DNA from: Patescibacteria group bacterium
Lineage (GTDB): Bacteria > Patescibacteriota > Patescibacteriia > UBA9934
Assembly: GCA_038064675.1 (NCBI GenBank)
Contig: JBBTSM010000003.1
Location: 102,663-166,662 of the forward strand
Direction: 5' to 3'
DNA length: 64,000 nucleotides
Part shown: positions 1 to 64,000 of the stretch, piece after piece
Layout: each line of letters begins with the position of its first letter
Numbering within the stretch: the stretch's first letter is position 1
Position numbers and translations under genes: made by a program
The notes under the pieces: model-generated
Database searches by the model: none
Seen by the model: only the letters and a program-made list of their open reading frames with translations
What the model was told of the DNA's origin: nothing

Positions 1-850
1 CCTTTGTATGCGTCATGCCATCGCAAACAATTGCGAGTTCCGGCGTGGATGGATGTTCGTTAATGTCTTTTGCTCCACAATATAAAATCCACTGTGTCCC
101 CGCGAACGGCGTCGCACCGTAGTCGCCCTTCAAGATACTCGCGTATAGTGGATAGTTATCTTCCCAAGGTCCAGAGTTCGCAATATCAACATCGAAAAGA
201 GGTTTTCCAGACTGTTGATCCTCAAATACAACACCATAACTTCGCGCGCCCCCCATGCTGAAACCCTGAAAAATAATGTTTCCATCAGTAATTCCCTTTG
301 CCGCTAACGCGCTTGTAATAAGCTGATACATCTCTGGGATTTCGTAATATCCAACGTCCTCGAGGGACCTGCCGAGCCACCATTGCAGGCCAATAAATGC
401 GTATCCACGCGCAGAAATTTCTGGATACCAAACCTTAAAATCCTGTATCGCCCAATCGCCGTGCCCGTGCAAACTTACAACGATCGTGTCTTTTGCGGGA
501 TCGAATCCCTCCGGCTGCCACCAGACCGCATACGTATTGCCAGCATCAAGGGGAAGTATTTCAGCATCGTGCGTTGTGACGAATGTATAGGCGTTAGGAT
601 TATCTGCTTTTGCTAATTCAAGTGCCGAATCTGAAAGCTTTCTCCCAGAAACAAACGGCGTCACCGAAGCCGTGGTCGTTAGCGGTGTTACCGTATCTTG
701 CGGCACAACCACCGGTATCGGCGATGCGACAACCGGATTTCCTCCCCCAATTCCAGACCCCACCCAATACGCTGCAACAACTGCACACACAAACATTATC
801 GCCACACCAAGAAACAGAAAGATTCGATTTCCATTCGACATAGCAGTCAT
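1..850 (-). CDS. alpha/beta-hydrolase-fold esterase/lipase-like protein with an N-terminal membrane anchor; C-terminus runs off the window
   Basis: My own minus-strand translation from ATG at ~848-850: MTAMSNGNRIFLFLGVAIMFVCAVVAAYW... It contains the nucleophile elbow GFSMGG (GxSxG) and HGHGDW. It is absent from the ORF track, presumably because the window edge truncates it. Confidence 0.45.
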   Translation of the reverse strand, partial: MTAMSNGNRIFLFLGVAIMFVCAVVAAYWVGSGIGGGNPVVASPIPVVVPQDTVTPLTTTASVTPFVSGRKLSDSALELAKADNPNAYTFVTTHDAEILPLDAGNTYAVWWQPEGFDPAKDTIVVSLHGHGDWAIQDFKVWYPEISARGYAFIGLQWWLGRSLEDVGYYEIPEMYQLITSALAAKGITDGNIIFQGFSMGGARSYGVVFEDQQSGKPLFDVDIANSGPWEDNYPLYASILKGDYGATPFAGTQWILYCGAKDINEHPSTPELAIVCDGMTHTK

Positions 851-866
851 CGATAAAGAATATTCC

Positions 867-1655
867 TCACTGTACCACAACAACATTCGGAACCGCAGCA
901 GACTGGACCTCGATATCCCATGGAGATGATGAAGTCGAGATTCCTGTGGACGGCCCGCCGTCGAGGTTGCCCGCAATACGGAAATGTTCGGGCTGCTGCG
1001 AAAGCCATTGTGCCATTTGATACAGCGACACTTCTCCGGATTCGCTTACAACGACATCGATTGTCCCATCGTCTTCCTGCGCAAGAACCGTTCGGCGAGC
1101 GTGCAAACCACTGTCTTCTGCAACCATTGGCGTGTCGTTCAGAATCAGCGTCGGAAACGAAAGGAATGTAGATCCTGGATACGGGCCGAGCATCGAGCTC
1201 GCCGGCACGTGATACATGTTCATCGTGCCTTCTGGAGTGATGTTCACCGCAAACGTGTATCCGTTCTCATCGAATGCGACGTTAGGCCACGCAACAATAG
1301 AATCAGCGCCGTTGATAGAATAAAATCCAGCGGGCTGATTCGTCTCCGTAAAATACGATCCATTCATCACGAACGTTGCGCCGAGATTCTTCCGCCATTC
1401 GTGAACCGATCGTGGCGAAAACGGATCGTTCGCAAACGACCATTGCGAATCGGCTGAGAACTTCGACACAAGAAACGAAACCTCGTGGCCATCGAACGAC
1501 GTGATTCTCCGCTCCATAAATGCCGGAAGATCGGCGTAACCATACCGAAGAACACTCTTCATTGTTGGCAAATACGCAGCGAAAAGCAATCCAAGAGCAA
1601 CCCCACCGCATACCATCGCTAAACATCCTAGGGCAAAAAATCGCTTAAGGTTCAT
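867..1655 (-). CDS. membrane-anchored phosphodiester glycosidase-like protein (NAGPA/DUF2233-like)
   Basis: ORF track, 262 aa. N-terminal TM segment; motifs MNGSYF and GFYSINGA fit that family. Lies in tandem with the hydrolase gene at 1..850. Confidence 0.4.
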   Translation of the reverse strand: MNLKRFFALGCLAMVCGGVALGLLFAAYLPTMKSVLRYGYADLPAFMERRITSFDGHEVSFLVSKFSADSQWSFANDPFSPRSVHEWRKNLGATFVMNGSYFTETNQPAGFYSINGADSIVAWPNVAFDENGYTFAVNITPEGTMNMYHVPASSMLGPYPGSTFLSFPTLILNDTPMVAEDSGLHARRTVLAQEDDGTIDVVVSESGEVSLYQMAQWLSQQPEHFRIAGNLDGGPSTGISTSSSPWDIEVQSAAVPNVVVVQ

Positions 1656-1658
1656 AGG

Positions 1659-4478
1659 CTAGAAATCATCATCGCCATCGTCTTCAAACGATCCACGACA
1701 GAACACCTCTGGCTCAACAGCAGCAGTATCATTCAATCCCCATTTTTGCTGTCGCCCATCTCGTAGCGCGGCCCTCTTGAGCTTCAGAAGCTCAAGCTCT
1801 CGATCTAATTTGAGCTGAAGTTCGGACAATCTTCGCTGAAGCCCCCAACGATCTGCCCGACGTCCAACAATTCGCCCCATTGAGGGACGGTAGACTTCAT
1901 GTTTTCGCAGCCGAATGTCGCTAGGATAAAACCCCTCACGATCCGGACGAGAATCATCATCACGACTCCTTGCGTTGTAGTCGAATCGACGCCAATCAAA
2001 ACCGAGCGCTTCTAATTCCGTTATCGTTGCAGAAACTTTTCGCATGGCATCAATGGCCGCTTGCGTGTCCTGTCGGTCATGGATGCGATTGCGCAATACC
2101 ATTTCGGCATGCGGAATGTCGTTTTCGTCTAAACAACTCTGCACGCTCCGCTGATCACTTTCTGAAAACGGTGGCTCTCCAAGAACAAACGCAACAAGAT
2201 TATCAGCCTCGAACTCAGCATTCATTGCATCAGCCTCCACTTGCAACGCTCGTACATTCTTCAGTGTTTCGCTCAATGCCCCGTCCCCCATTGCCTCGCG
2301 GGCTCGAAGCGCAACAACACGCTGAGCATACTTCTCTTTTGCGCGAGCCATACTCGCCTCAGCGTCCGCCGTGTTTTGTGCATACTGGATTCGGTACGTA
2401 TCGCCATCTGAATACCGAATGGTTGCGTGCGCAAAATGTTCTACACCGTCCCGATCCACAACATACCAGATGGTTCTCGGACGCGACTCCATGAGAATAT
2501 CGAGCAGAGCGGGCGTCGGAAACTGATCATTCGGTGTGATCGTTAAAGGAATATCCATTTTTCCAACAGGATCTTGCGTTGAAAAATCTCTCCATGCCTG
2601 GGCAAGGAACCGCTCTTTAGGCTGGATGATCTCCAACAATTCCCCAAAACGATTTGCGGAAAATTCTCGCGCAGTCTGCCGAATCCCAAAACTCACATCC
2701 TCGAAACGGAACATGATCAACACCGGATTATCGCGCGTTCCAAGTAGTGGAACATCCGCCGGAGTTGCCCGCTCAAGCCAATGCGCATTCGCAAATGCTC
2801 CGCCGCCACGTTCGACGTCTACAACGCCTTTTACGATCTTTTCTCCTTTGGGATCCCATTCATATTTCACCGTAAACGGATGCTTCCCGAGTAAAATTGT
2901 TTCAGGATATTGCTTCTCTGCCTCACGGAGCGCCGCACGATCGGACTCTGCAGAAAATACATCATCAAGGGTTAACACAAAATGCGAACGCTTGTCGTCT
3001 AATTGTTTTGCAGTAGATACACCAGACGAAACAATACGATCAAACATCCACTCGCTTTCTGCGTCTGCGCCGGTATATGTATGCAACGGACCTGGATTAA
3101 CTCCGGCAATTTTTGCTAACAACGGCAATCGATTTTCAACAAGCTTCTTGTATATCCAGTGAACATCATTCCAATAATGTGGTTCAAAAATATCTTCGCG
3201 ATAGCCCACGCTTGAACGCGGACGTTCTCGAATCTTATATACTATCGCATTCGCGATTGTTCGTGCTGCCGCTTGCTCAACCACTGCCGCCCGATTGCCC
3301 TGCACAGGTTCTTCGGCGGGCATCAATCCGATACCATTCTTATTAATCAGCCAACGCTGAACATCGACGACAGTTTTCCCGTCGAAAGATCGGACACGTG
3401 GTTTCCCTCGTTCTTCCAAAAGATATCCCGTCGGCAGTGCTTCGAGAAGCTCTGGCTCAATAATGCCATGATAACCGTACCCAACGCGCTCGCCTCGGCC
3501 GTCCACACGAACAGTAGCAAAAACATTCGACACAATACCGCCATCAAACCCAACCGAACTGCGATCCGGAATGGAGGCGTAAAAATGTTGAGCATCGTAC
3601 GTGCCGGCCACTACCCAAGATGTTTGAGAACGAAAATCACGCGCGTCTTGCGCGTTACCCAACGGAGGAGCCGCATTCACCATGCGATCTATTTCTGCAC
3701 GAATCGCCTCTAAACGTTCTCGAGCCTGAGACTCAGCGTACCGCGCTGGAAGTTGCTTCAGGGGAATACAGTTTCCCTCATCTGACCGAACAAAGATGTC
3801 GTCCGCCTCAAATCCTGCACGAATAACCTTATGCAGCTGTTCGGCGCTTAGTGCCTGAATCTTTTCAATAAACGTTCCAACGTTAAACGAGGCCCGCGTT
3901 TTCGCCTCCTGTTCGTCACGAATCATTTTTGCAACATGAACCAATCCATCTCCATCTAAACCATACTGCTCGGCCCACGCGCGAAATGCGGATCGATCCT
4001 TTGGCGATTCAGCGGCAAAAACGTTTGGAACATTTTGCCCCGGCTTTGTAGCCTTTTTTAACGCGGCGAACAACCGAAACCAATCTGATGGGCGAGCGTA
4101 TCCCGTTCCCGATTCTTGCATCTCACGATCAAGCAGAGCCTGACGGTCGTGCAATCTCTTCCAAGCACGACCGCGCGCCTGAGCATCAGTGCCGCCCCGC
4201 ATCTTCATTCGTTCAGCATCAATCATTCCGCGATCCGGAATCTTGTATACCTTTGCCATGTTTGTAAATCCTTCAACCGCCCGAACCAAATTCAACATCG
4301 CTTCTGCCTCAACAGTAATTCCCATCTCTTCCGCCTTCTGCAGCATCAATGCTCTTCGTTCCTGAGGTCCGAGCTGTTCGCCGGGAACCCGCGAGCGCTC
4401 AATCTGCCGAGGTACAGGAGCACTAGGCGCTTGCGGCCCACGATCCGCCAAGATTTCTTCCCATCTCATTTTTGCCAT
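1659..4478 (-). CDS. large hypothetical cytoplasmic protein (939 aa), no family recognised
   Basis: Single long ORF with mixed composition, no signal peptide and an acidic C-terminus (EDDGDDDF). Confidence 0.5.
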   Translation of the reverse strand: MAKMRWEEILADRGPQAPSAPVPRQIERSRVPGEQLGPQERRALMLQKAEEMGITVEAEAMLNLVRAVEGFTNMAKVYKIPDRGMIDAERMKMRGGTDAQARGRAWKRLHDRQALLDREMQESGTGYARPSDWFRLFAALKKATKPGQNVPNVFAAESPKDRSAFRAWAEQYGLDGDGLVHVAKMIRDEQEAKTRASFNVGTFIEKIQALSAEQLHKVIRAGFEADDIFVRSDEGNCIPLKQLPARYAESQARERLEAIRAEIDRMVNAAPPLGNAQDARDFRSQTSWVVAGTYDAQHFYASIPDRSSVGFDGGIVSNVFATVRVDGRGERVGYGYHGIIEPELLEALPTGYLLEERGKPRVRSFDGKTVVDVQRWLINKNGIGLMPAEEPVQGNRAAVVEQAAARTIANAIVYKIRERPRSSVGYREDIFEPHYWNDVHWIYKKLVENRLPLLAKIAGVNPGPLHTYTGADAESEWMFDRIVSSGVSTAKQLDDKRSHFVLTLDDVFSAESDRAALREAEKQYPETILLGKHPFTVKYEWDPKGEKIVKGVVDVERGGGAFANAHWLERATPADVPLLGTRDNPVLIMFRFEDVSFGIRQTAREFSANRFGELLEIIQPKERFLAQAWRDFSTQDPVGKMDIPLTITPNDQFPTPALLDILMESRPRTIWYVVDRDGVEHFAHATIRYSDGDTYRIQYAQNTADAEASMARAKEKYAQRVVALRAREAMGDGALSETLKNVRALQVEADAMNAEFEADNLVAFVLGEPPFSESDQRSVQSCLDENDIPHAEMVLRNRIHDRQDTQAAIDAMRKVSATITELEALGFDWRRFDYNARSRDDDSRPDREGFYPSDIRLRKHEVYRPSMGRIVGRRADRWGLQRRLSELQLKLDRELELLKLKRAALRDGRQQKWGLNDTAAVEPEVFCRGSFEDDGDDDF

Positions 4479-4516
4479 AATGCAACAGTCTCAATGATAG
4501 AAACTTTCCCATGTGC

Positions 4517-4792
4517 TCACAGTTCTTCCGACGAATTACATTCGTACAATATCAGAATTTCTGAAGAATCTTCTTGGCTCTTCGCACCACGGTGGCAGGA
4601 ACCATAATAGAAAATTTCGACGGTGCCCGTGCGGCGAACGGATTCCAGTGAAAGGTGATCTCCAGCAATTTCTGATGGGATGCCCGCCACCATCAGTTTT
4701 GCGCACGCAATATCTGCCCGCATCTCGTCGTCCATCGTCGCGGCAACGACCAAGATTTTTCCGCGGAGATTCATACAGAACGATTCTAACAT
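4517..4792 (-). CDS. possible small hypothetical protein
   Basis: Internal Met of ORF 4517..4822. The segment KILVVAATMDDEMRADIACAKLMVAGIP looks protein-like, whereas the overlapping plus-strand ORFs look like low-complexity junk. Confidence 0.2.
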   Translation of the reverse strand: MLESFCMNLRGKILVVAATMDDEMRADIACAKLMVAGIPSEIAGDHLSLESVRRTGTVEIFYYGSCHRGAKSQEDSSEILILYECNSSEEL

Positions 4793-4835
4793 GGAGCACG
4801 CTCTTAAAACAGGAATATACAAATTTTGCCAGCGG

Positions 4836-4864
4836 TTTACATCGGAAACAAGATTCTGTAGAAT
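4836..4864 (+). promoter_or_regulatory. sigma70-like promoter (TTTACA-17-TAGAAT) about 80 nt upstream of tRNA-Trp
   Basis: Hexamers and spacer read directly from the sequence. Confidence 0.4.
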
Positions 4865-4943
4865 GAACGTGCTTTATATGGTTTCGACTGAATAGAGTAA
4901 CCGGATAGAACCTTCTCCTCAAAACAGAAGGTTCTATGTATGG

Positions 4944-5017
4944 AGGGATATCGTATAATGGTAGTACAACGGTCTCCAAAACCGTTAGCGTGGGTCCGAT
5001 TCCCCCTATCCCTGCCA
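4944..5017 (+). tRNA. tRNA-Trp (anticodon CCA)
   Basis: Manual cloverleaf: acceptor AGGGATA/TATCCCT, anticodon stem ACGGT/ACCGT, loop CTCCAAA, encoded CCA. The T-loop reads TCCGATT, with C at the usual psi55 position. Confidence 0.65.
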
Positions 5018-5034
5018 AGAGCCGCTTTGGTGCT

Positions 5035-5083
5035 GTGACCGGATTCCCATAGGACCCAGGACGGGTTCCTGTGACCGGAGTCC
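5035..5083 (+). repeat. two tandem copies of a 13-bp direct repeat: GTGACCGGATTCC at 5035-5047 and GTGACCGGAGTCC at 5071-5083
   Basis: Read directly. A third copy at 5934-5946 closes the downstream gene. Confidence 0.6.
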
Positions 5084-5102
5084 TAGCCAAAGCGACTGCT
5101 GA

Positions 5103-5132
5103 AAACCCGCCACCAATTTGGTGGCGGGTTTT
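5103..5132 (+). terminator. rho-independent terminator, bidirectional (AAAACCCGCCACCAA/TTGGTGGCGGGTTTT)
   Basis: Perfect inverted repeat flanked by an A-run and a T-run. Confidence 0.55.
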
Positions 5133-5139
5133 CAATAGT

Positions 5140-5937
5140 ATGGATTACTTCGAATGGATTCTGAATTTCAACCGGCAAGAACTGGAGAGGGTACTGACCG
5201 CCGCCGTCGGGAATTATCCATTCCCGTTCTTCCATTTGGACGCTAGGCCATATGCGCTTAAGTCAATGACAGCGATGGTTCCGTTTAATCGGATACCACT
5301 TCAAAAGAACAAAGGTGATTTTGATCTCTTAATGCGGAGAGAGCGCGGGATATTTGATATAGGATATGCCGGATACGAACTAAAAGCCTTCTATCATAGC
5401 AAGAACGATGTAATAACGCCGAAACACAAAAAGCAGAAAAACATTCGTAAATACAAATATCAAATTGAAAAACTCTCACAAGGACCATGCCGATGGATTG
5501 GTTTCATTGAAATTCACTTTTTCGAGAGCGGTAACCTTAAGTCAATTGATAAAATTGAAACTATTTCAACGGAACTCGTCGAATCGTGCGTAAAATTTGG
5601 AGCAACATATGCTCAACTCTTCGTTCAGCTTCCTCCGCAGAGTGATGGCTTACTGAATTACGATGGTGTAATTTTTTATCCGGCAAAGTACTACAATTTT
5701 GGCAAAGATAGAATACGGGGAATCCGATCGGTTTTAAGTCTGTTAGTGACGAAACTTATTGCTCGCAAAATGAAAAAGCTCGGTGAGCTACCCGGTCAGT
5801 ACAATTATTACTGCATATCTTGTAAAAAGATCACTCCCTTAAATCCAGGAATAGGAATTGGCGATTATCACATCGCATGTTGCTGCCACTGCCTTAATCC
5901 TCTAATTGCTGACAGAAAGACTGCCAAATCGCAGTGA
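5140..5937 (+). CDS. PD-(D/E)xK-type nuclease-like protein with a C-terminal Cys cluster; AT-rich; flanked by direct repeats
   Basis: The ATG at 5140 is the first Met after the terminator. The track ORF actually begins at the GTG inside repeat copy 2. Motif GDFDLL...GYELK matches (P)D...ExK; C-terminus is CISCKK...ACCCHC. GC is ~42% against a ~52% backbone. Confidence 0.45.
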   Translation: MDYFEWILNFNRQELERVLTAAVGNYPFPFFHLDARPYALKSMTAMVPFNRIPLQKNKGDFDLLMRRERGIFDIGYAGYELKAFYHSKNDVITPKHKKQKNIRKYKYQIEKLSQGPCRWIGFIEIHFFESGNLKSIDKIETISTELVESCVKFGATYAQLFVQLPPQSDGLLNYDGVIFYPAKYYNFGKDRIRGIRSVLSLLVTKLIARKMKKLGELPGQYNYYCISCKKITPLNPGIGIGDYHIACCCHCLNPLIADRKTAKSQ

Positions 5938-5946
5938 CCGGAGTCC
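5934..5946 (+). repeat. third copy of direct repeat GTGACCGGAGTCC; overlaps the TGA stop of CDS 5140..5937
   Basis: Exact 13/13 match to the copy at 5071-5083. Confidence 0.6.
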
Positions 5947-6018
5947 CTCATTAAGTATCCTCGGAATCTTCCGAAACCCCCTGAATAACCGAGTTCAGGA
6001 GCGGAGTGCCCTACCACG

Positions 6019-6049
6019 AAAAAATACAGCTGATGTCAGCTGTATTTTT
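6019..6049 (+). terminator. rho-independent terminator AATACAGCTGA-TG-TCAGCTGTATTTTT
   Basis: 11-bp stem plus T-run. Confidence 0.55.
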
Positions 6050-6098
6050 CGTTGAGGCCACAAGGGAATAGAACTTTTGTGTTAAAATTCAACACAAT

Positions 6099-6557
6099 AT
6101 GATTGGAGAACGTGTCGAACAAATTGCGTCTCAAGAGATACAAGTTAGGATTGGCAACAAGGAAAGCAAGTTCCGTGTAGTTGATAGAAGTGATCAAGCG
6201 GAGATCGCAGTTCAAGTAGATGACGACACGAATCAGGATCAAATTGCAGATACGGTGAAGGCGGCACTTGAACAGCGATATTGGTTTGTAAATCCTCAAT
6301 GGGAACAAGAGACGTTGAAAGAACGATTTAAGATCGAACTTGGCCAATCTGCGGTTGAAATTTTTGCTTTTGGTGAAGGCCTGCAGGAGAGGGTACGCAC
6401 AGGAATCATTCGAACTCTCGAACGTTTGTATAGCAAGTTGGGCGATAAATCATTATGGCGTTTAGAGTCCATTCAGATACTTCCTCAACAGACAATAAAT
6501 CCGAAAAGCGGCGAAGCCGTTCCGAGGGATGGAATTTCCTGCTCAACGACGTCTTGA
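6099..6557 (+). CDS. hypothetical protein; probable N-terminal part of a frameshift-split metallopeptidase gene
   Basis: ORF track. Runs into a stop 29 nt after the next ORF has opened in the +1 frame. Confidence 0.4.
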   Translation: MIGERVEQIASQEIQVRIGNKESKFRVVDRSDQAEIAVQVDDDTNQDQIADTVKAALEQRYWFVNPQWEQETLKERFKIELGQSAVEIFAFGEGLQERVRTGIIRTLERLYSKLGDKSLWRLESIQILPQQTINPKSGEAVPRDGISCSTTS

Positions 6558-7101
6558 ACTTTATCCGGCGGGCACGGCAAATTCGGCTTATCGGAAAGGT
6601 GAGCTTCCGTGTACTGAACTTGAAGGAACGCTGGCACACGAAATAACTCACGTAGTGCTTGAAACTGCATTAGCCAGAGCGTGGGATTCTGAAGATCTCG
6701 GCTGGGAAATACACGACGAAGTTTTGATCGAACTGCCCGGGGGAGATCGCACGATGCACTTCAACAAGCGTCCACAGGAGTGCCCGACGAGTTACGGTGG
6801 TCTGCAACCCGATGATGATCGCGCCGATAGTGTTGTCGCATTCCTTTTTGCACCGGACAGATTAAACGAAAACCGTAAACGAATTCTTGATCGTGTTTTT
6901 ACGGGAGACGAGGAAATTCTCGCTAACGTGACACGGCTAGATACAAGATTGCCGGAAGTCCCCAGTAATATCGCGGTACACGTCACTCAAAAACGTAAAA
7001 GTCTTTTTGGAATAAGCTCTATCAAACCAGGAAAAGAAAAGCGAGTCGTTACGCTATCCGATTTCCGCAAGGAGCGCAATATTCCTGAGCCAAGGTTCTA
7101 A
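6529..7101 (+). CDS. HExxH zinc-metallopeptidase-like protein (C-terminal part)
   Basis: Motif TLAHEITHVV. Its frame is open from 6499. Deleting one A in the A4 tract at ~6504-6507 fuses it with 6099..6557 into a ~334-aa protein. Confidence 0.4.
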   Translation: MEFPAQRRLELYPAGTANSAYRKGELPCTELEGTLAHEITHVVLETALARAWDSEDLGWEIHDEVLIELPGGDRTMHFNKRPQECPTSYGGLQPDDDRADSVVAFLFAPDRLNENRKRILDRVFTGDEEILANVTRLDTRLPEVPSNIAVHVTQKRKSLFGISSIKPGKEKRVVTLSDFRKERNIPEPRF

Positions 7102-7125
7102 CGTCGTGTATTAGCCCCTGCTACG

Positions 7126-7156
7126 AAAAACACAGCTGACATCAGCTGTGTTTTTT
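7126..7156 (+). terminator. rho-independent terminator AACACAGCTGA-CA-TCAGCTGTGTTTTTT
   Basis: Nearly the same hairpin as at 6019-6049. Confidence 0.55.
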
Positions 7157-7210
7157 GTTCGTGCACAGGATCTGCTAGAACGTATCGTTCAAATATCATA
7201 AAATGTTTAC

Positions 7211-7570
7211 GTGGTAAACATGTATTCAGTAATCTCTACAAGCAATATGCTGGGAACATATGAAAAAGCGCTCGAAGTCGCCGCAGCCGATAAGGGGCTC
7301 CAGGCAGCGATGGCAATTAAGCGATGGATTAAAGAGGCCCCAATCCCTAGTACTCAAATTGGAGATGGCGGGTATATTGCAAGTCAAGATATTCAAGCGG
7401 CCCTTGAAGGAGACGGACTAGAAGTGCGAACTGAAGTGAATCTTGTTCGAGAGGGATTCCCCCGTATCCAAGCGGGAGTTGGTTCAGTGGGATTTGATGA
7501 GAACCTCACGATTGAATCGGTGGGCGAAAATCGCTACAAGATTACGATGAGAAAATCCGTTGCGCGCTAG
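7211..7570 (+). CDS. hypothetical protein (119 aa)
   Basis: ORF track. Last gene of the AT-rich islet and has its own terminator. Confidence 0.35.
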   Translation: MVNMYSVISTSNMLGTYEKALEVAAADKGLQAAMAIKRWIKEAPIPSTQIGDGGYIASQDIQAALEGDGLEVRTEVNLVREGFPRIQAGVGSVGFDENLTIESVGENRYKITMRKSVAR

Positions 7571-7588
7571 CCCCTGCCAGAAACATTT

Positions 7589-7618
7589 AAAAACCCACCA
7601 GCGATGGTGGTGTTTTTT
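7589..7618 (+). terminator. rho-independent terminator CCCACCA-GCGA-TGGTGGTG plus T6
   Basis: Hairpin followed by a T-run. Confidence 0.5.
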
Positions 7619-7750
7619 GAATGGCAATGGTCGGCACCCCAAGCGTCGGGAATGCTGACCGTCGTTCATCACGGACTGTACTGAATATCCAAACATATTT
7701 TGACTGTATACTTGATACAAAGTCGAACACGTGAGCGCATAAAAGCACCT

Positions 7751-9400
7751 ATGTCTCTTCGCCGAATCATTATCATCACCGGGCTCTGTCTTGGCATCGC
7801 AATAATCGTACCGCGTGCCTTTGCATTTCCATCAAACACCGTTGCAAATCCTGGTGCCGAGACAGGAGATTTTACCAGCTGGTCCAATGTCGACATCAAT
7901 CCGTGGACGGTGGAAACCGGTGGTGCTTATGCCGGAACAAAATCATTTGTTGGAGGGTCGGGGAGCACAATCATCTCGCAAGAAATCGACCTTGTGAGCG
8001 CTGGCTACACCACAGCACAGCTCGACACCATTAGTGGCGTAGAACTCTCCGCCTGGGTAAAAGGCTTTACCGATGACAATCTTACCGGCGACCAATACGG
8101 ACTATTCATCGCCTATCAAGGCGAAGGCTTTGGCACCATGGCATTTACGTACGTTCCGCTCACCAGCGTTCCAACAGACTGGACGCACGTTGCAATCGGC
8201 CTTGGGAACTACGGACCGGGGCTCCGCTACATTCGCGTTGAACTCTGGTCGGTGGACGGCGATGGCGACGGTGCAGATCATGGAGCAATGTTCGATGATG
8301 TTGCACTGAGCATTGCCGGAGACACCGATACACCAACCGTATCGGCTCTTTCTCCCACAGACGGTGCAACGTCGGTAAATCTCCTTTCGAATCTCACCCT
8401 CACCTTCAACGAAACAGTCTACGCTGGCAGTGGCAATATCGTCATCCATCGTCTAAGCGATGGCGCCGTGGCTGCAACAATCGACGCAACGTCAGGCGCA
8501 GTGACCGGCCCAGGAACAAACACCATTGTTATCAATCCCACAACGTCGCTCCTTCAGGGAACCGCGTATTACATCACCGTCGACAATGGAGCATTCGTCG
8601 ATACGTGGACGAATCCATACGTCGGAATCTCCACGTCCACCGGCTGGAACATCCAAACCCCATTCCCCCAGGATTCGTCCGATCCGTCATCAACTCCTGA
8701 CTTCACCATTCATGATGCCGCCGCGACGATCGATGCATCTGGTGTAGCGACAGTGATATGGTCCGCGTCGTCGGAGACGCCATTCATTCGCGTGTATGCC
8801 GCGAAAGACGGACAAGATTGGGAACGCATTTCCGATCCGCTTCTCCCAACATCGTCGTTTTCATGGCAGATCCCGGAAGTATATCGGGGAAAGAATGTCT
8901 CATTTTTGGTTGAAGCAACCGACCTCGCTTCACGTCTTTCAAGCGCAGAAACACCCACTGTTCTTTGGACAGTGAATGCATCGGCCAGCTCCCCTACAGC
9001 ATCAGCAACCACGCCGAGCGAAGGAAGCTTCGTTCGTACCGCGGCGCAAGATACTGTGTACTACATCAATGCGAATTATCAACGCCAACCCATTCCGAAT
9101 GCCCAAACATTCTTTACGTGGGAAACATCATTTGATGTTGTACAAATCGTTAACGCAACAGCCTTGTCGGCAATTCCTATGGGGCCACCGCTTCCTCCAA
9201 AACCAGGAACCATGCTTATAAAAATCACCTCTGTTCCAAAAGTATACGTTGTTGATGGCACCGCCGAACATCCAACGTTGCATTGGATTCGAACGGAACA
9301 AAAAGCCATAGAGCTCTACGGTGCAGAATGGACACAGAATGTTCTGGATGTTCCCCCAACATCGTGGTCGTCGTACGATGTTGGATCCGATATTGAGTAA
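7751..9400 (+). CDS. secreted bacterial Ig-like domain protein ending in the C-terminal module shared with the two giant proteins
   Basis: Internal Met (MSLRRIIIITGLCLGIAIIVPRAFA looks like a signal peptide). Ig-like segment SPTDGATSVNL...AYYITVDNGAFVD. The C-terminal ~110 aa are homologous to the C-terminal regions of 13740..19064 and 28246..37662. Confidence 0.5.
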   Translation: MSLRRIIIITGLCLGIAIIVPRAFAFPSNTVANPGAETGDFTSWSNVDINPWTVETGGAYAGTKSFVGGSGSTIISQEIDLVSAGYTTAQLDTISGVELSAWVKGFTDDNLTGDQYGLFIAYQGEGFGTMAFTYVPLTSVPTDWTHVAIGLGNYGPGLRYIRVELWSVDGDGDGADHGAMFDDVALSIAGDTDTPTVSALSPTDGATSVNLLSNLTLTFNETVYAGSGNIVIHRLSDGAVAATIDATSGAVTGPGTNTIVINPTTSLLQGTAYYITVDNGAFVDTWTNPYVGISTSTGWNIQTPFPQDSSDPSSTPDFTIHDAAATIDASGVATVIWSASSETPFIRVYAAKDGQDWERISDPLLPTSSFSWQIPEVYRGKNVSFLVEATDLASRLSSAETPTVLWTVNASASSPTASATTPSEGSFVRTAAQDTVYYINANYQRQPIPNAQTFFTWETSFDVVQIVNATALSAIPMGPPLPPKPGTMLIKITSVPKVYVVDGTAEHPTLHWIRTEQKAIELYGAEWTQNVLDVPPTSWSSYDVGSDIE

Positions 9401-9425
9401 ATGCCATCCATTCTCTTTCTTCATC

Positions 9426-9455
9426 AAAACCCCCACTCTTTCGAGCGGGGGTTTT
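9426..9455. terminator. bidirectional terminator AAAACCCCCAC...GCGGGGGTTTT
   Basis: Read directly. Confidence 0.45.
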
Positions 9456-9475
9456 GTGTTGTATATGAAATTGCC

Positions 9476-9586
9476 CTACCACCGACCTGTTTCGTTTGGA
9501 TTGTATCCATTCACAACCTCAGTGTAGTTCGTATACCCGTCGCCTTCAGCGAAGGACATAAGATCGGCTCTCACGCTGTTGGACAT
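9476..9586 (-). pseudogene. orphan 3' fragment resembling the end of gene 12393..13568
   Basis: Encodes ...MSFAEGDGYTNYTEVVNGYNPNETGRW*. About 50 nt are near-identical to the 3' end of 12393..13568. No plausible N-terminus or signal peptide upstream. Confidence 0.35.
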
Positions 9587-9764
9587 TTTGATAGCAGCAC
9601 GTGGTCGCAAAACAAATACTCGTCCTGAACGCTGAATCGGATTACGAAGAATCCGCTGGTGCCACAAAAGACGTTGTGCAATACAGAGCACCTGGAATAT
9701 CGCAGAAAACCATTGCAAAATAAGCCAAAAAGTGATACGGTTTCTTTGAATACGCAAACAATAT

Positions 9765-10397
9765 ATGCGCAGACTCAATCGAGAAAATCTCGTTTGGGGG
9801 GGCATCTTCCTGACACTTCAGGCACTCGTTTGGGCGCGAAATTTCATTATTGGATACATCGATTTTTACTGGTTCTGCGACTTCGCCCCCATGGTGTTTG
9901 CCGTGTTTTTCTTCTGCGATGCACCACAAGGAGCAAAGGGGCTCATTCACATTGGCCTTCTTGGCCAGCTACTCTACACCGTTTCATTTCTCAGCGCAGC
10001 GGCCTTTGGTATTCCACTCTTTGGATTCCCCATCGATCTCACCCTTGGAGCATTCTCGGTAACGATCACGTTTGTTATGCATCAAAGTGTCGTGCTTGCA
10101 CTATTTGCTACACGACACGTTCCCGCAGCCCCACGGTCGCTCCTGTATTCCGCGATCATTCTTCTTGGGGTGTACATTGCCGTGTTGAGCCTCGCCGATC
10201 CTACTCTCGCAACGCAAGAAAACTATAACTACATCTACTCCGGCGACCCACTGAACTTCATTCCGTTTTACACAGAACTCTGGATTGGCGTTGCGATGTG
10301 CGTTGCCGTGCTCCCCGCGTTCGCATTCGAAAAAATTCCTGACGCGCTTCTTCTCCTTATTCACAACATTCGTCATCGATACGCCGCATCGTCGTAA
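9765..10397 (+). CDS. integral membrane protein, hypothetical
   Basis: ORF track; several hydrophobic segments. Confidence 0.45.
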   Translation: MRRLNRENLVWGGIFLTLQALVWARNFIIGYIDFYWFCDFAPMVFAVFFFCDAPQGAKGLIHIGLLGQLLYTVSFLSAAAFGIPLFGFPIDLTLGAFSVTITFVMHQSVVLALFATRHVPAAPRSLLYSAIILLGVYIAVLSLADPTLATQENYNYIYSGDPLNFIPFYTELWIGVAMCVAVLPAFAFEKIPDALLLLIHNIRHRYAASS

Positions 10398-10436
10398 GTG
10401 CGCATTCCGCCTTGGAATACCCTAACCACACATTCT

Positions 10437-10829
10437 ATGACATACCTTGCAAACATCGCTCAACTCACAGCAGAAAACGACGCCTTCCGCACCGTGCTCC
10501 ACACCACCACAAAAAGCCAGCTCGTCGTCATGACCATCCCCATCGGCGGCGATATCGGAATGGAAACACATGCCCACGTAGAACAAATCTTTTTCATTCA
10601 ATCCGGAAGCGGGAAAACAATCATAGACGACATTGAGTCCCCCATCAGCGCAGGCTTTGTGGTAATTGTTCCGCCAGGAACCAAACATAACATCCTCAAT
10701 ACTGGCAACGATCCCCTTCGCATCGCCACCGTGTATGTTCCGCCAAATCATCGCGACGGCACCGTTCACCACACCAAAGCCGATGCCGAAGCAGATCGTG
10801 CAGACGAAGCATTCGGCGCAACGGTGTAA
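10437..10829 (+). CDS. cupin-domain protein
   Basis: Internal Met MTYLANIAQL. Cupin-like pattern G..H.H....E.....G.G......P.G..H (ETHAHVEQIFFIQSGSGKT...PPGTKHNILN). Confidence 0.45.
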   Translation: MTYLANIAQLTAENDAFRTVLHTTTKSQLVVMTIPIGGDIGMETHAHVEQIFFIQSGSGKTIIDDIESPISAGFVVIVPPGTKHNILNTGNDPLRIATVYVPPNHRDGTVHHTKADAEADRADEAFGATV

Positions 10830-10874
10830 CGCAGGCCTGGTATTCCTTATCCAAACACATTACGCTTCTAATAT

Positions 10875-11105
10875 ATGGACCTCAACAAAAAACTCTATCG
10901 AAGTGCCACGGATAAAATGATTACTGGTGTTTGCGGAGGCGTGGCAGAATACGTTCCCATGGATTCGACGGTGCTGCGACTTATCTGGGCCTTGGTTGTT
11001 GCGTTCACCGGCTTTGTTCCCGGCGTCATCGTTTACGTGATTGCTGCCCTTGTTATGCCAATCAAACCGGTTCCCGCAGCAGAGCCAACACCAACAAGCG
11101 TCTAA
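10875..11105 (+). CDS. PspC-domain membrane protein
   Basis: LYRSATDKMITGVCGGVAEYVPMDSTVLRLIWALVVAF followed by a TM segment. Confidence 0.55.
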   Translation: MDLNKKLYRSATDKMITGVCGGVAEYVPMDSTVLRLIWALVVAFTGFVPGVIVYVIAALVMPIKPVPAAEPTPTSV

Positions 11106-11112
11106 ACTTTCC

Positions 11113-11139
11113 AAAAATCCAGCACAACGCTGGATTTTT
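11113..11139. terminator. bidirectional terminator AAAAATCCAGC-ACAAC-GCTGGATTTTT
   Basis: Perfect inverted repeat between A and T runs. Confidence 0.55.
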
Positions 11140-11234
11140 GAATACGTACAAGAAACCATCTCTCGCGTTACGCGCCGATCAAATATATTCGATATTTGAA
11201 AAGCCGCGCCCTGGGTGCGGCTCTTCTTCAGGGC

Positions 11235-11750
11235 CTACCCGGACGCGGCTTCCGCCGTTCGTACTTCGTGACGCGTGGCAATGTAGAACTCCAGTTGTTC
11301 ATTGACGTCTTTCGCAGACAGACGCTGACCAGCGCAGTCGTGCAGGATGTCCCTGAGCGCCGTTTCCGGGCCACCGAACCCCGGCAGGAGGCGCTTTACA
11401 ACTGCGTCGATTTCCACCCCTTCTAGGCTTAAGTCGAACAGCGACCAGAGCCCATCAAGGTACTCGAGACTGATTCCCCCGAAATTCAGGTAAACGATCT
11501 CGTCGTCCCCCTCCTTTCCGGAATAGTACCCCCTGAGCAGATTCGGAGGCCTAGCCCCCACCTCAACCGATACCGGAAACTGAGCGCGCGGCTCAGTCCA
11601 TCGCACCGTACTGAATTCCTCGTTCGGCAACATGGCGATCTGCGATTCATGCGGGGAAATCCCCGTCTCACGGCACACCGTTTCGATGAGGCCCTGGGCG
11701 ACCCACAGGGCGACGTTTTTTTTATCAGGACCCATTCCAACTCCTGTCAC
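11235..11750 (-). CDS. hypothetical protein
   Basis: ORF track. A hairpin at ~11203-11226 acts as terminator on the minus strand. Confidence 0.4.
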   Translation of the reverse strand: MTGVGMGPDKKNVALWVAQGLIETVCRETGISPHESQIAMLPNEEFSTVRWTEPRAQFPVSVEVGARPPNLLRGYYSGKEGDDEIVYLNFGGISLEYLDGLWSLFDLSLEGVEIDAVVKRLLPGFGGPETALRDILHDCAGQRLSAKDVNEQLEFYIATRHEVRTAEAASG

Positions 11751-11833
11751 GCCTACCGCGACAGAAAAACACTATCAAAATATGGATAAAACGTCTACGC
11801 ACACTACGGGGGCATGCGTTATTTTGACATCGC

Positions 11834-12289
11834 TTGACTAGTCAACTATATTGCAAGCATATGGAAAATCTCTCCCCTTCCGTGCAACTGTTTCTTGAAA
11901 TGGCAAAAGCACAAACCATTCTTACTCGCCGCTTTGATGCTGGTCTTGGTGGACTTGGGTTGAATGAGTTCATGATTCTCCACCAGCTGCATATCAGCGA
12001 AGACGAAACGCTTCGTCGTACGGATCTTGCGGATAACGTTGGCCTGACGCAATCCGGAATTACCCGACTGCTCGCGCCAATGGAAAAAATCGGACTGGTA
12101 AAGCGAAAGGCCTGCGCAGAAGATGCTCGAGTGAGTTACGTTGTGCTCGCGCCCGGCGGAAAGCGAAAATACGAAGAAGCCGTAGAACGCGCCGAGCTCA
12201 TCTGCGGAGAACTCCTCGCCGCGGCGCACGTTGAAAACCCGGAGTCGCTTCGCCAAACCATTCGCGCGATTGGTTTAGCGAGAATTTAG
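11834..12289 (+). CDS. MarR-family transcriptional regulator
   Basis: Winged-helix signature LGLNEFMILHQL...RTDLADNVGLTQSGITRLLAPMEKIGLVKR. The start could also be the Met at 11861. Confidence 0.55.
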   Translation: MTSQLYCKHMENLSPSVQLFLEMAKAQTILTRRFDAGLGGLGLNEFMILHQLHISEDETLRRTDLADNVGLTQSGITRLLAPMEKIGLVKRKACAEDARVSYVVLAPGGKRKYEEAVERAELICGELLAAAHVENPESLRQTIRAIGLARI

Positions 12290-12392
12290 CCTATGAATAT
12301 CCACGAACTCGACCGCTGAATCTCGAGTAAACAAAATCCCGCAAAACATAAACGACTCCGAGCCTTTCAGCCGAAGTCGCTTACTGTGTGTT

Positions 12393-13568
12393 TTACCACC
12401 GACCAGTTCCGTTTGGATTGTAACCATTCGCAATCTCGAGGCCATCGTTGTAGCCGTCGTTATCGGAATCGGAATCAAAACGGTTGGTCCAGTGAACGGT
12501 CATTTCGGAATAATCCGTAAGACCGTCACCGTCGGAATCGAGCTTACCAACGCCGTTTGGATCGTAGCCATTGATGACTTCGGTGTAATCTTTATATCCA
12601 TCACCGTCCGTATCGGAACTGAACGGATTAGAATGCCACACATGTTCCTCATCCGCATTCGTTACGCCATCGCCGTCAGTGTCCATAGCGGAAACCGCGT
12701 TACCAAGGCTTTCAATAGCGGCCTCATCGTCGTCCGACAGATGATAGTTCTTGATATCGGTTGCATTGGTTGGCAACACAATATTCGTAGGCCGATTAAA
12801 GCTCTTGAAGAGCACCGAAACGCCGATGGTGGTATACGATGCATCGCTCTGGCGCACACTCACATTGAGTGTGAACATCGTAGGAAGCATGTCTGCAACA
12901 TCTACCCAGAAGGAACCACCGATCGTGACATGTTCGGCAAGATAGGTACGAACAGCGTCTTTTCCAGACGATGCGACCATCTTTTTCTCAACGAGATAAT
13001 CAACAAGATTATCGGTATCGATCGTGTACGCGTATCGCACCGTAGGCTTCTTGTTGATGAAGTCCACGGTTTCGTAATGGTACGTCACGATACCACGATC
13101 AAACATATCTTGAAGAGCTGACTGCATTTCTGCAATCCCCTCTGCGGTATCGGCGGCAGTTGGATACTCAGTCGAACCAGACTGCTTTGCAAAATACCAA
13201 GTGTCCCCGTCTTGCGAAAAGTACGCGGTGTCTTTGGTAAGGATCAACGATCCGTTCCGCGTATTGAATGCTCCGTTCTGGTCGGTCATCGATGCAGCGA
13301 AATCGAAGCGGCTATTTTGTGTTTCACTGGAAACGCCATCAAGATCCAAATGAATCTTCACCGGTTGCTTCATGCTTGATGTATACGTCTCCATATCCAC
13401 ATCGACGCCAAAATCAACAGACGTCGCGCTTGCGACGTTCTCAAGAAGTGTCGCGGACGAATCACCGAAGCTTGAGGTGAGGGTCGTCGAGGCCTGCGCA
13501 AACGACGCCGGCAACAACACCACACCCAAAACAGCAGTAGAAACGAGCTTTTTGATAAGATTTTTCAT
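12393..13568 (-). CDS. secreted protein with C-terminal thrombospondin-type-3-like Ca-binding repeats
   Basis: Internal Met MKNLIKKLVSTAVLGVVLLPASFAQA (signal peptide). Three DxDxDGxxDYxE motifs. Ends NGYNPNGTGRW. Confidence 0.5.
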   Translation of the reverse strand: MKNLIKKLVSTAVLGVVLLPASFAQASTTLTSSFGDSSATLLENVASATSVDFGVDVDMETYTSSMKQPVKIHLDLDGVSSETQNSRFDFAASMTDQNGAFNTRNGSLILTKDTAYFSQDGDTWYFAKQSGSTEYPTAADTAEGIAEMQSALQDMFDRGIVTYHYETVDFINKKPTVRYAYTIDTDNLVDYLVEKKMVASSGKDAVRTYLAEHVTIGGSFWVDVADMLPTMFTLNVSVRQSDASYTTIGVSVLFKSFNRPTNIVLPTNATDIKNYHLSDDDEAAIESLGNAVSAMDTDGDGVTNADEEHVWHSNPFSSDTDGDGYKDYTEVINGYDPNGVGKLDSDGDGLTDYSEMTVHWTNRFDSDSDNDGYNDGLEIANGYNPNGTGRW

Positions 13569-13739
13569 GGAAATTAGCCAATGAATTAACCAATCAGTAT
13601 AGCAAAAAAATGGCCAAAAGTCAAGGAATTTGGCTAAGATAAAAGGTAAAATAGAATCTAATCTGATCCTGAAATCGATGAAAAAGCAGATCAATGCAAC
13701 GCATCGTGAGCTGCATTAAGGAGGCACTGCTTCGAAATG

Positions 13740-16700
13740 TTACTCGTGAAGGTCCTGGCGGGCGCGGAGTTGGGAGCGGTCAACAAAGAATGGCGCACTG
13801 ATATCGGAGCCATGAAGAAAACGTGAGTAAAGCGTCGGCGGGATGTCGATAACGTAGTCTGCCCAGGAAGCACCAAAGATATCGCGCACAAGTACTTCAT
13901 TTGTCATCCATCGCAACGCAGTTCCCGTTCCAGATGTTTCAAGCCAATACACGCGATGATCGGATTGGACTTTGACCAGCACCGTTCCAGGATTCGGCAA
14001 CATTGGTGCGCCAACCACCATTTGTGGAAGCGTTGCATCGGTGACCATTTTAATCTCAGAACGGCTGATGATATATGTATACAGCGTCTGATTATCGATA
14101 AACGGATGTCGTCGTCCACCGGCCCCAACGTAATAGACTGTTGGATAGTTCGGCGACTGGATAAGATCTCCTACCGAAACTTCAGTAACCGATTCGGACA
14201 AGCCATTGAACGGCGATCGTCCTTGACCCTCGTAGACGACGGTTGTTGAAGGAGTTTCAGTTCCGTCACCCGCTTCCACGGCTCCATCACCAGATAGAAT
14301 TCCAGAGATGGAAAAAGTGTCATCCGACATATCTTGTGCACCAATGGTCAGCAAATCTCCACCTTCAATGAGCACGCGAGCGTTCGTCGTTGAAACATTC
14401 GGCACCGTCCACGTATAGCTGCCCGTGTTTTGAATATTTGTGGCAATCGCGGTATACGACACACCGTCGTCGAGAGAATACGCAAGCGTAACGAATGGAA
14501 TGGCAGTATCATTTGTGGACGACCAGCTGATGAATGCATGTTGTGCAGCAAGAAGACTGTCGCCGCCATTTGGCGTGATGAGTGAAAGAACAGGAACAAC
14601 GGATGGCGCGCTTTCTTCATCATTCGAGGAATCTGATGGCACTGTGGTAAACGTTGCCGGATGCGTCACTCCGGCAAGCGTGCCTCCGAACGGCACACCG
14701 GCAGTATCGTTTCCTCCAGTAACCGTGAACGTATACGACGTAGTAGGCGCTAAAAGCGATGGATGTGTTAGCGTGAGCACTGTTTCTCCCGCAGACCATG
14801 TTGCAGCGCAGCCATTAACCTCTGGAGCCAGGGTATACGTCACTGTTGAGACATTCATCGACTCGCTAAACGTAGCGGTAACATTGATGCTTCGCAACAC
14901 CGCCACCGATCCGTCTGCTGGAGTTATTGCAACAATACTTGGTGGTGCGGTATCGGTGGGAGTGACGAATCCCGACGACGCAACGTTGCCGAGCGTGTCA
15001 CTCACGCTTCCGATAATCGTGACGAGCGGTGTAAGACCGGTGTCATAGAAAGATCCCTCAGTTAACGACAGCGTCACTACGCCGGCAGATGCCTCGACAG
15101 CATCAGTAACAGCGTAAAGCGCTACAAAGAAGTCGGTGTCCGCAACAGTCGCAGCGTCGAGATCTTTTGAAAACGTCAAGACAATGCGATCAATCTTCCC
15201 ATTCGCATCAAAATCTTGTGTTGCGCCAGAAAGCAGAACTGGCGTTGCGGCGTCGCTCGGTGTAACCGATCCCGAAGCTCGAACATTCCCCACGCCATCC
15301 GCAACGTCTCCCACCAAAGACACGAGCGGGGTTGCACCAGTATCAACGCTTGATCCTTCAGTAAATACAATCGTCACTGCACCGGCCGAGGTTTCTGATG
15401 CGCTAGTGACAACGTATCCTGCAACAGTAATATCAGATCCTGAAACAGTTGATCCGTCGAGATCCTCCGAGAATAGCGCAACGACGCGGTCGATATAGCC
15501 ATTCGCGTCGATATCCTGCGCAACAGCAGACGTAAGGATTGGCAATGCAGAATCTGTTGGTGTCAGCGCCCCAGAAGTTGTGACATTGCCGGATGCATTA
15601 CTGACGCTTCCAACAATAGTGACGAGCGGCGTTGCGCCGGTATCAACCGATGGCCCCTCCGAGAGAACAATGGTCACTACGCCGGCAGCCGTTTCTGACG
15701 CACTCGATATTGTGTATCCAGAAACCGCAAAGTCCGATCCTGCAATAGTAGAACCATCAAGGTCTTGAGAAAATGTTACAACAACGGAATCAAGATATCC
15801 GTTTGTATTTGTATCGGCTGTGGTGGCCGACGCCATACTTGCAACAGACTGTGTCGTGGTAGAAAGCACATTGCTCCGATCCGAAACCGATGCGAAATTC
15901 GCGTCGTTGTCGTATGCCTCCACCGCGAAATAATATACCGTGTTCGGCGTAAGGCCGGTCACTATTCCAGTCGTCACATCACCAAACGTCGCGGTCTGTG
16001 TGAGTGCATTGCTCGCGGTTCCATACTTCACATGATATCCAGCGATAGTCGGTTCGAAAGCGGTAATGCTCGACCAATTCACCGTTGCCTGTGTTGCGGT
16101 CACCGCCGAGATCGTCAGCGCTGTCGGTTGCATGAATGCCAACGCCCACAACCGAGCGATACGTTCATAGCCGGCTGCATTTGGATGGACACCGTTATAC
16201 TCAGCCGGTTTATAATTTTGGAAGGTGAAAAAGAAATCAGCACCTCCTCCAAGTCCGAGCTCTGAGCGCATGGCGTCAATCGCGGCCGGATAGGTTGCCA
16301 AAACATCTACAATGTCCGCACGACTATCGTAGAACGGGTAAGGGACGTAAATATCGTCGTAGGAGGCGCCGTACGTGCCAATAAGGGTATTAAACAACGA
16401 CTCCATGTCGGCACGATATGTGGCTGCGGAGTGTAAGACTTGAGAATCTCCGTTGCCGAGCGCTACGATCCATTTTGTAGGAGCAAGTGCCAATTCTCTC
16501 GTTGTCCAATTGGAAACCATCACTGCCGACTGATAGTTCGACGCTCGTATACCAAGATGTCCTTCGTTCATCAGAAACACGGGGTAGCCATAATACGCAG
16601 ACAATTGATCGTTCAAATCTGTGAGAAACGATTCTTTAAACAGAGCATCAGACGGATCATTTTGTGGAAAATTTCTATGGTCAAGAGAAAGAGAACCCGC

Positions 16701-19064
16701 ATCGGCCTCCAACCAGTTAGTGACAGGGCCAGCGGGAGCCGTGCCGCCCGTACCATCAGACGTTGAGTCTCCAATGACGGAGATGATATCGCCGATTCCT
16801 ATGTGGTCGCGGTGATCATGCTGAAGAGCGTCAACGGATAGCGAACTGCCATCGCCAAGAATCTCGTACGCATCGAGGGTGTACTCCGCTTTCGCTAACC
16901 CAGAAAAAGCCGCGGTGTAAGCCGGACCAGCAAGGTCGTTGATTGTTTGTTCTCCTGCGAGCCCTTGATTTAAAATGAAGCGTATCCCCCCTCCCGTTGG
17001 AATGTCGTCGACGGTAGCGACGGCATTCAACGTGGAAGATGTTTGGATGTACGGAATGTAAAAGGTGCCATTTTCGTCGTCGATTTGTAAGGTGGCGGTG
17101 TCTGGCTCGGCAACAACACCGGCGGCTGGCGAGGTAATTAATAAGGTGGGGGCTGGGGCCGGTGGCGGGAGGGTTCCGGCAAAGTGAACGTCGTCAAAAT
17201 AGGCGTCGGCAACGGTCGTGTTTCTTCCAAGTGCAAAGGTGCCGTTAGGAAAACGATCAACAGTGTCAGTAAACGTAACCGTTGGAGTCAAGGGTTTCTC
17301 TGCTCCTTGTTTCCAGGCGTAGACGTTGATAACGGGCAAGCTGGAACCATTGTTTATGACGGAAGCCTCAACGTTGGTCCAGCCATTTTGCACAAACGGA
17401 ACAACGGTCGTCGCCGAACCGGTCGCAAGCGAGGTGAAGGTTGCCCCAACCTGAGAACTAATGGTCCAAACGCTGCCGTTATGCCAAACAAGGTATCCGT
17501 CATTATTTGCCTGACGGCGCAACCACGCATACCCGGAGGTGTTGTTGACCAAGTTTGATCTGAACCGATAGGAAATAACTTGATTCAGCGTGGTCGAACT
17601 TCCGTTCACCGCCATGTTCGTGATATAACTCGTGGTCGCTGATCCGGAAAGAAGGCGATCCGGTGAAACATCGGCAATCGTCCAAGTTCCGCCCTCACTC
17701 GTCCAACCATTTTGACCAACGACCGTTCCCGTATTTAACGCGTCAAAAGAATCCGCAAAAAGTTCTGTATACGGTGTTTCGCTTACAAACTGTGGTGTTC
17801 CGTAGACGTTTGAAGAATCGTAAGGAAACAAAGTGTAGTAATAGAGCGTACCATTCGTTAAGCCAGAGTGTGTGGTGCTACTATTTCCTCCGGACGATCC
17901 AGCAATGTCAGCAACCAGCGTTCCATCTGTTGGCGTCGCGGGGTACGCAGACGTACTCACGCGAACCATTGTTCCAGCATATGCGGCAAACATGGGATTT
18001 TTCCAACTGAGAGTATTAGAACCATCGCCAGGAATCACTCGCACAAAGGAGTCACCGCTCATTCCAGCATAGAGAATATTGTCGTACTCCGCGGCGACGG
18101 TGGAGGATTTTCCCACCGAAAAGACCCCTTGAGCAAAACGATTGACCGTGTCCGTAGCGGTTGCCGTTGGCGTGGAAGGCTTGGCCGTTCCCCGCACCCA
18201 CACATAGGCGGTGAGCACCGGCAAACCTGCGGAATTATTGACCACGGAAAATTCATAAGTATACCAAGTGTTGGCAAGTTGAGTAAAGGCTCCGGTTGCC
18301 ATACTGGTAAAGGAGGCTCCGGTAGTGGGTTTATAGCTAATGCGCAAAACTCCGCCTCCTTGGGTCAACACGTATCCACCGGCGTCCGCCGTGGCGGATT
18401 GGGCGCGCAAAAAGAGTTGCCCAGGAGCGTTAATGGTTGTTCCCTTCCAGTCTGCGCGGACCATTTGATTACTGTAGGCAGCTACATTGCCACCGTTTAA
18501 CACGCGATGCTGATCAAAAGTTAGGTTTTCCGTGCCGCTTTTGAGCGTTTGTTCGCCAGCGGTATCGACAATACTCCAGGTGCCCGCCACCGTAGCCCAA
18601 CCATTCTGACCGCTGACCGCCGCCACGTTGAGCGACTCAAAATCATCACTGAAGACCGTTTGCATAACTAATTGCTGAGTATTTACTGCAGAACTGTATT
18701 CTGGCGTGCCATCATGAGAAAAGAGGGAGAAATAGTACACGGTTCCATTCGTTAAACCGGTGATGGTGTACGAACTCGTCCCGCTTGGCGAACCAGCAAC
18801 ATCGGATGCGAGTGTCCCATCACTTACTGACGTTGGAAATGCGGTCGAGCTATAGCGCACCATAACTCCTGTAAATCCAACATCAGCAGGGTTCGTCCAT
18901 GAAAGAGTCACCTGTCCGTTGGCCGGAACGGGAACAACGTTCGCTACAGTTGCCGGTGCCGCACCAAATGCAAATGGAGAATACAAAAATGTTCCCGCAA
19001 GGAATCCAAATCCCAAACTGAGCCCAAGAACAACAATAAGAATATGGTGAGCCCGAATGGTCAT
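13740..19064 (-). CDS. giant (~1775 aa) multi-domain surface protein: FN3, two LamG-like modules, an embedded SGNH/GDSL hydrolase domain, three tandem ~95-aa repeats, an Ig-like domain and the shared C-terminal module
   Basis: Start at internal Met MTIRAHHILIVVLGLSLGF (signal anchor). GDSL block I VIGDSTSDGTGG and block V NGVHPNAAGYERIA. FN3 segments (PANGQVTLSWTNP...). Repeat unit NGYLDSVVVTFSQDLDGST..., three copies. Confidence 0.6.
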   Translation of the reverse strand: MTIRAHHILIVVLGLSLGFGFLAGTFLYSPFAFGAAPATVANVVPVPANGQVTLSWTNPADVGFTGVMVRYSSTAFPTSVSDGTLASDVAGSPSGTSSYTITGLTNGTVYYFSLFSHDGTPEYSSAVNTQQLVMQTVFSDDFESLNVAAVSGQNGWATVAGTWSIVDTAGEQTLKSGTENLTFDQHRVLNGGNVAAYSNQMVRADWKGTTINAPGQLFLRAQSATADAGGYVLTQGGGVLRISYKPTTGASFTSMATGAFTQLANTWYTYEFSVVNNSAGLPVLTAYVWVRGTAKPSTPTATATDTVNRFAQGVFSVGKSSTVAAEYDNILYAGMSGDSFVRVIPGDGSNTLSWKNPMFAAYAGTMVRVSTSAYPATPTDGTLVADIAGSSGGNSSTTHSGLTNGTLYYYTLFPYDSSNVYGTPQFVSETPYTELFADSFDALNTGTVVGQNGWTSEGGTWTIADVSPDRLLSGSATTSYITNMAVNGSSTTLNQVISYRFRSNLVNNTSGYAWLRRQANNDGYLVWHNGSVWTISSQVGATFTSLATGSATTVVPFVQNGWTNVEASVINNGSSLPVINVYAWKQGAEKPLTPTVTFTDTVDRFPNGTFALGRNTTVADAYFDDVHFAGTLPPPAPAPTLLITSPAAGVVAEPDTATLQIDDENGTFYIPYIQTSSTLNAVATVDDIPTGGGIRFILNQGLAGEQTINDLAGPAYTAAFSGLAKAEYTLDAYEILGDGSSLSVDALQHDHRDHIGIGDIISVIGDSTSDGTGGTAPAGPVTNWLEADAGSLSLDHRNFPQNDPSDALFKESFLTDLNDQLSAYYGYPVFLMNEGHLGIRASNYQSAVMVSNWTTRELALAPTKWIVALGNGDSQVLHSAATYRADMESLFNTLIGTYGASYDDIYVPYPFYDSRADIVDVLATYPAAIDAMRSELGLGGGADFFFTFQNYKPAEYNGVHPNAAGYERIARLWALAFMQPTALTISAVTATQATVNWSSITAFEPTIAGYHVKYGTASNALTQTATFGDVTTGIVTGLTPNTVYYFAVEAYDNDANFASVSDRSNVLSTTTQSVASMASATTADTNTNGYLDSVVVTFSQDLDGSTIAGSDFAVSGYTISSASETAAGVVTIVLSEGPSVDTGATPLVTIVGSVSNASGNVTTSGALTPTDSALPILTSAVAQDIDANGYIDRVVALFSEDLDGSTVSGSDITVAGYVVTSASETSAGAVTIVFTEGSSVDTGATPLVSLVGDVADGVGNVRASGSVTPSDAATPVLLSGATQDFDANGKIDRIVLTFSKDLDAATVADTDFFVALYAVTDAVEASAGVVTLSLTEGSFYDTGLTPLVTIIGSVSDTLGNVASSGFVTPTDTAPPSIVAITPADGSVAVLRSINVTATFSESMNVSTVTYTLAPEVNGCAATWSAGETVLTLTHPSLLAPTTSYTFTVTGGNDTAGVPFGGTLAGVTHPATFTTVPSDSSNDEESAPSVVPVLSLITPNGGDSLLAAQHAFISWSSTNDTAIPFVTLAYSLDDGVSYTAIATNIQNTGSYTWTVPNVSTTNARVLIEGGDLLTIGAQDMSDDTFSISGILSGDGAVEAGDGTETPSTTVVYEGQGRSPFNGLSESVTEVSVGDLIQSPNYPTVYYVGAGGRRHPFIDNQTLYTYIISRSEIKMVTDATLPQMVVGAPMLPNPGTVLVKVQSDHRVYWLETSGTGTALRWMTNEVLVRDIFGASWADYVIDIPPTLYSRFLHGSDISAPFFVDRSQLRARQDLHE
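14900..15780 (-). repeat. three tandem ~270-bp intragenic repeats, each encoding a ~95-aa unit, inside gene 13740..19064
   Basis: The repeat shows in the protein, and antisense ORFs 15136..15498 and 15580..15768 repeat each other. Confidence 0.4.
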
Positions 19065-19200
19065 AACGTAGTGCCAGTATACCACGATATGTCGTGATAG
19101 AATTGCAACAGCTATGATTAGCCTCCTTCTCTGGGACATCTACGAAATCAGCTCCCCCGCCTCTCTCCAGGGCGTTATGCTTCGCGGTCGCATTACAACG

Positions 19201-20202
19201 CTAAAGCTTTTCCAGCAGCTGCATTAATCCAACTTCATGAACGTGGAGTAAGGGATATTTCTTTCGCAACGTTTCGCGTGGAGCCTTCCAGGTGAGTTTT
19301 CCTTTGGCGTACAACGAAAGCACGTCGGGATGGATATAGGATTTTTTACAGACCGCAACCGTGTTGCCGAGCGCGTCGGCAGCGCGCTGAACTGCGACCT
19401 TGATATCGCGTTGAACGTCGCGTTTTGTTTTTGCGACAGGTCGATCCCAAAGATACGACGCGGCGATAACCGTGCCGTGCCACGTTCGGAAATCTTTTGC
19501 GGTAATCTCTTCCTTGGAAATCGATTTCAAGTATTCGTTCACGTCGTCAGACTGCACGTCGTGTGGTCTGCCGTCGTGATCAATATATTCAAAAAGCTTT
19601 TGTCCAGGAATGTCGTGGCATATTGCAACGATTTTTCGCAATCGCTCGTCCTCAATAGGAAACTCGTGCGCAATGCCATCCTTCCCATCGAATGCTAATT
19701 CCATGTGCTCCCCCGTTCCTTTCACGTGCCGATTACGGAGCGTCGTTAATCCGAACGAATGGTTGTCTTTTGCATATTCCTCGTTGCCGATGCGAATAAA
19801 TGCCGTGTCGAGCAGCCGCACGATAGCTGCCAGCACTTTTTCCTTCGGCATTCCACGCAGCCGAAGATCGCTCTCGACTTTTCTGCGAATCCGAGGAAGT
19901 GCCGCAACAAACTCGCTCATGCGATGAAACTTTCCCTCGTTCTGTTTTGCAATCCAGTCGGGATGATAGATGTACTGCTTGCGTCTTCGTGCATCGAGCG
20001 CCGTTGCCTGAATGTGTCCATTCACAAACGGACAGATCCACACGTTTGTATACGCCGGAGGAATTCCGAGCGAACGAATGCGATCCAATATTTTTCGATT
20101 ACGAATCTTTCCTCCCTTCTCGTCGCGATATGCAACGCCGAAAAATCCCTTCGCACGAGAGAAACCTGGGACCTCATCGGTGACGTATCGAAGCCGCATC
20201 AT
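19201..20202 (-). CDS. type IB DNA topoisomerase (poxvirus-like / bacterial TopIB)
   Basis: RLRYVTDEVPGFSR, GIPPAYTNVWICP, FRTWHGTV, and the active-site Tyr context VCKKSYIHP. Start taken at internal MMRL. Confidence 0.6.
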   Translation of the reverse strand: MMRLRYVTDEVPGFSRAKGFFGVAYRDEKGGKIRNRKILDRIRSLGIPPAYTNVWICPFVNGHIQATALDARRRKQYIYHPDWIAKQNEGKFHRMSEFVAALPRIRRKVESDLRLRGMPKEKVLAAIVRLLDTAFIRIGNEEYAKDNHSFGLTTLRNRHVKGTGEHMELAFDGKDGIAHEFPIEDERLRKIVAICHDIPGQKLFEYIDHDGRPHDVQSDDVNEYLKSISKEEITAKDFRTWHGTVIAASYLWDRPVAKTKRDVQRDIKVAVQRAADALGNTVAVCKKSYIHPDVLSLYAKGKLTWKAPRETLRKKYPLLHVHEVGLMQLLEKL

Positions 20203-20284
20203 TGTAGTATAGCAAGCCGCGCTCCACACACTGATGTGTTTTACAATTGAAAAGACCACACCCGCGAGAGCGCGGCCCTTCATG

Positions 20285-21076
20285 TCAGCGCGTAGCTGAC
20301 AAGGACGACGCTCCGCCGAATGCGGTCTCCGTAGTGGGAATCATCTCGTATCGATTTTTCTGCGCATCGAAACGGATACTGTTCTGATCGAGTGCGATCG
20401 TACGAGTACCATCTTTCACTCCACTCCCCCAAGGCAACTGGATGAGGGAAAGGACGAAGACACCGCTCTCGATCTGCGCGGCCCACGCGCCAGTAGAAAC
20501 GCCCGCCTCACGAAGGGCAAGCTCCAGCCAAACGCGCACGCCCTCCGTCATGTCCATGTCGCCACAGACCATGAAGAGTGACGGATGATGGGTCGAGATC
20601 TGACCGAGCGCGTTCCAATGCTTCGACGACCCAAAGTCAGAACGAAAGCCGGTGGCTGCCCACCCGCTCCAGTCCCACACCTCGAGCACCGTCGAAAGAA
20701 GATGGGACGGAATGGAGAGCGCGGCCGGCGCAGAGAGCAGCGCGTCCCAGTGCTTGGGGTCTTTTTGACTGGGAACAGTAGCGGGAATCAGCATCTGCCC
20801 GAGCACCTTCGCGTTCTGGTACTCGGGTGAATTGGAACTCACGGGCCCCGTGCTGAGCAGGCGGATGAGTTCCTTGCAGCTTGCCAGCCCGAGCTGTACC
20901 TGCCTCAAATAAGGACGGAGTTGCAACAGATGCTGTTTCAGTGCCTCGTCAGTCTGCGCCGCGACGAACCCGTCGTGCACGAGCGGCAGCGCCCGGGCCA
21001 GCATGCCAACCAGCGCCGTAAGCACCGCCTGATTCATCGCGCGCTCTTCGGGGCTTTCGCCGATCTTTTTATCCAT
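20285..21076 (-). CDS. hypothetical protein, locally GC-rich
   Basis: ORF track; no motif recognised. Confidence 0.35.
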   Translation of the reverse strand: MDKKIGESPEERAMNQAVLTALVGMLARALPLVHDGFVAAQTDEALKQHLLQLRPYLRQVQLGLASCKELIRLLSTGPVSSNSPEYQNAKVLGQMLIPATVPSQKDPKHWDALLSAPAALSIPSHLLSTVLEVWDWSGWAATGFRSDFGSSKHWNALGQISTHHPSLFMVCGDMDMTEGVRVWLELALREAGVSTGAWAAQIESGVFVLSLIQLPWGSGVKDGTRTIALDQNSIRFDAQKNRYEMIPTTETAFGGASSLSATR

Positions 21077-21194
21077 GTGTCACTCCAAGTGGACGATAAA
21101 CCTTAACATAATGCCTTCTTCAAGGCAAACCGAAACCCCTCAAAAGGATCGTTTCTTCATTCTCCACATTCTGGGCTCGTGCTACACTTTCCGC

Positions 21195-21929
21195 ATGAAA
21201 AAGCCTCAACGAATCCTCCTGAAACTTTCTGGAGAACAGTTCGCAGGAAAAGAGAAGTTTGGTATTGATACGGATTTTATTCTTGGGCTCGCCGAAGAAC
21301 TTCACGAAGTAGTAAAAGCAACCGGAGCACAGATCGTTATCGTGGTTGGCGGTGGAAACTTTTTACGCGGTGCGACACTTTCAAAAAATGAAGTGATGAT
21401 TGAACGAGCAACAGCAGATTACATGGGCATGCTCGCCACAGTAATGAACGGCATGGCACTCGTGGATATCCTTGAACATTTCGGCCAGCCAGCGCGACTG
21501 CAGACGCGCATCAAGATCGACGTGGTCGCAGAACCGTTCATTCGCCGACGTGCCATCCGCCACCTCGAGAAAGGCCGCATCGTCATCATCGGCGGCGGCA
21601 CCGGCAATCCGTATGTCACAACCGACACCGCCGCAGTTTCAACAGCCCTCGAGCTTGGGTGTGACATCGTGCTCAAGGCAACAAAGGTCGATGGGGTGTA
21701 TTCCAAAGATCCGAACAAGTACAACGACGCGGTAAAGCTCGAATCCATCTCACACCTCGATGCCATTCGCGATGAGAACATTTCCGTTATGGACAACGCC
21801 GCCGTGAGCCTTGCGATGGATAACGGTTTGCAAATTCGCGTGTTTGATCTGCTTACTCGAGGAAACATTCAGCGTATCGTGAACGGCGAGAATATCGGAA
21901 CGCTCGTCAGTAAGCACCCGTTGGCATGA
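21195..21929 (+). CDS. pyrH: UMP kinase
   Basis: MKKPQRILLKLSGE..., VVGGGNFLRG, MGMLATVMNG. Internal start computed from the track ORF. Confidence 0.8.
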   Translation: MKKPQRILLKLSGEQFAGKEKFGIDTDFILGLAEELHEVVKATGAQIVIVVGGGNFLRGATLSKNEVMIERATADYMGMLATVMNGMALVDILEHFGQPARLQTRIKIDVVAEPFIRRRAIRHLEKGRIVIIGGGTGNPYVTTDTAAVSTALELGCDIVLKATKVDGVYSKDPNKYNDAVKLESISHLDAIRDENISVMDNAAVSLAMDNGLQIRVFDLLTRGNIQRIVNGENIGTLVSKHPLA

Positions 21930-21965
21930 TAGAATTGGGGTAATCATTCCTCAGATCTTCCCTGT

Positions 21966-24767
21966 ATGGTTCGAATTCCTAGGACGCTCATGGGTGCAGC
22001 GGTAGGGCTTGGCCTTGCAGCCGGAAGCATAGAACACACAGAGGCGAAAGATTTTCCTACGGTAGAATCAACGAACGCCGGATTCCCTTTTGAAACGCTT
22101 GCAAAAAGTGAAGACGCAAACAACGTTCAGACGCTTCTTGAACACGTCAACGAATGGGCGTATCGAGAAGATGCCACCTCAACCGCAAAAGATCTTGCGA
22201 AGAAATTTCCGTATCTCTTCATTGCCAACAACCGCAGCCTTCTCGACTCGGGAATTCCCTGGGCACACGACGCGCTGCTTATTGCACTCCAAACAGATCC
22301 AGAGAACGGAACCTCATACGATTCGCACGATCTGTTCCGAATACTCAACGTGAACGATTCACGAATTGAGGAACTTTTGGAAGAATCCATGGAGCATCGA
22401 TACGGGGAGATTATTAACGCTTCCTGGTATCTTCCAAATTGGACGGCGCTCACGGCAAATGAAAAAAGACTTATACGGCAAGCCGTTGTCGTTCTTCCAA
22501 CCAAAAACCCCATATTCTTCTTTCAAAGCGTATTTTCCGATCGTGGAAAATTTGGAGAGATTGTCCCAGATGCAACAGAACGGGATCATCTCGCTGAGGC
22601 CGCAGCGGTGCACGCAATTGTTTCTGGAAAAACGGAAGATTTAGAAACCATGGCGCAATACGCAGAATCCTCTGGCGATATTCGTGCAATTATTGCGAAT
22701 GGCTATGGATGGGACCAGTTTCTTGATCGATGTTCCGAACAGGTCCCAGGAACCGTCATGAGCAGTTTACTCATAGGAAGAAAAACATTTCTCCCCCTCA
22801 CCACCGAAGACAAACGCATGGAGTTGTACCGCCATGCCGCAAGACGCGCACCAAGAAGTCTTGTTGACGAATGGTCACGGAATCGTGGCAAAAAGAGTGT
22901 CGTGAGCCACGAGAATGAACGTGAATTTCTCTATCATGTTGGCGAAGCATGGACGCATTTCATCATGAATGACCTCGTGCATTTTTATCCGAAGCTCCTT
23001 ACACGAGAAGCCATGACGCAGTTCCCGCAGATCCACAATGCACTGCTTGATGCGGCAGAACACAATCCAGCTCGTCTTTTAGATGTTTTGGAAAGCGACC
23101 CAGAATATGCTGCAGAAATTGATATCACGGAATATCGCGAAATAGCCGCCAGAAACGTGATAGCAAAGCGAGCGTGGATTGATAATTCACCACAAATGCA
23201 TTCGACATACACTGGAAAGCAGACACTAAATACGTTTATGTATTTTGCCGGCCTTCCTAATGAAGCAACGCTTACAGAATCGTGGTTCCGACAATCCGCT
23301 ATGGACATTCCGGCAACAACGCTCCGCGCGCTTTCTAGCAAAACCCAGCGAGAACCATGGTTTAGTATTGCCCAACGCACGAGCGTTCTGTACGTTCTCG
23401 ATAAAACTCCAACGGATGTTGATGCATTTCTTGTTGAAACGAAAAATGCTTCGCTCCCTTTTGACGACCTTGAGCTTCTGTTGGGCGCGCGAGCAAAGGA
23501 CGACTTTGGAAAAGCCATGAATGACGCTAATACGCTTCTCCTGAAAAATGGAGGCTACGATCCAAATCTTGCGTACCGTCTCCTGTGGATTCTTGAACAA
23601 TCCCAACCGTACGAGTTCGCTGCATGGGTACGAAAAAATACCCCAGCGGGAAGTGCAACGCCAGAACTCGGGGCATGGCAAGACGCACTCACGAGTGATC
23701 AATGGGACGGACTTGTTGCCCACGCGAATCGCATTGAAGCAGACAAAACATACGAAAGGCTTGCTGTATCAACCGTTGGAACGGGATTCCGATTTGACGC
23801 AACAATATTGGATGACGTTGCCGGCATGAACTATCGTCATCGCATCGAAACAACCGTGCCGGCAGGCCATCCGCTTGGACCAATTCCCGGAGAAAACTTT
23901 ATCAGTGTTCCGATGATTGCGTTCGAAACGGTTGCGACATCAGCACCATTTGGCGCGTACATCGACGCACACGCGAGCGATCGTCTTTCATTCGTCAATG
24001 TATGTTCCATTGCCCAAGCAACATGGAGACGATTGCGTGATCTTCGTCTTGAACCAACGCCAGAGAATATTGGACGAGCACTGCAGGACGTAAATACACA
24101 ATGGGAGCAGATAAAGGATATTGAGATATTCGGCCCACATACCAAGCTCATTACCATCGCCAACCACGAGGAACGATTCAACAACACACAAATCATCAAT
24201 CAACTCCTCGTTGGTCATGGTGGGAGCGCATCACAAGTCATTTTCCAAGGAAAAGGTCCAAGAGATAAATACAAAATCCTTGAAGCCATTAGTACGCAAA
24301 GTACCGCCCCTGTAACTATCGTGTTCAATGGTCATGGAAACCGCCTAGGAATCCATCTCGATACACAAACACCAATCACGCCAAGCGACCTTGGCGATGC
24401 GCTCATCGATTCCCAAAACATCAGCAACACGAGACTCGTCATCGACTCCTGCTATAGCTACGACTATGCCGATAAGGTCCTGCAGTATATTCGTGGAAGA
24501 GAAGTTGATGCGTCTGGGCTGATCATCATCACGGAATCAAATCAGGATGCGCTTGGCTTTGGCGTTGTTGGTGGCAGCAATATCCTTGATAGCCAATATC
24601 TTACCGCAGTAAATGCTCAGGCTCCGGACAGGCCAATTACCGTAGAAACCTTCAGGCAAGCTGAAAGTGCCGTGTGGTTTTCAGAAGACCCAAGCATCAC
24701 CGTGGGCCTTCCGTTTTCTGCGGGATGGATGACGGGAATTGAGGTTGCGGACGCAGGAACCGAATAA
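21966..24767 (+). CDS. large (933 aa) probably secreted protein with a C-terminal caspase/clostripain-fold cysteine peptidase-like domain
   Basis: N-terminus MVRIPRTLMGAAVGLGLAAG. Near the C-terminus a hydrophobic strand ends in TIVFNGHG and a later one in RLVIDSCYS. This His-Gly ... Asp-Ser-Cys arrangement is typical of caspase-hemoglobinase-fold peptidases. Confidence 0.45.
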   Translation: MVRIPRTLMGAAVGLGLAAGSIEHTEAKDFPTVESTNAGFPFETLAKSEDANNVQTLLEHVNEWAYREDATSTAKDLAKKFPYLFIANNRSLLDSGIPWAHDALLIALQTDPENGTSYDSHDLFRILNVNDSRIEELLEESMEHRYGEIINASWYLPNWTALTANEKRLIRQAVVVLPTKNPIFFFQSVFSDRGKFGEIVPDATERDHLAEAAAVHAIVSGKTEDLETMAQYAESSGDIRAIIANGYGWDQFLDRCSEQVPGTVMSSLLIGRKTFLPLTTEDKRMELYRHAARRAPRSLVDEWSRNRGKKSVVSHENEREFLYHVGEAWTHFIMNDLVHFYPKLLTREAMTQFPQIHNALLDAAEHNPARLLDVLESDPEYAAEIDITEYREIAARNVIAKRAWIDNSPQMHSTYTGKQTLNTFMYFAGLPNEATLTESWFRQSAMDIPATTLRALSSKTQREPWFSIAQRTSVLYVLDKTPTDVDAFLVETKNASLPFDDLELLLGARAKDDFGKAMNDANTLLLKNGGYDPNLAYRLLWILEQSQPYEFAAWVRKNTPAGSATPELGAWQDALTSDQWDGLVAHANRIEADKTYERLAVSTVGTGFRFDATILDDVAGMNYRHRIETTVPAGHPLGPIPGENFISVPMIAFETVATSAPFGAYIDAHASDRLSFVNVCSIAQATWRRLRDLRLEPTPENIGRALQDVNTQWEQIKDIEIFGPHTKLITIANHEERFNNTQIINQLLVGHGGSASQVIFQGKGPRDKYKILEAISTQSTAPVTIVFNGHGNRLGIHLDTQTPITPSDLGDALIDSQNISNTRLVIDSCYSYDYADKVLQYIRGREVDASGLIIITESNQDALGFGVVGGSNILDSQYLTAVNAQAPDRPITVETFRQAESAVWFSEDPSITVGLPFSAGWMTGIEVADAGTE

Positions 24768-24770
24768 TCG

Positions 24771-25985
24771 CTAGACCGGAATCGCAACCGATGTTTGCGC
24801 TCCGGACTCCATATCCTTCTCAATCATCATTCCCTTCGCAAGTTCTTCTGGCGAGATGATAATCACGTTTTTCGCACCGATACGATTCGCGAGCGTGAGC
24901 TGCTTCTTCAGATCAAACGGCGGAACCGCAAGAAGAACAGTTCGACCAGACAATCGGAGTGATCGGGCAATAGATCCGGCGGCAGACGATTCTGCTTGAG
25001 TAGCCGGAATGATTAGCCTCTTTTCTGCTTCGATTCCGATCATCGTTTTCCCCTGCGCTTCCAGTGCCGCAAAGAACGACACGTCGCTCACCGCAAATCC
25101 CACCGCACTCATTGGCTTGCCACCAACAGCCTGCAGGAGATCGTTGTATCTTCCACCACCAAACATCGCTCTGCGATATTCTCCGCTCGTGCTGAATACT
25201 TCGAACACCATACCGGTGTAGTACGAGAATCCGCGGATAAGCGACGGATCGTATGCCAGCTGCGTCCAGCCGAGCGCTAAAACAGCATCCATGATCGCTT
25301 CCAATCGTTCGCTCGGTTTCATCTCCTCGATACACGTCAGATCGCCAATAGTGATTGTCGCGTTAATCGTTTGAAGCTGCGCAAGGAATTCCTCAGTCGT
25401 CAGTTTTCCACGTTCGTCGAGGAGTGTTAAGAATTGTCCGCGCTTGTCGTCGGAAATCTTGAGCCCGTTGCAGATCACGTCGAATGAGGCGCGATCGTTC
25501 ACACGCATTTCGATCTTTGTCATATCCATCCCATTCGCTTGAACAATGGAAAGCGCGAGATCGATCGCCTCAACATCGGCCTCTACACTATCCGATCCCA
25601 GGAAGTCGATGTTCAGTTGCATAAAGTTTCGTGATCGGCCCTTTTGTGGTCGCTCGTACCGCCAACAATCTGCAAAGCTAAACCAGCGCAACAACGGCGG
25701 GAGCTGACCTTGTCTGTTCGCAACCATTCGCGCCAACGACGGCGTGAGCTCCGGCCTCACAACAATCTTCTCTCCCCCACGATCCGTGAACACATACGAC
25801 TGTCGCTCAACAATTTCCGCACTCGACTTTGCTTCATACAACACCAATGGCTCCAAAATCGGCGCTTCATACTCCTCGTATCCCGCACGTTCCAACACCA
25901 CCCGGCTCGCATTCGCAAACGCGTTTCGTTTGCGCATATCTGCCGGGTACAAACTCTGAGTTCCTCGTAATGGTTGAATCTGCAT
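24771..25985 (-). CDS. hisS: histidyl-tRNA synthetase
   Basis: Class II aaRS / HisRS signatures: VVRPELTPSLARMV, RWFSFADCWRYERPQKGRSRNF. Confidence 0.8.
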   Translation of the reverse strand: MQIQPLRGTQSLYPADMRKRNAFANASRVVLERAGYEEYEAPILEPLVLYEAKSSAEIVERQSYVFTDRGGEKIVVRPELTPSLARMVANRQGQLPPLLRWFSFADCWRYERPQKGRSRNFMQLNIDFLGSDSVEADVEAIDLALSIVQANGMDMTKIEMRVNDRASFDVICNGLKISDDKRGQFLTLLDERGKLTTEEFLAQLQTINATITIGDLTCIEEMKPSERLEAIMDAVLALGWTQLAYDPSLIRGFSYYTGMVFEVFSTSGEYRRAMFGGGRYNDLLQAVGGKPMSAVGFAVSDVSFFAALEAQGKTMIGIEAEKRLIIPATQAESSAAGSIARSLRLSGRTVLLAVPPFDLKKQLTLANRIGAKNVIIISPEELAKGMMIEKDMESGAQTSVAIPV

Positions 25986-26110
25986 ATCGGTTTGTTATGA
26001 ATAAAAAAGTCCGCCTGATAAGCGGATTTCTTTGTGGTCATTATGAGAACAACACCAAACAGATCCGCTTATGCAAAGCGGAGATGATGGAAAACATTCA
26101 TGGTGTCGCG
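25986..26110 (-). promoter_or_regulatory. hisS leader: a 10-codon ORF with two His codons (MNVFHHLRFA) whose stop lies in hairpin 1, followed by an intrinsic terminator hairpin plus U-run about 17 nt before the hisS ATG
   Basis: Minus-strand reading: ATGAATGTTTTCCATCATCTCCGCTTTGCATAAGCGGA ... AATCCGCTTATCAGGCGGACTTTTTT ... ATG. The two hairpins share the sequence ATCCGCTTAT. Confidence 0.3.
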
Positions 26111-26139
26111 TGAGAACGTCATATCGGTATCACTTTACC

Positions 26140-27024
26140 TTATTTTACCCGTTTCGCCAAGTAACAGACCGGCTTTCCGACAGTTTGATGCTCAGGAAGT
26201 ACAGGAAAAACAATAATGCCGTCGCACGGTGCAAATACCGCATCCTGACCACAGTGCCCGATGAGATCGCCACGACGGATGGGATCGAATGACGACGTTC
26301 CTCGGTTATCAGCGAACACAAACGATCGATCGTCTCGAAGAACAGCTTCAAGAATCTCGTACATCGCTCCGTCGAATTCAGGCGGAGAAACCTTTTCACC
26401 TGAAAATATTCCTACGTCGGTAATATACCGAATTGTCGATTCCATAATCGCAGGAAAAATGGCTGCATCGCCAACCCAGCCCGCCTCAAAACACAAGCCA
26501 ACTTTTCCGAGGCTGTCCGCGTACTCATCTGTCGCGACCGGCACTCCCCCACCAAAAATGTATTGCGGGTCTATAAGAACATTCTTTGGCTCAAACCAAC
26601 GAAACACATTTTGGTGTGCTTGGTCATTTTTCGACGCAACGAATGGAATGGAAGGAATATTCATGGCGTGAATATCGATAACGACATCCGCGTGGCGAAT
26701 ATATTCCGCGATCGTTATTGTGCGCCGAAACTCATAGCTTCCATTATCGTGAGCACGTGCTTCCGCAGAATACAACCGATTCATGTCCCGACCGCCTACC
26801 GCACGAACGTTCTCTGCGATTGCCATTTGATTCGCCAAAATCAGTGTCAGTGTTCCAGCGGAAACCGAGCGTTTCCCGGAACGAAGATCTTCGCGAAGCT
26901 GTTTCACGATTTCGATTCCTGTTCGTTCATTGCCATGTGTTCCTCCAACAATAAGAACGGATAGGCCAGGAGCCGATCCTTCAGCGGAAAAAATATCATC
27001 GTGATCAACAATGTTCATACTCAT
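26140..27024 (-). CDS. succinylglutamate desuccinylase / aspartoacylase-family zinc hydrolase (AstE/AspA)
   Basis: LIVGGTHGNERTG and the ...DIHAM... metal-site pattern. Start at internal MSMNIV. Confidence 0.55.
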   Translation of the reverse strand: MSMNIVDHDDIFSAEGSAPGLSVLIVGGTHGNERTGIEIVKQLREDLRSGKRSVSAGTLTLILANQMAIAENVRAVGGRDMNRLYSAEARAHDNGSYEFRRTITIAEYIRHADVVIDIHAMNIPSIPFVASKNDQAHQNVFRWFEPKNVLIDPQYIFGGGVPVATDEYADSLGKVGLCFEAGWVGDAAIFPAIMESTIRYITDVGIFSGEKVSPPEFDGAMYEILEAVLRDDRSFVFADNRGTSSFDPIRRGDLIGHCGQDAVFAPCDGIIVFPVLPEHQTVGKPVCYLAKRVK

Positions 27025-27256
27025 ACGATGGTAATTGAAAGAACTCCTTGACACAAGAAATGCTTCATGAGATCTTCGTATGGTATGAACATGCAGTTTG
27101 CACAATTGAGCGAAAAGAAGTCTAAGGGAATTTCCCTTAGCGCTTAACGTTGCACACTGCACGAAAAAGCGACTGAGGGGAAACCTTCGTCGCTTTTTTG
27201 TTTATACAGAGATACCGTGATTCACCCCTTCACCGTTCGAGGTTCCCGTGTCTACT

Positions 27257-27895
27257 ATGGATGACGACAAGATTTTCCGCCTTCTCTCTGTGGTTGCGGA
27301 AGCAACTGCGTCCACCAGCATCATCGTCAACGGCACGGCGATGGCGCCACTCCTGCCGAAGACTACTGAAGAACTCGCCATCCTCTGGAAGCAGGGTCGC
27401 TCCGCGATCGCTGTCCGCAACGGACGGATTGTCGGCCACGCGTCTGTGGAACCACTCACGAATCGCTGGAACGAGCTCGGTGTCGTGTGGACGGATCCCG
27501 GACTTCGAGAAGAAGGGGGACCACATCGGCATGTGGGGCTCCGGCTCTGCAGTGCGCTCCTCGAGCGTCATCGCGAGAAGTACATCCTCATGACCACGGT
27601 AAACCCGGCCATGATGGTCGTGGGCTGGCGCACCGGTATGGTGCCGATTCGCTACGATCAACTTCCCGAAGCCGCATGGCGCGCCACGTGCTGCTGCCCG
27701 GAAGACAAGACCGGAGTTCCGCGTAAGGAGAACGTGCCACACTGTAGGCTTCGCCTGCTGGGGTGCTTCGTACAAGTGACTTGGGAAACGTGGAATGGGA
27801 TGGACCGACCGGAACCGTGCACGCTGCCGGTTTGCGCACCGACGTCCGCCGTAACCATCCCCCGCGACGACATCAACATTCTCCTTGCAGAATGA
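27257..27895 (+). CDS. GNAT-family acetyltransferase-like protein in a GC-rich patch
   Basis: Strong GC3 bias picks this frame. Motif-A-like segment LGVVWTDPGLREEG. The competing minus-strand ORF 27230..27775 is rejected. Confidence 0.4.
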   Translation: MDDDKIFRLLSVVAEATASTSIIVNGTAMAPLLPKTTEELAILWKQGRSAIAVRNGRIVGHASVEPLTNRWNELGVVWTDPGLREEGGPHRHVGLRLCSALLERHREKYILMTTVNPAMMVVGWRTGMVPIRYDQLPEAAWRATCCCPEDKTGVPRKENVPHCRLRLLGCFVQVTWETWNGMDRPEPCTLPVCAPTSAVTIPRDDINILLAE

Positions 27896-28061
27896 CGCAC
27901 GATCGGCCGCACCCTGGTGCGGCCGATTCGCTATTTCAGCTTCGATATCACGAGGGCTTTCTCATTTGAGGAAGTCCTCCTCTATCTATTCTTTCGCGGA
28001 GCTGCTATGGTGCAACCTCAGATATGGTAGCCTGCTTTATGGCTCCAAAACGCATACTCGT

Positions 28062-28199
28062 ATGACCGACGGCGAAGAAGTGACCACCACAACCGTTCCT
28101 CCAACAGAGCCAGTTGCAGCTCCAGAAGAAGTAACTGAAACGGAAGAAGTTGAAGCTCCAGAAGAAACGGCTCCTGCAACCGAAGAAACAGCGGCGTAG
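28062..28199 (+). CDS. small acidic protein (45 aa), Thr/Glu/Pro-rich
   Basis: MTDGEEVTTTTVPPTEPVAAPEEVTETEEVEAPEETAPATEETAA, immediately followed by a strong terminator. Confidence 0.3.
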   Translation: MTDGEEVTTTTVPPTEPVAAPEEVTETEEVEAPEETAPATEETAA

Positions 28200-28207
28200 T
28201 TCATACC

Positions 28208-28240
28208 AAAAGCCCCAGCGAGCGATCGCCGGGGCTTTTT
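28208..28240. terminator. bidirectional terminator GCCCCAGCG-AGCGAT-CGCCGGGGC flanked by an A-run and a T-run
   Basis: Serves the small plus-strand ORF and the minus-strand giant gene that stops at 28246. Confidence 0.5.
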
Positions 28241-28245
28241 GTATT

Positions 28246-31200
28246 CTACGGCCTTGGCGCTACGGTGTACGGATCGAAGCCATTCAAAATTTCAATATAG
28301 TCCGTGTACCCATCGCCATCTGAATCGAGCGTACTTGATGAATCAAGAGGCGCAGCAATCGTTGGCGTTACGGGCTCTGAAGTCGCACAAGCATTCGTGA
28401 GTCCGGGAGTTACAGCGTATCCCGGAACGTGCATGACGTCGCTTGGGTACGAAACAAGATTGTAAATGCTCTCCGCACGCCACGCGAGGTCCGTCAGCAC
28501 GGCGCCAAAGTGGTAGTTGCGGTAGAACACGTCCTGAATGTCGTCCACCTTCTTGTTCCAGTCGCTGCCGTAAATTGTTGTCGCATCGGTTTCAGACAGC
28601 ACCCAGCGCAAGCTTCCGTCGCTATCCACTGCGTACACCCGAGGATCGGTAATGAACTTCACCAGTCGGCTTCCCGGACGATACGTGACATTTGGACCGA
28701 TTGGCATTGAAGCCATTTCGGACGGCGTCAGAACCGTTACATGATCTTCGCTGCAGAACCACGAATCGTACACATGAGGGTTCGGGAATGCATGACGATA
28801 TCCGTCTGCACCAACGTAGTACACCGTAGTATCGTATTGGCTCTCTGCATTGCTATCATCGGAAAGCTTCACCAGGGAATGGATTTCAACCGACGCTGGT
28901 AGTGATGCAACGCGTGCGGCGATTTCCGCGATTGCTGCACCAGATGCCGTACTGTCATCAACAATAGTTCCTGGATCGACGTTTGATGTCGTCGATGCGG
29001 ATGCAGATACAATGAACGTATCAGAAACTGATCGCGCAAGCACTTGGATAAAGTCCGTTCCTTCAATACGCACCTCTGCGGTTGTCGTCGCTTGATCAAG
29101 GGTAATCGTCGTTGATCCCGTGTTCGTCACAAAGTATCGCTGCAGCGCCCATGTTGCTCCTCCATCCAACGAAAGGTACACGTTGACTGCTGGAATGCTT
29201 CCTGTCCATACCCACGTCACGCTCATCGCCCCAAAGCCGTATGTTGCATTAGCGGTTGGCTTTCGTAGGCTGATGGTTGGCGACGTTGATGTACCGCCGC
29301 CTCCCCCTCCGCCTCCACCGCCCCCTCCACCACTTTCGCCGGTGGATACTGGATCGTTGTCCGTTACTGTCACAGGTACTCCTTCAATCGTCAGCGCGGC
29401 GTACGTGGAATCCGCAGAAGAAACAACGTGCAGAATGGAGTGAACCTCTGCACCCTCGATTGTTGAATCATCAACTGCGGAAACCGTGACCGCTTGTGGA
29501 GTGCTCCAGTTTTCGGCGGTGAACGTGAGCTGACTGACGCTTGTTGTGACGTCACCGTCGCCAATCATGAACACCGAGACATTCGCCGTTGGCTGGCTCT
29601 TCAGCACAATGGTGTATGCGTCCTGGGCTCCGCCTTCTGTTACCGCTGTGGCGTCTTCGCTTTGGACCACGGTGAATCCCGGCGTGTCGTTGTCGGTATT
29701 TGAAAGTGAAAGATCTGCAGGATTGATTGCGGCATACACCGCATCAACCGAGACTGCTGTTGCAAGAATAATGTTGTACGCCACCGTGCCGTCGTTTACC
29801 ACATCATCTATACCCGTTACCGTAATCGTCTGCGGCACATTCCAGTTTACCGACGTGAATGTTGCCGTGGATGCACTCACCGTTCCTTCGGTGGCGTCCG
29901 AACTTGAAATGTCGATACGAACATCTGCGATTGGCTCTGACGTGAGAACGAGCGTGAAAGTTGCTGTTGCGCCAGCCTCCGAGGTGTTCCCAGAAATGGC
30001 TCCAACCGTAATTCCCGCAACGTCGTTATCAGCAACCTGAACGCTCACCGATACAACGACAAGAGCATCGAACAATACATCAGATGAATACGTCGTGTGA
30101 TCGATACTATGCGTATGCGTTCCTTGAGCGATTACATCGTCCGTAACAGAAATGGTGACTGTCTGTGGGGTGTTCCAGTTTCCCGAAGTGAATGTCAAAA
30201 TTGATACATCCGTTGCGACCGGTGCGGCTGCAGTAAGATTCACCGTAACATCTGACGATGGCTGTGCAGAGAGAACCAATGTGTATGTATCTGTTGCACC
30301 AACTTCGGTAACCGCCGATGCCCCGCCCGACTGCGTTACGAGAACCGACGCGGCATCATTATCCGTATTCGTCACGGAAACGTCTGTTGGGTTCAATTCT
30401 GAATATGCTGGATCAGTTGACGTCATTGCACCAAGAACCACCGCATACACCACATCGCCATCCACAACAACGTCGTTCATACCCGTCATTGTGATGGTCT
30501 GTGGAATACTCCAGTTTCCCGAAGTAAACGTGAGCGATAGCGTGGAAAGCATTCCTTCGGCCTCATTCGATGAAGAAAGTGGAATTGTGACGTCTGCCGA
30601 TGGCTGCGAATTGAGGACGACGGTAAACGTTGCTGTTCCGCCGGCTTCCGTGGTGTTCCCTGACGACGGCGACACCGAAACTCCAACCGCATCATTGTCC
30701 GTGTTTATTACGCTCACATCAGCAGGATCAAGCGCGTTGTAGTTTGTGTCCGCCGATGTCGCAGCACCAAGAACAATTGAATACGCCACAGGTCCATCAA
30801 CCGCACCGTCGTCCACACCGGTCACGGTAATGGTTTGCGGTGCATTCCAGTTTTCCGACGTAAATATCACTGTCGCCGGCAAAACCGTTCCTTCATTCGT
30901 GGCGCTCGATGAAATGTCGAATGTCACATCTGCAGTCGGCTGTGTGTTGAGGACGATCGTAAAAGTTGCAGTAGCGCCAGCTTCTGTGGTGTCTCCGGAA
31001 ATTGCGCCAATCGTCGCAGCAGCAACATCGTCGTCGGTGTTCGTTACCGATACATCCGATGGATTGATGCCGTTATACAGCAGATCATCCGAAGTCGCTG
31101 CACTCGTCACAATTGCGTACACGATATTTCCATCGATCGTTGAGTCGTTCGCGCCAGTTGCAGTGACGGTTTGCGGTGTACTCCAATTCCCTGTCGTGAA

Positions 31201-34200
31201 TGTCAACGATGCTGGAGATACCGTTCCTTCGGTAAGGTCCGAGCTCGTCAGCCCGATTGTAACGCTTGCAGTTGGTTGCGCATTGAGCACTATGGTGAAC
31301 GTTGCAGTGCCGCCGGCTTCTGTGGTGTCGCCAGAAATCGCACCGAACGTGAATCCAGAAACATCATCGTCCGTGTTCGTTGCTGAAATGTCTCCCGGAT
31401 TCAATCCGTTGTATGGAGAATCTGCAGACGACGCTGCTGCAGTGACAATCGTGAACGCAATATCCCCATCATCAAGATCGTCATTCACACCGGTAACGGT
31501 TACTGTTTGTGGTGTGTTCCAATTTCCCGAGGTGAATGTTTTTGATGTCTGTACTGTTCCTTCGGTGGTATCCGAACTTGAAAATCCAACGGTAACGTCT
31601 GTTGTTGGCTGCGTATCGAGAACAATCGAGAAGGTTGCGGTGCCGCCAGCCTCGGTGGTGTTCCCCGAAATTGTTCCCACAGTAATTCCCGCGGTGTCGT
31701 CGTCTGTTGTTGAAACAGAAACGTCCGATGGATTCAATCCGTTGTAATTTGTATCGCTCGACGTTGCTGCTGCGGTAATGATCGAGTATGCCACCGTTCC
31801 GTCGTCAATAACATCGTCTACACCGGATATGGTAATCGTCTTCGGCGTATTCCAGTTCCCCGTTGTGAATGAAGTGCTTGCAACAACCGTGCCTTCGGTG
31901 GCATCCGAGCTCGAAAGATCGATCGTCACACTTGCCGTCGGTTGTGCGTTCAACACAATAGTGAATGTTGCGGTGCCACCGGCTTCGGTGGTATTCCCAG
32001 AAATCGCGCCAACCGAGAAACCAGAAATATCATCGTCATCGTTCACAATAGTCACGTCTGCAGGATTCAATCCGCTGTATGCAGAATCGGCAGACGTGAT
32101 AGCTCCAAGAAGTGCGCTGTACGAAACATCGCCATCGTCGAGATAATCATTCACGCCAGTCACCGTCACCGTCTGTGGCGTGGACCAATTTCCCGACGTA
32201 AAAGTGAGCGATGCAACGCCGACCGAACCTTCCGTTGCGTCTGAAGACGAGAGCGGGATCGTCACGTCGGCAGTTGGCTGTGCGGTAAGTACAACCGTGA
32301 ACGTTGCAGTCGCTACCTCGTCTTCGCTTGTGTGACCAGAAATCGCCGATGCCGTTGCGCTAGCCGTGTCGTTGTCCGTATTTGTGACCGACTCATCCGA
32401 AGCATTAATGCCGTTGTAGTTGGTGTCGGCTGATGTTGCCGCAGCGGTCACAATTGCATACACAACATCGCCGTCGTCGATAAGATCATCAACACCAGTT
32501 ACCGTTACGGTTTGTGGCGTGCTCCAGTTCCCCGTCGTGAATGTGAGCGATGATGGAGAGACGGTTCCCTCAGTCGTGTCGTTCGACGTGAGACCAACGG
32601 AAACGCTTGCCGTTGGCTGCGCGTTGAGGACGATGGTGAATGTTGCGGTTCCGCCAGCTTCCGTGGTGTTTCCGGAGATTGCTCCGAGCGTAAATCCTGA
32701 TGTGTCGTTGTCGGTATTTGTCACGGCAATGTTTGCTGGATTGATGCCATCGTAGTTGAGATCGGCGGATGTTGCCGCTGCGGTAACAATCGAGTATGCA
32801 ATGTCACCGTCGTCAAGATCATCGTTCACGCCAGTGACCGTGATCGTCTGTGGCACGCTCCAGTTTCCTGATGTGAATGTTACTGATGCCGGAGAGACGG
32901 TTCCCTCAGTGGAATCTGAGCTCGAGATCGCTACAGAAACATCGGCAGTTGGTTGCGCCGTGAGAACGATCGTGGCCGTTGCAGTAGCGCCAGCTTCCGT
33001 AGTATTGCCCGAAATCACGGATACCGTAACGCCAGCGACATCGTTATCGTCATTCACCACCGTCACATCCGATGGATTCATTGCGTTGTACAACAGGTCG
33101 TCCGATACCGCCGCGGCCGTCACGATCGAGAACGAAATATTTCCGTCGATGACCACGTCATCAACGCCAGTAATCGTCACCGTTTGTGGCGTAGACCAGT
33201 TCCCCGTCGTGAATGTGAGCGATGATGGAGAGACGGTTCCTTCCGTGGTGTCGTTCGATGATAAGTCAATGGAAACGCTTGCAGTTGGTTGAGCGTTCAA
33301 CACGATAGTGAATGTCGCGGTGCCGCCAGCTTCTGTGGTGTCCCCCGAGATGACTGAAACGGTGAAGCCGGAGGTGTCGTTGTCTGTATTGGTAACACTC
33401 ACATCGGCAGCGTTCAGACTGTCATAGTTACCATCCGCAGAAGTAGCAGCCGCGGTAATAATACTATAGGCAATATCACCATCATCAAGATCATCATTTA
33501 CCCCTGTCACGGTAATCGTCTGTGGCGTGCTCCAATTGGCGTTGGTGAATGTAAGGGAGGCAGCAGAAACCGTTCCTTCACTGGTGTCATTTGAAGAAAT
33601 TCCTATCACCACATCACTAGCGGGCTGCGTGTCTAAAACAATTGTGAAGGTGGCCGTGGCTCCAGCTTCGGTGGTATTGCCAGAGATAGCGGAGACGGTT
33701 ATGCCGGCCGGAGTGGAAGAAAACCAATTAGTCGTATTTGTACCCTCAACGGAATTCGCCGGATTAATCGGCGCGCTGACACCCGAAGAATTATCCGTAA
33801 CAATGCTGTCAGTAATATCGAGGTAATCTCCGCTAAACGACGAGGTTCCTTCGAAGTCGAACGTCGACGCCGTGGTAGGAGACGAAGAAACGATGTTTAA
33901 ACGATCTGAAGCATCCAATCCATCAAGCGTTAGCGTTCCATTGATCGTCTGCGTCGAACCTGCTTCGATCGTCAAAACAACATCGGTTGCATTGTCACTG
34001 CTATCCTGCAAGGTCAAAGAATTCCAGCTGGGACTTCCGGTAATGCTGTGGTTGGCGTTGGCATCAAAGGTAACCGTTCCACTATTGTGGGTAAACGTTG
34101 CCGCGCCTTTGATGAAGTTACCAGAAATCGTAGTCAAGGTCGGAGCGGTGAACGTTCCCGTCGTCAACGTGAGTGTTCCGTTGACATCGGCAGTCCCCGA

Positions 34201-37200
34201 ACTTCCGGTGTATGTTCCTCCAGAAAGAGTCAAACCAGCATCAAATGTTTGCGTGGCCGATCCGCCCGTGTAGGTTCCGCCGGAGACAGTCGTCAAACCC
34301 GTGCTTGTGGTCGTCTGCCCGTTAGCATCGTACGTTCCCGACGAAATAGCCAAAGTACCAGCGATAACTTTTGCCCCAGCCGATTGGACAATATCTGCCG
34401 CATCCGTCGTAGCAATGGTGAGGTTGTAGTAATCCGTTGCTCCAAAATCTTTCAACGTGTAGGTATCGGCAGCAGCGTCCCCATCACCAAGGTAGATCCA
34501 GGCTCCCGAATCCGTATCCTGCGTCAAAGAAAGAGATTCTGATCCGATCAAACGAACCGTGTCGCTGTTGCTAAACGTTCCCGTCACGGTAAGACCAAAA
34601 CCCGCCAAGGAAAGAATACCGTTACTAACGGTAAGATTTTCCGCGATCGATGTGGTGGCGGGCAAGGTAAACACCGTCGTCGCCGCCGTCCCGTCGATCA
34701 CGACATTTTTATAGCCGGAATAGTTTTTCAGGGTATAAGGACCAGATGTACCGTAGTAATAAATCGTACTCCCCGCATCCCATTGCGGATACGAAGCGCC
34801 GGTTGTGGTAATTGTCTCTCCCCCTTGGAGCTTCAAGGTTCCTCCGGCGTTGATGATCAGCTTTGAACTTGACGCATTCATGTTGATTGTATTCCCGTTC
34901 AAATCAAGCGTTCCGTTTACTACCGTAACCGTTGTTGTATTTCCGTCATCTAGGGAGGAGTCAAGAATCAAGGAACCGCCGGATTTATCAATGGTGAAGT
35001 TTCCAAGTGCCTTTGCACTTGATTCTGTAAAATGTTGTGTTCCTGATCCGTAAAAACCTACTGTTGCTGCTGAACTAGCAATACTCGCACCCACAGTCAT
35101 ATTTCCGTACAACTGAAATGTCCCTTCTGCAGGTTTCGTCGTTTGCGCAATCACTCCGTTGGTTCCCCCGAGTGATAAATTACCAAGAACAATTAAGGAG
35201 TCACTATTTGAAATAGTTGTTGTGTTGGTGCTCGTCGGATTGACAGAAAGAGTATAGAAAGTCTCCGTGAAATTAACGTTGATCGTTGGGTTTGACCCGT
35301 TCATGCTGACGGATCCATTGTTGTGGTTGAAGATTCCCCCCGCGGTATGCGTCCAGCTCCCGTTAACCGTCATGGTTGCTGTTGTTGCGTTGAATGTTCC
35401 TCCAGCAATAACAACAGAACCGAGAGTAACGCTCGACGCCCCAAAGTTGATTGTTCCGCCATTATGGGTATAGGTACTATTTGGAGTAAAGCCAAGGTCG
35501 GCGGTATTCCAAGTTCCGTTAGTGAACGTAAACGTTCCGACGGTGATCGCTGTTGATTGCGTAACGGAACCAGCACTTTTATCTATGGTGAATGTTCCCG
35601 AGAATCCCGAAGGAATGCTCCACACTTGATCCGCTGTGCCCGTCAAAGAAATTGTCCTCGAACCAGGGAAGGAACTCCCACTTCCAGTAATATCTCCCCT
35701 TAACTCAAGCGTTGCTGCCAACGCACCGCCACCAGCGTTACTAAAATTAAATGTGTGCGCGATAATTAACGTCCCTCCGGTAACGGTTCTTGTATTTGAA
35801 TTTGTGACGGAGAATGTCGCGTTGTAAAAAATATCTTGATCAACAACCGTAATGGTCGAGCTTCCACCCGTTGATGAAAACGTACCGCTTCCGTGGTTAT
35901 AGGTTCCGCCGGAATGAGTCCACGTTGTCGAGATAGCTGTCGTTCCACTGGTTGCTGTGTAGGTACCACTAGAAAGCGTGTACGTGGAGTGCGTCACCGT
36001 GTCGCTTCCTCCGGTAAAGATTCCGCCGGATTGGTTGTAGGCTCCGGAAAAAGTCATGGCGTATCCGGTTGCGTCGATCGTTCCCGCCTGAAGGTTTACT
36101 GCGCTAAATGTGAGAGTTCCTGTACCCGTTCCGCTGAAGGTAAAATTGGCGTTGTTGAGCGTCACCGTGCTGGCGAGCGCGGCTTGTCCGCCGTTGAGCG
36201 GGAGGTTCTGGGTGTTGGTGCCGTCGATAAGAAGTATGCCGCCTCCACCATCCCATCCAGAATTGAGCGAAATGGTACTCGTTGCCTCGACCGTACCCGT
36301 TCCAAAACCACCGTTGGTAAGGGTGAGCGTACCGGTAGCAACAAGTGTATCTCCAGATGAAACGGTCAATAACGTCGAACCATTTTTCGCAAGCTCAAGG
36401 TTATTAAATGTTTCTGTTGTCGCGACGTTTGTTGTAGAAGCTGAACCGGAAAACCTTACAGAACCACTGTTGTGGGTAAATGTTCCCGTGCCAGCCGTAT
36501 GCGTAAACCCGGCGCTAAAAGTGGTTGTCCCACTCGTAGCGGTATACGTCGCTCCTGGGCCACTCAGCGTAAAAGCGCCGGTGTGGGTTACTGCATTGAT
36601 TCCACCAACAAAGACACCATTGGATGATTGATCAAATGTGGAACTAAAGGTTGTCGTGCCCGAACCGGACGTTGGGGCATTGTAGGTTCCTCCGCTTAAA
36701 GCAACCGCCCCCGAAAACGTCACGGTTGCGGTGTTGGCATTAAAGGTACCCGCAGACATGGTCAATGCTCCCACTGCAACCGTTCCTGTACCAGATGTGT
36801 TAACCGTAGCGCTCGTGTTTGTGACGCTCAGGTTTACAGCCGTATTTCCTGAAGTAAGTGTTGCTGTAACGGTGGCTGATCCTCCAAGAAGAAGCGTTCC
36901 TGTTCCTCCATCAAACGTAGAGGCCCAACTTGTTGTTCCACGCGCGTCCCAGGTTCCGGTCGTCAGGTTACCGTCGGTAAGCGTGCTCGTACCAGTCACA
37001 ATCATCGTATCTCCAGAGGCAATCGTAAGACTCGTTGCTGTGGTTTTATTGAGCGTGACGTTATTAAACGTTTCACTAGTGGCGAAATCAAATGTTCTTG
37101 TACTCCCCCCTGTAATATTCACAGCACCACTTGCTTGAGAGAACGTTCCCGTTCCGGCTGTGTGGGTGAAGTTACTACTAAAAATTGTTGTGCCGATACT

Positions 37201-37662
37201 TGCGGTATAAGACGCCCCCACTCCACTAAACGCAAAAGCGCCCGTATGGGTCACCGTCTGATTGCCTCCGGTAAAGGTACCCGCTGTTTGTGTATATGCA
37301 CCGGTAAACGTGAGCGCGTCCGTACTTCCATTAAATATCGCCGCTCCTGCAAAAGTGGTGACACCGCTTACCGTAAACGAACGAGCCTGCGTAATTGTTC
37401 CAGTATACCCAGAGTTAATGTTGAATGTCGTCACGCCAGTAGTAAAGCTTGCATCGATGGTGGCGTCCTTTGTGGACGTCGCATCAAAGGTGGCGATATC
37501 GGCCGTTGTTGGTGCCGTATCAAGGGACCAGTTAAAACGATCACTCCAATTATTTGTTGAACCTCCGCCGTCCCATGTTCTCGTGGCGGCCATAGCGGAA
37601 TGAACGGAGACAAAAAAGAACATCCCAAAAACGAGGAATGTCCCGAAGAGATATTTCAGCAT
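28246..37662 (-). CDS. giant (~3138 aa) adhesin-like surface protein: signal peptide, PATR/autotransporter-type beta-helix repeats, ~14 tandem ~100-aa Calx-beta/cadherin-like repeats, a Gly14 linker, the shared C-terminal module and a TSP3-like tail
   Basis: Start at internal MLKYLFGTFLVFGMFFFVSVHSAMA. PATR signature TWDGGGSTNNWSDRFNW. Repeat unit VSVISGNTTEAGGTATFTIVL...VTITGVDD. GGGGGGGGGGGGGG stretch. Ends DGDGYTDYIEILNGFDPYTVAPRP. Confidence 0.65.
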   Translation of the reverse strand: MLKYLFGTFLVFGMFFFVSVHSAMAATRTWDGGGSTNNWSDRFNWSLDTAPTTADIATFDATSTKDATIDASFTTGVTTFNINSGYTGTITQARSFTVSGVTTFAGAAIFNGSTDALTFTGAYTQTAGTFTGGNQTVTHTGAFAFSGVGASYTASIGTTIFSSNFTHTAGTGTFSQASGAVNITGGSTRTFDFATSETFNNVTLNKTTATSLTIASGDTMIVTGTSTLTDGNLTTGTWDARGTTSWASTFDGGTGTLLLGGSATVTATLTSGNTAVNLSVTNTSATVNTSGTGTVAVGALTMSAGTFNANTATVTFSGAVALSGGTYNAPTSGSGTTTFSSTFDQSSNGVFVGGINAVTHTGAFTLSGPGATYTATSGTTTFSAGFTHTAGTGTFTHNSGSVRFSGSASTTNVATTETFNNLELAKNGSTLLTVSSGDTLVATGTLTLTNGGFGTGTVEATSTISLNSGWDGGGGILLIDGTNTQNLPLNGGQAALASTVTLNNANFTFSGTGTGTLTFSAVNLQAGTIDATGYAMTFSGAYNQSGGIFTGGSDTVTHSTYTLSSGTYTATSGTTAISTTWTHSGGTYNHGSGTFSSTGGSSTITVVDQDIFYNATFSVTNSNTRTVTGGTLIIAHTFNFSNAGGGALAATLELRGDITGSGSSFPGSRTISLTGTADQVWSIPSGFSGTFTIDKSAGSVTQSTAITVGTFTFTNGTWNTADLGFTPNSTYTHNGGTINFGASSVTLGSVVIAGGTFNATTATMTVNGSWTHTAGGIFNHNNGSVSMNGSNPTINVNFTETFYTLSVNPTSTNTTTISNSDSLIVLGNLSLGGTNGVIAQTTKPAEGTFQLYGNMTVGASIASSAATVGFYGSGTQHFTESSAKALGNFTIDKSGGSLILDSSLDDGNTTTVTVVNGTLDLNGNTINMNASSSKLIINAGGTLKLQGGETITTTGASYPQWDAGSTIYYYGTSGPYTLKNYSGYKNVVIDGTAATTVFTLPATTSIAENLTVSNGILSLAGFGLTVTGTFSNSDTVRLIGSESLSLTQDTDSGAWIYLGDGDAAADTYTLKDFGATDYYNLTIATTDAADIVQSAGAKVIAGTLAISSGTYDANGQTTTSTGLTTVSGGTYTGGSATQTFDAGLTLSGGTYTGSSGTADVNGTLTLTTGTFTAPTLTTISGNFIKGAATFTHNSGTVTFDANANHSITGSPSWNSLTLQDSSDNATDVVLTIEAGSTQTINGTLTLDGLDASDRLNIVSSSPTTASTFDFEGTSSFSGDYLDITDSIVTDNSSGVSAPINPANSVEGTNTTNWFSSTPAGITVSAISGNTTEAGATATFTIVLDTQPASDVVIGISSNDTSEGTVSAASLTFTNANWSTPQTITVTGVNDDLDDGDIAYSIITAAATSADGNYDSLNAADVSVTNTDNDTSGFTVSVISGDTTEAGGTATFTIVLNAQPTASVSIDLSSNDTTEGTVSPSSLTFTTGNWSTPQTVTITGVDDVVIDGNISFSIVTAAAVSDDLLYNAMNPSDVTVVNDDNDVAGVTVSVISGNTTEAGATATATIVLTAQPTADVSVAISSSDSTEGTVSPASVTFTSGNWSVPQTITVTGVNDDLDDGDIAYSIVTAAATSADLNYDGINPANIAVTNTDNDTSGFTLGAISGNTTEAGGTATFTIVLNAQPTASVSVGLTSNDTTEGTVSPSSLTFTTGNWSTPQTVTVTGVDDLIDDGDVVYAIVTAAATSADTNYNGINASDESVTNTDNDTASATASAISGHTSEDEVATATFTVVLTAQPTADVTIPLSSSDATEGSVGVASLTFTSGNWSTPQTVTVTGVNDYLDDGDVSYSALLGAITSADSAYSGLNPADVTIVNDDDDISGFSVGAISGNTTEAGGTATFTIVLNAQPTASVTIDLSSSDATEGTVVASTSFTTGNWNTPKTITISGVDDVIDDGTVAYSIITAAATSSDTNYNGLNPSDVSVSTTDDDTAGITVGTISGNTTEAGGTATFSIVLDTQPTTDVTVGFSSSDTTEGTVQTSKTFTSGNWNTPQTVTVTGVNDDLDDGDIAFTIVTAAASSADSPYNGLNPGDISATNTDDDVSGFTFGAISGDTTEAGGTATFTIVLNAQPTASVTIGLTSSDLTEGTVSPASLTFTTGNWSTPQTVTATGANDSTIDGNIVYAIVTSAATSDDLLYNGINPSDVSVTNTDDDVAAATIGAISGDTTEAGATATFTIVLNTQPTADVTFDISSSATNEGTVLPATVIFTSENWNAPQTITVTGVDDGAVDGPVAYSIVLGAATSADTNYNALDPADVSVINTDNDAVGVSVSPSSGNTTEAGGTATFTVVLNSQPSADVTIPLSSSNEAEGMLSTLSLTFTSGNWSIPQTITMTGMNDVVVDGDVVYAVVLGAMTSTDPAYSELNPTDVSVTNTDNDAASVLVTQSGGASAVTEVGATDTYTLVLSAQPSSDVTVNLTAAAPVATDVSILTFTSGNWNTPQTVTISVTDDVIAQGTHTHSIDHTTYSSDVLFDALVVVSVSVQVADNDVAGITVGAISGNTSEAGATATFTLVLTSEPIADVRIDISSSDATEGTVSASTATFTSVNWNVPQTITVTGIDDVVNDGTVAYNIILATAVSVDAVYAAINPADLSLSNTDNDTPGFTVVQSEDATAVTEGGAQDAYTIVLKSQPTANVSVFMIGDGDVTTSVSQLTFTAENWSTPQAVTVSAVDDSTIEGAEVHSILHVVSSADSTYAALTIEGVPVTVTDNDPVSTGESGGGGGGGGGGGGGTSTSPTISLRKPTANATYGFGAMSVTWVWTGSIPAVNVYLSLDGGATWALQRYFVTNTGSTTITLDQATTTAEVRIEGTDFIQVLARSVSDTFIVSASASTTSNVDPGTIVDDSTASGAAIAEIAARVASLPASVEIHSLVKLSDDSNAESQYDTTVYYVGADGYRHAFPNPHVYDSWFCSEDHVTVLTPSEMASMPIGPNVTYRPGSRLVKFITDPRVYAVDSDGSLRWVLSETDATTIYGSDWNKKVDDIQDVFYRNYHFGAVLTDLAWRAESIYNLVSYPSDVMHVPGYAVTPGLTNACATSEPVTPTIAAPLDSSSTLDSDGDGYTDYIEILNGFDPYTVAPRP
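29540..33830 (-). repeat. about 14 tandem ~300-bp intragenic repeats inside the giant adhesin gene
   Basis: Tandem protein repeats, plus a run of mutually similar antisense ORFs on the plus strand between 29546 and 33826. Confidence 0.6.
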
Positions 37663-37763
37663 ATTTTTCACATGGTTGGATGGCCAGATAATACCGGTTT
37701 CGTGGCTGCTCGAATACCACGTTATACACATAAAATTACAGGATCGAGATACACTACTCGCAT

Positions 37764-38375
37764 ATGGCATCATGGAGCCCCCAAGAACGCTCAATCCTTC
37801 GAGCGCTCTCCACCCCGGCGAAAATTCAAGACTTCTTGAACGGCCTTCGATTCCGGATTATCGGCAAGAATGAGACATGCCATTCCCCTCGTCTGGTGAT
37901 GCGGTATCGGGAAGCACAATGCGTTGAAGGTGCGATGTTTGCGGCGGCCGCGCTCCGATTCCACGGCTATCGACCGCTCATCGTCGATCTCGTTTCTACC
38001 GCACAGGACCAAGACCACGTCATCGCGGTCTTCCAGATTAATGGGCACTGGGGAGCGATATCAAAAACAAATCACGGCGTGCTCCGATATCGCGAGCCTA
38101 TTTACCGATCGATTCGCGAGCTCGTGATGAGTTACTTTCACGAATACTTCCTCCAATCGAATCGGAAAAAAACTCTCCGAAGTTTTTCGAAGCCCGTTGA
38201 TCTCACCAGATTTGATCACCAAGGATGGGAAACAAGTGAAGAACCGATTTGGTATATTCCAGAATACCTCTTATCGATTCCCCACTCACCAATTCTGAAC
38301 CGATCCCAAATTGCACGATTACGTCTAGCCGACCCCATCGAGGCGCAGATGACGGAAATCGTGGAGTGGGAATGA
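37764..38375 (+). CDS. transglutaminase-like cysteine peptidase superfamily protein, transcribed divergently from the giant adhesin
   Basis: EAQCVEGAMFAAAALRFHGYRPLIV...DHVIAVF fits the Cys-His-Asp transglutaminase-like core. Confidence 0.4.
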   Translation: MASWSPQERSILRALSTPAKIQDFLNGLRFRIIGKNETCHSPRLVMRYREAQCVEGAMFAAAALRFHGYRPLIVDLVSTAQDQDHVIAVFQINGHWGAISKTNHGVLRYREPIYRSIRELVMSYFHEYFLQSNRKKTLRSFSKPVDLTRFDHQGWETSEEPIWYIPEYLLSIPHSPILNRSQIARLRLADPIEAQMTEIVEWE

Positions 38376-38529
38376 CGCCTCCCCCGACCCCTCCATAAAT
38401 GGAGGGGAGAGTATCACTGACATTCGCTCCCCCATTTATGGCGCTCGACGAACCTGAGCTGGGTGAGGAGAGTGAGTTGGAGGGGGCTTATGTAGCGATC
38501 GCGCATGTTTTTTGCTACACTCGCTCCAT

Positions 38530-38682
38530 ATGGAATGTCCAAATTGTAAACGAGGTATGAAATACGTTCGTAATGGAACCAATACCTATGAAGGCATTCG
38601 ATACGACGAAGAAGTCTATCGTTGTCCGTACTGCTATTCGTACGTTACCGAGAGCATCCCAAAGAAAAAGCCAACGGAATAA
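38530..38682 (+). CDS. small zinc-ribbon protein (50 aa, CxxC...CxxC)
   Basis: MECPNCKRGMKYVRNGTNTYEGIRYDEEVYRCPYCYSYVTESIPKKKPTE, followed by a terminator. Not in the ORF track because it is under 60 aa. Confidence 0.4.
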   Translation: MECPNCKRGMKYVRNGTNTYEGIRYDEEVYRCPYCYSYVTESIPKKKPTE

Positions 38683-38686
38683 ACAA

Positions 38687-38716
38687 AACTCCGAGCGCAA
38701 TGCTCGGAGTTTTGGT
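38687..38716 (+). terminator. rho-independent terminator CTCCGAGCG-CAAT-GCTCGGAG plus T-run
   Basis: Read directly. Confidence 0.5.
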
Positions 38717-38723
38717 TTCGCAT

Positions 38724-39035
38724 TTATGCGATCGACTGAATGGTGATCTTGGTCCAAGGCTGACGATGACCAACGTTGCGGCGGTAACGGGTCTTTGGCT
38801 TGTACTTGATAACCGACACCTTTTCGGCACGACCGTGCTCAGAGATAACTGCGGTGACCTTTGCGTCCTTTACTGTTGGGGTTCCAACTTTGACGGTTGC
38901 GCCGTCATCAGAAGCCACGAGCAATGCGTCAAAGGTCATTGAAGCACCAACCTCAAGGTCGATCTTTTCTACGCTGAGCACCTGGCCCTCGCGGACGATG
39001 TGCTGTTTTCCACCTGCGGTAATGACTGCAAACAT
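38724..39035 (-). CDS. rplU: 50S ribosomal protein L21
   Basis: MFAVITAGGKQHIVREGQVL...KYKPKTRYRRNVGHRQ. Confidence 0.85.
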   Translation of the reverse strand: MFAVITAGGKQHIVREGQVLSVEKIDLEVGASMTFDALLVASDDGATVKVGTPTVKDAKVTAVISEHGRAEKVSVIKYKPKTRYRRNVGHRQPWTKITIQSIA

Positions 39036-39049
39036 AGAATATAGAGAAC

Positions 39050-39160
39050 TTCCTCATTTGGCCTATTTTCGACTCACGTCTTCGCAAACTTGCTCAACGC
39101 ACCATGAAGTACGCCTCGCAAGCTTTGCTCGCCGTTCATCGAAACTAGTCTCAAATGTGA
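39050..39160 (+). repeat. copy 1 of a ~110-bp MITE-like intergenic element with terminal inverted repeats CCTCATTTGG / CAAATGAG; sits upstream of rplU
   Basis: About 88% identical to copy 2. Same orientation relative to the downstream gene in all four copies. Confidence 0.55.
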
Positions 39161-39185
39161 AAGTTCTGTTAGATTTGTGCTGCTG

Positions 39186-39214
39186 AGGCGACGAGGAAAC
39201 CCTCGTGCTTTTTT
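39186..39214 (+). terminator. plus-strand terminator GACGAGG-AAAC-CCTCGTG plus T6, located just downstream of repeat copy 1
   Basis: There is no plus-strand gene upstream other than the element. Confidence 0.4.
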
Positions 39215-39247
39215 GCCTATTGCAAGCCAAAATGTGCGAAAAGAGTA

Positions 39248-40291
39248 TCAGGAAGCCTTGGAATCGTCAAGGTATTTCGCTAACAGGCTAATGCCGATAA
39301 TAGCCAAAATTCCAAGAAAACCCAACGCAATCACCTTTTGCCAGCTGGCAAACAGCAGGCTCGTTACCCCAAATGCCAGGGCAAGGAGCGAGTAGAGCAG
39401 CGTAACCTGCCGAGGCGACAGGCCAGCATCGCGAAGCATAAAGTGGAAGTGTCGGCGATCGGCGGTGGTAAACGGGTTCTTCCCTGCTCGCCACCTGCGA
39501 ATCGCGACGAGGCCGACATCAATCGCGGGAATGCCAAGGACGAGAAGTGCCGTGGCCATCTTGCTGCCAGCGATCACAGAGAGAACACCAACCGTGAATC
39601 CAAGAACCGTACTCCCCGATTCTCCAAGGAAGATCTGTGCCGGATGCCAGTTCCAGAGGATGAAGCCCAGAATCGATGCGGAGAAGATCAGAGCAAGAAG
39701 TGCGACATCGGATTGGAAATATGTTGGCGTCAGTGCGAGTGCGGCGATCATGAGTGATCCGACCAATGACACGCTCGATGCCAAGCCATCAACCCCGTCG
39801 AGGAGCTTCGTCGTCATCGTCATCGCAAGAATCCACACGAATGCAACAACCGACGCTACAATCGGCGCGAGTACGATGACCCCACCAAACGGATTCGTCA
39901 TCTTTGCAACGTTGATGCCGCCGAGGACTGCGACAAGGGATGCGAGGACGAACAGCATCATGGAATACTTCGCCGATATCGCGAATCGATCATCAACAAC
40001 ACCGCCGATCGTGAGGATCGCGATTCCGATGAAAAATCCAATGAAGTGATGGACGCCAATCGCGCCACTCGTGAGCTCGGTCGATGAAAGAAGAACGCCG
40101 ATCGTCACCATCGAAAAACTCGCAACGATCGCGAGGCCGCCAAGAAGTGGTGTTGGTTCGCGATGCAATTTTCTGCCACCGTCTGGAGAATCGATCACGC
40201 CGAAGCGCAATGCCAATAATCGAACGACCGGCGTGAGCCAAGCCGAGATCAGGAATGCGAGAGCGATGGGAATTGGCCACCAAGAAACCAT
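39248..40291 (-). CDS. polyprenyl-phosphate N-acetylhexosamine-1-phosphate transferase (MraY/WecA/TagO family, GT4)
   Basis: Multi-pass membrane protein with motif KLLDGVDGLAS. Confidence 0.55.
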   Translation of the reverse strand: MVSWWPIPIALAFLISAWLTPVVRLLALRFGVIDSPDGGRKLHREPTPLLGGLAIVASFSMVTIGVLLSSTELTSGAIGVHHFIGFFIGIAILTIGGVVDDRFAISAKYSMMLFVLASLVAVLGGINVAKMTNPFGGVIVLAPIVASVVAFVWILAMTMTTKLLDGVDGLASSVSLVGSLMIAALALTPTYFQSDVALLALIFSASILGFILWNWHPAQIFLGESGSTVLGFTVGVLSVIAGSKMATALLVLGIPAIDVGLVAIRRWRAGKNPFTTADRRHFHFMLRDAGLSPRQVTLLYSLLALAFGVTSLLFASWQKVIALGFLGILAIIGISLLAKYLDDSKAS

Positions 40292-40309
40292 ATGCGGCCA
40301 GAGTAACGA

Positions 40310-41713
40310 TTAGGACGGCATCAGTCCAGGAATCGCCTCACTCATCGTCGGATATGCGTGAATCATCGATTGAACGGTATCGATCGTAAGTCCAGCGAAC
40401 ATTGCCAACGCAAGCTCGTGAATCACTTCGCCGGATCGATCACCGAGCATCGATGCGCCGAGGATGAGATATGACCTCTTCTCGACGAAGACTTTGAGCA
40501 ACCCAATTCGTTCGCTTTCGATAACAGCGCGACCAAGCGCGCCGACTGGAAATTTCCAGACGGTAAACGATTTCTTTTTTGCGACGAGCTCATCTGGCAT
40601 TGCACCAACCGATGCAAGTTCTGGCGCAACGAATGTTACTCGAGGAACAACGGCAAGATCGACACTCGCGAATTTCTTCTTTCCCTGCGCGAGGAGCGCT
40701 GCGTTCTTTCCGGCAATCGCTCCTTCGTGATGCGCGGTGTGGGTGTATGCCGGCAAACCAGAAACATCTCCAGCAAGAAATATCGCCTGGCCTTTTATGC
40801 GCATCGCGGAATCGATTAGCATCCTGCCCGTCGCATTACGCTTCACGCCGGCATTCTCGAGACCGAGCGATTCAACATTCGGTACACGTCCAGAAGCGAT
40901 GAGAAGCCTTTCGACACGAACAGTTTTTCGTGGTTCAGACTTCGTTTGAAATGTGATACGGATCTGACGACCAGTTTTTGCCACACCAAGCACACGCGTG
41001 TCGCCGTGAAATGTTACGCCGCGATGCATGAGTGTTTTTGCTGCGAGCGCAGCCGTCTCTGCGTCTTCGCGAGGAAGCAAACGATCAGCGATATCGAAAA
41101 CAATGACGGGAATACCAAGCAACGAAAAGAATGTCGCGAACTCGCAACCGATTGGGCCGCTACCGAGAATCGCAATCGATTCTGGCAACTCAGTGATTGA
41201 TGTTGCTTCGCGTGGCGTCCAGTAGTCGACCGAATCAATCCCGGCGATTGGCGGAATCTTTGGCACCGATCCTGTGGCGATAACAAAAGATTTCGCACTA
41301 ATGATGTGCGTGCCGACACGAATCGATTCGTCGTCGATGAAGCTCGCGGCGCCACGGAAGATTGTTACTTTTTCCTTTTCAAGAATCTTCTCCAATCGTC
41401 GGCCGCCAGTCATCGCGTTCACCACGGCGTCTTTACGCTCCATCATCGCTGGAAGATTGAACGTTAACCGCTTCACGTCGATTCCAAATCGCGCACCGTT
41501 TCGTCGAATGTCGTCGTATCGAACCGCCGCAGCGAGCATCGATTTCGTTGGAACACACGCGTAGTTTGGACATTCGCCACCGAGTTTATCGGATGACACA
41601 ATCGCAACGCTCGCGCCTTCTTGTCGCGCAGCAAATGCCGCAGAAAGCCCCGCAGAGCCTCCGCCGATAACGACAACATCGAATCCGGTTTTATGAGCTG
41701 GGGTTTTAGGCAT
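40310..41713 (-). CDS. FAD-dependent pyridine nucleotide-disulfide oxidoreductase (dihydrolipoyl dehydrogenase / mercuric reductase class)
   Basis: GFDVVVIGGGSAG and the redox-active GGECPNYACVPTK motif. Confidence 0.6.
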   Translation of the reverse strand: MPKTPAHKTGFDVVVIGGGSAGLSAAFAARQEGASVAIVSSDKLGGECPNYACVPTKSMLAAAVRYDDIRRNGARFGIDVKRLTFNLPAMMERKDAVVNAMTGGRRLEKILEKEKVTIFRGAASFIDDESIRVGTHIISAKSFVIATGSVPKIPPIAGIDSVDYWTPREATSITELPESIAILGSGPIGCEFATFFSLLGIPVIVFDIADRLLPREDAETAALAAKTLMHRGVTFHGDTRVLGVAKTGRQIRITFQTKSEPRKTVRVERLLIASGRVPNVESLGLENAGVKRNATGRMLIDSAMRIKGQAIFLAGDVSGLPAYTHTAHHEGAIAGKNAALLAQGKKKFASVDLAVVPRVTFVAPELASVGAMPDELVAKKKSFTVWKFPVGALGRAVIESERIGLLKVFVEKRSYLILGASMLGDRSGEVIHELALAMFAGLTIDTVQSMIHAYPTMSEAIPGLMPS

Positions 41714-41807
41714 AATAAAACGGTTGAGGCGGTCAAAATGGTTAATCGGGATTACCCTTGGTTAAGGGAATGACCATTTGACCAAGCGTAGCGATTGACC
41801 GCGCCCA

Positions 41808-43157
41808 TTACACAACAAGCGGTAAATCGCGCCACACCTTTTCGTCGCCGCGCAGTAACGATTCCACGCGATACGCTCCATGTGTTGGGGCATTCGTAAA
41901 TCCGCTCCACGCCATACGCGCGAGCGCCCCGCTCTCGATCCAATCGAATAACCACTCATTCATATACTGCGGCGCAAGACCATCAGCGCCTCCCCCAACG
42001 TACGTCAGCCACGCGCGATTAAAGTCTTCTTGGCTTCCAACCGTTGGCGCCATGATGATTGGAATTGCTAAGCCGGTGTAGAACGAAAGCTCGGACGGCT
42101 TCGTCCAAAGAATATCCGTCTTGCGCATCAATTTTGAAAACGCAGAAAAATACGCGGGACGATTGTCTTCAAAAAGAATGGTAACTTTTCCTGCACGCTT
42201 TGCACTTACCAATCCATCCAAACGAATCTCGCGTTCAAAGAATTCGTTCACTTCCGGTCGCGTTCCCGCAACAAGGTTCACGATGATTCGTCCAGCACGA
42301 ATATCCCCAGCTAACGATCGAAGCGCGAGAGCCACGACCTCGCGCTGCGTGCCCGCACCGCCAACCGCAAACGTAATCGATGGCGTGGTCGGTTTCACCG
42401 CACAAAACTGTTTTCCGAATGTTGCGTCGAGAAGTGAATGTGCTTTAGCAACAAAATTTCCATGCGGATCAAGATTGCACATGCGTCGTTGTAAATCCGC
42501 GCGCACATATTCTGGAACGTGCGGGCCACCAACCGTTTCAAATGGCAACGGGAATCCTGTCAGCGTAATGTTCTTTTCTTTCACGCCGTACAACTTCAAT
42601 CGCTCAACGACTCGTCCGGTTGGTGCCAAGTATTTGATTCTGCTCTTCTTCGGATTAAGGGGCACCCAAGCTCTTGCGATATCTGCATCACAAAGCACGA
42701 TGTAAATATCCTCAGGATAATCGAACTCCTCTGCGGCAAATGCGGGAGTGAAGAATGTAGAAACAATCGGCAGCGGCCGTTCCTTGAATCGTTCGATGAG
42801 ATCGCGACACATCCCTTGCCGACGAATCAGTGCGTACGTTTGCCGAACCTGCAGGCTTGGTTTCGAAAGATCACGACGCGGATAAAACTCCGGAATACGC
42901 TGCATCTTATCCATGATGCCGAATGCCGTCGTCCCGAGGATTGGGACGTTCTTAAATCGTGAAACAAATTCGTAAAAACTCTTCCCCGTTTCCCAAAGCC
43001 TTCGCTCATGCGCCGGAATGCCAGGATAATCATTTGCCACCGTTACTTGCCCACCAGGAGCAAGGTGCCGCAACGCAAACGCGGCCCGCTCGTGGCCATA
43101 ACCCATATTGACCGCAACAACGTGCGCCAATGCTTTCCCCCTTATTTTCTCCTCCAT
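41808..43157 (-). CDS. hypothetical protein, possibly a GT-B glycosyltransferase
   Basis: N-terminal VAVNMGYGHERAA resembles the G-x-GH motif of MGDG-synthase/UgtP-like enzymes. Weak evidence. Confidence 0.3.
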   Translation of the reverse strand: MEEKIRGKALAHVVAVNMGYGHERAAFALRHLAPGGQVTVANDYPGIPAHERRLWETGKSFYEFVSRFKNVPILGTTAFGIMDKMQRIPEFYPRRDLSKPSLQVRQTYALIRRQGMCRDLIERFKERPLPIVSTFFTPAFAAEEFDYPEDIYIVLCDADIARAWVPLNPKKSRIKYLAPTGRVVERLKLYGVKEKNITLTGFPLPFETVGGPHVPEYVRADLQRRMCNLDPHGNFVAKAHSLLDATFGKQFCAVKPTTPSITFAVGGAGTQREVVALALRSLAGDIRAGRIIVNLVAGTRPEVNEFFEREIRLDGLVSAKRAGKVTILFEDNRPAYFSAFSKLMRKTDILWTKPSELSFYTGLAIPIIMAPTVGSQEDFNRAWLTYVGGGADGLAPQYMNEWLFDWIESGALARMAWSGFTNAPTHGAYRVESLLRGDEKVWRDLPLVV

Positions 43158-43167
43158 ACGCTTAGGG

Positions 43168-43280
43168 CTTCCTCATTTGGTCTATTTTCGACTCACTTCG
43201 TCGCAAAATCGCTCAACGTACCATAAAGTACGCCTCGCGATCTTTGCTCCTCGTTCATCGAAACTAGCCTCAAATGAGAA
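43168..43280 (+). repeat. copy 2 of the MITE-like element, upstream of gene 41808..43157
   Basis: Aligned to copy 1. Confidence 0.55.
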
Positions 43281-43305
43281 ACCCCTAATTTGAATAAATC
43301 ATATC

Positions 43306-43338
43306 ATAAATCGAAGACCGCTCTCAGTGTTGAAAGCG
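43306..43338 (+). terminator. plus-strand terminator GACCGCT...AGCGGTC plus T7, downstream of repeat copy 2
   Basis: Same arrangement as at copy 1. Confidence 0.4.
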
Positions 43339-43353
43339 GTCTTTTTTTCTTTT

Positions 43354-43764
43354 CTATGCAAGTTTTCGTTCCAGTCGCGTTACCCGAGCATTTAACGTGT
43401 TGAACTGCGGCTGAATATTATCTTCAATAATGTCGATGATCTCATCACGCATATTGGAAAATCCTTTTTCCATTGTGGCTATAAGCTCTCCGCGAACCCG
43501 ATCAATTTTCTGATCGAGTCCCATGTGGACGCTGTCCATCTTCTGATTGAGTGACTCGTAAACGCCGTCGATCTTTTTATCAAGAGATTCGTAAACGGAA
43601 TCAATCTTCTGATCCAGCCCCTCGCGAACGCCGTCGATCTTCTGATCGAGAGCCCCATGGACACCATCGATCTTCTGATCGAGAGCGTTAAATCGCTTCT
43701 CGAACTTCTCATCCTGCACTGAAAACATTTCTCGTAACACCTGAATATCACTGGCATCAAGCAT
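43354..43764 (-). CDS. coiled-coil protein with six tandem 11-residue (hendecad) repeats LDQKIDGVxxx
   Basis: ALDQKIDGVHG ALDQKIDGVRE GLDQKIDSVYE SLDKKIDGVYE SLNQKMDSVHM GLDQKIDRVRG. Confidence 0.5.
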   Translation of the reverse strand: MLDASDIQVLREMFSVQDEKFEKRFNALDQKIDGVHGALDQKIDGVREGLDQKIDSVYESLDKKIDGVYESLNQKMDSVHMGLDQKIDRVRGELIATMEKGFSNMRDEIIDIIEDNIQPQFNTLNARVTRLERKLA

Positions 43765-43950
43765 AAATTTTGATGCTACACGAGCCTCCGCCGCCTTCCC
43801 TCGCGCGCGTGTCGTGAGAATAAATTCCAGTCACCAGGGAATGATTTTATATTAGCACAATTTCTCCGCCGAACCAACGACGAATATTTGCCCTAAAAGT
43901 CGAAAAGCGCCTCCCTGCGTGGAGGCGCCCTCGTGGATCCGTGATGGGGA

Positions 43951-44466
43951 TCAGTCGATGTACGTGACGGTGTTGTGTCGCGCGTACGTGATGCCGATGC
44001 CGGCACCGACCTGGTTGGTGAAGTACCGCACATCGTGGTACTCAGCTCCCCCAACCCCGAAAGTACCGTAAGGCACCAGGATGAAATCGGACGAGAGCTG
44101 GAAGCGCGGCCCGACCTTGAGCTCAACCAGAGCCCGCGTGTCGGTAAGGTCACCGAACACCTCGCTCTCGAAACGGGCGGAGATCCGCATATCGATACGG
44201 TCGGCCTCGATCCCGAGGCCGAGAAGCACCGCCGCGCCGAAGGAATCACCCTTCGCCAGCGTCAGCCCGTACCCGACGATCGGAGCAACGATGAGTCCGC
44301 TACCCGTCTGGAACTCGACGCCGCCGGTCACGAGGACCTCCCACGCGGGAAGAAACTCGCGGCCCTTGGGTGCGGAGAGACTGAGGAAATCACGCATCTG
44401 GACGCCAGTTTCGACGCCGGCCGCGAGGCTTGCAGCAGAGGCAAAGGACGAAAGAAGAAGCAACAT
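43951..44466 (-). CDS. signal-peptide-bearing beta-barrel outer-membrane-like protein
   Basis: Signal peptide MLLLLSSFASAASLAAG. Alternating hydrophobic beta-strand pattern. Gly-rich. Confidence 0.35.
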   Translation of the reverse strand: MLLLLSSFASAASLAAGVETGVQMRDFLSLSAPKGREFLPAWEVLVTGGVEFQTGSGLIVAPIVGYGLTLAKGDSFGAAVLLGLGIEADRIDMRISARFESEVFGDLTDTRALVELKVGPRFQLSSDFILVPYGTFGVGGAEYHDVRYFTNQVGAGIGITYARHNTVTYID

Positions 44467-44586
44467 CAGAACTCCAGGGGTAGGTTCGGTGCGCAGCCAA
44501 GCAAAGAAACTTCGCTGACCACCGAGCCTACCCCAACCGATCTGAACAATAAATAATAACAGAAAAATGCCGTTTTGTCAACGAAT

Positions 44587-44612
44587 TTCGCAATATTCTT
44601 CGCAAATATTCG
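44587..44612 (+). promoter_or_regulatory. tandem direct repeat TTCGCAATATTC / TTCGCAAATATTCG in the divergent promoter region between the OMP-like gene and rpmB
   Basis: Read directly. Candidate -35 TTGACA lies just downstream, and TTGCCA-17-TAGCAT further on. Confidence 0.2.
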
Positions 44613-44724
44613 CCAAGAAATATGTTGACACCCTAAAAAAACGACCGATTCCCTGTCCACCGCTGAGATTTGCCAAATTTATAGGGTTCAGGTAGCATTC
44701 CCGCATTCGAAACCATCTCTACTT

Positions 44725-44955
44725 ATGAGCAAAGTCTGCATGATCACGGGGAAAACCCCATTGACTGGCAACAATGTCAGCCACTCCAACGTCAAATCGA
44801 AGCGTCGCCAGATGCCAAATTTGCAAAAGAAAACGGTGATTAACCCAGCAACCGGCAAGCCAGTGGTGCTCATGGTTTCTAGCCGCGGCATCCGCACCCT
44901 TGCAAAGTGGGTACGTGAAGGCAGCAAAGTCGATCTCCGCTACTTCATCGAGTAA
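44725..44955 (+). CDS. rpmB: 50S ribosomal protein L28
   Basis: MSKVCMITGKTPLTGNNVSHSNVKSKRRQMPNL. Confidence 0.8.
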   Translation: MSKVCMITGKTPLTGNNVSHSNVKSKRRQMPNLQKKTVINPATGKPVVLMVSSRGIRTLAKWVREGSKVDLRYFIE

Positions 44956-44962
44956 TCAATAA

Positions 44963-44993
44963 ACCAAAAACGCCCCGAGCAATCGGAGCGTTT
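44963..44993. terminator. bidirectional terminator ACGCCCCGA-GCAA-TCGGAGCGT flanked by A and T runs
   Basis: Read directly. Confidence 0.45.
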
Positions 44994-45003
44994 TTGTTTT
45001 TCA

Positions 45004-46002
45004 TTAAGCTTGTGTGTAGGCGCCGTCCTTGTACACGACTTCCCCGTCGATCGTGACGGTCGTCACATCGACGAACACATCAACGTGGTACTTACTCGAT
45101 CGCTTCGGGAATCCTTCCTTGGTATACACCGAATGTTTCTGGCCAAGGGAAAGGTGAATGCCGCACATGCGTTCGTAGCTCCCAATATCGGTGAGCCTCC
45201 TATTTCGAGTGAGCGCACGGTTCATACCAAATCCAAGTTCGCGAACCCACAAAAGCTCATCGGCGCGAATCTGATCCATCACCGCGGTGAATGATTCTGG
45301 CGGATGAATCGCTTCAACAAGAATGCCGTTTTCGATGCGAACGAGTACGGGCTCCGGTGGGACGATCACATGAAAATCTGCATCGGCGTATGCAAAGAGC
45401 TTCGCGAGCCCGTTTGCTTTGGAGAAATCCGCAGCCTCGGTGAACACTTCGCCGATCGGAAACATTCCTCCAGTATTTTTCATTCCCGTGTAATCGCCAG
45501 TATTCAACTTCGCGGACTCGAACGGGCCGTCGTACACCAGCTCAGTTCCCTCGCAGGAAACGATGATCTGTTTCGCATTATCGATCTTGTTCTTCAACCA
45601 CGGCCCAACGGTGTGATAGTACTGTTCATCGTATGCGAGAGAATCGAGATAGATTTCGTGCTCCTCTTCTGGCATGCGGCCAAGGTGTGGATGTTCGATG
45701 ACGGCAAGATTGCGATTGAACAGTTCAAGACGGAATCGGAATTCGTTCAAACGGAAACTGCCCGATTGAACGAGGACGACAAGACCTCCTGGCGCCAATG
45801 TATCAATCGCGGCGCGGACCGCATCTGGTGTTGTGTCGTCAAAATTGATTTCAATCGCGTTCGTCAAAACATTCCGATACGCCCGAGAAAGACGGGTGGA
45901 AAGCGGCGATTGTTCATCGAAGACAATAATCGACGGATGCGCTACATCGATCCGAAATGCTTTGGTGATGATGTCGAAGATATTTTGCTCAAGAACGGAC
46001 AT
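45004..46002 (-). CDS. hypothetical protein
   Basis: ORF track; no confident motif. I suspected an aminopeptidase-like fold but could not support it. Confidence 0.4.
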   Translation of the reverse strand: MSVLEQNIFDIITKAFRIDVAHPSIIVFDEQSPLSTRLSRAYRNVLTNAIEINFDDTTPDAVRAAIDTLAPGGLVVLVQSGSFRLNEFRFRLELFNRNLAVIEHPHLGRMPEEEHEIYLDSLAYDEQYYHTVGPWLKNKIDNAKQIIVSCEGTELVYDGPFESAKLNTGDYTGMKNTGGMFPIGEVFTEAADFSKANGLAKLFAYADADFHVIVPPEPVLVRIENGILVEAIHPPESFTAVMDQIRADELLWVRELGFGMNRALTRNRRLTDIGSYERMCGIHLSLGQKHSVYTKEGFPKRSSKYHVDVFVDVTTVTIDGEVVYKDGAYTQA

Positions 46003-46116
46003 AGAAAAAAATCATATCTGAAATCTGAAGAATTGTCACATTTCCTCCGACCATCCACAGCCAGAGATTCCTCCCCGTTTTAATCATGAGACAATCGCCT
46101 TAGCCACGGAGAGTTC

Positions 46117-47361
46117 ATGGCACAGGAACTGGCGGTTACCCACGCCCGCCGGATCCATGCCTTGGATCCGCGCGAGCTCAGAGATATTTTCAGCGATGTG
46201 GTGTGCGAGCCCTACACCACCGTACAGGCGTTGGCATGGGGATCGTACGTACCTGTTGCACAGGTGCGAAAGACGTTTCAGGACATTGAGCACCTCGCAA
46301 AAGACATCGCGCTTCGCGGAATGCTCAATCCGCAAACCGTGTTCGCGTTCCCGCTTCCCGTCGCAGAGCGCTACGTGCGCGCAGTGAACGTGATGTGGGG
46401 AAGCAATCACACCATCGCGGATCTTCCCAGAGGAACGTTCCGCGACGAACCCGTCTGCTTCATTCTCATTGCCGGTGAACGGCGCTTTCGAGCGCTCCAT
46501 CAGCTGTGGATGACGGGATGTGAACGTTGCCGTGAAACACACGGGAACGAGTCCGAAGGAACGTGCTTCTCTCGGCATTTCCCGCACGCGCTCGTACCCG
46601 TGAATCTCAAAGTGGGGTTCACGCCCTACGATGCGCTCACGGACCAATTCGCCGAGAACACCCACCACCGGCCACAGCCGGCCGAGGAAGCTGTGGGTTT
46701 CCGCGTGTTCTACGAGTTGATGCGCGTTCGGGAACCGACGCTTGAGGTGTCCGCATTCGCACGGCGCATTGGGCACAATCCGGAACGCGTTCGCGCAGCA
46801 CTTCGCTACACCACACTCCCGGAGTTCATCCAAGAAGCCGTTACCGAGGGGAAAATTCCGTACTCCAGCGCCCTCGCACTGGAGCGGTACCATCGGGAAC
46901 GCGCATCAGAAGACGAGCTACGGTACTGGCTCCAACGAGCCATTGCAGAAGCGGAAATGTCGGCGCACAGGCTGGAAGAACTTCTTCGGGAGGACATCCA
47001 GCACTGGAGATCGTCGCAACTCGGCTTATTCGGGAGCGCAGTCAACGCACTTGAGAAGACGAAGACGCGCGCAGTGTTCGACACGGCAATCAGTCGAGCC
47101 CTCGATCGCATCAATGGATTTCTTTCACACGCAGTGAATGCGCGAAAGAACGGACTCATTGGCGACCGGGATTCCCCTTTCGCCTCGGGATCGATCGCAC
47201 ACGCAGTCGTCCGGATCTACGATCTTCTCGACGGCATCGTTCCCGCGATTCGTCGCGACCTCACACGACAAGAACAGAAACGCATCGAGGGAACTCGAAA
47301 CGGTCTGAACGACGACATCACGTGGATTCGGGAACGCACCGATGACACGGACGTCAACTGA
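46117..47361 (+). CDS. ParB/Srx-fold (ParB-like nuclease domain) protein, GC-rich
   Basis: N-terminal FILIAGERRFRALHQL (the GxRRxxA motif). Confidence 0.45.
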   Translation: MAQELAVTHARRIHALDPRELRDIFSDVVCEPYTTVQALAWGSYVPVAQVRKTFQDIEHLAKDIALRGMLNPQTVFAFPLPVAERYVRAVNVMWGSNHTIADLPRGTFRDEPVCFILIAGERRFRALHQLWMTGCERCRETHGNESEGTCFSRHFPHALVPVNLKVGFTPYDALTDQFAENTHHRPQPAEEAVGFRVFYELMRVREPTLEVSAFARRIGHNPERVRAALRYTTLPEFIQEAVTEGKIPYSSALALERYHRERASEDELRYWLQRAIAEAEMSAHRLEELLREDIQHWRSSQLGLFGSAVNALEKTKTRAVFDTAISRALDRINGFLSHAVNARKNGLIGDRDSPFASGSIAHAVVRIYDLLDGIVPAIRRDLTRQEQKRIEGTRNGLNDDITWIRERTDDTDVN

Positions 47362-47367
47362 CGACGA

Positions 47368-47400
47368 AGGGCGGCCAGCAATGGCCGCCCGTGTTGTTTT
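47368..47400. terminator. terminator GGGCGGCC-AGCAAT-GGCCGCCC followed by a T-run
   Basis: Read directly. Confidence 0.5.
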
Positions 47401-47402
47401 TT

Positions 47403-48035
47403 TTATTCCCTCACGTCACTCACCGCTTTTTCAACCACCGTCTTCCCCCTTCCTGCCGCCATTGCTCGAAGCACGATGTAAACCACAATGATGATGAAGA
47501 GGCCGATGCCTACCCAACGCAACCCTCGATGAATCGAGCTCCAGAACTGTCCAAAGAAAAATCCAATGGCAAGGTATGACGCGGACCACAAGACACCGCT
47601 CGTGATGTTCATCACCATGAACGAGCGCCATTTCATCTTGAGCGCGCCGGCAATAAACGGAACGAACGGACGGAGTGGACCAATGAATCTGCCAAGGAAC
47701 ACACCGGCTACACCGTATTCGTGCATAAACTTTTCTGCACGATCGACTATGTTTTGTGCAAACAACCGTGGAAAGCGCTTTGCAGGATCAATCCCCTGTC
47801 GGCCAAGAACAAAGCTAAACACGTCGCCGAGAATAGCGCCAATGGCGCCAATGAGAATTGCATCGCCGATATTGTAGATGCCTTGCGAGATAACGAAACC
47901 GAACAGCACAACGAACGTTGCACCTGGAACAAGAATGCCCACAACGGCGATGGATTCCCCGAATGCAAATGCAAACAGCAAGGCGTATGCCCAATTGCCA
48001 AGCTGTGAGATCCAGGGAAGCCAATGATTAAACAT
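47403..48035 (-). CDS. DedA/VTT-domain membrane protein
   Basis: FGESIAVVGILVPGATFVVLFGFV. Confidence 0.55.
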   Translation of the reverse strand: MFNHWLPWISQLGNWAYALLFAFAFGESIAVVGILVPGATFVVLFGFVISQGIYNIGDAILIGAIGAILGDVFSFVLGRQGIDPAKRFPRLFAQNIVDRAEKFMHEYGVAGVFLGRFIGPLRPFVPFIAGALKMKWRSFMVMNITSGVLWSASYLAIGFFFGQFWSSIHRGLRWVGIGLFIIIVVYIVLRAMAAGRGKTVVEKAVSDVRE

Positions 48036-48600
48036 ATTGCGTAGGAGGGTGCTCGAATGTAATCAACGGCATGTGGTTTTTCATGATGTCCTGCGGAATA
48101 CCGAGCTCTTCGAGATACACGGTAGAGACCTCACAGAACTTTGCGTCGGCGTAATTGAATCCAAGAAGTTCCGACGCCGTGCGAACCGTCGCCTCGTCGT
48201 GCGCTTCGACCTCAACAAACGGTCGGAGACCCGGCCATGTGTCGATCGTCACCTCCGCACCGTTCAACATCCATGCCTCGCGCAATGTTTCTTGATACGC
48301 CTTCTTCTCCGCGCCGATTGCCGACAAGAAATCCACAGCGTTGTCGAAATCATCAACCGTCACCATCACTTCTTTCTGATCCTCAATTGCACTACCATTC
48401 ACCACCTTCAACGACATCGTAATCGTCTCCCCCTCGTCGCGAACCCGCATCCAGCCGCCAGGAATAGCAATCGGCGGGTTAAACACCGTTCGCCGCATCA
48501 ACGATTCCTTTTTTACAAGCGTTCCGCCGACTTCGTGAAGCTTTGCCCGTACGGCGCTTTTATCGATCCCCGTAAATGTGGCCTCGAATTCGATTTGCAT
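48028..48600 (-). CDS. CYTH-domain protein (CyaB / thiamine-triphosphatase-like)
   Basis: Internal Met MQIEFEATF matches the N-terminal ExExK/F motif of CYTH. Confidence 0.45.
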   Translation of the reverse strand: MQIEFEATFTGIDKSAVRAKLHEVGGTLVKKESLMRRTVFNPPIAIPGGWMRVRDEGETITMSLKVVNGSAIEDQKEVMVTVDDFDNAVDFLSAIGAEKKAYQETLREAWMLNGAEVTIDTWPGLRPFVEVEAHDEATVRTASELLGFNYADAKFCEVSTVYLEELGIPQDIMKNHMPLITFEHPPTQYV

Positions 48601-48688
48601 AGAATATCCTTGAGGATAGCGCCCCCACGCTCTTCTTGCCAGGGCGCTCTTCAACATGATACGATTCGGCCGTTCTTTTCTGAGTTTT

Positions 48689-48764
48689 GCCGAAATAGCT
48701 CAGCTGGTAGAGCAACGGTTTTGTAAACCGTAGGTCACCGGTTCGAATCCGGTTTTCGGCTCCA
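48689..48764 (+). tRNA. tRNA-Thr (anticodon TGT)
   Basis: Perfect cloverleaf: GCCGAAA...TTTCGGC T CCA; anticodon loop TTTGTAA. Confidence 0.8.
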
Positions 48765-48765
48765 G

Positions 48766-48851
48766 GGGTTGGTACTCAAGCGGTCAACGAGGAGAGACTG
48801 TAAATCTCTTGGCTTGCGCCTTCGAAGGTTCGAATCCTTCCCAACCCACCA
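48766..48851 (+). tRNA. tRNA-Tyr (anticodon GTA), long variable arm
   Basis: GACTGTAAATC anticodon arm; TTCGAAGGTTCGAATCCTTC T-arm; encoded CCA. Confidence 0.8.
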
Positions 48852-48853
48852 TC

Positions 48854-48978
48854 AGAAAAGCTCATAAAATTGCCCAGGGCGTTGTCGTCGCCTTGCGCCC
48901 CGTCCTCACCGTACACTGTGGTACGCCTCGGACGGTGCTCGGCTCCTCCTAGCCCTGAACAATTTTATGAGCTTTTCT
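48854..48978. repeat. a perfect 19-bp inverted repeat (AGAAAAGCTCATAAAATTG / CAATTTTATGAGCTTTTCT) flanking an ~88-nt GC-rich core, directly after tRNA-Tyr
   Basis: Read directly. Could be a MITE-like insertion or a structured RNA. Confidence 0.5.
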
Positions 48979-49044
48979 CATTCACTTTGTGCCGATTCGT
49001 AAGAATTTGAAATGATAAGACCGGAAAAAGTGCTAAGTTTGCGT

Positions 49045-49105
49045 AGTGCTAGGAGCGGCGAGGATCGCAGCGAAACGTACTTCACGGTACGTTGAGCGAG
49101 AACCG
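49045..49105 (-). repeat. copy 3 (core only) of the MITE-like element, upstream of tRNA-Thr(GGT)
   Basis: GTACTTCACGGTACGTTGAGCG matches the reverse complement of the core of copies 1 and 2. Confidence 0.45.
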
Positions 49106-49149
49106 GAGCAAGCAACAACGCAATACGCAAACTTGGGCACATTTTCCCC

Positions 49150-49225
49150 GCCGCAGTAGCTCAGATGGTAGAGCGCATCCATGGTAAGGATGAGGTCTCG
49201 GGTTCGATCCCCGACTGTGGCTCCA
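49150..49225 (+). tRNA. tRNA-Thr (anticodon GGT)
   Basis: GCCGCAG...CTGTGGC T CCA; anticodon loop ATGGTAA. Confidence 0.8.
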
Positions 49226-49228
49226 CAA

Positions 49229-49258
49229 AACATCGACCAATCGGTCGATGTTTTGTTT
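49229..49258 (+). terminator. terminator AACATCGACC-AAT-CGGTCGATGTT plus T-run
   Basis: Read directly. Confidence 0.55.
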
Positions 49259-49375
49259 TAGCGCCTTCTTTACTTTCCCCCATTTTTCTGCCTATACTTC
49301 CCCGTCATGCTTTCGAGCCTGACAGCCCCGTGGCGAGGTTTCGCCGATTGTCCGCGTACAAAATCAGGAGCAGCC

Positions 49376-49954
49376 ATGCTCATCTCGCTTCTTCTCGGTC
49401 TCGCCCTCGCGCCCGAGGCGTCGGCAGCCACGCTGTCGCCGCAAATCCTCATGAAGGTCCACAGCCGGATCCACCTCGAGGGAGACGGCGACTGGGACTT
49501 CGGAGTATTCACAAGCGGGTTGATGATCACGAGCGGATCCCCCCTGTCCTTCTGGTACGTCGGCCCGGGAAAGCAGATCACCCCGTGGTGGTGGTCGAGC
49601 GTTCGTCCCGGCATCGTGTTCAACTTCCCGACCGGGGGCGACGCGATGCCCATCATCTCCTGGTGGAATTCGCTTGATCCCACGGATGATTTCTCGTTCT
49701 TCCTGGAGGGCGACTACTACCCCGTCAGCCTGAAGGGCAGCGATCCCATCTACTACGGGTACTACGGCGCAAGCTACACGCCGAAGATCTTCGACCTGGG
49801 CGTGCAAGCTGAACAGGTAAACCTAAGCCTGACGGCGGGCCCGCACGCCCTCATCAAGCTGGGCAAGTTCATCACCACCGGGGCGGAGTACTACTGGGAC
49901 TTCAAGAAAGGCCACACCGTCCGCATCATCTTCGACGTTGGAGCAGACATGTGA
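49376..49954 (+). CDS. secreted hypothetical protein, aromatic-rich; first gene of the GC-rich islet
   Basis: Internal Met preceded by a CAGGAG Shine-Dalgarno. Signal peptide MLISLLLGLALAPEASAATLS. Confidence 0.45.
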   Translation: MLISLLLGLALAPEASAATLSPQILMKVHSRIHLEGDGDWDFGVFTSGLMITSGSPLSFWYVGPGKQITPWWWSSVRPGIVFNFPTGGDAMPIISWWNSLDPTDDFSFFLEGDYYPVSLKGSDPIYYGYYGASYTPKIFDLGVQAEQVNLSLTAGPHALIKLGKFITTGAEYYWDFKKGHTVRIIFDVGADM

Positions 49955-50027
49955 CGCACCGCCCTCGGTGGCCGGCCACACGGGCCGTCCTCAGTGGGCG
50001 GTTTCGTGTTTTCAGCACCTTGTTTAA

Positions 50028-50056
50028 TTGATTCTTTCGTCATTTCCGTCTACAAT
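50028..50056 (+). promoter_or_regulatory. promoter TTGATT-17-TACAAT followed by the conserved leader GTTTGGTCCGCTCCTTCG
   Basis: Paralogous to the element at 50743-50772. Confidence 0.4.
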
Positions 50057-50131
50057 GTTTGGTCCGCTCCTTCGAGCCGACAACCTGCAGCGAGGATTCG
50101 TTGCTCCATTCTCACACCGCAGAGGTGCCCT

Positions 50132-50668
50132 TTGACGCATTTCATTTCAGATCTTCTTCTTGTTTGCTCCACCGACGAGGCAGAGCATTTCCTTCAGCCC
50201 ATGCTCAACGCGGCACTCGACGTCGTCCTGCCGCTGGCCCAGGTTCTGGACCCCACCGATACGGGCGTCGTGTTCATGTTCTGGCGCATCGGCGACGACG
50301 GGCACAGACCGCTCGTCGTGCTCCGCGGCGGCAATGTGTCGCCCGAGAAGGACGGCTGGTACATGGAGAACGCCATGCGGAAGCTGGCCGCGCTCGCGGA
50401 CAACCCGGGCATCGTCTCCACGGCCGAGGTCGCCAATCCGACCGTCGAGCTCTTCGGCGGCGGCACGCGGCTATTCGACGGGCGCCTCGCCTACATCTCC
50501 GCGGGCCTCAACTCCTGGTTCGACGAAATGGTGGACTGCATCATGGCCTGGAGCATCGGCCACACGACCGTAGCGGAGATGCGCCGCGTGGCGGAGATCA
50601 GTAAGAACCCGCATCTCAACGCCTACCTCGACGACCTCGAAGGGAAGCTCCGAAGAGTGCGACAGTAG
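50132..50668 (+). CDS. hypothetical cytoplasmic protein, paralog A (TTG start, MTHF...)
   Basis: High GC3 in this frame. Homologous to 50847..51386 from the first residues onward. Confidence 0.45.
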   Translation: MTHFISDLLLVCSTDEAEHFLQPMLNAALDVVLPLAQVLDPTDTGVVFMFWRIGDDGHRPLVVLRGGNVSPEKDGWYMENAMRKLAALADNPGIVSTAEVANPTVELFGGGTRLFDGRLAYISAGLNSWFDEMVDCIMAWSIGHTTVAEMRRVAEISKNPHLNAYLDDLEGKLRRVRQ

Positions 50669-50683
50669 CGCACGACAACGCAG

Positions 50684-50720
50684 CCCCGCGACGAGAGCCC
50701 CACGCTCCGGCGCGGGGTTT
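50684..50720 (+). terminator. conserved terminator CCCCGCG-ACGAGAGCCCCACGCTCCGG-CGCGGGG plus TTT
   Basis: An ~75-nt block duplicated at 51400-51436. Confidence 0.45.
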
Positions 50721-50742
50721 CTCAGTTTTAAGGAATTATTCG

Positions 50743-50772
50743 TTGTTTTTTCTCTCAATCTCTGTATAGAAT
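50743..50772 (+). promoter_or_regulatory. promoter TTGTTT-18-TAGAAT followed by the conserved leader GTTTGGTCCGTTCCTTCGGGG
   Basis: Paralogous to 50028-50056. Confidence 0.4.
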
Positions 50773-50846
50773 GTTTGGTCCGTTCCTTCGGGGCCGGGCC
50801 AGGGGCGAACCATCGCTCAGAAACGTATCGTCTAGGAAGGGCTCCA

Positions 50847-51386
50847 ATGACCCCGTACGAACTCATCGATTCCAACGGACCCGAAGCCGAAGTAGCGCTG
50901 CTCGCTGCATTCACACACGCGCTCGGTTGCGTGCTCCCGCATGTGGCTTCCCCCGCCGGGTCAAACGACCCGGAGGTGCTCCTCGCCTTCTACCGGTGGG
51001 AGTCCAAGGATCACGAGCCGAAAGCGTTCCATAGGCGGGCATTCGTCAGCAACGAGGCAGTCCCCAGCGGCTCCGTTCGAGGGCACATCGCGGCCACTGT
51101 CCCGATTGCCCAGGCATTCGGCAGCTACCATCTGGGCGCCTCGTCCCTCCAGGGTCGGGATGAAGCTGCCGGAGTGCTCGGTGGTGGGGTGCGCATCAAC
51201 CGCGATTTCGTCTTCATCACCACCGGCAAAATTCCTGAGTGGGCCCGGGAGATGGTCTCCATCCTGACGGCGGTGAAGCTCGAGCTCTTGAGCCCTATCC
51301 AAGCCCGTCTGATCGCACTCGCCAGCGACAACACACATCTCCTTCGCCACACCTTCGCCCAGGCTGAAACGGAAAAGGAAGGATAG
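50847..51386 (+). CDS. hypothetical cytoplasmic protein, paralog B (MTPY...)
   Basis: AGGAAGG Shine-Dalgarno 6 nt upstream. Shares blocks with paralog A: PEAE/DEAE, VLP, GGG(V/T)R, EMV. Confidence 0.45.
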   Translation: MTPYELIDSNGPEAEVALLAAFTHALGCVLPHVASPAGSNDPEVLLAFYRWESKDHEPKAFHRRAFVSNEAVPSGSVRGHIAATVPIAQAFGSYHLGASSLQGRDEAAGVLGGGVRINRDFVFITTGKIPEWAREMVSILTAVKLELLSPIQARLIALASDNTHLLRHTFAQAETEKEG

Positions 51387-51399
51387 TGCGACAACGCAA

Positions 51400-51436
51400 C
51401 CCCGCGACGAGAGCCCCACGCTCCGGCGCGGGGTTC
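51400..51436 (+). terminator. second copy of the conserved terminator block
   Basis: Aligned to 50684-50720. Confidence 0.45.
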
Positions 51437-51501
51437 TCTGATTTTAAGAAAAATTGTTCTTTCCCCGATTTTTTGCTACGATTCCCCCTTCAAAACTTCC
51501 T

Positions 51502-53289
51502 ATGAAAAAGCGAACAAAAATCATTCTTTCCGTTCTTGGCGTCCTCATTATTGGCGGAATCGCGTACGGCGCGACTCATCAAGGTTCCGGCGTTGTCGTC
51601 ACCACCGAAACTGTAAAACGTGGGGATATTCACCAAACCGTGGAAGTCACTGGCGACACGCAGAGCGTCAAAGATCTCGATCTCGCGTTTAGCACGAGCG
51701 GCATTATCGCCGTCATGAACGTTGCCATCGGGGACACGGTGAACGCCGGCGATACTCTCGCCGTGCTTTCTGAAGCCAAAATCGCCGCAAGCCTTGCACA
51801 GGCTGCTGGCGCCGTGGAACAAGCGCAGGCTGCGCTCGATCTGAAGACTGCAGGATCTGCGGACGAGGAGCTCGCCGTGTACCAGGCTACCGTCACCGCA
51901 GCAGAAGCAAGCCTTGCGAACGCGACCATCGAATCTGAACAAACAAAAACCACTGGCGATACCAATGTCGCAAGCGCAACGGACGATCTTGCTCATATTT
52001 CCTCATCGACCGCCGCAACTCTCTCATACGCACAGCAGGACGAGCTCGAAGCACTGCGCTCGCTTGTTGCTGAAGTACGATCAGCACTGAGCTCGGCCGA
52101 CGCAGTTCTTGGAGTTGAGAACAACCTTGTGAATGTGGATTTCGATCAAGATCTTGGCATCGCCGATCCACAGTCGTTCCCCGATGCAATCGACGCGTTT
52201 GTTGTTGCTGCAAAGAGCCGCGATGCTGCGGAGGACGCGCTCACTATTGCGAGTCTCGAGGACGCGACAACACTTTCTGTTGCGAGCGCCGCTGCACAAA
52301 CTGCGTATACCAACACATATTTCACCCTCATCGCCACCAGCCGTACCCTTGATGCAACAACCGGCGGATCGTCGACGCTCTCGCTCGATGCTCTGGATGC
52401 AATGAAGGTGTCGATTGCTGGCGCAACATCGGCGCTCACTGCAGACGGAAGCGCGCTTACCAATGCAGAGCAGACCCTCGAAACCGCAACGCGATCTGCA
52501 ACGAACGATGTGACCGACGCACAGAATGCGCTTGCAAAAGCGCAGGCGTCGCGTGACCAGAACAATGCAAGTGCCGCGTCTTCCCTTTCACAGCACGTTT
52601 CCGATCTCGCAAAGGCAAAAGCACAGCTTGCGCAAATCGCTGCAACGCCACGCACTGTTGACCTTGCCGGGCTTCGCGCCGCCGTCGCTATTGCCCAAGC
52701 GCAGTACAGCACAGCCCTTGCAGGTGCCGCAGATGCGCAAATCAACGCGCCAATCGATGGTATCGTCACCGCGGTGAACGCAGACGTAGGCGAACAGGCT
52801 TCCGCGGGAACACCGATGATTACGCTTCTTGGAACGTCAGACCAATTTGAAATCGTCATGGACATTCCTGAAGCCGACATCGCAAAGGTCCACGTTGGCC
52901 AACCGAGTATCATCACGTTCGACGCGTTCGGCGACGACCACGCATTCAGCGGATCCGTTCTCAGCGTGAATCCCGCAGAGAAGCTCATCGAAGGCGTCGT
53001 CTTCTACGAAGCAAAAGTCATTCTCGACAATGGCGCCGACGTGAGCGGCGTGAAATCCGGCATGTCTGCAAACGTCACCATCGATACACATGACGTTCTC
53101 GGTGCATTGTTTATTCCAAAACGCGCAATCCTTGAAGACGCAAACGGAAAATACGTTCGTATTCCGAAGGACGACACTGGTGCGTTCGATCGCCGATCAG
53201 TGACAGTTGGCTTGTATGGCGACGATGGTTCTGCAGAAATCTTGAGCGGCCTTTCTGAAGGCGAAACCATTATCGTGACCATCCGATAA
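51502..53289 (+). CDS. HlyD/MacA-family periplasmic adaptor (membrane fusion protein) with a long coiled coil
   Basis: Signal anchor MKKRTKIILSVLGVLIIGG; Ala/Thr/Asp-rich coiled-coil; C-terminal beta-barrel and lipoyl-like segments. Confidence 0.55.
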   Translation: MKKRTKIILSVLGVLIIGGIAYGATHQGSGVVVTTETVKRGDIHQTVEVTGDTQSVKDLDLAFSTSGIIAVMNVAIGDTVNAGDTLAVLSEAKIAASLAQAAGAVEQAQAALDLKTAGSADEELAVYQATVTAAEASLANATIESEQTKTTGDTNVASATDDLAHISSSTAATLSYAQQDELEALRSLVAEVRSALSSADAVLGVENNLVNVDFDQDLGIADPQSFPDAIDAFVVAAKSRDAAEDALTIASLEDATTLSVASAAAQTAYTNTYFTLIATSRTLDATTGGSSTLSLDALDAMKVSIAGATSALTADGSALTNAEQTLETATRSATNDVTDAQNALAKAQASRDQNNASAASSLSQHVSDLAKAKAQLAQIAATPRTVDLAGLRAAVAIAQAQYSTALAGAADAQINAPIDGIVTAVNADVGEQASAGTPMITLLGTSDQFEIVMDIPEADIAKVHVGQPSIITFDAFGDDHAFSGSVLSVNPAEKLIEGVVFYEAKVILDNGADVSGVKSGMSANVTIDTHDVLGALFIPKRAILEDANGKYVRIPKDDTGAFDRRSVTVGLYGDDGSAEILSGLSEGETIIVTIR

Positions 53290-53291
53290 GT

Positions 53292-53963
53292 ATGTCTGCG
53301 ATCATCGAGCTCAAGGATCTTACGAAGACGTACCAGAATGGCGACGTGGAGACGCTCGTGCTTCGTGGACTCAATCTCACCATCGAGTCTGGCGAATTTG
53401 TAGCGCTCATGGGCCCGTCGGGTTCAGGAAAGTCCACGCTCATGCACATCTTGAGTTTTCTTGATCGCCCAACAAGCGGTGCGTACATCTATCGTGATCG
53501 CGACGTTACCGCACTCACCAACGACGAACGCGCAACGTTGCGATTGTCCGACATCGGTTTCGTGTTTCAGGCATTTCATCTTCTACCAAAGCTTACGGTT
53601 CTTGAAAACGTGATGCTCCCCCTTGTATACGCAGGCCTGCCTGCCGCCGACCGAAAACACCAAGCAGCAGAAGCGCTTAATCGTGTTGGGCTGAACGAGC
53701 GTCTCGATTATCTTCCGAATCAACTTTCCGGCGGACAGAAGCAACGCGTCGCCATTGCTCGCGCGCTCATCAACAATCCTTCCGTCATCTTTGCAGACGA
53801 GCCAACAGGAAACCTCGACTCTGTTTCAAGTGAGCAAGTTCTGAACATTCTTGCCGATCTGCATAACGAAGGCCGAACGATTGTGATGGTGACGCACGAA
53901 ACGGAAGCTGCGAGTTTTGCCAAACGCGTCATTCGGATGAAAGACGGTGTCGTCATTGGATAA
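53292..53963 (+). CDS. ABC transporter ATP-binding protein (MacB/LolD type)
   Basis: Walker A GPSGSGKST; signature LSGGQKQRVAIARAL; Walker B IFADEPTGNLD. Confidence 0.75.
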   Translation: MSAIIELKDLTKTYQNGDVETLVLRGLNLTIESGEFVALMGPSGSGKSTLMHILSFLDRPTSGAYIYRDRDVTALTNDERATLRLSDIGFVFQAFHLLPKLTVLENVMLPLVYAGLPAADRKHQAAEALNRVGLNERLDYLPNQLSGGQKQRVAIARALINNPSVIFADEPTGNLDSVSSEQVLNILADLHNEGRTIVMVTHETEAASFAKRVIRMKDGVVIG

Positions 53964-53966
53964 TCT

Positions 53967-55193
53967 ATGCGCCTACCCGATCTCTTCCTCACGTCGTCCG
54001 AATCACTTCGTCGCAATACTTCGCGATCGCTTTTGACGATTCTTGGCATCATCATTGGTATTGCCGCAGTCATCGTGATGCTTTCTATTGGCCAAGGCGC
54101 GCAAGGATACGTGCTCAATCAAGTGGCGAATCTTGGTTCCGACGTGTTGTTTGTAGAAGCAGGGAGCGGTGGCGGTGGCCCGCCTTCGCCATTTACGCAG
54201 CAAACTATTCTTTTAAACGATGCTACGGCACTGGCGAAACACGGACCATTTTCCGTAGTGTCTTCCATCGTCGTCACGAATGCTCCTGTTACCGCGCAAG
54301 AGAACAGCACGTTCACCGATATTGCCGGAAGCGATGAATACCAACTCGACATCTTCCCCGCCGAACTCGCATCGGGACGGTTCATCGATCACGAAGACGT
54401 ATCATCACACGCTCGCGTTGCGGTACTTGGATGGGATATCGCAAAAGATCTTTTTGGCGATCAAGACCCAATCGGCGAACGCGTAACCATTAAAAATCTT
54501 CCTGCACGAGTCATCGGCGTTGTCACCCCACAAGGGAGCAAGTTTTTCTCAAATCTCGACACCCGTATCTATATTCCAGTAACAACCGCGCAACGTGAGC
54601 TCCTCAACGTGGATTATGTTTCATACATTTCGATGAAAGCAATCGGCGATGTCGAAATCGCGAAAGACGAAGCGCGAGCGATTCTTCGCGACACCCATGC
54701 CCTCGATAATCCAAATAGCGATCTTGCAAAAGATGACTTCTCCGTGTCTTCACAGAGCGACGCAGTAAATACGATCGCAGGTGTGGGATTCGCGCTCACG
54801 CTTCTTCTTGCGTCAATCGCAGCAATCTCGCTCGTGGTTGGCGGTATCGGTATTATGAATATGATGCTGGTGTCGGTGACCGAACGCACGCGTGAAATCG
54901 GATTGCGAAAAGCCATCGGCGGAACAGAGCGAGACATCCTCGGACAATTCCTCCTTGAGGCCGTCATTCTCACGCTCGGCGGCGGCGTACTCGGCGTTAC
55001 CATCGGCGTCATCGTCTCCTTCCTCGCGTCACTCCTCTTAAAGGCCTTCGTCGACGGCTGGGTATTCGTTATTCCCCCATCCGCAATTGCCGCGTCATTC
55101 ATCGTCGCCACCGTCGTCGGCATCGCCTTCGGCTATTACCCAGCAAAACGCGCCGCGAAGCTCGATCCGATTGAAGCGCTGCGATACGAGTAA
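53967..55193 (+). CDS. ABC transporter permease (FtsX / MacB-like)
   Basis: N-terminal TM segment, a large periplasmic domain, and a C-terminal 3-TM FtsX-like region. Confidence 0.6.
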   Translation: MRLPDLFLTSSESLRRNTSRSLLTILGIIIGIAAVIVMLSIGQGAQGYVLNQVANLGSDVLFVEAGSGGGGPPSPFTQQTILLNDATALAKHGPFSVVSSIVVTNAPVTAQENSTFTDIAGSDEYQLDIFPAELASGRFIDHEDVSSHARVAVLGWDIAKDLFGDQDPIGERVTIKNLPARVIGVVTPQGSKFFSNLDTRIYIPVTTAQRELLNVDYVSYISMKAIGDVEIAKDEARAILRDTHALDNPNSDLAKDDFSVSSQSDAVNTIAGVGFALTLLLASIAAISLVVGGIGIMNMMLVSVTERTREIGLRKAIGGTERDILGQFLLEAVILTLGGGVLGVTIGVIVSFLASLLLKAFVDGWVFVIPPSAIAASFIVATVVGIAFGYYPAKRAAKLDPIEALRYE

Positions 55194-55235
55194 AAACGCC
55201 AAGGTCGGCGTACACTGTTGGCATCGCATTCGCCT

Positions 55236-56360
55236 ATGTTTGCCACCCGCCTTTTCCGATGGTCGTATCAACACATTCTGAAACCGATTGCATTTCGGCT
55301 CGATCCTGAAGATGTTCACGACGCCATGATTCGTGTCGCGAGCTACGCACAGCGATCCACATCGATGAAAAAAATGTTCTACCGTTGTTTCGAATTTTCG
55401 CATCCTACACTTGAACAAACCATTCACGGCATCCACTTTACTAATCCAATTGGCCTCAGTGCTGGGTTCGATAAAAATGCAGAGATTATTAATGCCATTG
55501 CTTCCACGGGATTCGGATTCACTGAAGTGGGATCAATCACCGGTGAACCATGCGCGGGGAATCCAAAGCCACGATTGTGGCGACTCCCAAAATCTCAAGC
55601 GATTATGGTGTGGTACGGACTCAAGAACGACGGCTGCGTCGCGATTGCGCATCGGCTTCGCGGACAACAATTCCCCATTCCCGTCGGAACAAGCGTTGCC
55701 AGAACGAACGACAAAACTACCGTGGAACTTGGTGCGGGAATTGCCGACTACGCCAAAGCATTTCGCGAGCTCGCAGACATCGGATCGTACACCACGATAA
55801 ACATCAGCTGCCCAAATACTTGCGGAGGCGAACCGTTTACGTCTCCAGAACGGCTCGAACTCCTCCTCAACTCAATCGACACCATTCCAACCTTGAAGCC
55901 GATCTTTCTCAAACTTCCCGCTGATCTCACCTTCTCAGATGCCGACGCGCTCATCGCTGTCGCTCGAAACCATCGTGTCCATGGATTCATCGTCTCAAAC
56001 CTCACCAAGCAACGGCAATCTCCAGATATCGATCACTCGGAGCTCTCGGAAGCAATGCGCGGAGGCATCAGTGGAAAACCCACATTCGATCGCTCAAACG
56101 CGCTCATTGCACACATCTTCCAAGCCGCCGGAGATCGATTCACGATTATTGGGGTTGGGGGCGTCTTCTCTGCTGCAGATGCGTATGAAAAAATCCGTTG
56201 CGGCGCAAGCCTCGTCCAGCTCATTACTGGCCTTATCTTTGAAGGTCCTCAGCTCGTCGGTGAAATCAACCGAGGCCTTGTAATGCTTCTGAAAAATGAC
56301 GGGTTCGCGAACATCCATGAAGCCGTAGGTTCTCGCCTAAATAAACGATCTTTTCGCTAA
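55236..56360 (+). CDS. pyrD: dihydroorotate dehydrogenase (quinone), class 2
   Basis: N-terminal membrane-association helix; GFGFTEVGSITGEP; GGVFSAADAYEKIRCGASLVQ. Confidence 0.75.
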   Translation: MFATRLFRWSYQHILKPIAFRLDPEDVHDAMIRVASYAQRSTSMKKMFYRCFEFSHPTLEQTIHGIHFTNPIGLSAGFDKNAEIINAIASTGFGFTEVGSITGEPCAGNPKPRLWRLPKSQAIMVWYGLKNDGCVAIAHRLRGQQFPIPVGTSVARTNDKTTVELGAGIADYAKAFRELADIGSYTTINISCPNTCGGEPFTSPERLELLLNSIDTIPTLKPIFLKLPADLTFSDADALIAVARNHRVHGFIVSNLTKQRQSPDIDHSELSEAMRGGISGKPTFDRSNALIAHIFQAAGDRFTIIGVGGVFSAADAYEKIRCGASLVQLITGLIFEGPQLVGEINRGLVMLLKNDGFANIHEAVGSRLNKRSFR

Positions 56361-56425
56361 GATTGGTGAAGAATTGACAGTAATCCTGTATTCCCGTACA
56401 CTTTCGCTAACATTTTTATTGCCGT

Positions 56426-56581
56426 ATGTCCCAAGACAACCTGATCAAATTGGAGTGCACAGTCTGTAAATCCTTGAACTACCGTTCTTCAAAGAACAAG
56501 AAGATTCTCAAGGATCGCCTGGAACTGAAAAAGTTCTGCGAAAAGTGCCGAAAGCACCAGATGCACAAAGAAACGAAGTAG
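56426..56581 (+). CDS. rpmG: 50S ribosomal protein L33
   Basis: [51 protein letters not shown]; under 60 aa, so absent from the track. Confidence 0.75.
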
Positions 56582-56608
56582 CCCCAGCTACTTCGTTCTT
56601 TTTTTGCG
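56568..56608 (+). terminator. terminator GAACGAAGTAGC-CCCA-GCTACTTCGTTC plus T7
   Basis: Overlaps the rpmG stop codon. Confidence 0.55.
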
Positions 56609-56671
56609 ACTTTCCAACAATTATGGAACAATCCCTCCGCTGATCGTCCATTCGATCGAGCAAGGATTTTC

Positions 56672-57181
56672 TTGAACATCATCGCCTTCAATCAGAATGC
56701 TCAGCGTGGAGCCGAGGCCACTCTCACCGTCGTCCTTCGCCTCCTCGTGGAGGCCGGAATCACCAACCGCACCGGTGGATTCCTGTGTGTTGGACGCACG
56801 GGAGACAGCGGGTTCTCCTATCCACTCCACCGGAAAATCGGCGAAGTGCCGAACGAGGAAAAATCGTCCCGCTGCGAACAGCTCTCGAAAGAGAAGGTCG
56901 ATCGACTCCGCCGCAGCCGCTCCGATGTCCTCAGTTGGCAGTCACGGTGCGACGAGCGAGGGGAATTCCAGGGCGGCGTTCGATCGGAGTCCGATGGCGG
57001 CGACTACTGGTACGCGGGCTTCTCCGGGCTGCCCGCCGAGGCCGACGAGTGTTTCTGCCTCATCTTCCTCATCCGCATGCGGATGCTCACCTTCGAGGCC
57101 GCTGTGGAGCGGGCGAAGATCAGCAACAACACCACGTTCTTCCGCGCCACGGTCGCGGACCTCCTCCCCCTCACGGCCTGA
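56672..57181 (+). CDS. hypothetical protein in a GC-rich islet
   Basis: Strong GC3 bias selects this frame over three overlapping Arg/Ser/Pro-rich alternatives. Confidence 0.4.
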   Translation: MNIIAFNQNAQRGAEATLTVVLRLLVEAGITNRTGGFLCVGRTGDSGFSYPLHRKIGEVPNEEKSSRCEQLSKEKVDRLRRSRSDVLSWQSRCDERGEFQGGVRSESDGGDYWYAGFSGLPAEADECFCLIFLIRMRMLTFEAAVERAKISNNTTFFRATVADLLPLTA

Positions 57182-57396
57182 ACAGCCGCACACTCACGCA
57201 ACGCCCCGCAGAGAACGAAGCGCCCTGCTCGTTCATCGAGTGGGGCGTTTCCGATTTCAAAAATTCCGCCCTGCAAACGTAAACAATCTTTACAAAAGCC
57301 AAGAAATTGGCTAAGGTTCGCAATGCTAAACGGCAATCCTGCCCAAGGCACCAATCTCCAAATAATCGTTCATGAACGAACGATTGGGAGTGCGAC

Positions 57397-58362
57397 ATGT
57401 GTAAGAAAGTAAAAGACGAAGAGGAAGAAGTAGACATCAACGCCCTCCTCGATTCGTTCATGGAAGATCCGGAGATCACCATCGCGATGCTCAACGAAGA
57501 GCAGGCTGTCCTTCTCCTGGAAGCCATCCTGTCGGACGTCCCCGAGGACACCGATTGGATGCATCTCCTGCGGATGGCCAACGGACTCGGCCGCGCGGAG
57601 AGCGTCGAGCGGTTCCGTAGCATCATCCACGCAGCAAACAACGAACTGCGTCGAAGCGAACTGCTGCGGGCATTCGTGGACTACACCATCAACGATGAAG
57701 GCGTTCAACTCCTCCGGTTCGAGGACGCCATCGCCGCAGGAGTGTTCGACGAACTGATCGTCCACCTCGACCGCAAGACCATCAAGAGCCTCACGAGGGG
57801 AACGCTCGCGCAACCTGTCGTGACCGCGTACTCCGCTGGCCGCATCCAGCGGTTCATCGAAGGCCGTGATCCGAAGCGTGCGTTCGACGAGCTCGTCTAC
57901 TCCGCGACCGCCATCGACGGCTGGCGTCCGCCGTTGTTCGAAAAGTGGGTGCAACGCGTGTGGCAAGCTCACCGCGACAAGGGCCTCGTGCTCGAGCTCA
58001 CGACCGATCCGATGGACTGGCGGAACAACGTGGAGCGCAAAATCACGCGGTTCGGTCGGGTTCGAACCAAGTCAAGGATCAAACACCCTGAAATCCGCTC
58101 CGAAGAAGAATTCGTTCCTCTCTACGAGCTGTGGGATCACTACAGGCGCCCGGCGACTGCCGAAGAACGGAAACTCGACTGGGGAATCGAGAAGACCCTG
58201 TACACGCTTCAGCAGCCGCGGATGTGCACCGCGCCCCCGATGGTCGACCCACCCGGCAACATGATCCGTGACATGGCGTGGCACTGGCACAACGAATCCA
58301 AGGAGCGCAAGCTCCGCGAGTTCTGCAGCCAGCACGGCATCCCGTACACCGATCCGGTCTAG
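57397..58362 (+). CDS. hypothetical protein in a GC-rich islet
   Basis: GGGAGTG Shine-Dalgarno 7 nt upstream; acidic N-terminus. Confidence 0.45.
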   Translation: MCKKVKDEEEEVDINALLDSFMEDPEITIAMLNEEQAVLLLEAILSDVPEDTDWMHLLRMANGLGRAESVERFRSIIHAANNELRRSELLRAFVDYTINDEGVQLLRFEDAIAAGVFDELIVHLDRKTIKSLTRGTLAQPVVTAYSAGRIQRFIEGRDPKRAFDELVYSATAIDGWRPPLFEKWVQRVWQAHRDKGLVLELTTDPMDWRNNVERKITRFGRVRTKSRIKHPEIRSEEEFVPLYELWDHYRRPATAEERKLDWGIEKTLYTLQQPRMCTAPPMVDPPGNMIRDMAWHWHNESKERKLREFCSQHGIPYTDPV

Positions 58363-58381
58363 GATCGGCACGACGAACGAA

Positions 58382-58413
58382 GCGCCCCGGAACTCTTGCG
58401 AGATCCGGGGCGC
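58382..58413 (+). terminator. hairpin GCGCCCCGGA...TCCGGGGCGC
   Basis: 10-bp stem, but the following U-run is weak. Confidence 0.3.
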
Positions 58414-58455
58414 GACGCGTTTATAAGGATTCGAGACGGCCCAGCGGGCGCGTCT

Positions 58456-59229
58456 CTACGGAATCAGTTTTTCTTCAAACTCCGTGATCTTTTGGTTATC
58501 GGGATTCACTTCGCGTAAGTGGTCGAGGGACTTCTTTGCCTCAGCGACCTCGCCGATCTCGAAGGCGGCGGTGATGAAGAAGTCGAGGTATTTCGGGTTG
58601 TTCGGGCTGATCGTCTTTGCCTTCTCGTAAAATCCGTATGCAGTTTTCATGTCGCCTTCGGCATCGAATACTTCACCGAGGGCCGCGAGAACGCTGGCGT
58701 CTTTCGGCGCAAGCTTTACGAGGAACTCGAGGGCCTCCTTCGCTTCCGCGTGCTGACCTTGCGACAAGTACATGCGGCCAAGCGTTTCGTATGCCTGAAC
58801 ATTCTTTGGGTCGTGGGAGAGTACTTCCACCAGCTCCTGTTCAGCAGCTTCGTACTTTCCGAGTGAGATAGACTTCTTCGCTTCGCCGGTCATGCGCTGC
58901 AACTCTGCAGTATCAATCTTTCCTGCTCGCTGACGCTCCACATATCGTCGTTCAAGCGCAGTGAGTTTTCCCGCAAGGCGTTGGAAACCCTCTTGAATCT
59001 TTTTCGCCACTGGAAGTATCGATGCCTTCCAAAAGTTCTTTCCCTTCTCTTCCACCTGTCGCATCATGCGCTCTTCAAGTAACGCATTCTTCTTCTCTCG
59101 CGTTCGTGCTTCTTTCGACGACATCGGATCAACAATAGAAAGTTGCGGAGCCTTCTGCTTCGCGATGACGACGATCGTGCCAAGCGAACCGAGAAACATC
59201 ACCCAGAGCAACCCATCAATAATCGTCAT
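58456..59229 (-). CDS. membrane-anchored TPR-repeat protein
   Basis: N-terminal TM segment and TPR-like repeats (AYETLGRMYLSQGQHAEA...). Confidence 0.5.
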   Translation of the reverse strand: MTIIDGLLWVMFLGSLGTIVVIAKQKAPQLSIVDPMSSKEARTREKKNALLEERMMRQVEEKGKNFWKASILPVAKKIQEGFQRLAGKLTALERRYVERQRAGKIDTAELQRMTGEAKKSISLGKYEAAEQELVEVLSHDPKNVQAYETLGRMYLSQGQHAEAKEALEFLVKLAPKDASVLAALGEVFDAEGDMKTAYGFYEKAKTISPNNPKYLDFFITAAFEIGEVAEAKKSLDHLREVNPDNQKITEFEEKLIP

Positions 59230-59993
59230 ACGTTTTGCGCAATCATCACTTCCCTGCCTGCGCCGATAATTGCCTCAAACTCGTGAATCTTCACACTCGC
59301 ACCGCCAACCAACACGCCGTCGATTCCTGGCTCACGCAAGAAGCTGTACGCATTCGCACCGTCCACCGATCCACCATAGAGCACCTGCGCGGTTGCGCCG
59401 ATATTGATCTTCTTCAATGATTCACGAATCACATTATGCATTGCAATGGCGTCAGCTGGAGTTGCGCTCACCCCAGTACCAATCGCCCAAATCGGCTCAT
59501 ATGCCACAATCAATCGGGACGTTTTCGTCATCGTCACGCCACGAAGCGCAGCGCCGAGTTGTTGTGCAACGAACTCTTCCGCCTTTCCTGCAGTGCGAGT
59601 CTCTTTCGATTCACCAACACACAAAACCGGAACGAGCGATGTTTGAGCAATCAATTTCATCTTGGCATTCACCACGGCATCCGATTCTCCGTTCATTGCT
59701 CTACGCTCGGAATGACCGATAATCACGAATCCGCAACCAGCATCATCGAGTTGCGCGGCAGAGACGTCGCCGGTGAATGCGCCAAAGCGCTCAGTTCCCA
59801 TCGTCTGTGCCCCGAGAGCAACACGAGTACGAACAAGAACCTTGCGAACTTCCGATAACGCCGTGAACGAAGGGCAAATCACAATTTCTGGCAGAACCTC
59901 ATGTCCCATTACCGATCGCAACACTCCACGCGCGTGCGCGATGGACTCTCGAATACCGAGATGCATTTTCCAATTGCCGATAATGGTTTTCAT
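59226..59993 (-). CDS. tpiA: triosephosphate isomerase
   Basis: IIGNWKMH; AYEPIWAIGTG; YGGSV. Confidence 0.8.
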   Translation of the reverse strand: MKTIIGNWKMHLGIRESIAHARGVLRSVMGHEVLPEIVICPSFTALSEVRKVLVRTRVALGAQTMGTERFGAFTGDVSAAQLDDAGCGFVIIGHSERRAMNGESDAVVNAKMKLIAQTSLVPVLCVGESKETRTAGKAEEFVAQQLGAALRGVTMTKTSRLIVAYEPIWAIGTGVSATPADAIAMHNVIRESLKKINIGATAQVLYGGSVDGANAYSFLREPGIDGVLVGGASVKIHEFEAIIGAGREVMIAQNV

Positions 59994-60045
59994 ATTTTTT
60001 CATTCAGTCATCCCCGCGTAGGCGGGGATGACCAGAGCAAACGGG

Positions 60046-61332
60046 TCACGAAGGCAATAGTAACTTCAATTCATCTTCACTCTTGAACGGGCCAATCGCC
60101 GCAAGCGACATGCGATCGAATCGCAAATACTGCCGCGCAACACGAGCGATGTCTTCAAGCGTGACGGCATCGAACTTCTTCAAACGCTCAGCCGGTTCCT
60201 CGATCGTGCCCAAGAACAACGCCTGTCGGCCGTAAAACTCTGCGCGATCTGCAGAATCTTCAAGGCTCAGCGATAAGCCGCCGCGAACATTCTCCTTCAC
60301 CATCGCAAGTTCATCGGCAGCAACTCCATCGACGGCAACCTTACGAAGTTCGTCAGTGATCACTTTCATCGCCTCTTGCAATCGCGTTGCGTCGAGTCCG
60401 GCACGAACCGTAAACATACCAATGTCTTGATATCCCTCAACACCCGTTCGAACCGTGTAACAAAGGCCGCGTCGCTCACGAACTTCCACAAATAATCGCG
60501 AGCTCATTGTTCCACCAAGAATCGCGGAAAGAAGTTTCAAAGGAGCCTCATCAACGTGACCACGGCCAACCGTTGGGAATCCGAGAGAAAGTTGAATCTG
60601 TTCAAGATCCTTGTGCTGATATCGAATGCGGCCAATGTTTGTCTGGTTTCCGACGACGCCGAAGGTTGACCGTGCCGACCCTGAAGGAGCAACGGTACCG
60701 AATGTTTCTTCGAGTTGATCAAGAATGTCTGCTGGTAACTTTCCAGACGCAACAATCACCATGTTCTCTGGTCGGTAATGCGATCCGTGGTACGCGATGA
60801 CGTCGTCACGTTTCATCGTCTTTACCGACTCTGCAGTACCGGCGATGTTCTTTCCGAGAATGTGACCATCGAACATCGCTTCCTCAAGAAGATCCTCGAT
60901 GTGCATGATTGGGTTTTCCTCGTACATTTTGATCTCTTCCACGATAACGTTCTTTTCACGCTCCATTTCTTCCGCGTTGAAGACGGAATGGAAAATCATA
61001 TCGTTGAGCAAGTCGATTGCAACCGGAAGCTGCTCTCCAGCAATCTTTACCCAGTATCCCGTGAGATCCTTTCCGGTGTACGCGTTGTATTGCGCGCCGT
61101 AGCGATCGAGTTCTTTCGAGATATCGACGGTTTGTGGTCGGCGCGTGGTTCCTTTGAACATCAAGTGTTCCACAAAATGCGAGCCACCCCACACATTGTC
61201 CGTTTCGTTTCGTGAACCAACCTGAAACGCAACAAGAATCGCCGCAGCGTCTGTACCAGAAAATGGGGCGAGTACAACCTTCGCACCATTGTTGAGATTC
61301 GATTGCGTAAAGGACATAGGCGGCAACATCAA
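60046..61332 (-). CDS. M16-family zinc peptidase (insulinase / pitrilysin-like)
   Basis: Inverted zinc motif HFVEHLMFKGT (HxxEH). Confidence 0.65.
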   Translation of the reverse strand: MMLPPMSFTQSNLNNGAKVVLAPFSGTDAAAILVAFQVGSRNETDNVWGGSHFVEHLMFKGTTRRPQTVDISKELDRYGAQYNAYTGKDLTGYWVKIAGEQLPVAIDLLNDMIFHSVFNAEEMEREKNVIVEEIKMYEENPIMHIEDLLEEAMFDGHILGKNIAGTAESVKTMKRDDVIAYHGSHYRPENMVIVASGKLPADILDQLEETFGTVAPSGSARSTFGVVGNQTNIGRIRYQHKDLEQIQLSLGFPTVGRGHVDEAPLKLLSAILGGTMSSRLFVEVRERRGLCYTVRTGVEGYQDIGMFTVRAGLDATRLQEAMKVITDELRKVAVDGVAADELAMVKENVRGGLSLSLEDSADRAEFYGRQALFLGTIEEPAERLKKFDAVTLEDIARVARQYLRFDRMSLAAIGPFKSEDELKLLLPS

Positions 61333-61872
61333 TTAAATTGTCGTGATTTCTTTTTCTTTCTTGTCTCCCATCTCTTCAATCTTTGCGGTAAATTCTTTCA
61401 CAGTCTTTTCCAGCAGCTCTTCCAAACGACGCTTCTCGTCTTCCCCTCCCTCAACCTTACCCATAGCCTTTCGCGTTTCTTCACGAACGCGGCGGATTTG
61501 CACACGAGCATCTTCAAGTTTTTCTTTTGCAAGCTTCACCATCTTCAAACGAGTCTCTTCCGTCATCATTGGCATGATGAGACGGAGCGTTTTTCCATCA
61601 ACGACAGGATTGATCCCAACATCGCTCTTCACAATTGCGGTTTCGATGAGCTTCACCACACTCGCGTCCCATGGTTCGATGAGAATGGTTTTCGCATCAG
61701 GGGTCGTGATGGTTGCGAGCGCCTTGATCGGCTGCAATGCACCGTACGCCTCAACCTGAACGGGCTCGAGAATTGCCGCAGAAGCACGGCCAGTACGAAT
61801 TGCGCCAAGCTCGTTCACGAGGTGCTCAAGAACTTTAGCAAACTGCGGTTTGGTGTCGTCGATAATGGACAT
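61333..61872 (-). CDS. frr: ribosome recycling factor
   Basis: IRTGRASAAILEPVQVEAYG... The track ORF opens at a GTG at 61890. The Met at 61872 (MSIIDD) aligns with the canonical Frr N-terminus. Confidence 0.8.
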   Translation of the reverse strand: MSIIDDTKPQFAKVLEHLVNELGAIRTGRASAAILEPVQVEAYGALQPIKALATITTPDAKTILIEPWDASVVKLIETAIVKSDVGINPVVDGKTLRLIMPMMTEETRLKMVKLAKEKLEDARVQIRRVREETRKAMGKVEGGEDEKRRLEELLEKTVKEFTAKIEEMGDKKEKEITTI

Positions 61873-61895
61873 AATTGTTTGAATGTTCACTGCCT

Positions 61896-61924
61896 ATTCT
61901 AGACCAATCACCACGCACCGTCAA
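61896..61924 (-). promoter_or_regulatory. sigma70-like promoter TTGACG-17-TAGAAT for frr
   Basis: Read on the minus strand. Confidence 0.4.
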
Positions 61925-61980
61925 CGCGGTACGTGGTGATATTTTGCGAACTTCTGCGAAGTTTCTGTGTGGATTCGCGT

Positions 61981-63042
61981 CTATTTCTTCGTCACCGTCG
62001 CCGAGCCGAGATAGACATGCGTGTTGTTGGCAGGATCTACGAGAAGCGCCATTGCTGCGCGCGTTGAAGGAAGCTCGCTCGTCGTCCATGCGCTGCCGCC
62101 GGATGTTGAGCGATTCACCGTGGAATCCGTTCCGTAGTAGATGATGTCGCCGTTATCTGGTGCGATTGCAACAGAGTAGATGCGTACTTCACCGCTTGCG
62201 GAGATCAACGACACGCCAGACCATGTCGCGCCCTTGTCCTTAGATACAAGCAATCCGTACTGCGTGTTCATAACAAGGACGGATCCATCGGCATTTTGCG
62301 CAAATCCGTACACGCGGTCCGACGACTTGTAGTCTTTCAACGTTTTTTCAAAGCTCACCCAGTTTGCGCCGCTGTCTTCCGTGCGCTGCAACCCACTGGT
62401 TTTTGTTCCGACGAACACGATTCTGCTGTCTGCGCCGCTAATGGCAAGCGCAGTCACCGATGAATCGGTTCGTGTAATCGTCGCCCAGCTTCCGCCGCCG
62501 TCCACGGATCGAATAACGTCACCAGCGGTGTTGCCGATCCAAACAATCGAAGGATCGTACCAATCAAGCGCCATCGCAGAGATGGTCGTCTTCGCCTGGC
62601 TTTCCACGTACACGCCAGCATCAAACGTTCGTCCGCAATCAACCGTCTTCATCACGCGGTCTTCCTTTGCTACGAAGTACGTACAGACGTCCTTGGAACT
62701 AACAGCGATGGCGACGATTGCGCCAGACGTTGCAAGATCTTCCTCCGGCCGTTGCCACGATGCGCCACTGTCCAAGGAATAGAACATGCCGTTCGCAACA
62801 GTTCCAGCATAAATCGCGGAGCTGTCTTGAGGATCGACAGCGAATGTTGTCACGTCAACATTCTCAAGTGAACTTGTTCCTGTTGCGGTTGGCACCACTG
62901 CAGTTTGTTCCCACGTCTTTGATGCGTCGGCAGACTGCCAAACGCCACCCGTGGTTACGGCAGTGCTCCCGCCACCAAAGCACCCCGCACCAGTTAATGT
63001 GAGCGCCGCAAATGCAGCACCAAAGCGAAAAAGTTTATTCAT
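61981..63042 (-). CDS. BNR/Asp-box repeat beta-propeller lipoprotein
   Basis: Lipobox LTLTGAGC. Six SxDxGxTW-type motifs: SLDSGASW, TVDCGRTF, SVDGGGSW, TEDSGANW, SKDKGATW, STSGGSAW. Confidence 0.5.
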   Translation of the reverse strand: MNKLFRFGAAFAALTLTGAGCFGGGSTAVTTGGVWQSADASKTWEQTAVVPTATGTSSLENVDVTTFAVDPQDSSAIYAGTVANGMFYSLDSGASWQRPEEDLATSGAIVAIAVSSKDVCTYFVAKEDRVMKTVDCGRTFDAGVYVESQAKTTISAMALDWYDPSIVWIGNTAGDVIRSVDGGGSWATITRTDSSVTALAISGADSRIVFVGTKTSGLQRTEDSGANWVSFEKTLKDYKSSDRVYGFAQNADGSVLVMNTQYGLLVSKDKGATWSGVSLISASGEVRIYSVAIAPDNGDIIYYGTDSTVNRSTSGGSAWTTSELPSTRAAMALLVDPANNTHVYLGSATVTKK

Positions 63043-63790
63043 ACTTCCCCAATTGTAGCGCAAGTTGCTCGAAGGCGATTGTGGAATTCCCGTTTCCCGC
63101 AATTCGCTCCCGTGTTTTGAGCACGGCATCGAGCGCTTTCGACGTGGCTCGACCCGATCGCTCCAACTCGGCAACCAACGCACCAAGGAGCTCATCAACA
63201 TCGAGAACGTCGCGTTTCCCAAGGCTTTGTGCGACTTTCAATCGATCAACAAGAGACGACGACGTGAGGTTTTTTACATCCTCAAGGCATTCTGGTGAAA
63301 CTGCACGGTCGATGTTTGGCGCAAACGGAATGGTGACGGTTCGCGAAAGGACTGTGGGTAACATAGACGAAAGCTCGTGAACAACCAGGATGACGACGGT
63401 TTTCCCCGCCGGTTCTTCGAGAGTCTTCAGTAGTGCATTTTGTGCCGCGGTCGATAACACGTTCGCGTCGTCAAAGATTGCGACCGTCTGACCGTAAACC
63501 GCCGACTGGCCAAGCCGAACCAGAGCATCCCGAATATCGTCTAAATCGTACGCTTTCGATCCGGAATCGCGAGTGATCGGCGCCATGCCAATGAAGTCTG
63601 GATGGCGTGAGAGCTCGTCGTTTTGGACCCCAAGAAGCCCCGCAGCAAGCGCGCGAGCCACCATTGACTTTCCCGAATGTTCTGCTCCGGCAAGCACCAA
63701 ACCGTGCGGAAGTGTACCGCGTTCCAGCATACCCAAAAGTGCTGAAATCTGAGGTTTATGCCCGGAAATATGCGAAAAGCTGTCCATCAT
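63035..63790 (-). CDS. holB: DNA polymerase III delta-prime subunit-like AAA+ protein
   Basis: GLVLAGAEHSGKSMVARALAAGLL; sensor segment VILVVHELSSMLPTVLSRT. Confidence 0.55.
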   Translation of the reverse strand: MMDSFSHISGHKPQISALLGMLERGTLPHGLVLAGAEHSGKSMVARALAAGLLGVQNDELSRHPDFIGMAPITRDSGSKAYDLDDIRDALVRLGQSAVYGQTVAIFDDANVLSTAAQNALLKTLEEPAGKTVVILVVHELSSMLPTVLSRTVTIPFAPNIDRAVSPECLEDVKNLTSSSLVDRLKVAQSLGKRDVLDVDELLGALVAELERSGRATSKALDAVLKTRERIAGNGNSTIAFEQLALQLGKYE

Positions 63791-63794
63791 ATGC

Positions 63795-63823
63795 TTGACT
63801 TTTCTGCGATTTTCTGCTATTCT
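63795..63823 (+). promoter_or_regulatory. promoter TTGACT-17-TATTCT reading towards repeat copy 4 and a gene beyond the window
   Basis: Read directly. Confidence 0.35.
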
Positions 63824-63947
63824 ACCCGGTTCGCTTCGTTTCCGATAGAAGCAAAAACTCAAACCGAGTGCATGAAGATATTCGTGCCCTCAGTGCGAGA
63901 TATCGCAGATTCACAATACAAAAGTCACTCGAACAGAGAACGTTCCA

Positions 63948-64000
63948 CATTTAGACTAGTTTCGGTGCGCGTCGAGCAAAGCTCGCGAGACGTACTCAAG
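63948..64000 (-). repeat. copy 4 (partial, truncated by the window end) of the MITE-like element
   Basis: CATTTAGACTAGTTTCGGTGCGCGTCGAGCAAAGCTCGCGAGACGTACT aligns to the reverse complement of copies 1 and 2. Confidence 0.45.

What the first reader, a model, noticed from the sequence alone, without database searches (positions are those of the whole stretch)
5030..7620. AT-rich four-gene islet directly downstream of tRNA-Trp: nuclease-like, frameshift-split HExxH metallopeptidase and an orphan, each with its own terminator
The GC content falls from ~52% to roughly 40-45% right after the tRNA-Trp gene, a classic integration hotspot. The islet carries 5140..5937 (a PD-(D/E)xK-like protein, GDFDLL...YELK, with a Cys-rich tail). 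It also carries 6099..6557 plus 6529..7101 (the latter has HEITH, a Zn-peptidase motif) and 7211..7570 (no family). Every gene is followed by its own intrinsic terminator, which suggests independently expressed cargo. A nuclease plus a metallopeptidase is a recurring theme of defence or abortive-infection islands, but no integrase, recombinase or known defence signature is visible. The functional grouping is inference.
Basis: partly seen in the sequence, partly recalled or inferred. Interest (0 to 1): 0.6.

Follow-up and report, generated by a model that had tools for sequence, protein, structure and literature searches.

The report
Gene cassette array at tRNA-Trp
The islet is three single-gene cassettes stacked behind a tRNA-Trp gene in a Patescibacteria (CPR) genome, each ending in a conserved ~30-base signal that repeats the last 8 bases of the tRNA; the same signal marks similar arrays in many other Patescibacteria, which suggests an undescribed, integron-like way of collecting genes with no integrase nearby.

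Summary
tRNA-Trp lies at 4944-5017, followed by four ORFs. GC is 45.4% against 51.8% for the window. There are four strong hairpin/T-run terminators. A genuine 1-nt insertion splits an HExxH protein that is a single 325-334 aa protein in relatives.

The key new result is structural. Every ORF unit ends in a conserved left arm (RGTTCTAAC-N11-TAG) plus a core, CCCTGCCA. That core equals the 3' end of tRNA-Trp (cores at 6009, 7116 and 7572), and a hairpin follows each one. Scans with this signal found about 47 credible loci, almost all Patescibacteria. They show:
- 91 co-oriented copies, about 1.1 kb apart.
- tRNA-Trp upstream on the same strand in 20 loci, never downstream.
- Cassette ORFs co-oriented in 36 of 38 cases.

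Relatives carry tRNA→g4, tRNA→X→g4 or tRNA→peptidase. Homology breakpoints fall at the core.

Best reading: serial site-specific insertion of integrase-less single-gene cassettes at the tRNA-Trp 3' end, newest next to the tRNA, by an unidentified recombinase acting in trans.

The defence-island and nuclease readings are unsupported. g1 is a strict ORFan, and the peptidase copy is probably a pseudogene. I found nothing describing this in the literature searched.

The parts
4944..5017 (+). tRNA-Trp (CCA). Its last 8 nt, CCCTGCCA (5010-5017), form the shared core (attB-like end).
5018..6016 (+). Cassette A, the one closest to the tRNA and the most AT-rich (44.0% GC). It comprises a right arm at 5018-5139, g1, a degenerate left arm GAGTTCAGGAGCGGAGTG at 5991-6008, and the core CCCTACCA at 6009-6016.
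5102..5132 (+). Hairpin + T-run terminator between the tRNA and g1, inside the right arm of cassette A.
   Evidence: MFE -32.5, z -8.9
5140..5937 (+). g1, a 265-aa ORFan with a Cys-rich C-terminus. Gene callers use GTG 5071, which would translate through the hairpin.
5032..5084 (+). Two copies of the direct repeat GTGACCGGAKTCC (5032-5048, 5068-5084). A third copy lies at 5931-5947, overlapping the g1 stop codon. The repeats sit on both sides of the core in a circularised cassette. Their role is unknown.
   Evidence: family D2
6017..7123 (+). Cassette B. It comprises a right arm with hairpin 6017-6051 and AATAGAAC 6067-6074, an extended -10-like TGTTAAAAT at 6080-6088, the split peptidase gene, the left arm AAGGTTCTAACGTCGTGTATTAG at 7092-7114, and the core CCCTGCTA at 7116-7123. 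It is 86% nt-identical, core to core, to L029 4678-5786, where it directly follows tRNA-Trp.
6099..6557 (+). g2, the N-terminal 143 aa of the zincin-like protein plus an out-of-frame tail.
6510..6519 (+). Frameshift site: GGCGAAGCCG has one extra A relative to L029 (GGCGAGCCG).
6529..7101 (+). g3, the C-terminal part of the zincin-like protein (HEITH, ELPGG, CPTSY, QPDDDRADS).
7124..7579 (+). Cassette C. It comprises a right arm with hairpin 7123-7158, GCTAGAAC 7174-7181 and a -10-like TAAAAT at 7199-7204, then g4, a degenerate left arm at 7556-7570 and the exact core CCCTGCCA at 7572-7579.
7247..7570 (+). g4, a 107-aa protein of a small Patescibacteria-only family (67-77% identity in 4 relatives). 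The start could instead be 7211 or 7220.
7584..7623 (+). Hairpin + T-run after the last core. It marks the end of the recognisable array, ahead of the Big_5 gene (7700/7751-9400).

Best explanation
Window 5018-7579 is an array of three single-gene cassettes built by repeated site-specific insertion at the 3' end of tRNA-Trp. A cassette consists of, in order: (1) a right arm that starts immediately after the core and carries a hairpin/T-run terminator and a promoter-like -10 box; (2) one ORF pointing away from the tRNA; (3) a conserved left arm, RGTTCTAAC-nTC-N4-CAC-TAG, which often supplies the stop codon; (4) the 8-nt core CCCTGCCA, which is the acceptor 3' strand end + G73 + CCA of tRNA-Trp. 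Recombination between the core of a free (presumably circular) cassette and the core at the end of the tRNA would insert the cassette next to the tRNA, regenerate the tRNA, and push older cassettes outward. This gives the order g1 (newest), peptidase, g4 (oldest). The hairpins terminate the tRNA and each gene, so the units are expressed independently. The recombinase is not encoded in the cassettes or anywhere in the 64-kb window, so it must act in trans. Shown: the anatomy, its conservation across Patescibacteria, the tRNA anchoring, the co-orientation, the different cassette content in relatives, and breakpoints at the core. Inferred: circular intermediates, the enzyme, and present-day activity. 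Cargo here: an ORFan (g1), a zincin-like HExxH protein inactivated by a 1-nt insertion (g2/g3), and a small conserved protein of unknown function (g4).
For: (1) Boundary signal in the window. The left arm + core after g3 scores E=5e-9 against an HMM built from other genomes. Weaker copies follow g1 and g4. Each lies just before a hairpin. (2) Occupancy series. L022 has tRNA-Trp→g4. L019 has tRNA-Trp→one unrelated minus-strand gene→second core→g4. The window has tRNA→g1→peptidase→g4. L029 has tRNA→peptidase→GIY-YIG. (3) Breakpoints. From the core onward, the sequence upstream of the peptidase gene is about 95% identical in the window and L029. To the left of the core it is the tRNA in L029 and the left arm of g1 in the window. 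GIY-YIG cassettes in 4-5 loci keep the same right arm whatever lies upstream. (4) Breadth. Exact-pattern scans gave 17 genome loci and 32 metagenome loci, and all but 2 have the hairpin and look genuine. nhmmer found 91 copies, all co-oriented. Positions not fixed by the search pattern are conserved (G10 0.91, T19 0.95, A25 0.86). Median spacing is 1.1 kb. (5) tRNA-Trp lies upstream on the same strand in 20 loci and never downstream. Acceptor stems differ between genomes, but all end in CCCTGCCA. (6) The longest ORF is co-oriented in 36 of 38 cassettes. Cargo is diverse (Fic/SoFic, NUDIX, GNAT, methyltransferases, GIY-YIG, transporters) and includes no recombinase. (7) A hairpin follows the core generally: mean MFE -16.8 against -9.45 for controls, p=3e-9. 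(8) GC rises with distance from the tRNA. (9) Contig ends from independent assemblies fall at 6020, 6023 and 7575, which are cassette boundaries. This hints at graph branching there.
Against: No recombinase was identified. There is no integrase homologue or tyrosine/serine recombinase motif in any array locus except one gene in L019, 8 kb from its tRNA, and none in the 64-kb window. No excised or circular form was seen, and viral contigs gave no hit. All 10 contigs carrying the exact g4 protein, and all 10 carrying g3, have the same arrangement, so no presence/absence polymorphism was demonstrated in this population. The core alone is not over-represented window-wide. Core conservation in the scanned loci is partly due to ascertainment, because the core was part of the search pattern. 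About 30 loci lack a tRNA-Trp in the retrieved stretch, many of them short. Some right-arm modules are shared by unrelated cassettes and end at TAGAAC, so a second breakpoint class may exist.
Confidence: 0.7

Rival explanations
1. It is a true integron array or CALIN. The boundary elements would be attC sites recombined by an IntI-type integrase at the G|TT of the R' box, and the tRNA end would act as attI.
For: The cassettes are co-oriented and mostly single-gene. In this clade the element is bounded by the imperfect inverted repeat GTTCTAAC ... GTTAGAAC, which resembles the attC boxes R''=RYYYAAC and R'=GTTRRRY (consensus recalled from my own knowledge). As single-stranded DNA it folds into a long imperfect hairpin (z -2 to -5). 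Several unrelated cassettes share a right-arm module that ends at TAGAAC.
Against: There is no intI, and no tyrosine recombinase at all, beside any array or in the window. The window/L029 comparison places the breakpoint at the core, not after the hairpin. The distal GTTAGAAC is missing in most arrays outside this clade, whereas the left arm + core is universal. The inner part of the fold is weakly paired. The cassettes carry their own promoter-like boxes. The attC covariance model of IntegronFinder could not be run.
Confidence: 0.1
2. The repeats are scars of successive prophages, ICEs or genomic islands that integrated at tRNA-Trp using their own integrases and then decayed to one gene each.
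For: Partial tRNA 3'-end copies downstream of a tRNA gene are the classic footprint of such integrations (established knowledge). GC is low. L019 has a Phage_integrase gene on the same contig.
Against: The about 21-nt left arm is not tRNA sequence, yet it is conserved across distant Patescibacteria next to completely unrelated genes. Spacing is uniformly gene-sized. There are no phage or conjugation genes and no integrase remnants. The signal is absent from 2.9 million viral contigs. The L019 integrase has no homologue in any other locus.
Confidence: 0.08
3. The signal is not a recombination site. It is a transcript-end module (stop codon + tRNA-like tag + terminator) used by a block of ordinary chromosomal genes. 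Differences between genomes arise from ordinary rearrangement or homologous exchange after DNA uptake.
For: A hairpin/T-run follows nearly every core. The left arm often provides the stop codon. No recombinase was found and no within-population polymorphism was seen.
Against: New junctions between arbitrary cassettes meet precisely at an 8-nt core, which is too short for homologous recombination. The arrays are strictly anchored to one tRNA, and the core is identical to that tRNA's end despite varying acceptor stems. All copies of the signal in a genome cluster in one locus.
Confidence: 0.07
4. It is an anti-phage defence islet (nuclease + metallopeptidase).
For: Two cassettes in other arrays are SoFic-type Fic proteins (PADLOC 2.7e-119). 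The arrays hold accessory genes.
Against: None of the four window ORFs hits PADLOC, Pfam, PHROGs or NCBIfam. g1 has no relatives at all. The peptidase is frameshifted. The peptidase and g4 occur apart from each other in relatives, so they do not form a system.
Confidence: 0.05

Closest known systems
Integron gene-cassette arrays (including CALINs, clusters of attC sites lacking an integrase)
   Same: Arrays of mostly single, co-oriented ORFs. Each ORF is followed by a structured recombination-type signal that overlaps or abuts the stop codon. New units appear to enter at one fixed end. Cargo is diverse, accessory and often ORFan. The signal is family-like within a lineage, as in sedentary chromosomal integrons.
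   Different: The anchor is the 3' end of a tRNA gene rather than attI next to intI. No integrase is linked. Breakpoints map to an 8-nt core shared with the tRNA, not to G|TT of R'. The conserved part is a short linear motif plus core rather than a fully paired attC stem. Cassettes carry their own promoter-like boxes and terminators.
tRNA-targeting integrative elements with tandem accretion, and integrase-less cis-mobilisable elements (CIMEs)
   Same: Integration at the 3' end of a tRNA gene regenerates the tRNA and leaves a partial 3'-end copy at the far junction. Repeated events give tandem units separated by these copies. CIMEs are att-flanked units without their own recombination genes.
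   Different: The units here are about 0.5-2 kb with one gene, not islands of 5-100 kb. None carries an integrase. The same non-tRNA arm sequence is shared by dozens of unrelated cassettes across a phylum, which implies a common dedicated system rather than independent elements.
SCC / pseudo-SCC composite islands at the 3' end of rlmH (orfX) in staphylococci
   Same: Serial site-specific insertion at the 3' end of one conserved gene. Units are separated by short direct repeats of the target. Some units lack recombinase genes and depend on one supplied in trans.
   Different: The target, the recombinase class (Ccr serine recombinases, which are present in the island) and the unit size all differ. 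There is no hairpin or terminator module and no phylum-wide arm motif.
Xer-dependent modules (pdif modules, IMEX elements)
   Same: Small cargo modules bounded by short conserved sites and moved by a host-encoded recombinase that is not part of the module.
   Different: pdif sites are 28-bp XerC/XerD half-site pairs in alternating orientation and are not linked to a tRNA. No dif-like half-site pair is evident in this signal. Involvement of Xer here is untested.

Membership tests
Integron | An integron-integrase gene (intI) adjacent to the array | tested here: not met
   The genes next to the tRNA are a 91-aa and a 939-aa protein without Pfam domains. No Phage_integrase appears in the precomputed or run Pfam annotation of the window. 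No recombinase motif was found in the array loci.
Integron | attC sites: R''/L''...L'/R' imperfect inverted repeats that fold as ssDNA and are recognised by the attC covariance model | tested here: inconclusive
   The outer inverted repeat GTTCTAAC/GTTAGAAC pairs in DNA folds of 4 copies. The inner pairing is weak, and the distal box is absent in most other arrays. Rfam has no match. IntegronFinder's model was not available.
Integron | The cassette boundary (crossover) lies at G|TT of R' | tested here: not met
   Window and L029 share the sequence from the core onward and differ to its left. The GIY-YIG right arms travel with the downstream gene.
tRNA-integrating genomic island / integrative element | A direct repeat of the tRNA 3' end at the distal junction, with an intact tRNA at the proximal one | tested here: met
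   The tRNA ends in CCCTGCCA at 5010-5017. Copies lie at 6009 (1 mismatch), 7116 (1 mismatch) and 7572 (exact). The same is seen in L019.
tRNA-integrating genomic island / integrative element | The element encodes its own integrase next to an att site | tested here: not met
Anti-phage defence system (PADLOC catalogue) | Profile match of the component proteins to a known or candidate system | tested here: not met
   No hit at E<=1 for g1, g2, g3 or g4.
Zincin (HExxH) metallopeptidase | A conserved HExxH motif | tested here: met
   HEITH in the window, HE[VIST]TH in all six homologues.
Zincin (HExxH) metallopeptidase | Zincin catalytic fold or a profile match | tested here: inconclusive
   The AF2 model has pLDDT 70 and pTM 0.68. 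The top Foldseek PDB hits are all M1 aminopeptidase, collagenase or lethal-factor catalytic domains, but with E ~7e-3 and TM ~0.2. There is no Pfam, NCBIfam or PDB sequence hit.
PD-(D/E)xK nuclease (g1) | A D...(D/E)xK motif in the restriction-endonuclease-like fold, or a profile match | tested here: inconclusive
   The pattern GDFDLL...YELK is present. There are no profile or sequence relatives. The structure model has pLDDT 31 and is unusable.
Programmed ribosomal frameshift | A slippery or stall site conserved at the shift point, with the shift shared by homologues | tested here: not met
   All six homologues are in frame. The window differs by one inserted A in GAAG, with no slippery heptamer or stop-codon context.
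Intrinsic terminator | A stable GC-containing hairpin followed by a T-run | tested here: met
   Four sites in the window. Across arrays, 73% of copies have a T-run and the MFE shift has p=3e-9. Function was not tested.

The most novel reading that the evidence does not exclude
Patescibacteria possess a phylum-wide, currently active gene-capture system that is functionally analogous to integrons but mechanistically distinct. Promoter- and terminator-equipped single-gene cassettes carry a conserved ~30-nt arm+core signal. An unlinked and so far unrecognised recombinase inserts them at, and excises them from, the 3' end of tRNA-Trp. Candidates for that enzyme, none tested, are a host Xer-type enzyme, the bacterial type IB topoisomerase seen in this window, or the recurrent small GIY-YIG protein. 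This would give these tiny genomes a dedicated accessory-gene locus.
Probability: 0.4. Interest if true: 0.85.

Novelty: new variant of a known kind. Interest (0 to 1): 0.75.

Why it matters
CPR/Patescibacteria have very small genomes and few recognised mobile elements, and how they acquire and exchange accessory genes is poorly understood. A conserved cassette signal tied to one tRNA gene would define a dedicated, searchable flexible-genome locus across the phylum. It would give a simple sequence handle (left arm + core) for harvesting cargo genes from metagenomes, including many ORFans and some defence genes such as SoFic-type Fic. It would also point to an unidentified recombination activity that uses a tRNA 3' end. 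Practically, it explains why assemblies break here and why such contigs are mis-binned. For this window specifically, it shows that the 'metallopeptidase' is a decaying copy and that there is no evidence for a defence system.

Tried and rejected
- Family scans of the four ORFs and the 939-aa neighbour (Pfam, PADLOC, PHROGs, NCBIfam) gave nothing usable.
- Sequence searches against PDB with the peptidase profile and with g1 gave nothing.
- The structure prediction of g1 was useless at pLDDT 31.
- The exhaustive HMMER search with g1 returned only g1 itself plus two repetitive-protein artefacts.
- Rfam scan of 4700-7900 matched only the tRNA.
- Recombinase search: the L019 integrase has no homologue in other loci or in the window. 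Regex for the tyrosine and serine recombinase catalytic boxes found only that gene plus one spurious box in window ORF 50775-51386, which has no Pfam domain.
- The 939-aa gene divergent from the tRNA was considered as a hidden integrase. It was rejected because it is not conserved next to tRNA-Trp in L019, L022 or L029.
- An inversion linking the end of the array to the Big_5 gene (Big_5 is on the other side of the tRNA in L029) was tested and showed no sequence similarity.
- The GGTTCTA hairpin just 5' of the tRNA was considered as a universal part of the site. It occurs only in the window, L029 and L025.
- Programmed frameshifting was rejected.
- The viral-contig scan for the signal gave 0 hits.
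- A search for within-population variants via exact-protein look-ups found the same arrangement in all contigs.
- Six literature searches found no description of such arrays (papers checked).


Full report
**Source and observation.** The window is from a Patescibacteria (CPR) MAG from Hainich groundwater well H41 (GCA_964357295.1; identical contigs occur in several ENA and Logan assemblies).

ARAGORN and Rfam place tRNA-Trp(CCA) at 4944-5017 on the + strand. Downstream lie:
- g1 (5140-5937)
- g2 (6099-6557)
- g3 (6529-7101)
- g4 (7211/7247-7570)

GC of 5018-7579 is 45.4% against 51.8% for the window, the 1.5th percentile of same-length windows. It rises with distance from the tRNA: g1 41.1%, g2/g3 46.8%, g4 50.0%.

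Four hairpin/T-run structures lie at 5102-5132, 6017-6051, 7123-7158 and 7584-7623. They are very stable (MFE -18 to -32.5 kcal/mol; z -4.3 to -8.9).

**The proteins.** None of the four ORFs matches Pfam, PADLOC, PHROGs or NCBIfam at E<=1.

*g3 and g2.* g3 has only five non-self relatives among 5.8 billion clusters. All are 325-330 aa and cover g2+g3. A sixth, in L029, is 334 aa. The L029 cassette is 86% nt-identical, and against it the window has a single extra A (GGCGAAGCCG vs GGCGAGCCG, 6510-6519).

There is no slippery site, every homologue is in frame, and the same split occurs in at least 5 independent assemblies. It is therefore a fixed inactivating (or gene-splitting) mutation, not a sequencing error and not programmed frameshifting.

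HExTHxxLE, ELPGG, CPTSY and QPDDDRADS are conserved. An AlphaFold model of the intact homologue has pLDDT 70 and pTM 0.68. Its best Foldseek PDB matches are exclusively zincin catalytic domains (M1 aminopeptidases, clostridial collagenases, lethal factor), but only weakly (E ~7e-3, TM ~0.2). 'Zincin-like metallopeptidase' is thus a reasonable but unproven label.

*g1.* It is a strict ORFan. Only itself was found in the word-indexed search and in an exhaustive HMMER pass over 1.84 billion representatives. There is no PDB match, and the model is unusable at pLDDT 31. The PD-(D/E)xK reading rests on a short pattern only.

*g4.* It belongs to a tiny family, with four relatives at 67-77% identity.

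**The boundary signal.** I noticed that the sequences after g1 and g3 are near-duplicates (D1/D6) and that they resemble the region after tRNA-Trp in relatives. Alignment across loci shows that each ORF unit ends with three parts:
- a conserved left arm, RGTTCTAAC-nTC-N4-CAC-TAG;
- the core CCCTGCCA;
- a variable hairpin with a T-run.

In this clade a further sequence, GTTRGGCCACARGRGG-(G/A)T(T/A)AGAAC, often follows.

The core is exactly the last 8 nt of tRNA-Trp (3' acceptor strand end, G73, CCA). In the window the cores are at:
- 5010 (the tRNA itself)
- 6009 (CCCTACCA)
- 7116 (CCCTGCTA)
- 7572 (exact)

The 8-mer alone is not enriched window-wide. The evidence comes instead from three things: its position just after each stop codon and immediately before each hairpin; the extended left arm (nhmmer E=5e-9 for the copy after g3); and cross-genome homology.

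**Breadth.** An exact-pattern scan (TTYTARCNNCNNNNNNTAGCCCCTGCCA) found 17 loci among one genome each of 185,579 species and 32 loci in metagenome contigs. All but two (Acidobacteriota, Omnitrophota) have the extra conserved bases and a following hairpin.

Labelled taxa are Uhrbacteria, Parcubacteria and 'Patescibacteria group'. A few MAGs labelled Gammaproteobacteria or Flavobacteriaceae are almost certainly mis-binned. L029, for example, carries the window's cassette at 86% identity.

Further results:
- A left-arm HMM finds 91 copies in these loci, all on the same strand within each locus.
- Positions not fixed by the search pattern are strongly conserved: G10 0.91, T19 0.95, A25 0.86, C26 0.80.
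- Median spacing is 1.1 kb.
- tRNA-Trp lies upstream on the same strand in 20 loci, 0.5-4.5 kb before the first detected copy, and never downstream or on the opposite strand.
- Acceptor stems differ among these tRNAs (CGCCCCT, TATCCCT, TGCCCCT, TTCCCCT, CACCCCT and others), but all end in CCCTGCCA, whereas cassettes keep TAG-CCCCTGCCA. The shared identity block is therefore the 8-nt core.
- The 60 nt after the core fold much better than control 60-mers from the same loci (mean -16.8 vs -9.45 kcal/mol, p=3e-9), and 73% have a T-run.
- The longest ORF in 36 of 38 cassettes points away from the tRNA.
- Cargo is heterogeneous: Fic (two match PADLOC SoFic at 2.7e-119), NUDIX, GNAT, methyltransferases, EamA, histidine phosphatase, GIY-YIG, P-loop kinase, PP2C, M23, TrmB and many ORFans. 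No recombinase is among them.
- Within each genome the signal is confined to one locus. It is absent from 2.9 million viral contigs.

**Evidence for insertion at the tRNA, and for the crossover point.** Relatives give an occupancy series:
- L022 has tRNA-Trp followed directly by the g4 right arm and g4.
- L019 has tRNA-Trp, one unrelated minus-strand gene, a second left arm + core, then the same g4 right arm and g4.
- The window has g1 and the peptidase cassette before g4.
- L029 has tRNA-Trp followed directly by the peptidase cassette and then a GIY-YIG cassette.

In L029 and the window, the sequence from the core through the hairpin, AATAGAAC and TGTTAAAAT to the ATG of the peptidase gene is about 95% identical. 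To the left of the core it is the tRNA in L029 and g1's degenerate left arm in the window.

GIY-YIG cassettes in L023, L024, L029 and L049 always carry the same right arm (CGTCGGTCGCGACCGACGTGGCCTGCCAC...) immediately after the core, whatever precedes it. The peptidase gene keeps its left arm up to the core, and beyond the core the sequence depends on the next cassette.

So the unit that moves is right arm - ORF - left arm - core, and junctions form at the core. This is what recombination between a core on a free cassette and the core at the tRNA's end would give. The tRNA is regenerated and older cassettes are displaced outward. That agrees with the GC gradient, in which the ORFan g1 next to the tRNA is the most atypical.

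**Mechanism and what remains inferred.** The hairpins would terminate the tRNA transcript and each cassette transcript. TGTTAAAAT (6080-6088) lies 11 nt before the g2 start, and TAAAAT (7199-7204) lies just before the possible g4 starts. Together with the lack of Shine-Dalgarno sequences, this suggests short-leader or leaderless expression. That is inference only.

No recombinase was found:
- The L019 integrase has no homologue elsewhere.
- Catalytic-box searches of all locus ORFs were negative.
- The window's genes show none, by precomputed Pfam for about 1-48 kb and by my scan of 48-64 kb.

The enzyme must therefore act in trans, or the arrays are no longer active.

All contigs carrying the exact g3 or g4 protein show the same arrangement. 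However, contigs from independent assemblies start or end at 6020, 6023 and 7575, which are cassette boundaries. That is what graph branching from junction heterogeneity (or from the repeats) would produce.

**Comparison with known systems.** Functionally this resembles an integron array or CALIN. As a member of that family it fails on two tested features: no linked intI, and a crossover that is not at G|TT of R'. The attC-like inverted repeat GTTCTAAC/GTTAGAAC pairs in folds but is clade-restricted.

It shares the tRNA 3'-end direct repeat with tRNA-targeting integrative elements and their tandem accretion, and with integrase-less CIMEs. It differs in having gene-sized units and a common non-tRNA arm across a phylum. 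SCC/pseudo-SCC arrays at rlmH and Xer-dependent pdif modules are further analogies.

Decayed prophages are unlikely, given the conserved arm next to unrelated genes, the absence of phage genes and the lack of viral hits. A pure 'terminator module' reading does not explain the tRNA anchoring or junctions at an 8-nt core.

Six full-text searches found no description of such arrays in Patescibacteria (papers checked). The library is incomplete, so this is absence of evidence.

**Verdict.** The finding is real and more interesting than proposed. It is not a defence islet but a three-cassette array at tRNA-Trp that exemplifies a conserved, apparently undescribed cassette architecture in Patescibacteria.

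Confidence is about 0.7 that the arrays arise by site-specific insertion at the tRNA core. Confidence is lower, about 0.4, that the system is active and served by a dedicated unrecognised recombinase.

Noticed in passing
window 19201-20283 (-): A bacterial type IB topoisomerase gene (Pfam Top1B_N_bact + Topoisom_I, precomputed annotation). TopIB shares its chemistry with tyrosine recombinases. No link to the cassette array was tested.
   Followed up: no
window 4905-4937: A perfect 12-bp inverted repeat, ATAGAACCTTCT / AGAAGGTTCTAT, lies 6 nt upstream of tRNA-Trp. It contains the same GGTTCTA / TAGAAC words as the cassette arms. It is present in the window, L029 and L025 but not upstream of tRNA-Trp in the other loci.
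   Followed up: partly
window 5032-5048, 5068-5084, 5931-5947: Three direct copies of GTGACCGGAKTCC, two in the right arm and one at the stop codon of g1. In a circularised cassette they would sit on both sides of the core, like arm-type binding sites. A related right arm follows the g4 homologue in L023 (about 2330-2380).
   Followed up: partly
L029 5786-5830; also L023, L024, L033, L036, L049, L014, L019: Many right arms begin with the 24-nt perfect palindrome CCACGTCGGTCGCGACCGACGTGG followed by a second partial core, CCTGCCAC. This amounts to a core duplication flanking about 20 nt. It could be an 'empty cassette' or a recombination scar.
   Followed up: no
window 9474-9481: Another CCCTACCA, the same variant as the core after g1, lies just after the terminator of the Big_5 gene. 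The order is hairpin-then-core, and no left arm is present. It may be chance or an eroded boundary. The Big_5 homologue lies inside the array in L014 and on the other side of the tRNA in L029.
   Followed up: partly
L003, L009, L010, L011, L077 versus window 4980, 6020-6023, 7575, 7721-7738: Contigs from independent assemblies of the same population start or stop at the tRNA and at cassette boundaries. This suggests assembly-graph branching there, from repeats or from junction heterogeneity.
   Followed up: partly
L027, L029, L034, L039, L040 (labelled Gammaproteobacteria); L028 (labelled Flavobacteriaceae): MAG contigs with non-Patescibacteria labels carry the same tRNA-Trp cassette signal. 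L029 is 86% nt-identical to the window cassette. These are probably mis-binned CPR contigs.
   Followed up: partly
window 1659-4478 (-), 13740-19139 (-), 28246-37794 (-): Very large ORFs of 939, 1799 and 3182 aa. The 939-aa and about 3140-aa proteins have no Pfam domain. The 1799-aa one has fn3/Big_5. The 939-aa gene is divergent from the tRNA but is not conserved at that position in relatives.
   Followed up: partly
L023 126-419, L024 5868-6134, L029 5920-6192, L037 1436-1726, L049 399-686 and 10730-10966, L036, L048: A GIY-YIG-only protein of about 90 aa is the most recurrent cassette gene, found in 7 loci. It could be merely common cargo or could be related to cassette mobility.
   Followed up: no
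L019 129-1334: The only tyrosine integrase seen in any locus lies 8 kb upstream of that genome's tRNA-Trp and has no homologue in the other loci or in the window.
   Followed up: yes
window 48689-49225: The tRNA-Thr/Tyr/Thr cluster is 44 kb away from tRNA-Trp here. In several other Patescibacteria loci (L030, L037, L048, L059, L074), tRNA-Thr lies only 0.3-1.1 kb upstream of tRNA-Trp.
   Followed up: no

What the first reader, a model, noticed from the sequence alone, without database searches (positions are those of the whole stretch)
5035..5946. A single-gene cassette exactly bracketed by a 13-bp direct repeat, GTGACCGGAGTCC
There are three copies: 5035-5047 (GTGACCGGATTCC), 5071-5083 and 5934-5946 (both GTGACCGGAGTCC). 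The nuclease-like ORF sits precisely between the second and third copies. The longest ORF actually starts at the GTG inside repeat 2, and the TGA stop lies inside repeat 3. The first two copies are in tandem 36 bp apart, with a hairpin terminator between repeat 2 and the ATG at 5140. This looks like a target-site duplication or an att/recombination site around a small selfish cassette (homing-endonuclease-like or cassette-like), or repeated capture at a repeat array.
Basis: seen in the sequence. Interest (0 to 1): 0.55.

Follow-up and report, generated by a model that had tools for sequence, protein, structure and literature searches.

The report
Orphan gene beside tRNA-Trp, repeat-flanked
A gene with no known relatives and foreign-looking base composition sits just after a tRNA-Trp gene in a groundwater Patescibacteria genome; the 13-base repeat on both sides of it is real, but nothing shows it marks a mobile cassette, so this is most likely an ordinary small gene-acquisition scar.

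Summary
GTGACCGGAKTCC occurs exactly at 5035, 5071 and 5934, and nowhere else in the 64 kb. The longest ORF runs from the GTG in copy 2 to the TGA in copy 3, and a strong terminator (5095-5139) precedes the ATG at 5140.

The mobile-cassette reading is not supported:
- Copies 1 and 2 lie inside a stable 73-nt hairpin (5023-5095) directly 3' of tRNA-Trp. The hairpin's 3' arm (5086-5094) lies inside the proposed cassette, so 5083/5084 is an unlikely insertion junction.
- There is no transposase, integrase, terminal inverted repeat, second cassette or empty site.
- An exact 13-mer pair within 1 kb is expected about 1.3-1.6 times per window. The triple arises in 0.6% of simulated windows.

What is supported:
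- The 265-aa ORF is a true orphan, with no homologue in 5.8 billion proteins or in any profile library.
- It has the lowest GC of 36 genes in the window.
- It occupies a spot where every related genome differs; one carries a DUF559 nuclease-like gene there.

Best reading: a horizontally acquired, probably poorly expressed gene pasted into a rearrangement-prone tRNA-proximal spacer. "Nuclease-like" is untested. Interest is low.

The parts
4836..4864 (+). Promoter-like site (TTTACA-17-TAGAAT) for the tRNA-Trp unit. It is the only + strand promoter-like site upstream of the ORF.
   Evidence: The site is conserved in relative L010.
4905..4937 (+). Leader hairpin (ATAGAACCTTCT/AGAAGGTTCTAT) upstream of the tRNA, conserved in L010.
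   Evidence: (I15).
4944..5017 (+). tRNA-Trp (CCA) gene. Homology with relative L010 ends exactly at its 3' end.
5023..5095 (+). 73-nt hairpin in the tRNA 3' trailer. The outer 9-bp stem pairs 5023-5031 with 5086-5094, and GGAUUCC (copy 1) pairs with GGAGUCC (copy 2). It is absent from L010 and matches no Rfam family.
   Evidence: (dG -37.9 kcal/mol, z -3.65).
5035..5047 (+). 13-mer copy 1, GTGACCGGATTCC.
5071..5083 (+). 13-mer copy 2, GTGACCGGAGTCC. Its GTG is the start of the longest ORF, as annotated in GenBank.
5095..5139 (+). Strong intrinsic-terminator hairpin (GAAAACCCGCCACCAA/TTGGTGGCGGGTTTTC) ending 1 nt before the ATG.
   Evidence: (I1).
5140..5937 (+). Orphan ORF of 265 aa from the ATG. 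GC is 0.411. By eye it carries D-x19-ELK and a C-terminal CxxC...CCCHC cysteine cluster. No family was assigned.
5934..5946 (+). 13-mer copy 3, GTGACCGGAGTCC. It supplies the TGA stop and lies at the right-hand composition boundary.
5947..6004 (+). 58-nt tail with no similarity to any relative.
6005..6075 (+). Resident terminator module: GCCCTACCA, the 30-nt perfect palindrome at 6020-6049, then CGTTGAGGCCACAAGGGAATAGAACT. Positions 6019-6075 are 98% identical to L141 7550-7606. A second copy in the window lies at about 7113-7180.
6099..7101 (+). Downstream neighbour: a frameshifted copy (152 aa + 190 aa ORFs) of a gene that is 325-330 aa in relatives.

Best explanation
The 265-aa ORF (5140-5937) is a lineage-specific gene, most likely acquired horizontally. 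It is lodged in the spacer between tRNA-Trp and a resident terminator module, at a position that has been rearranged in every related genome.

The three 13-mers are not the ends of a mobile cassette. Copies 1 and 2 belong to a stable hairpin in the tRNA 3' trailer. Copy 3 sits at the foreign/resident boundary and supplies the stop codon. I infer that copy 3 is one of two things: a short stretch of homology, or a pre-existing local repeat, next to which the foreign fragment was joined by illegitimate recombination; or a coincidence. The first case is the 'chance insertion between repeated sequences' class of PMC2853133.

The gene has no promoter-like site of its own and sits directly behind a strong terminator, so it can only be read by terminator read-through and is probably weakly expressed. 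The 13-bp repeats could still permit precise loss of the 863-bp unit by slippage or recombination.

Shown: orphan status, atypical composition, hairpin, terminator, variable locus, resident module on the right. Inferred: horizontal origin, mode of joining, poor expression.
For: - Orphan status: the ORF matches only itself among 5.8e9 proteins. Only repeat-inflated spurious hits appear among 1.84e9 representatives with full HMMER. Pfam, PHROGs, PADLOC, NCBIfam, PDB, viral contigs, phages and plasmids give nothing.
- Composition: GC is 0.411 against a gene mean of 0.515, the lowest of 36 genes (z -3.3). GC1 > GC3 > GC2 is typical of real coding sequence. The dip is confined to about 5140-5940.
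- Left side: in L010, the promoter, leader hairpin and tRNA-Trp are conserved, but homology stops at the tRNA 3' end. A plain terminator and the homologue of the window's 91-aa gene follow.
- Flanking genes are conserved but the middle is rearranged.
- Right side: the gene upstream of the 325-aa-family gene differs in all relatives. It is a DUF559/MTES_1575 gene in L141, a 104-aa gene in L144 and a 156-aa gene on the opposite strand in L142.
- Positions 6019-6075 are a resident module, 98% identical to L141 and duplicated at about 7113-7180.
- The hairpin spans the supposed junction.
- No promoter-like site lies between 4865 and 5140 on the + strand.
- Pairs of 13-mers occur at chance level.
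- PMC2853133 lists chance insertion between repeats as one of three known origins of direct repeats flanking acquired genes.
Against: - The triple repeat is uncommon by chance: 0.6% of simulated windows. Its coincidence with the ORF's stop codon and the composition boundary makes pure chance less comfortable.
- No genome closer than about 63-70% protein identity is available, so neither the pre-insertion state nor the origin of the hairpin can be reconstructed.
- All 15 contigs of this population are 99.98-100% identical, so the time of acquisition cannot be dated.
- The hairpin and terminator could themselves have arrived with the ORF.
- Low GC is also typical of fast-evolving native genes.
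Confidence: 0.55

Rival explanations
1. True mobile single-gene cassette. The 863-bp unit (5084-5946: terminator + ORF + one repeat) was inserted at a GTGACCGGAGTCC site. The insertion happened either by transposition with a 13-bp target duplication, or by site-specific recombination between a cassette-borne and a chromosomal copy of the 13-mer.
For: - Exact 13-bp direct repeats bracket the longest ORF.
- The cargo is foreign-looking and the locus is variable.
- The triple repeat is seen in only 0.6% of simulated windows.
- Relative L141 has a nuclease-like DUF559 gene at the same position.
Against: - The 3' arm of the hairpin's 9-bp outer stem (5086-5094) would have to be brought in by the cassette and fit the chromosomal 5' arm (5023-5031) by chance.
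- No reciprocal hairpin half lies at copy 3.
- There is no transposase, integrase or IntI in the unit or within 10 kb.
- There are no terminal inverted repeats.
- The window has no other copy of the motif or of the gene, and the gene matches only itself among 5.8e9 proteins.
- No empty site was found.
- The DUF559 gene in L141 has no flanking repeat.
Confidence: 0.12
2. The 13-mers are copies of a short REP-like element or binding sites for a DNA- or RNA-binding protein: a regulator, a RAYT-type enzyme encoded elsewhere, or the ORF's own product. Two sit after the tRNA and one at the 3' end of the ORF. They are unrelated to how the gene arrived.
For: - The core GGAKTCC is a near-palindrome containing GANTC.
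- GANCGGAKTCC occurs 7 times against 0.44 expected, with 5 of them in 4636-5946.
- In an unrelated metagenome contig (L149), 37-nt tandem units containing GTGACCGGAGTCC and many GGAGTCC hairpins flank a Y1_Tnp/RAYT gene.
- This lineage does carry conserved short elements that overlap stop codons at gene 3' ends.
Against: - No copy of the 13-mer lies elsewhere in the 64 kb, and the window has no RAYT.
- The L149 match is the kind of hit a scan of a huge collection gives for any tandem repeat. The hairpins there differ from the window's.
- The extra copy at 4636 is conserved coding sequence also present in L010.
- The motif pattern was drawn after seeing the data.
Confidence: 0.15
3. Pure coincidence on all counts. 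The hairpin contains a local 13-nt duplication, and a third identical 13-mer happens to lie at the end of the next ORF.
For: - Exact 13-mer pairs within 1 kb are expected 1.3-1.55 times per window.
- A triple arises in about 1 of 170 simulated windows, so a scan of many windows will find some.
- No homology extends beyond the 13 nt.
Against: The joint coincidence of the triple, the overlap with the stop codon and the composition boundary is well below 1% per window (the combination is my estimate).
Confidence: 0.15

Closest known systems
[quoted passage not shown]
   Same: A small gene unit with foreign composition and no mobility gene. It is flanked by direct repeats, lies next to a tRNA gene, and sits beside a local rearrangement: the tRNA unit is inverted relative to L010.
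   Different: The repeat is 13 bp, whereas that paper's 'long target duplication' class requires more than 30 bp. No methyltransferase or recognisable restriction enzyme is present. No empty-site genome is available for comparison.
tRNA-gene-associated genomic islets (integrase-mediated integration at tRNA 3' ends; own knowledge)
   Same: Variable DNA begins exactly at the 3' end of tRNA-Trp.
   Different: There is no integrase. The repeats start 18 nt after the tRNA and share nothing with it. No copy of the tRNA 3' end exists elsewhere in the window at up to 3 mismatches over 26 nt.
REP/BIME elements with RAYT transposases (own knowledge; example locus L149)
   Same: Short GC-rich motifs with hairpin potential lie at the 3' ends of genes. 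L149 has GTGACCGGAGTCC inside REP-like units flanking a Y1_Tnp gene.
   Different: There are only three copies, all at one locus in 64 kb. The window has no RAYT, and the hairpin sequence differs.
Integron gene cassettes (own knowledge)
   Same: A promoter-less single ORF sits next to a roughly 70-nt imperfect inverted repeat, and short direct repeats lie at both ends.
   Different: The hairpin is 5' of the ORF, not 3'. By eye it has no RYYYAAC/GTTRRRY core sites. No IntI is nearby, and there is no cassette array.
Free-standing homing-endonuclease-like genes in Patescibacteria variable regions (DUF559 gene in L141, GIY-YIG gene in L008)
   Same: A small gene sits at the same intergenic position as the DUF559/MTES_1575 gene of L141. 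By eye the ORF has a D...ELK motif and a cysteine cluster.
   Different: There is no detectable similarity to DUF559 or to any nuclease family. Homing genes do not produce 13-bp flanking duplications.

Membership tests
Transposon / insertion sequence with target-site duplication | Encodes a recognisable transposase | tested here: not met
   No Pfam, NCBIfam or PHROG hit. No homologue at all.
Transposon / insertion sequence with target-site duplication | Terminal inverted repeats just inside the duplicated target | tested here: not met
   No inverted repeat pairs the two ends, 5084-5110 against 5910-5933.
Transposon / insertion sequence with target-site duplication | Short direct repeats immediately flanking the element | tested here: met
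   An exact 13-bp repeat lies at 5071-5083 and 5934-5946. By my own knowledge this is longer than the usual 2-10 bp.
Transposon / insertion sequence with target-site duplication | Further copies, or an empty site, in the same or related genomes | tested here: not met
   The window has no other copy. All contexts are identical. The empty-site junction is absent from JGI metagenomes, but that collection did not return the population's own locus either, so that one negative is weak.
Integrase-mediated island at a tRNA gene | Tyrosine or serine recombinase gene in the element | tested here: not met
   None among the called genes within +/-10 kb.
Integrase-mediated island at a tRNA gene | Flanking repeat that includes part of the tRNA 3' end | tested here: not met
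   The 13-mer begins 18 nt after the tRNA. The tRNA 3' half is not repeated in the window.
Integron cassette | attC site 3' of the ORF with conserved core sites, and an IntI/attI platform | tested here: not met
   The hairpin is 5' of the ORF. No comparable hairpin lies at copy 3. No integrase is nearby. Absence of core sites was judged by eye.
Homing endonuclease gene | Membership of a known nuclease family (LAGLIDADG, GIY-YIG, HNH, PD-(D/E)xK and others) | tested here: inconclusive
   No profile or structure hit. The AlphaFold model is unusable, with pLDDT 31.5. D-x19-ELK and the cysteine cluster were seen only by eye.
Homing endonuclease gene | Intact recognition site at the same position in genomes that lack the gene | not testable with these tools
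   No close relative shares the tRNA-Trp / 325-aa-gene junction.
REP elements with RAYT | Many dispersed extragenic copies in the genome | tested here: not met
   Three copies at one locus in 64 kb. The rest of the genome was not available.
REP elements with RAYT | A Y1 (IS200-like) RAYT gene in the genome | tested here: inconclusive
   None in the window by tblastn with the L149 RAYT. The rest of the genome was not searched.
Known structured RNA (Rfam) | Match of the 5018-5140 hairpin region to a covariance model | tested here: not met
   Apart from the tRNA itself, only sub-threshold chance hits at E up to 10. Only the four tRNAs reach gathering score in the window.

The most novel reading that the evidence does not exclude
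The ORF encodes a previously unseen kind of nuclease or recombinase that recognises GTGACCGGAKTCC. On this reading, the unit bounded by the direct repeats is a minimal self-mobilising cassette, with two sites at one end and one at the other. It would insert next to tRNA genes by recombination between direct copies of its own site.
Probability: 0.04. Interest if true: 0.75.

Novelty: new member of a known kind. Interest (0 to 1): 0.2.

Why it matters
If the repeats really were the ends of a one-gene mobile unit, it would be a new minimal mobile element in the little-understood Patescibacteria, and its protein a new site-specific DNA enzyme. The evidence points instead to a routine outcome of gene flux: a single orphan gene dropped into a rearrangement-prone spot beside a tRNA gene. 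Its value is mainly as an example of how orphan genes enter small, streamlined genomes, and of why short flanking repeats alone should not be read as mobility signatures.

Tried and rejected
- **Known RNA for the hairpin.** I considered SRP RNA, tmRNA, ribozymes and riboswitches. Rfam gives nothing at gathering score or at E up to 10.
- **Structure of the ORF.** A single-sequence AlphaFold model has pLDDT 31.5 and is unusable, so no fold search was run.
- **Weak HMMER hits P0014 and P0015.** Both are repeat-inflated 40-residue matches to long repetitive proteins and are not homologues.
- **Logan contig ends as evidence of strain variation.** Contig ends fall at 4957, 6049-6052 and 6020. They are explained by k-mers in the tRNA shared between species and by the 30-nt perfect palindrome at 6020-6049, which is a self-complementary (k-1)-mer at k=31. 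The explanation rests plus inference.
- **The ORF or its tail as a decayed paralogue of the 325-aa gene.** There is no similarity.
- **The region 5018-7580 as an island bounded by tRNA-Trp 3'-end copies (GCCCCTGCCA).** That motif belongs to a wider conserved element found at gene 3' ends in several genomes, away from tRNA-Trp. The block from the 325-aa gene to the TSP3 gene is syntenic in L144.
- **Genome-contig scan with GACCGGAKTCC-N15-40-GACCGGAKTCC.** More than 119 hits, mostly high-GC Streptomyces. The single hit inspected, the Uhrbacteria locus L026, lies in what looks like a repetitive coding region.
- **Metagenome scan with the full two-copy pattern.** Seven hits. Most look like protein or tandem repeats by their spacing, and only L147 and L149 were read. 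L149 is discussed as a lead; the window's own population did not appear.
- **Viral contigs, phages and plasmids.** Nothing.
- **Direct repeats around the DUF559 gene of L141.** None beyond chance.

Full report
**1. What is in the sequence**

GTGACCGGATTCC is at 5035-5047, and GTGACCGGAGTCC is at 5071-5083 and 5934-5946, all on the + strand. There is no other exact copy on either strand of the 64-kb window. The longest ORF (5071-5937, 288 aa) begins at the GTG of copy 2 and ends at the TGA inside copy 3. A hairpin with 22-nt arms and a T-tract (5095-5139) ends one base before the ATG at 5140.

It has a sigma-70-like promoter at 4836-4864. The window comes from a Patescibacteria (CPR) metagenome-assembled genome. 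The contigs that carry it come from groundwater samples labelled Hain_H41 and from a few other runs.

**2. Is it more than chance?**

- An exact direct repeat of at least 13 nt within 1 kb is expected 1.3-1.55 times per window of this composition. 73% of simulated windows have at least one. The pair 5071/5934 alone therefore means nothing.
- An exact pair plus a third copy with at most one mismatch within 1 kb arose in 10 of 1722 simulations, or 0.6%.
- A direct alignment of 5015-5145 against 5860-6065 finds only the 13 nt, with no extension. 0.2% of shuffles do as well.

The triple is unusual for one window but not for a scan of many windows. That copy 3 also overlaps the stop codon and the composition boundary lowers the chance reading further, but this is a post-hoc combination.

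**3. Copies 1 and 2 belong to a hairpin**

The stretch 5019-5098 folds into one hairpin (dG -37.9 kcal/mol, z -3.65, 1 of 200 shuffles as stable).
- An outer 9-bp stem pairs 5023-5031 with 5086-5094.
- GGAUUCC of copy 1 pairs with GGAGUCC of copy 2.
- An inner stem and loop follow.

Together with the terminator the region has z -8.2. Rfam has no family for it, even at E up to 10.

If DNA had been inserted at 5083/5084, the incoming DNA would have had to carry a 9-nt complement of the chromosomal 5' arm by chance. Nothing like the other half of the hairpin is present at copy 3. This argues against both a simple target-site duplication and a single crossover at the 13-mer. The argument is an inference from the fold.

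**4. The ORF**

From the ATG the ORF encodes 265 aa. It is a true orphan:
- It matches only itself among 5.8 billion clustered proteins.
- A full HMMER pass over 1.84 billion representatives gives only two repeat-inflated spurious hits.
- Pfam, PHROGs, PADLOC, NCBIfam and PDB sequences give nothing.
- Viral contigs, phage records and plasmids give nothing.
- A single-sequence AlphaFold model is unusable, with pLDDT 31.5.

Its GC is 0.411, against a mean of 0.515 for 36 genes in the window. That is the lowest of all (z -3.3), and its codon-position pattern is normal for coding sequence. The GC dip is confined to about 5140-5940, while the hairpin plus terminator has GC 0.566.

By eye the protein has D-x19-ELK and a C-terminal CxxC...CCCHC cluster. 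This is compatible with a PD-(D/E)xK nuclease carrying a zinc ribbon, but it is not a test. No promoter-like site lies between the tRNA promoter and the ATG, and by eye there is no Shine-Dalgarno sequence before 5140. The ATG sits directly behind a strong terminator. I infer that expression depends on read-through.

**5. Same population**

Nine contigs carry the ORF, and further contigs carry its two neighbours. They come from several samples and all are 99.98-100% identical to the window. No context lacks the ORF.

The short Logan contigs break inside the tRNA and at the 30-nt perfect palindrome at 6020-6049. Assembly-graph effects explain these breaks (plus inference). The precise empty-site junction is absent from JGI metagenomes. 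That collection did not return the occupied site either, so this negative is weak.

**6. Relatives**

The 939-aa neighbour (1659-4478, - strand) has homologues at 43-66% identity.

In the closest one (L010), the promoter, leader hairpin and tRNA-Trp are conserved. Homology stops exactly at the tRNA 3' end. There the tRNA is followed directly by a plain terminator and the homologue of the window's 91-aa gene. In the window that gene lies on the other side of the tRNA and on the opposite strand. The TSP3-repeat gene at 12393-13694 is 75% identical to a gene on the far side of the L010 tRNA. The flanks are therefore conserved while the middle has been rearranged.

On the right, the ORFs at 6099-6557 and 6529-7101 are one frameshifted copy of a gene that is 325-330 aa in relatives. 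The gene immediately upstream of it differs in every relative:
- a DUF559/MTES_1575 restriction-endonuclease-like gene in L141;
- a 104-aa gene in L144;
- an opposite-strand 156-aa gene in L142.

The DUF559 protein is not similar to the orphan, and its gene is not flanked by repeats. No relative has the 13-mer or the hairpin.

**7. The right-hand boundary**

Window 6019-6075 consists of the terminator ACAGCTGATGTCAGCTGT plus 27 nt. It is 98% identical to L141 7550-7606, which lies downstream of the 325-aa gene there. The window has its own second copy after the 190-aa ORF, at about 7113-7180.

This is resident DNA. The DNA unique to this genome is therefore 5018 to about 6004: the hairpin, the terminator, the orphan ORF and a 58-nt tail with no similarity to anything.

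**8. Other leads**

The shorter motif GANCGGAKTCC occurs 7 times against 0.44 expected, and five of these lie in 4636-5946. The pattern was drawn after seeing the data, and the 4636 copy is conserved coding sequence also present in L010.

A metagenome scan for two 13-mers 15-40 nt apart gave seven hits. Most look like protein or tandem repeats by their spacing. One of them, L149, has 37-nt tandem units (GTCCGTTGTGACCGGAGTCCCGACTTTAGTCGGGGTT) and many GGAGTCC hairpins on both sides of a Y1_Tnp/RAYT gene. That is a REP-like array. The window has no RAYT, and the hairpins differ, so I treat this as a lead that is probably a coincidence.

**9. Interpretation**

The gene is best read as acquired cargo in a rearrangement-prone, tRNA-proximal spacer. 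It is not a demonstrable mobile cassette.

Furuta et al. (PMC2853133) recognise three origins for direct repeats around acquired genes:
- **Site-specific recombination.** This lacks an integrase and a tRNA-derived repeat here.
- **Target duplication.** This is contradicted by the hairpin spanning the junction, and no empty site is available to test it.
- **Chance insertion between repeats.** This, or plain coincidence, fits best.

A binding-site or REP-like role for the motif remains possible.

**10. Confidence and scores**

| Reading | Confidence |
|---|---|
| Acquired orphan gene, repeats not a mobility signature | 0.55 |
| True cassette with target duplication or att sites | 0.12 |
| REP-like elements or binding sites | 0.15 |
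| Pure coincidence | 0.15 |

Novelty: a new member of a known kind, namely an orphan-gene islet beside a tRNA gene. Interest: 0.2.

Noticed in passing
window 7095-7123 and 7551-7579 (degenerate copy at 5990-6016); L008 6700-6728; L144 669-697 and 1562-1590; L141 6416-6444 and 7520-7549: A conserved element of about 29 nt, GTTCTAACGTCGTGYAYTAG|CCCCTGCCAC, lies at the 3' ends of unrelated genes in several related Patescibacteria. It often contains the stop codon and is followed by a terminator hairpin. In L008 and L144 it continues into a shared hairpin, CACGTCnnTCGCGACCGAC. Its last 9-10 nt equal the 3' end of the L010 tRNA-Trp, and MAFFT aligns its GGTTCTA with the T-loop. There is no Rfam family for the window's copies, and its meaning is unknown.
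   Followed up: partly
window 6019-6075 vs L141 7550-7606; window about 7113-7180; L141 6430-6510: A terminator-plus-27-nt module is 98% identical between genomes whose proteins are only about 70% identical. In the window it lies upstream of the 325-aa-family gene, and in L141 it lies downstream. It is either mobile or under strong constraint.
   Followed up: partly
window 6099-7101: The 152-aa and 190-aa ORFs are one gene (325-330 aa in relatives; HEITH motif) split by a frameshift near 6505-6520. The frameshift is identical in all independent assemblies, so it is a real pseudogene or a programmed shift.
   Followed up: partly
window 4800-5017 vs L010 3380-3577: The promoter-leader-tRNA-Trp unit is inverted relative to the neighbouring 91-aa and 939-aa genes when compared with L010. 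The 192-aa gene found between them in relatives is missing here.
   Followed up: partly
L141 5756-6412: A DUF559/MTES_1575 restriction-endonuclease-like gene occupies the same position as the orphan ORF, immediately upstream of the 325-aa-family gene and on the same strand. It has no flanking repeats.
   Followed up: yes
L141 7606-8583: There is a probable T-box leader (GGTGGCACCGCG, seen by eye) upstream of a class I Trp/Tyr-type tRNA synthetase gene (PF00579). By eye it is trpS.
   Followed up: no
L149 2000-2870: A RAYT (Y1_Tnp) gene is flanked on both sides by REP-like arrays rich in GGAGTCC, including three 37-nt tandem units, two of which contain GTGACCGGAGTCC. The organism is unknown and the contig GC is 0.46.
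   Followed up: partly
window 50054-51451: A tandem duplication with a 716-bp period lies about 0.8 kb downstream of the tRNA-Thr/Tyr/Thr cluster. It includes a 36-nt exact repeat, CCCCGCGACGAGAGCCCCACGCTCCGGCGCGGGGTT, at 50684 and 51400, within 63-nt copies that are 87% identical.
   Followed up: no
window 39049-39162 and 43168-43281: A 114-nt direct repeat, 89% identical, with copies 4119 bp apart.
   Followed up: no
window 28246-37794 (- strand): A 3182-aa ORF is built from many repeats of about 336 nt (112 aa). It accounts for most of the short exact repeats in the window.
   Followed up: no

What the first reader, a model, noticed from the sequence alone, without database searches (positions are those of the whole stretch)
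7751..37662. A shared ~110-aa C-terminal module (plus an upstream ~100-aa Ser/Thr-rich domain) across three secreted proteins
The C-terminal regions of 7751..9400, 13740..19064 and 28246..37662 align clearly, as shown by TVYY(V/I).A......P..........V.....L...P.GP.......PG..L(V/I)K(V/I/F)......VY.(V/L)(D/E)......L.W(I/M).......(I/L)(Y/F)G..W...V.D(I/V). The two giants also share the preceding P.ISL.TPNGG...V.W..S...I..V.L.YSLDGG.T(W/Y)..I..N..NTGS.T.T module. I cannot name either domain. A conserved C-terminal module on otherwise unrelated multi-domain surface proteins suggests a cell-surface anchoring, sorting or secretion-recognition domain specific to this lineage.
Basis: seen in the sequence. 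Interest (0 to 1): 0.55.

Follow-up and report, generated by a model that had tools for sequence, protein, structure and literature searches.

The report
Patescibacterial cell-envelope anchoring domain, unmodelled
Three secreted proteins of an uncultured Patescibacteria (CPR) bacterium end in the same ~125-residue folded domain, made of two EccB-like repeats, which belongs to a very large family with no database model and most likely tethers secreted enzymes and adhesins to the cell wall rather than acting as a sorting signal.

Summary
The C-terminal regions of the three ORFs are homologous (BLASTP E 1e-26 and 2e-24), and exactly three copies occur in the window. The upstream domain is a Kre9/KNH-like Ig domain and is present in all three proteins, not only the two giants.

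The C-terminal module matches nothing in Pfam, NCBIfam or PDB sequences. It is nevertheless a huge family: 6,631 clusters at 50% identity. Named source records are Patescibacteria lineages, though many MAG records carry other labels.

The module is a tandem duplication of a ~55-65-residue unit (hhalign probability 97%). AlphaFold2 models it with pLDDT 96.7. The nearest solved fold, weakly, is the repeat domain of the T7SS protein EccB, which itself resembles the wall-binding phage protein PlyCB.

It is not a C-terminal sorting signal:
- In relatives it sits just after the signal peptide more often than at the C-terminus, and it also occurs alone.
- It has no LPXTG or PEP-CTERM features.

Its fusion partners include Peptidase_M23 peptidoglycan hydrolases, cupredoxins, SH3b domains, glycoside hydrolases and proteases.

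My best reading, at about 0.55 confidence, is a non-covalent cell-envelope (wall glycan) anchoring and targeting module. Ligand binding is inferred, not shown. I rate it an unmodelled variant of a known kind and moderately interesting.

The parts
7751..9400 (+). P1, a 549-aa secreted protein: signal peptide, jelly-roll-like N-domain, Big_5, Kre9-like domain, then the module. It equals MEK7632699.1, annotated 'Ig-like domain-containing protein [Patescibacteria group bacterium]'.
8699..8974 (+). P1 Kre9/KNH-like Ig domain (aa 317-408)
   Evidence: Homologous to the P2 copy, E 2e-8. Coordinates.
9023..9397 (+). P1 C-terminal module (aa 425-549). Unit A is 9023..9196 and unit B is 9197..9397. It ends at the stop codon.
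13740..19064 (-). P2, a 1774-aa secreted protein: signal peptide, fn3 domains, a GDSL-like region, Big_5, Kre9-like domain, then the module.
14304..14594 (-). P2 Kre9/KNH-like Ig domain (aa 1491-1587), containing an Asp-box-like YSLDDGVSY motif.
   Evidence: PF10342, 25.8 bits, above the gathering score of 24.6. Coordinates.
13797..14171 (-). P2 C-terminal module (aa 1632-1756). Unit A is 13998..14171 and unit B is 13797..13997. An 18-aa tail follows (13743..13796).
   Evidence: (AF2 pLDDT 96.7)
28246..37662 (-). P3, a 3138-aa secreted giant: signal peptide, ~1250 aa of T/G/S-rich repeats, 13 tandem 112-aa repeats, a Gly13 linker, Kre9-like domain, the module, then a TSP3-like tail.
29005..29280 (-). 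P3 Kre9/KNH-like Ig domain (aa 2795-2886), containing an Asp-box-like LSLDGGATW motif.
   Evidence: Homologous to the P2 copy, E 1e-9. Weak BNR hit. Coordinates.
28492..28881 (-). P3 module (aa 2928-3057), of the 'NVTYRPG...VDDI' subtype. Unit A is 28684..28881 and unit B is 28492..28683.
28249..28491 (-). P3 81-aa tail after the module, ending in DSDGDGYTDYIEILNGFDP (TSP3_bac-like calcium-binding motif).
   Evidence: PF18884, E 0.016, sub-threshold. Coordinates.

Best explanation
Each of the three proteins is exported by an N-terminal Sec signal peptide. Each carries a C-terminal cassette: a Kre9/KNH-like Ig domain, a low-complexity linker, and a ~125-residue binding module.

The module is an independently folding pair of ~55-65-residue alpha/beta units. 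Each unit has a 4-stranded sheet and 2-3 short helices, the same element order as the repeat domains of EccB, and these in turn resemble the wall-binding phage protein PlyCB.

I propose that the module binds non-covalently to a polymer of the cell's own envelope, either peptidoglycan or a wall-associated glycan. After signal-peptide cleavage, this would keep the enzyme or adhesin on the surface of a cell that, as I understand Patescibacteria, has no outer membrane (background knowledge, not checked here). It would be the functional counterpart of SLH, CWB2, LysM, SH3b or choline-binding modules in other monoderm bacteria.

Shown here: homology, family size, internal duplication, a confident fold, terminal position at either end, and the fusion partners.

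Inferred, not shown: that the module binds anything, that the ligand is a wall glycan, and that the wall is the cell's own.
For: 1. It is an autonomous domain, not a linear signal.
- AF2 gives pLDDT 96.7 and pTM 0.87 for the module, and 90.4 for a single unit.
- Stand-alone proteins of signal peptide plus module, 170-180 aa, exist (P0015, P0030, P0033).

2. It is a tandem duplication. hhalign of half A against half B gives probability 97.2%, E 4.6e-11, over 55 columns. The single unit also occurs in long arrays in P0057.

3. It is always terminal, at either end: N 87, C 39, two or more copies 18, alone 6, internal-only 0; and N 52, C 45, alone 13. Known wall-anchoring modules such as SLH, LysM and SH3b show the same pattern (my background knowledge).

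4. Fusion partners. Of the 120 best hits:
- 20 carry Peptidase_M23, a peptidoglycan endopeptidase. The order signal peptide, M23, module was verified.
- 16 carry a cupredoxin/plastocyanin domain, in the order signal peptide, module, cupredoxin.
- 4 carry bacterial SH3.
- Others carry GH114, NAGPA or an ice-binding-like domain.
- In the representative set the partners include GH10, GH5, GH44, peptidase C25, trypsin, chagasin and many Ig domains.
- A module shared by a wall hydrolase and an electron carrier, which presumably has to stay near the membrane (my inference), fits retention at the cell's own envelope better than any catalytic or substrate-specific role.

5. Fold.
- The ten best Foldseek PDB hits are all EccB periplasmic domains (best E 5.5e-3, probability 0.92).
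- For the single unit, the best TM-score is EccB1 3x3n (TMq 0.63, rmsd 3.9 A, 22% identity).

6. Viral contigs. In both viral contigs that carry the module, a lysozyme/SLT-like gene lies nearby. In L081 its stop overlaps the start of the module gene.

7. Family size. There are 6,631 clusters at E<=1e-3. Several copies occur per genome: three in this 64-kb window, and 2-3 loci from single MAGs.
Against: - No binding experiment exists for this family, and none exists for the EccB repeats either. PMC4769845 says so explicitly.
- The structural match to EccB is weak. All Foldseek E-values are above 1e-3, global TMq is 0.34, and the single-unit hits are statistically insignificant.
- Sequence profiles do not reach EccB significantly: E 0.11-0.46 against PDB sequences, and none of 39 modules hits PF05108.
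- The PF05108 hit of P0057 (E 4e-10) sums weak matches over near-identical repeats, so it is inflated.
- Fusions to GH10, GH5 and GH44 would equally fit a carbohydrate-binding module aimed at an external substrate.
- The viral evidence rests on two contigs only.
Confidence: 0.55

Rival explanations
1. The module is a lectin or carbohydrate-binding module directed outward. It would bind glycans of the host cell surface (many Patescibacteria are thought to be episymbionts) or polysaccharide substrates, so it would act as an adhesin or substrate-targeting domain rather than a self-anchor.
For: - It is fused to GH10, GH5, GH44 and GH114 glycosidases and to Ig-rich adhesin-like giants.
- M23 fusions could be weapons against a host wall.
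- The conserved aromatic and charged positions (Y, R, F/W, K, E, W, D) are typical of sugar-binding surfaces (my background knowledge).
- PMC10936435 proposes that wall-binding domains on highly expressed Patescibacteria exoproteins mediate host attachment.
Against: - Cupredoxin fusions (16 of 120) and protease-inhibitor (chagasin) fusions make little sense if the module binds a foreign surface.
- The module is highly conserved across thousands of lineages, which presumably have very different hosts and substrates. This argues for a conserved ligand on the cell itself.
- In the N-terminal architectures the module follows the signal peptide directly, as expected if it sits nearest the cell's own envelope.
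Confidence: 0.22
2. The module is a protein-protein docking or oligomerisation domain. It might dock cargo onto an S-layer lattice or pilus, or form rings as PlyCB does, rather than binding a glycan.
For: - PlyCB functions as an octameric ring (PMC4769845).
- EccB repeats are structural elements of a multiprotein machine.
- Stand-alone module proteins exist.
- About 25 of the 150 best representatives are a conserved ~1,200-aa protein with the module at its N-terminus and Ig-like repeats after it. No Pfam hit was found for the 20 members of this group that were scanned. This could be an S-layer-type protein.
Against: - No partner protein co-occurs consistently in the loci inspected.
- The very broad partner repertoire and several copies per genome fit a common abundant ligand such as the wall.
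- No oligomer prediction was made.
Confidence: 0.12
3. One reading: a C-terminal sorting or secretion-recognition signal, processed by a cognate sortase, exosortase or secretion system.
For: - In the window all three copies are C-terminal.
- The named records are all Patescibacteria lineages.
Against: - In relatives the module is N-terminal more often than C-terminal, and it also occurs alone or at both ends.
- It is a stable 125-residue fold.
- The three proteins have no LPXTG or PEP motif and no hydrophobic helix with a basic tail.
- In P3, 81 further residues follow the module.
- There is no hit to Por_Secre_tail, PEP-CTERM or LPXTG models in Pfam or NCBIfam.
- No sortase-like gene was found among the 30 window ORFs scanned.
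Confidence: 0.03

Closest known systems
Repeat domains R1-R4 of EccB (type VII secretion, Pfam PF05108; PDB 4kk7, 3x3m, 5cyu, 7np7)
   Same: - The unit is ~55 residues with a 4-stranded sheet and two helices, and units are packed in pairs.
- It lies outside the cytoplasm of a bacterium with a Gram-positive-type wall.
- EccB gives the best Foldseek hits for the module (probability 0.92) and the best TM-score for the unit (0.63).
- A tandem-array relative, P0057, scores above the PF05108 gathering threshold, and the best-matching stretch falls on profile positions 184-249. EccB1 repeat R2 spans residues 185-241.
   Different: - There is no N-terminal transmembrane helix, no central core domain, and two units rather than four.
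- There is no T7SS context.
- The window modules and 39 relatives do not hit PF05108.
- The sequence relationship is not significant by profile search.
PlyCB, the cell-wall-binding subunit of streptococcal phage lysin PlyC (PDB 4F87)
   Same: - It is a small alpha/beta wall-binding unit that can be a separate polypeptide from the catalytic part.
- In viral contig L081 a module gene directly follows a lysozyme-like gene.
   Different: - PlyCB was not recovered by my Foldseek searches.
- The resemblance is second-hand and weak.
- PlyCB works as an octameric ring that binds the streptococcal wall. No oligomer evidence exists here.
Non-covalent wall-anchoring modules of monoderm bacteria (SLH, CWB2, LysM, SH3b, GW, choline-binding repeats)
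   Same: - What it probably works like: repeated small units at the N- or C-terminus of diverse exoproteins.
- It is frequently attached to peptidoglycan hydrolases such as M23.
   Different: - No sequence match to any of these families.
- The fold is different.
- The ligand is unknown.
Kre9/KNH-like Ig domain (Pfam PF10342), for the upstream domain only
   Same: - The P2 copy scores above the gathering threshold.
- The P1 and P3 copies are homologous to it.
   Different: The P1 and P3 copies do not reach the Pfam threshold on their own.

Membership tests
LPXTG/sortase sorting signal | An LPXTG-like motif, followed by a hydrophobic helix and a basic tail, at the extreme C-terminus | tested here: not met
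   A regex and a reading of the last 40 residues of P1-P3 show no motif and hydrophilic ends. No sortase-like gene was found among the 30 window ORFs scanned.
PEP-CTERM/exosortase signal | A PEP motif with a transmembrane helix and an Arg-rich tail at the C-terminus | tested here: not met
   No PEP motif. No NCBIfam hit.
T9SS C-terminal domain (Por_Secre_tail) | A strictly C-terminal ~80-aa beta-sandwich that matches the Pfam/TIGR models | tested here: not met
   No Pfam or NCBIfam hit. The module is N-terminal in most relatives. The predicted fold is alpha/beta.
SLH / LysM / SH3b / CWB / choline-binding wall modules | A sequence match to the family HMM | tested here: not met
   No hit at E<=10, apart from one spurious 9-residue Choline_bind_2 match at E 0.08.
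EccB (PF05108) | A sequence match to PF05108 | tested here: not met
   None of the three window proteins and none of 39 modules match. Only the repeat-array protein P0057 matches, by summed weak hits.
EccB (PF05108) | An N-terminal transmembrane helix, a central beta-sheet core and four repeats, in a T7SS gene context | tested here: not met
   The architecture is two units only, attached to unrelated domains. No T7SS genes were seen among the window ORFs scanned.
EccB-repeat / PlyCB-like fold | A ~55-aa unit with a 4-stranded sheet and 2 helices that superposes on EccB R1-R4 | tested here: inconclusive
Kre9_KNH (PF10342), upstream domain | A score at or above the Pfam gathering threshold | tested here: met
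   The P2 copy scores 25.8 bits against 24.6. The P1 and P3 copies qualify by homology to P2.
Wall-binding function (any family) | Demonstrated binding to peptidoglycan or a wall polymer | not testable with these tools
   This needs biochemistry. Only indirect evidence from domain architecture is available.

The most novel reading that the evidence does not exclude
The module is the Patescibacteria counterpart of the SLH domain. It would be a phylum-wide anchor, absent from Pfam and NCBIfam, sharing ancestry with the EccB repeats of type VII secretion. It would tether the S-layer-like ~1,200-aa protein family, wall hydrolases, cupredoxins and giant adhesins to a lineage-specific wall polymer. 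That polymer might be made by the conserved polytopic membrane protein encoded next to the stand-alone module genes. If so, the module defines the CPR surface proteome and offers an experimental handle on the CPR cell wall. It would also be indirect support for the untested proposal that EccB repeats bind peptidoglycan.
Probability: 0.3. Interest if true: 0.65.

Novelty: new variant of a known kind. Interest (0 to 1): 0.5.

Why it matters
Patescibacteria/CPR make up a large share of bacterial diversity, are almost entirely uncultured, and are thought to live attached to other cells (background knowledge). Their envelope and surface proteome are poorly understood.

This domain marks thousands of exported proteins (6,631 clusters at 50% identity). 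It is absent from Pfam and NCBIfam, and NCBI annotates its carriers as 'hypothetical' or by their other domains.

- A model of the domain would immediately improve annotation.
- It would give a computational definition of the wall-retained exoproteome.
- It would suggest a simple reagent, a fluorescent module fusion, for labelling or capturing CPR cells and for identifying the wall ligand.
- The possible link to EccB repeats bears on the unresolved question of what those repeats do in type VII secretion.

Tried and rejected
- **Pfam, NCBIfam and PDB-sequence searches** of the module as single sequences and as profiles (A2, A3, A7, A9) found nothing meaningful. The top PDB-sequence 'hits' were antibody 'AVYYC' motifs and designed or repetitive propeller proteins, which are spurious.
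- **Foldseek against viral structures** gave uncharacterised proteins (Rhodococcus phage Weasels2, TMt 0.72; CeV-01B) and only weak CHAP/amidase hits. This was not decisive.
- **tblastn against 50,697 cultured-phage genomes** found nothing.
- **Genome scan with A3** failed because the alignment was too divergent. It succeeded with the subtype alignment A6.
- **The PF05108 hit of P0057** was considered as proof of EccB homology. I downgraded it because the score sums weak matches over near-identical repeats.
- **Sorting-signal idea**: rejected.
- **Recent duplication or assembly artefact**: rejected. The copies are only 31-35% identical and sit in different architectures.
- **Literature**: no paper describing this domain was found. 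The 'peptidoglycan-binding domain' of PMC10936435 is an InterPro-recognised domain, which I take to be the classical PGBD; this module matches no Pfam model.

Full report
**1. What is in the window**

The window carries three ORFs:
- P1: 7751..9400 (+), 549 aa.
- P2: 13740..19064 (-), 1774 aa from the Met that begins the signal peptide. The ORF extends to 19139.
- P3: 28246..37662 (-), 3138 aa. The ORF extends to 37794.

All three begin with a basic n-region, a hydrophobic core and an AxA-type cleavage site, read directly from the sequence, so they are exported. P1 is identical to GenBank MEK7632699.1, 'MAG: Ig-like domain-containing protein [Patescibacteria group bacterium]', on a 284-kb contig. 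The window therefore comes from a Patescibacteria (CPR) MAG. The neighbouring genes are housekeeping genes: HisRS, bacterial topoisomerase IB, an amino-acid kinase, a MacB/HlyD transporter and dihydroorotate dehydrogenase.

**2. Checking the observation**

The C-terminal ~115 residues of the three proteins align without gaps:
- P1-P2: 35% identity, E 1e-26.
- P1-P3: 31% identity, E 2e-24.
- 23 columns are invariant.

An HMM of the module, searched against every stop-to-stop ORF of the window in six frames, finds exactly these three (E 1e-45 to 1e-49). Nothing else scores better than E=4.

It can be named. The P2 copy matches Pfam PF10342, the Kre9/KNH-like Ig-like domain, at 25.8 bits against a gathering score of 24.6. 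The copies contain an Asp-box-like S-x-D-x-G-x-T/S-W/Y motif.

Each protein therefore ends in the same cassette: a Kre9-like Ig domain, a Ser/Thr/Asp-rich linker, and the module. In P3 the module is followed by 81 more residues that end in a TSP3-like calcium-binding motif. The copies are only about a third identical and sit in different architectures, so they are old paralogous domains and not a recent duplication or an assembly artefact.

**3. The module has no name in the libraries searched**

Neither the single sequences nor profiles of the module hit any Pfam-A or NCBIfam family, or any PDB chain, by sequence. Thirty-nine diverse members scanned at E<=10 gave only noise. NCBI names the carriers 'hypothetical protein', or names them after their other domains. 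I found no paper that describes the module.

**4. It is a very large, apparently Patescibacteria-centred family**

- A first profile search returned 37 relatives. Every hit that carries an organism name is a Patescibacteria group bacterium, except one labelled only 'bacterium'.
- An exhaustive HMMER search of 1.84 billion 50%-identity representatives found 6,631 proteins at E<=1e-3, 4,700 at E<=1e-10 and 3,002 at E<=1e-30.
- A scan of one genome per GTDB species, with two peptide patterns of one subtype, gave at least 587 confirmed loci. They are titled Patescibacteria group, Candidatus Uhrbacteria, Parcubacteria group or Minisyncoccota.
- Many third-party MAGs are labelled 'uncultured Gammaproteobacteria'. 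Their contig sizes (up to ~0.9 Mb) and best matches suggest these labels are placeholders, but I did not verify this.
- Several loci come from the same MAG.
- The best match to the window is 72% identical, so the window's own genome is not in that collection.

Two sequence subtypes are visible. P3 has 'GxNVTYRPG...VDDIPDAF'. P1 and P2 have 'PMLPKPG...WADYVIDI', and this second subtype is the one that travels with the Kre9-like domain.

**5. Anatomy of the module**

The module is an internal tandem duplication. A profile of its first half aligns to a profile of its second half with hhalign probability 97.2% and E 4.6e-11 over 55 columns.

The single unit has the consensus G-x-L-[IV]-K-x-S-x(2,3)-V-Y-x-[VI]-x(3)-G-x(2)-R-x-[IVF]-x(2)-E-x(10)-W-x(2)-V-x(2)-V-x-D-x(8)-G. 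It also occurs in long head-to-tail arrays in P0057, a 1,423-aa protein.

AlphaFold2, run with a 40-sequence alignment, models the P2 module at mean pLDDT 96.7 and pTM 0.87. A single unit models at pLDDT 90.4. Each unit has four beta-strands and two to three short helices, in the order beta-beta-beta-alpha-alpha-beta-alpha.

**6. Nearest known fold**

Only Foldseek against PDB and BFVD was available.
- For the whole module, the ten best PDB hits are all periplasmic domains of the type VII secretion protein EccB (7np7_B4, E 5.5e-3, probability 0.92; also 4kk7, 5cyu, 3x3m and others). Global TM is low at 0.34, because the relative orientation of the units differs.
- For the single unit no hit is significant. 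The highest TM-score is again EccB1 (3x3n: TMq 0.63, rmsd 3.9 A, 22% identity, probability 0.60). The lowest E-value is the Enterococcus phage endolysin LysIME-EF1, at E 0.5.
- Profile-to-PDB sequence searches put EccB1 among the few non-repetitive hits, but at E 0.1-0.5.
- The array protein P0057 passes the PF05108 (EccB) gathering score (39.3 bits, E 4e-10). Its best stretch falls on profile positions 184-249, and EccB1 repeat R2 spans residues 185-241. However, the score is the sum of weak matches over near-identical repeats, so its significance is overstated.

My conclusion is that the module most probably has an EccB-repeat-like fold and may share ancestry with it. This is suggestive and not established. 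It is not a member of the EccB family.

**7. Position and partners**

Position of the module in two samples:

| Sample | After signal peptide (N) | C-terminal | Two or more copies | Alone | Other |
|---|---|---|---|---|---|
| 150 best representatives | 87 | 39 | 18 | 6 | 0 internal-only |
| Second search, all hits at E<=1e-5 (274 reported) | 52 | 45 | 1 | 13 | 1 mid |

Most of the multi-copy proteins in the first sample have one copy at each end.

Pfam partners among the 120 listed best hits of the second search:

| Partner | Number of proteins |
|---|---|
| Peptidase_M23 (one named by NCBI 'peptidoglycan DD-metalloendopeptidase family protein') | 20 |
| Cupredoxin/plastocyanin | 16 |
| fn3-like PF16656 | 5 |
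| Bacterial SH3 | 4 |
| Ice-binding-like | 2 |
| Big_5 | 2 |
| GH114 | 1 |
| NAGPA | 1 |

I verified these domain orders:
- signal peptide, M23, module
- signal peptide, SH3, module
- signal peptide, module, cupredoxin
- signal peptide, module, GH114 or NAGPA

Longer representatives add GH10, GH5, GH44, peptidase C25, trypsin, chagasin inhibitor, cohesin, DUF3048, beta-propellers and many Ig-type domains. About 25 of the 150 best representatives are a conserved ~1,200-aa protein with the module at the N-terminus; no Pfam hit was found in the 20 of them that were scanned.

**8. Interpretation**

A sortase, exosortase or T9SS-type sorting signal is excluded:
- The element is a stable globular domain.
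- It works at either terminus or alone.
- It lacks the LPXTG or PEP motifs and the hydrophobic tail.
- In P3 it is followed by more protein.
- No sortase-like gene was found among the 30 window ORFs scanned.

The pattern resembles known non-covalent wall-anchoring modules of monoderm bacteria, such as SLH, LysM, SH3b, CWB2 and choline-binding repeats (my background knowledge). The shared features are:
- a small duplicated unit;
- a terminal position next to the signal peptide or at the C-terminus;
- many copies per genome;
- a very broad range of secreted partners;
- recurrent fusion to a peptidoglycan hydrolase.

The cupredoxin fusions matter for one further point. An extracytoplasmic electron carrier presumably has to stay at the cell's own envelope (my inference). 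That favours self-anchoring over binding to a host or a substrate.

Two viral contigs add a weak hint. In L081 the module gene overlaps the stop of an SLT_3-like lysozyme gene. In L080 an SLT gene lies about 2 kb away. This recalls the two-gene PlyC arrangement, but it rests on two contigs.

I therefore favour, at about 0.55, a non-covalent envelope-anchoring or targeting module that binds peptidoglycan or a wall-associated glycan. The main rival, at about 0.22, is an outward-facing lectin or CBM for host or substrate glycans. A protein-docking or oligomerisation role is about 0.12, and a sorting signal about 0.03. No step of ligand binding has been shown.

**9. The three window proteins**

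They are best read as large surface proteins.
- P1 has a jelly-roll-like domain and Big_5.
- P2 has fn3 domains, a GDSL-like esterase region and Big_5.
- P3 has ~1,250 residues of T/G/S-rich repeats followed by 13 tandem 112-residue repeats.

In each, the distal functional parts would be held on the cell by the C-terminal cassette. The Kre9-like Ig domain and the linker would act as a spacer above the wall-bound module. This last point is an inference.

**10. Novelty and value**

The kind of thing, a wall-targeting module, is well known, and the fold is probably related to a solved one. But this family has no model in Pfam or NCBIfam and was not found in the literature searched. It is very large and appears centred on a major uncultured radiation. 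I rate it a new variant of a known kind, with interest 0.5.

The most novel reading not excluded is that it is the CPR equivalent of the SLH system. It would anchor an S-layer-like protein and the exoproteome to a lineage-specific polymer, and would be evolutionarily tied to the EccB repeats (probability ~0.3).

Noticed in passing
window 29400..33700 (-), P3 aa ~1290-2760: P3 contains 13 tandem repeats with a period of 111-113 aa, marked by NW[SN]xPQT. Each looks like '...TEAGGTATFTIVLNAQPTA.V.I.L.SSD.TEGTVS...LTFT..NW..PQTVTVTGVDD..DG...Y.I'. None hits Pfam significantly. By eye they look Calx-beta or cadherin-like. A run of 13 glycines links them to the Kre9-like domain.
   Followed up: partly
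window 12393..13694 (-): A 433-aa ORF with bacterial TSP3 calcium-binding repeats (PF18884, E 1e-13) lies directly downstream of P2 on the same strand. P3 also ends in a TSP3-like motif. This may be a shared Ca-dependent surface feature.
   Followed up: no
P0054, P0060, P0064-P0066 and others: About 25 of the 150 best family representatives are a conserved ~1,100-1,330-aa protein: signal peptide, module, then ~1,000 residues of Ig-like repeats. No Pfam hit was found for the 20 of them that were scanned. It is a candidate S-layer or sheath protein anchored by the module.
   Followed up: partly
L082 1876..4772 and L085 2096..4862: Stand-alone module genes (signal peptide plus module: P0015, P0033) are divergently adjacent to two conserved genes. 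One is a ~640-aa polytopic membrane protein (47% identical between the two loci, no Pfam hit). The other is a Cys- and Pro/Gly/Tyr-rich membrane-anchored protein. They may be a wall-polymer enzyme or a partner.
   Followed up: partly
L081 3333..4789; L080 584..4973 (IMG/VR contigs): Two viral contigs encode module proteins next to lysozyme or lytic-transglycosylase-like genes. In L081 the SLT_3-like gene and the module gene overlap by 4 nt. This may be a two-component lysin like PlyC.
   Followed up: partly
one search hits (e.g. P0254, P0281): There is a recurrent architecture of signal peptide, module, cupredoxin/plastocyanin in Patescibacteria. It implies a wall-tethered extracellular copper redox protein, in organisms that, as I recall, are generally considered to lack respiratory chains.
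   Followed up: partly
record titles: Many MAGs that carry the module are titled 'uncultured Gammaproteobacteria bacterium' (third-party co-assemblies). Given contigs of up to ~0.9 Mb and Patescibacteria-like best matches, these look like placeholder or wrong taxonomic labels. One 2.5-kb contig is binned to Acutalibacteraceae.
   Followed up: no
window 1659..4478 (-) and 21966..24767 (+): Two further large ORFs (939 and 933 aa) have no Pfam match. A NAGPA-domain ORF (867..1655) lies beside the first. NAGPA is also one of the module's fusion partners elsewhere.
   Followed up: no
window 19201..20283 (-): A bacterial type IB topoisomerase (PF01028 plus PF21338) lies immediately upstream of P2.
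   Followed up: no
P0057: A 1,423-aa protein carries about 16 tandem single units of the repeat, in two alternating subtypes, followed by a C-terminal region with an HEWGH zinc-protease-like motif. Its source organism is unknown. It is the sequence bridge to Pfam EccB.
   Followed up: partly
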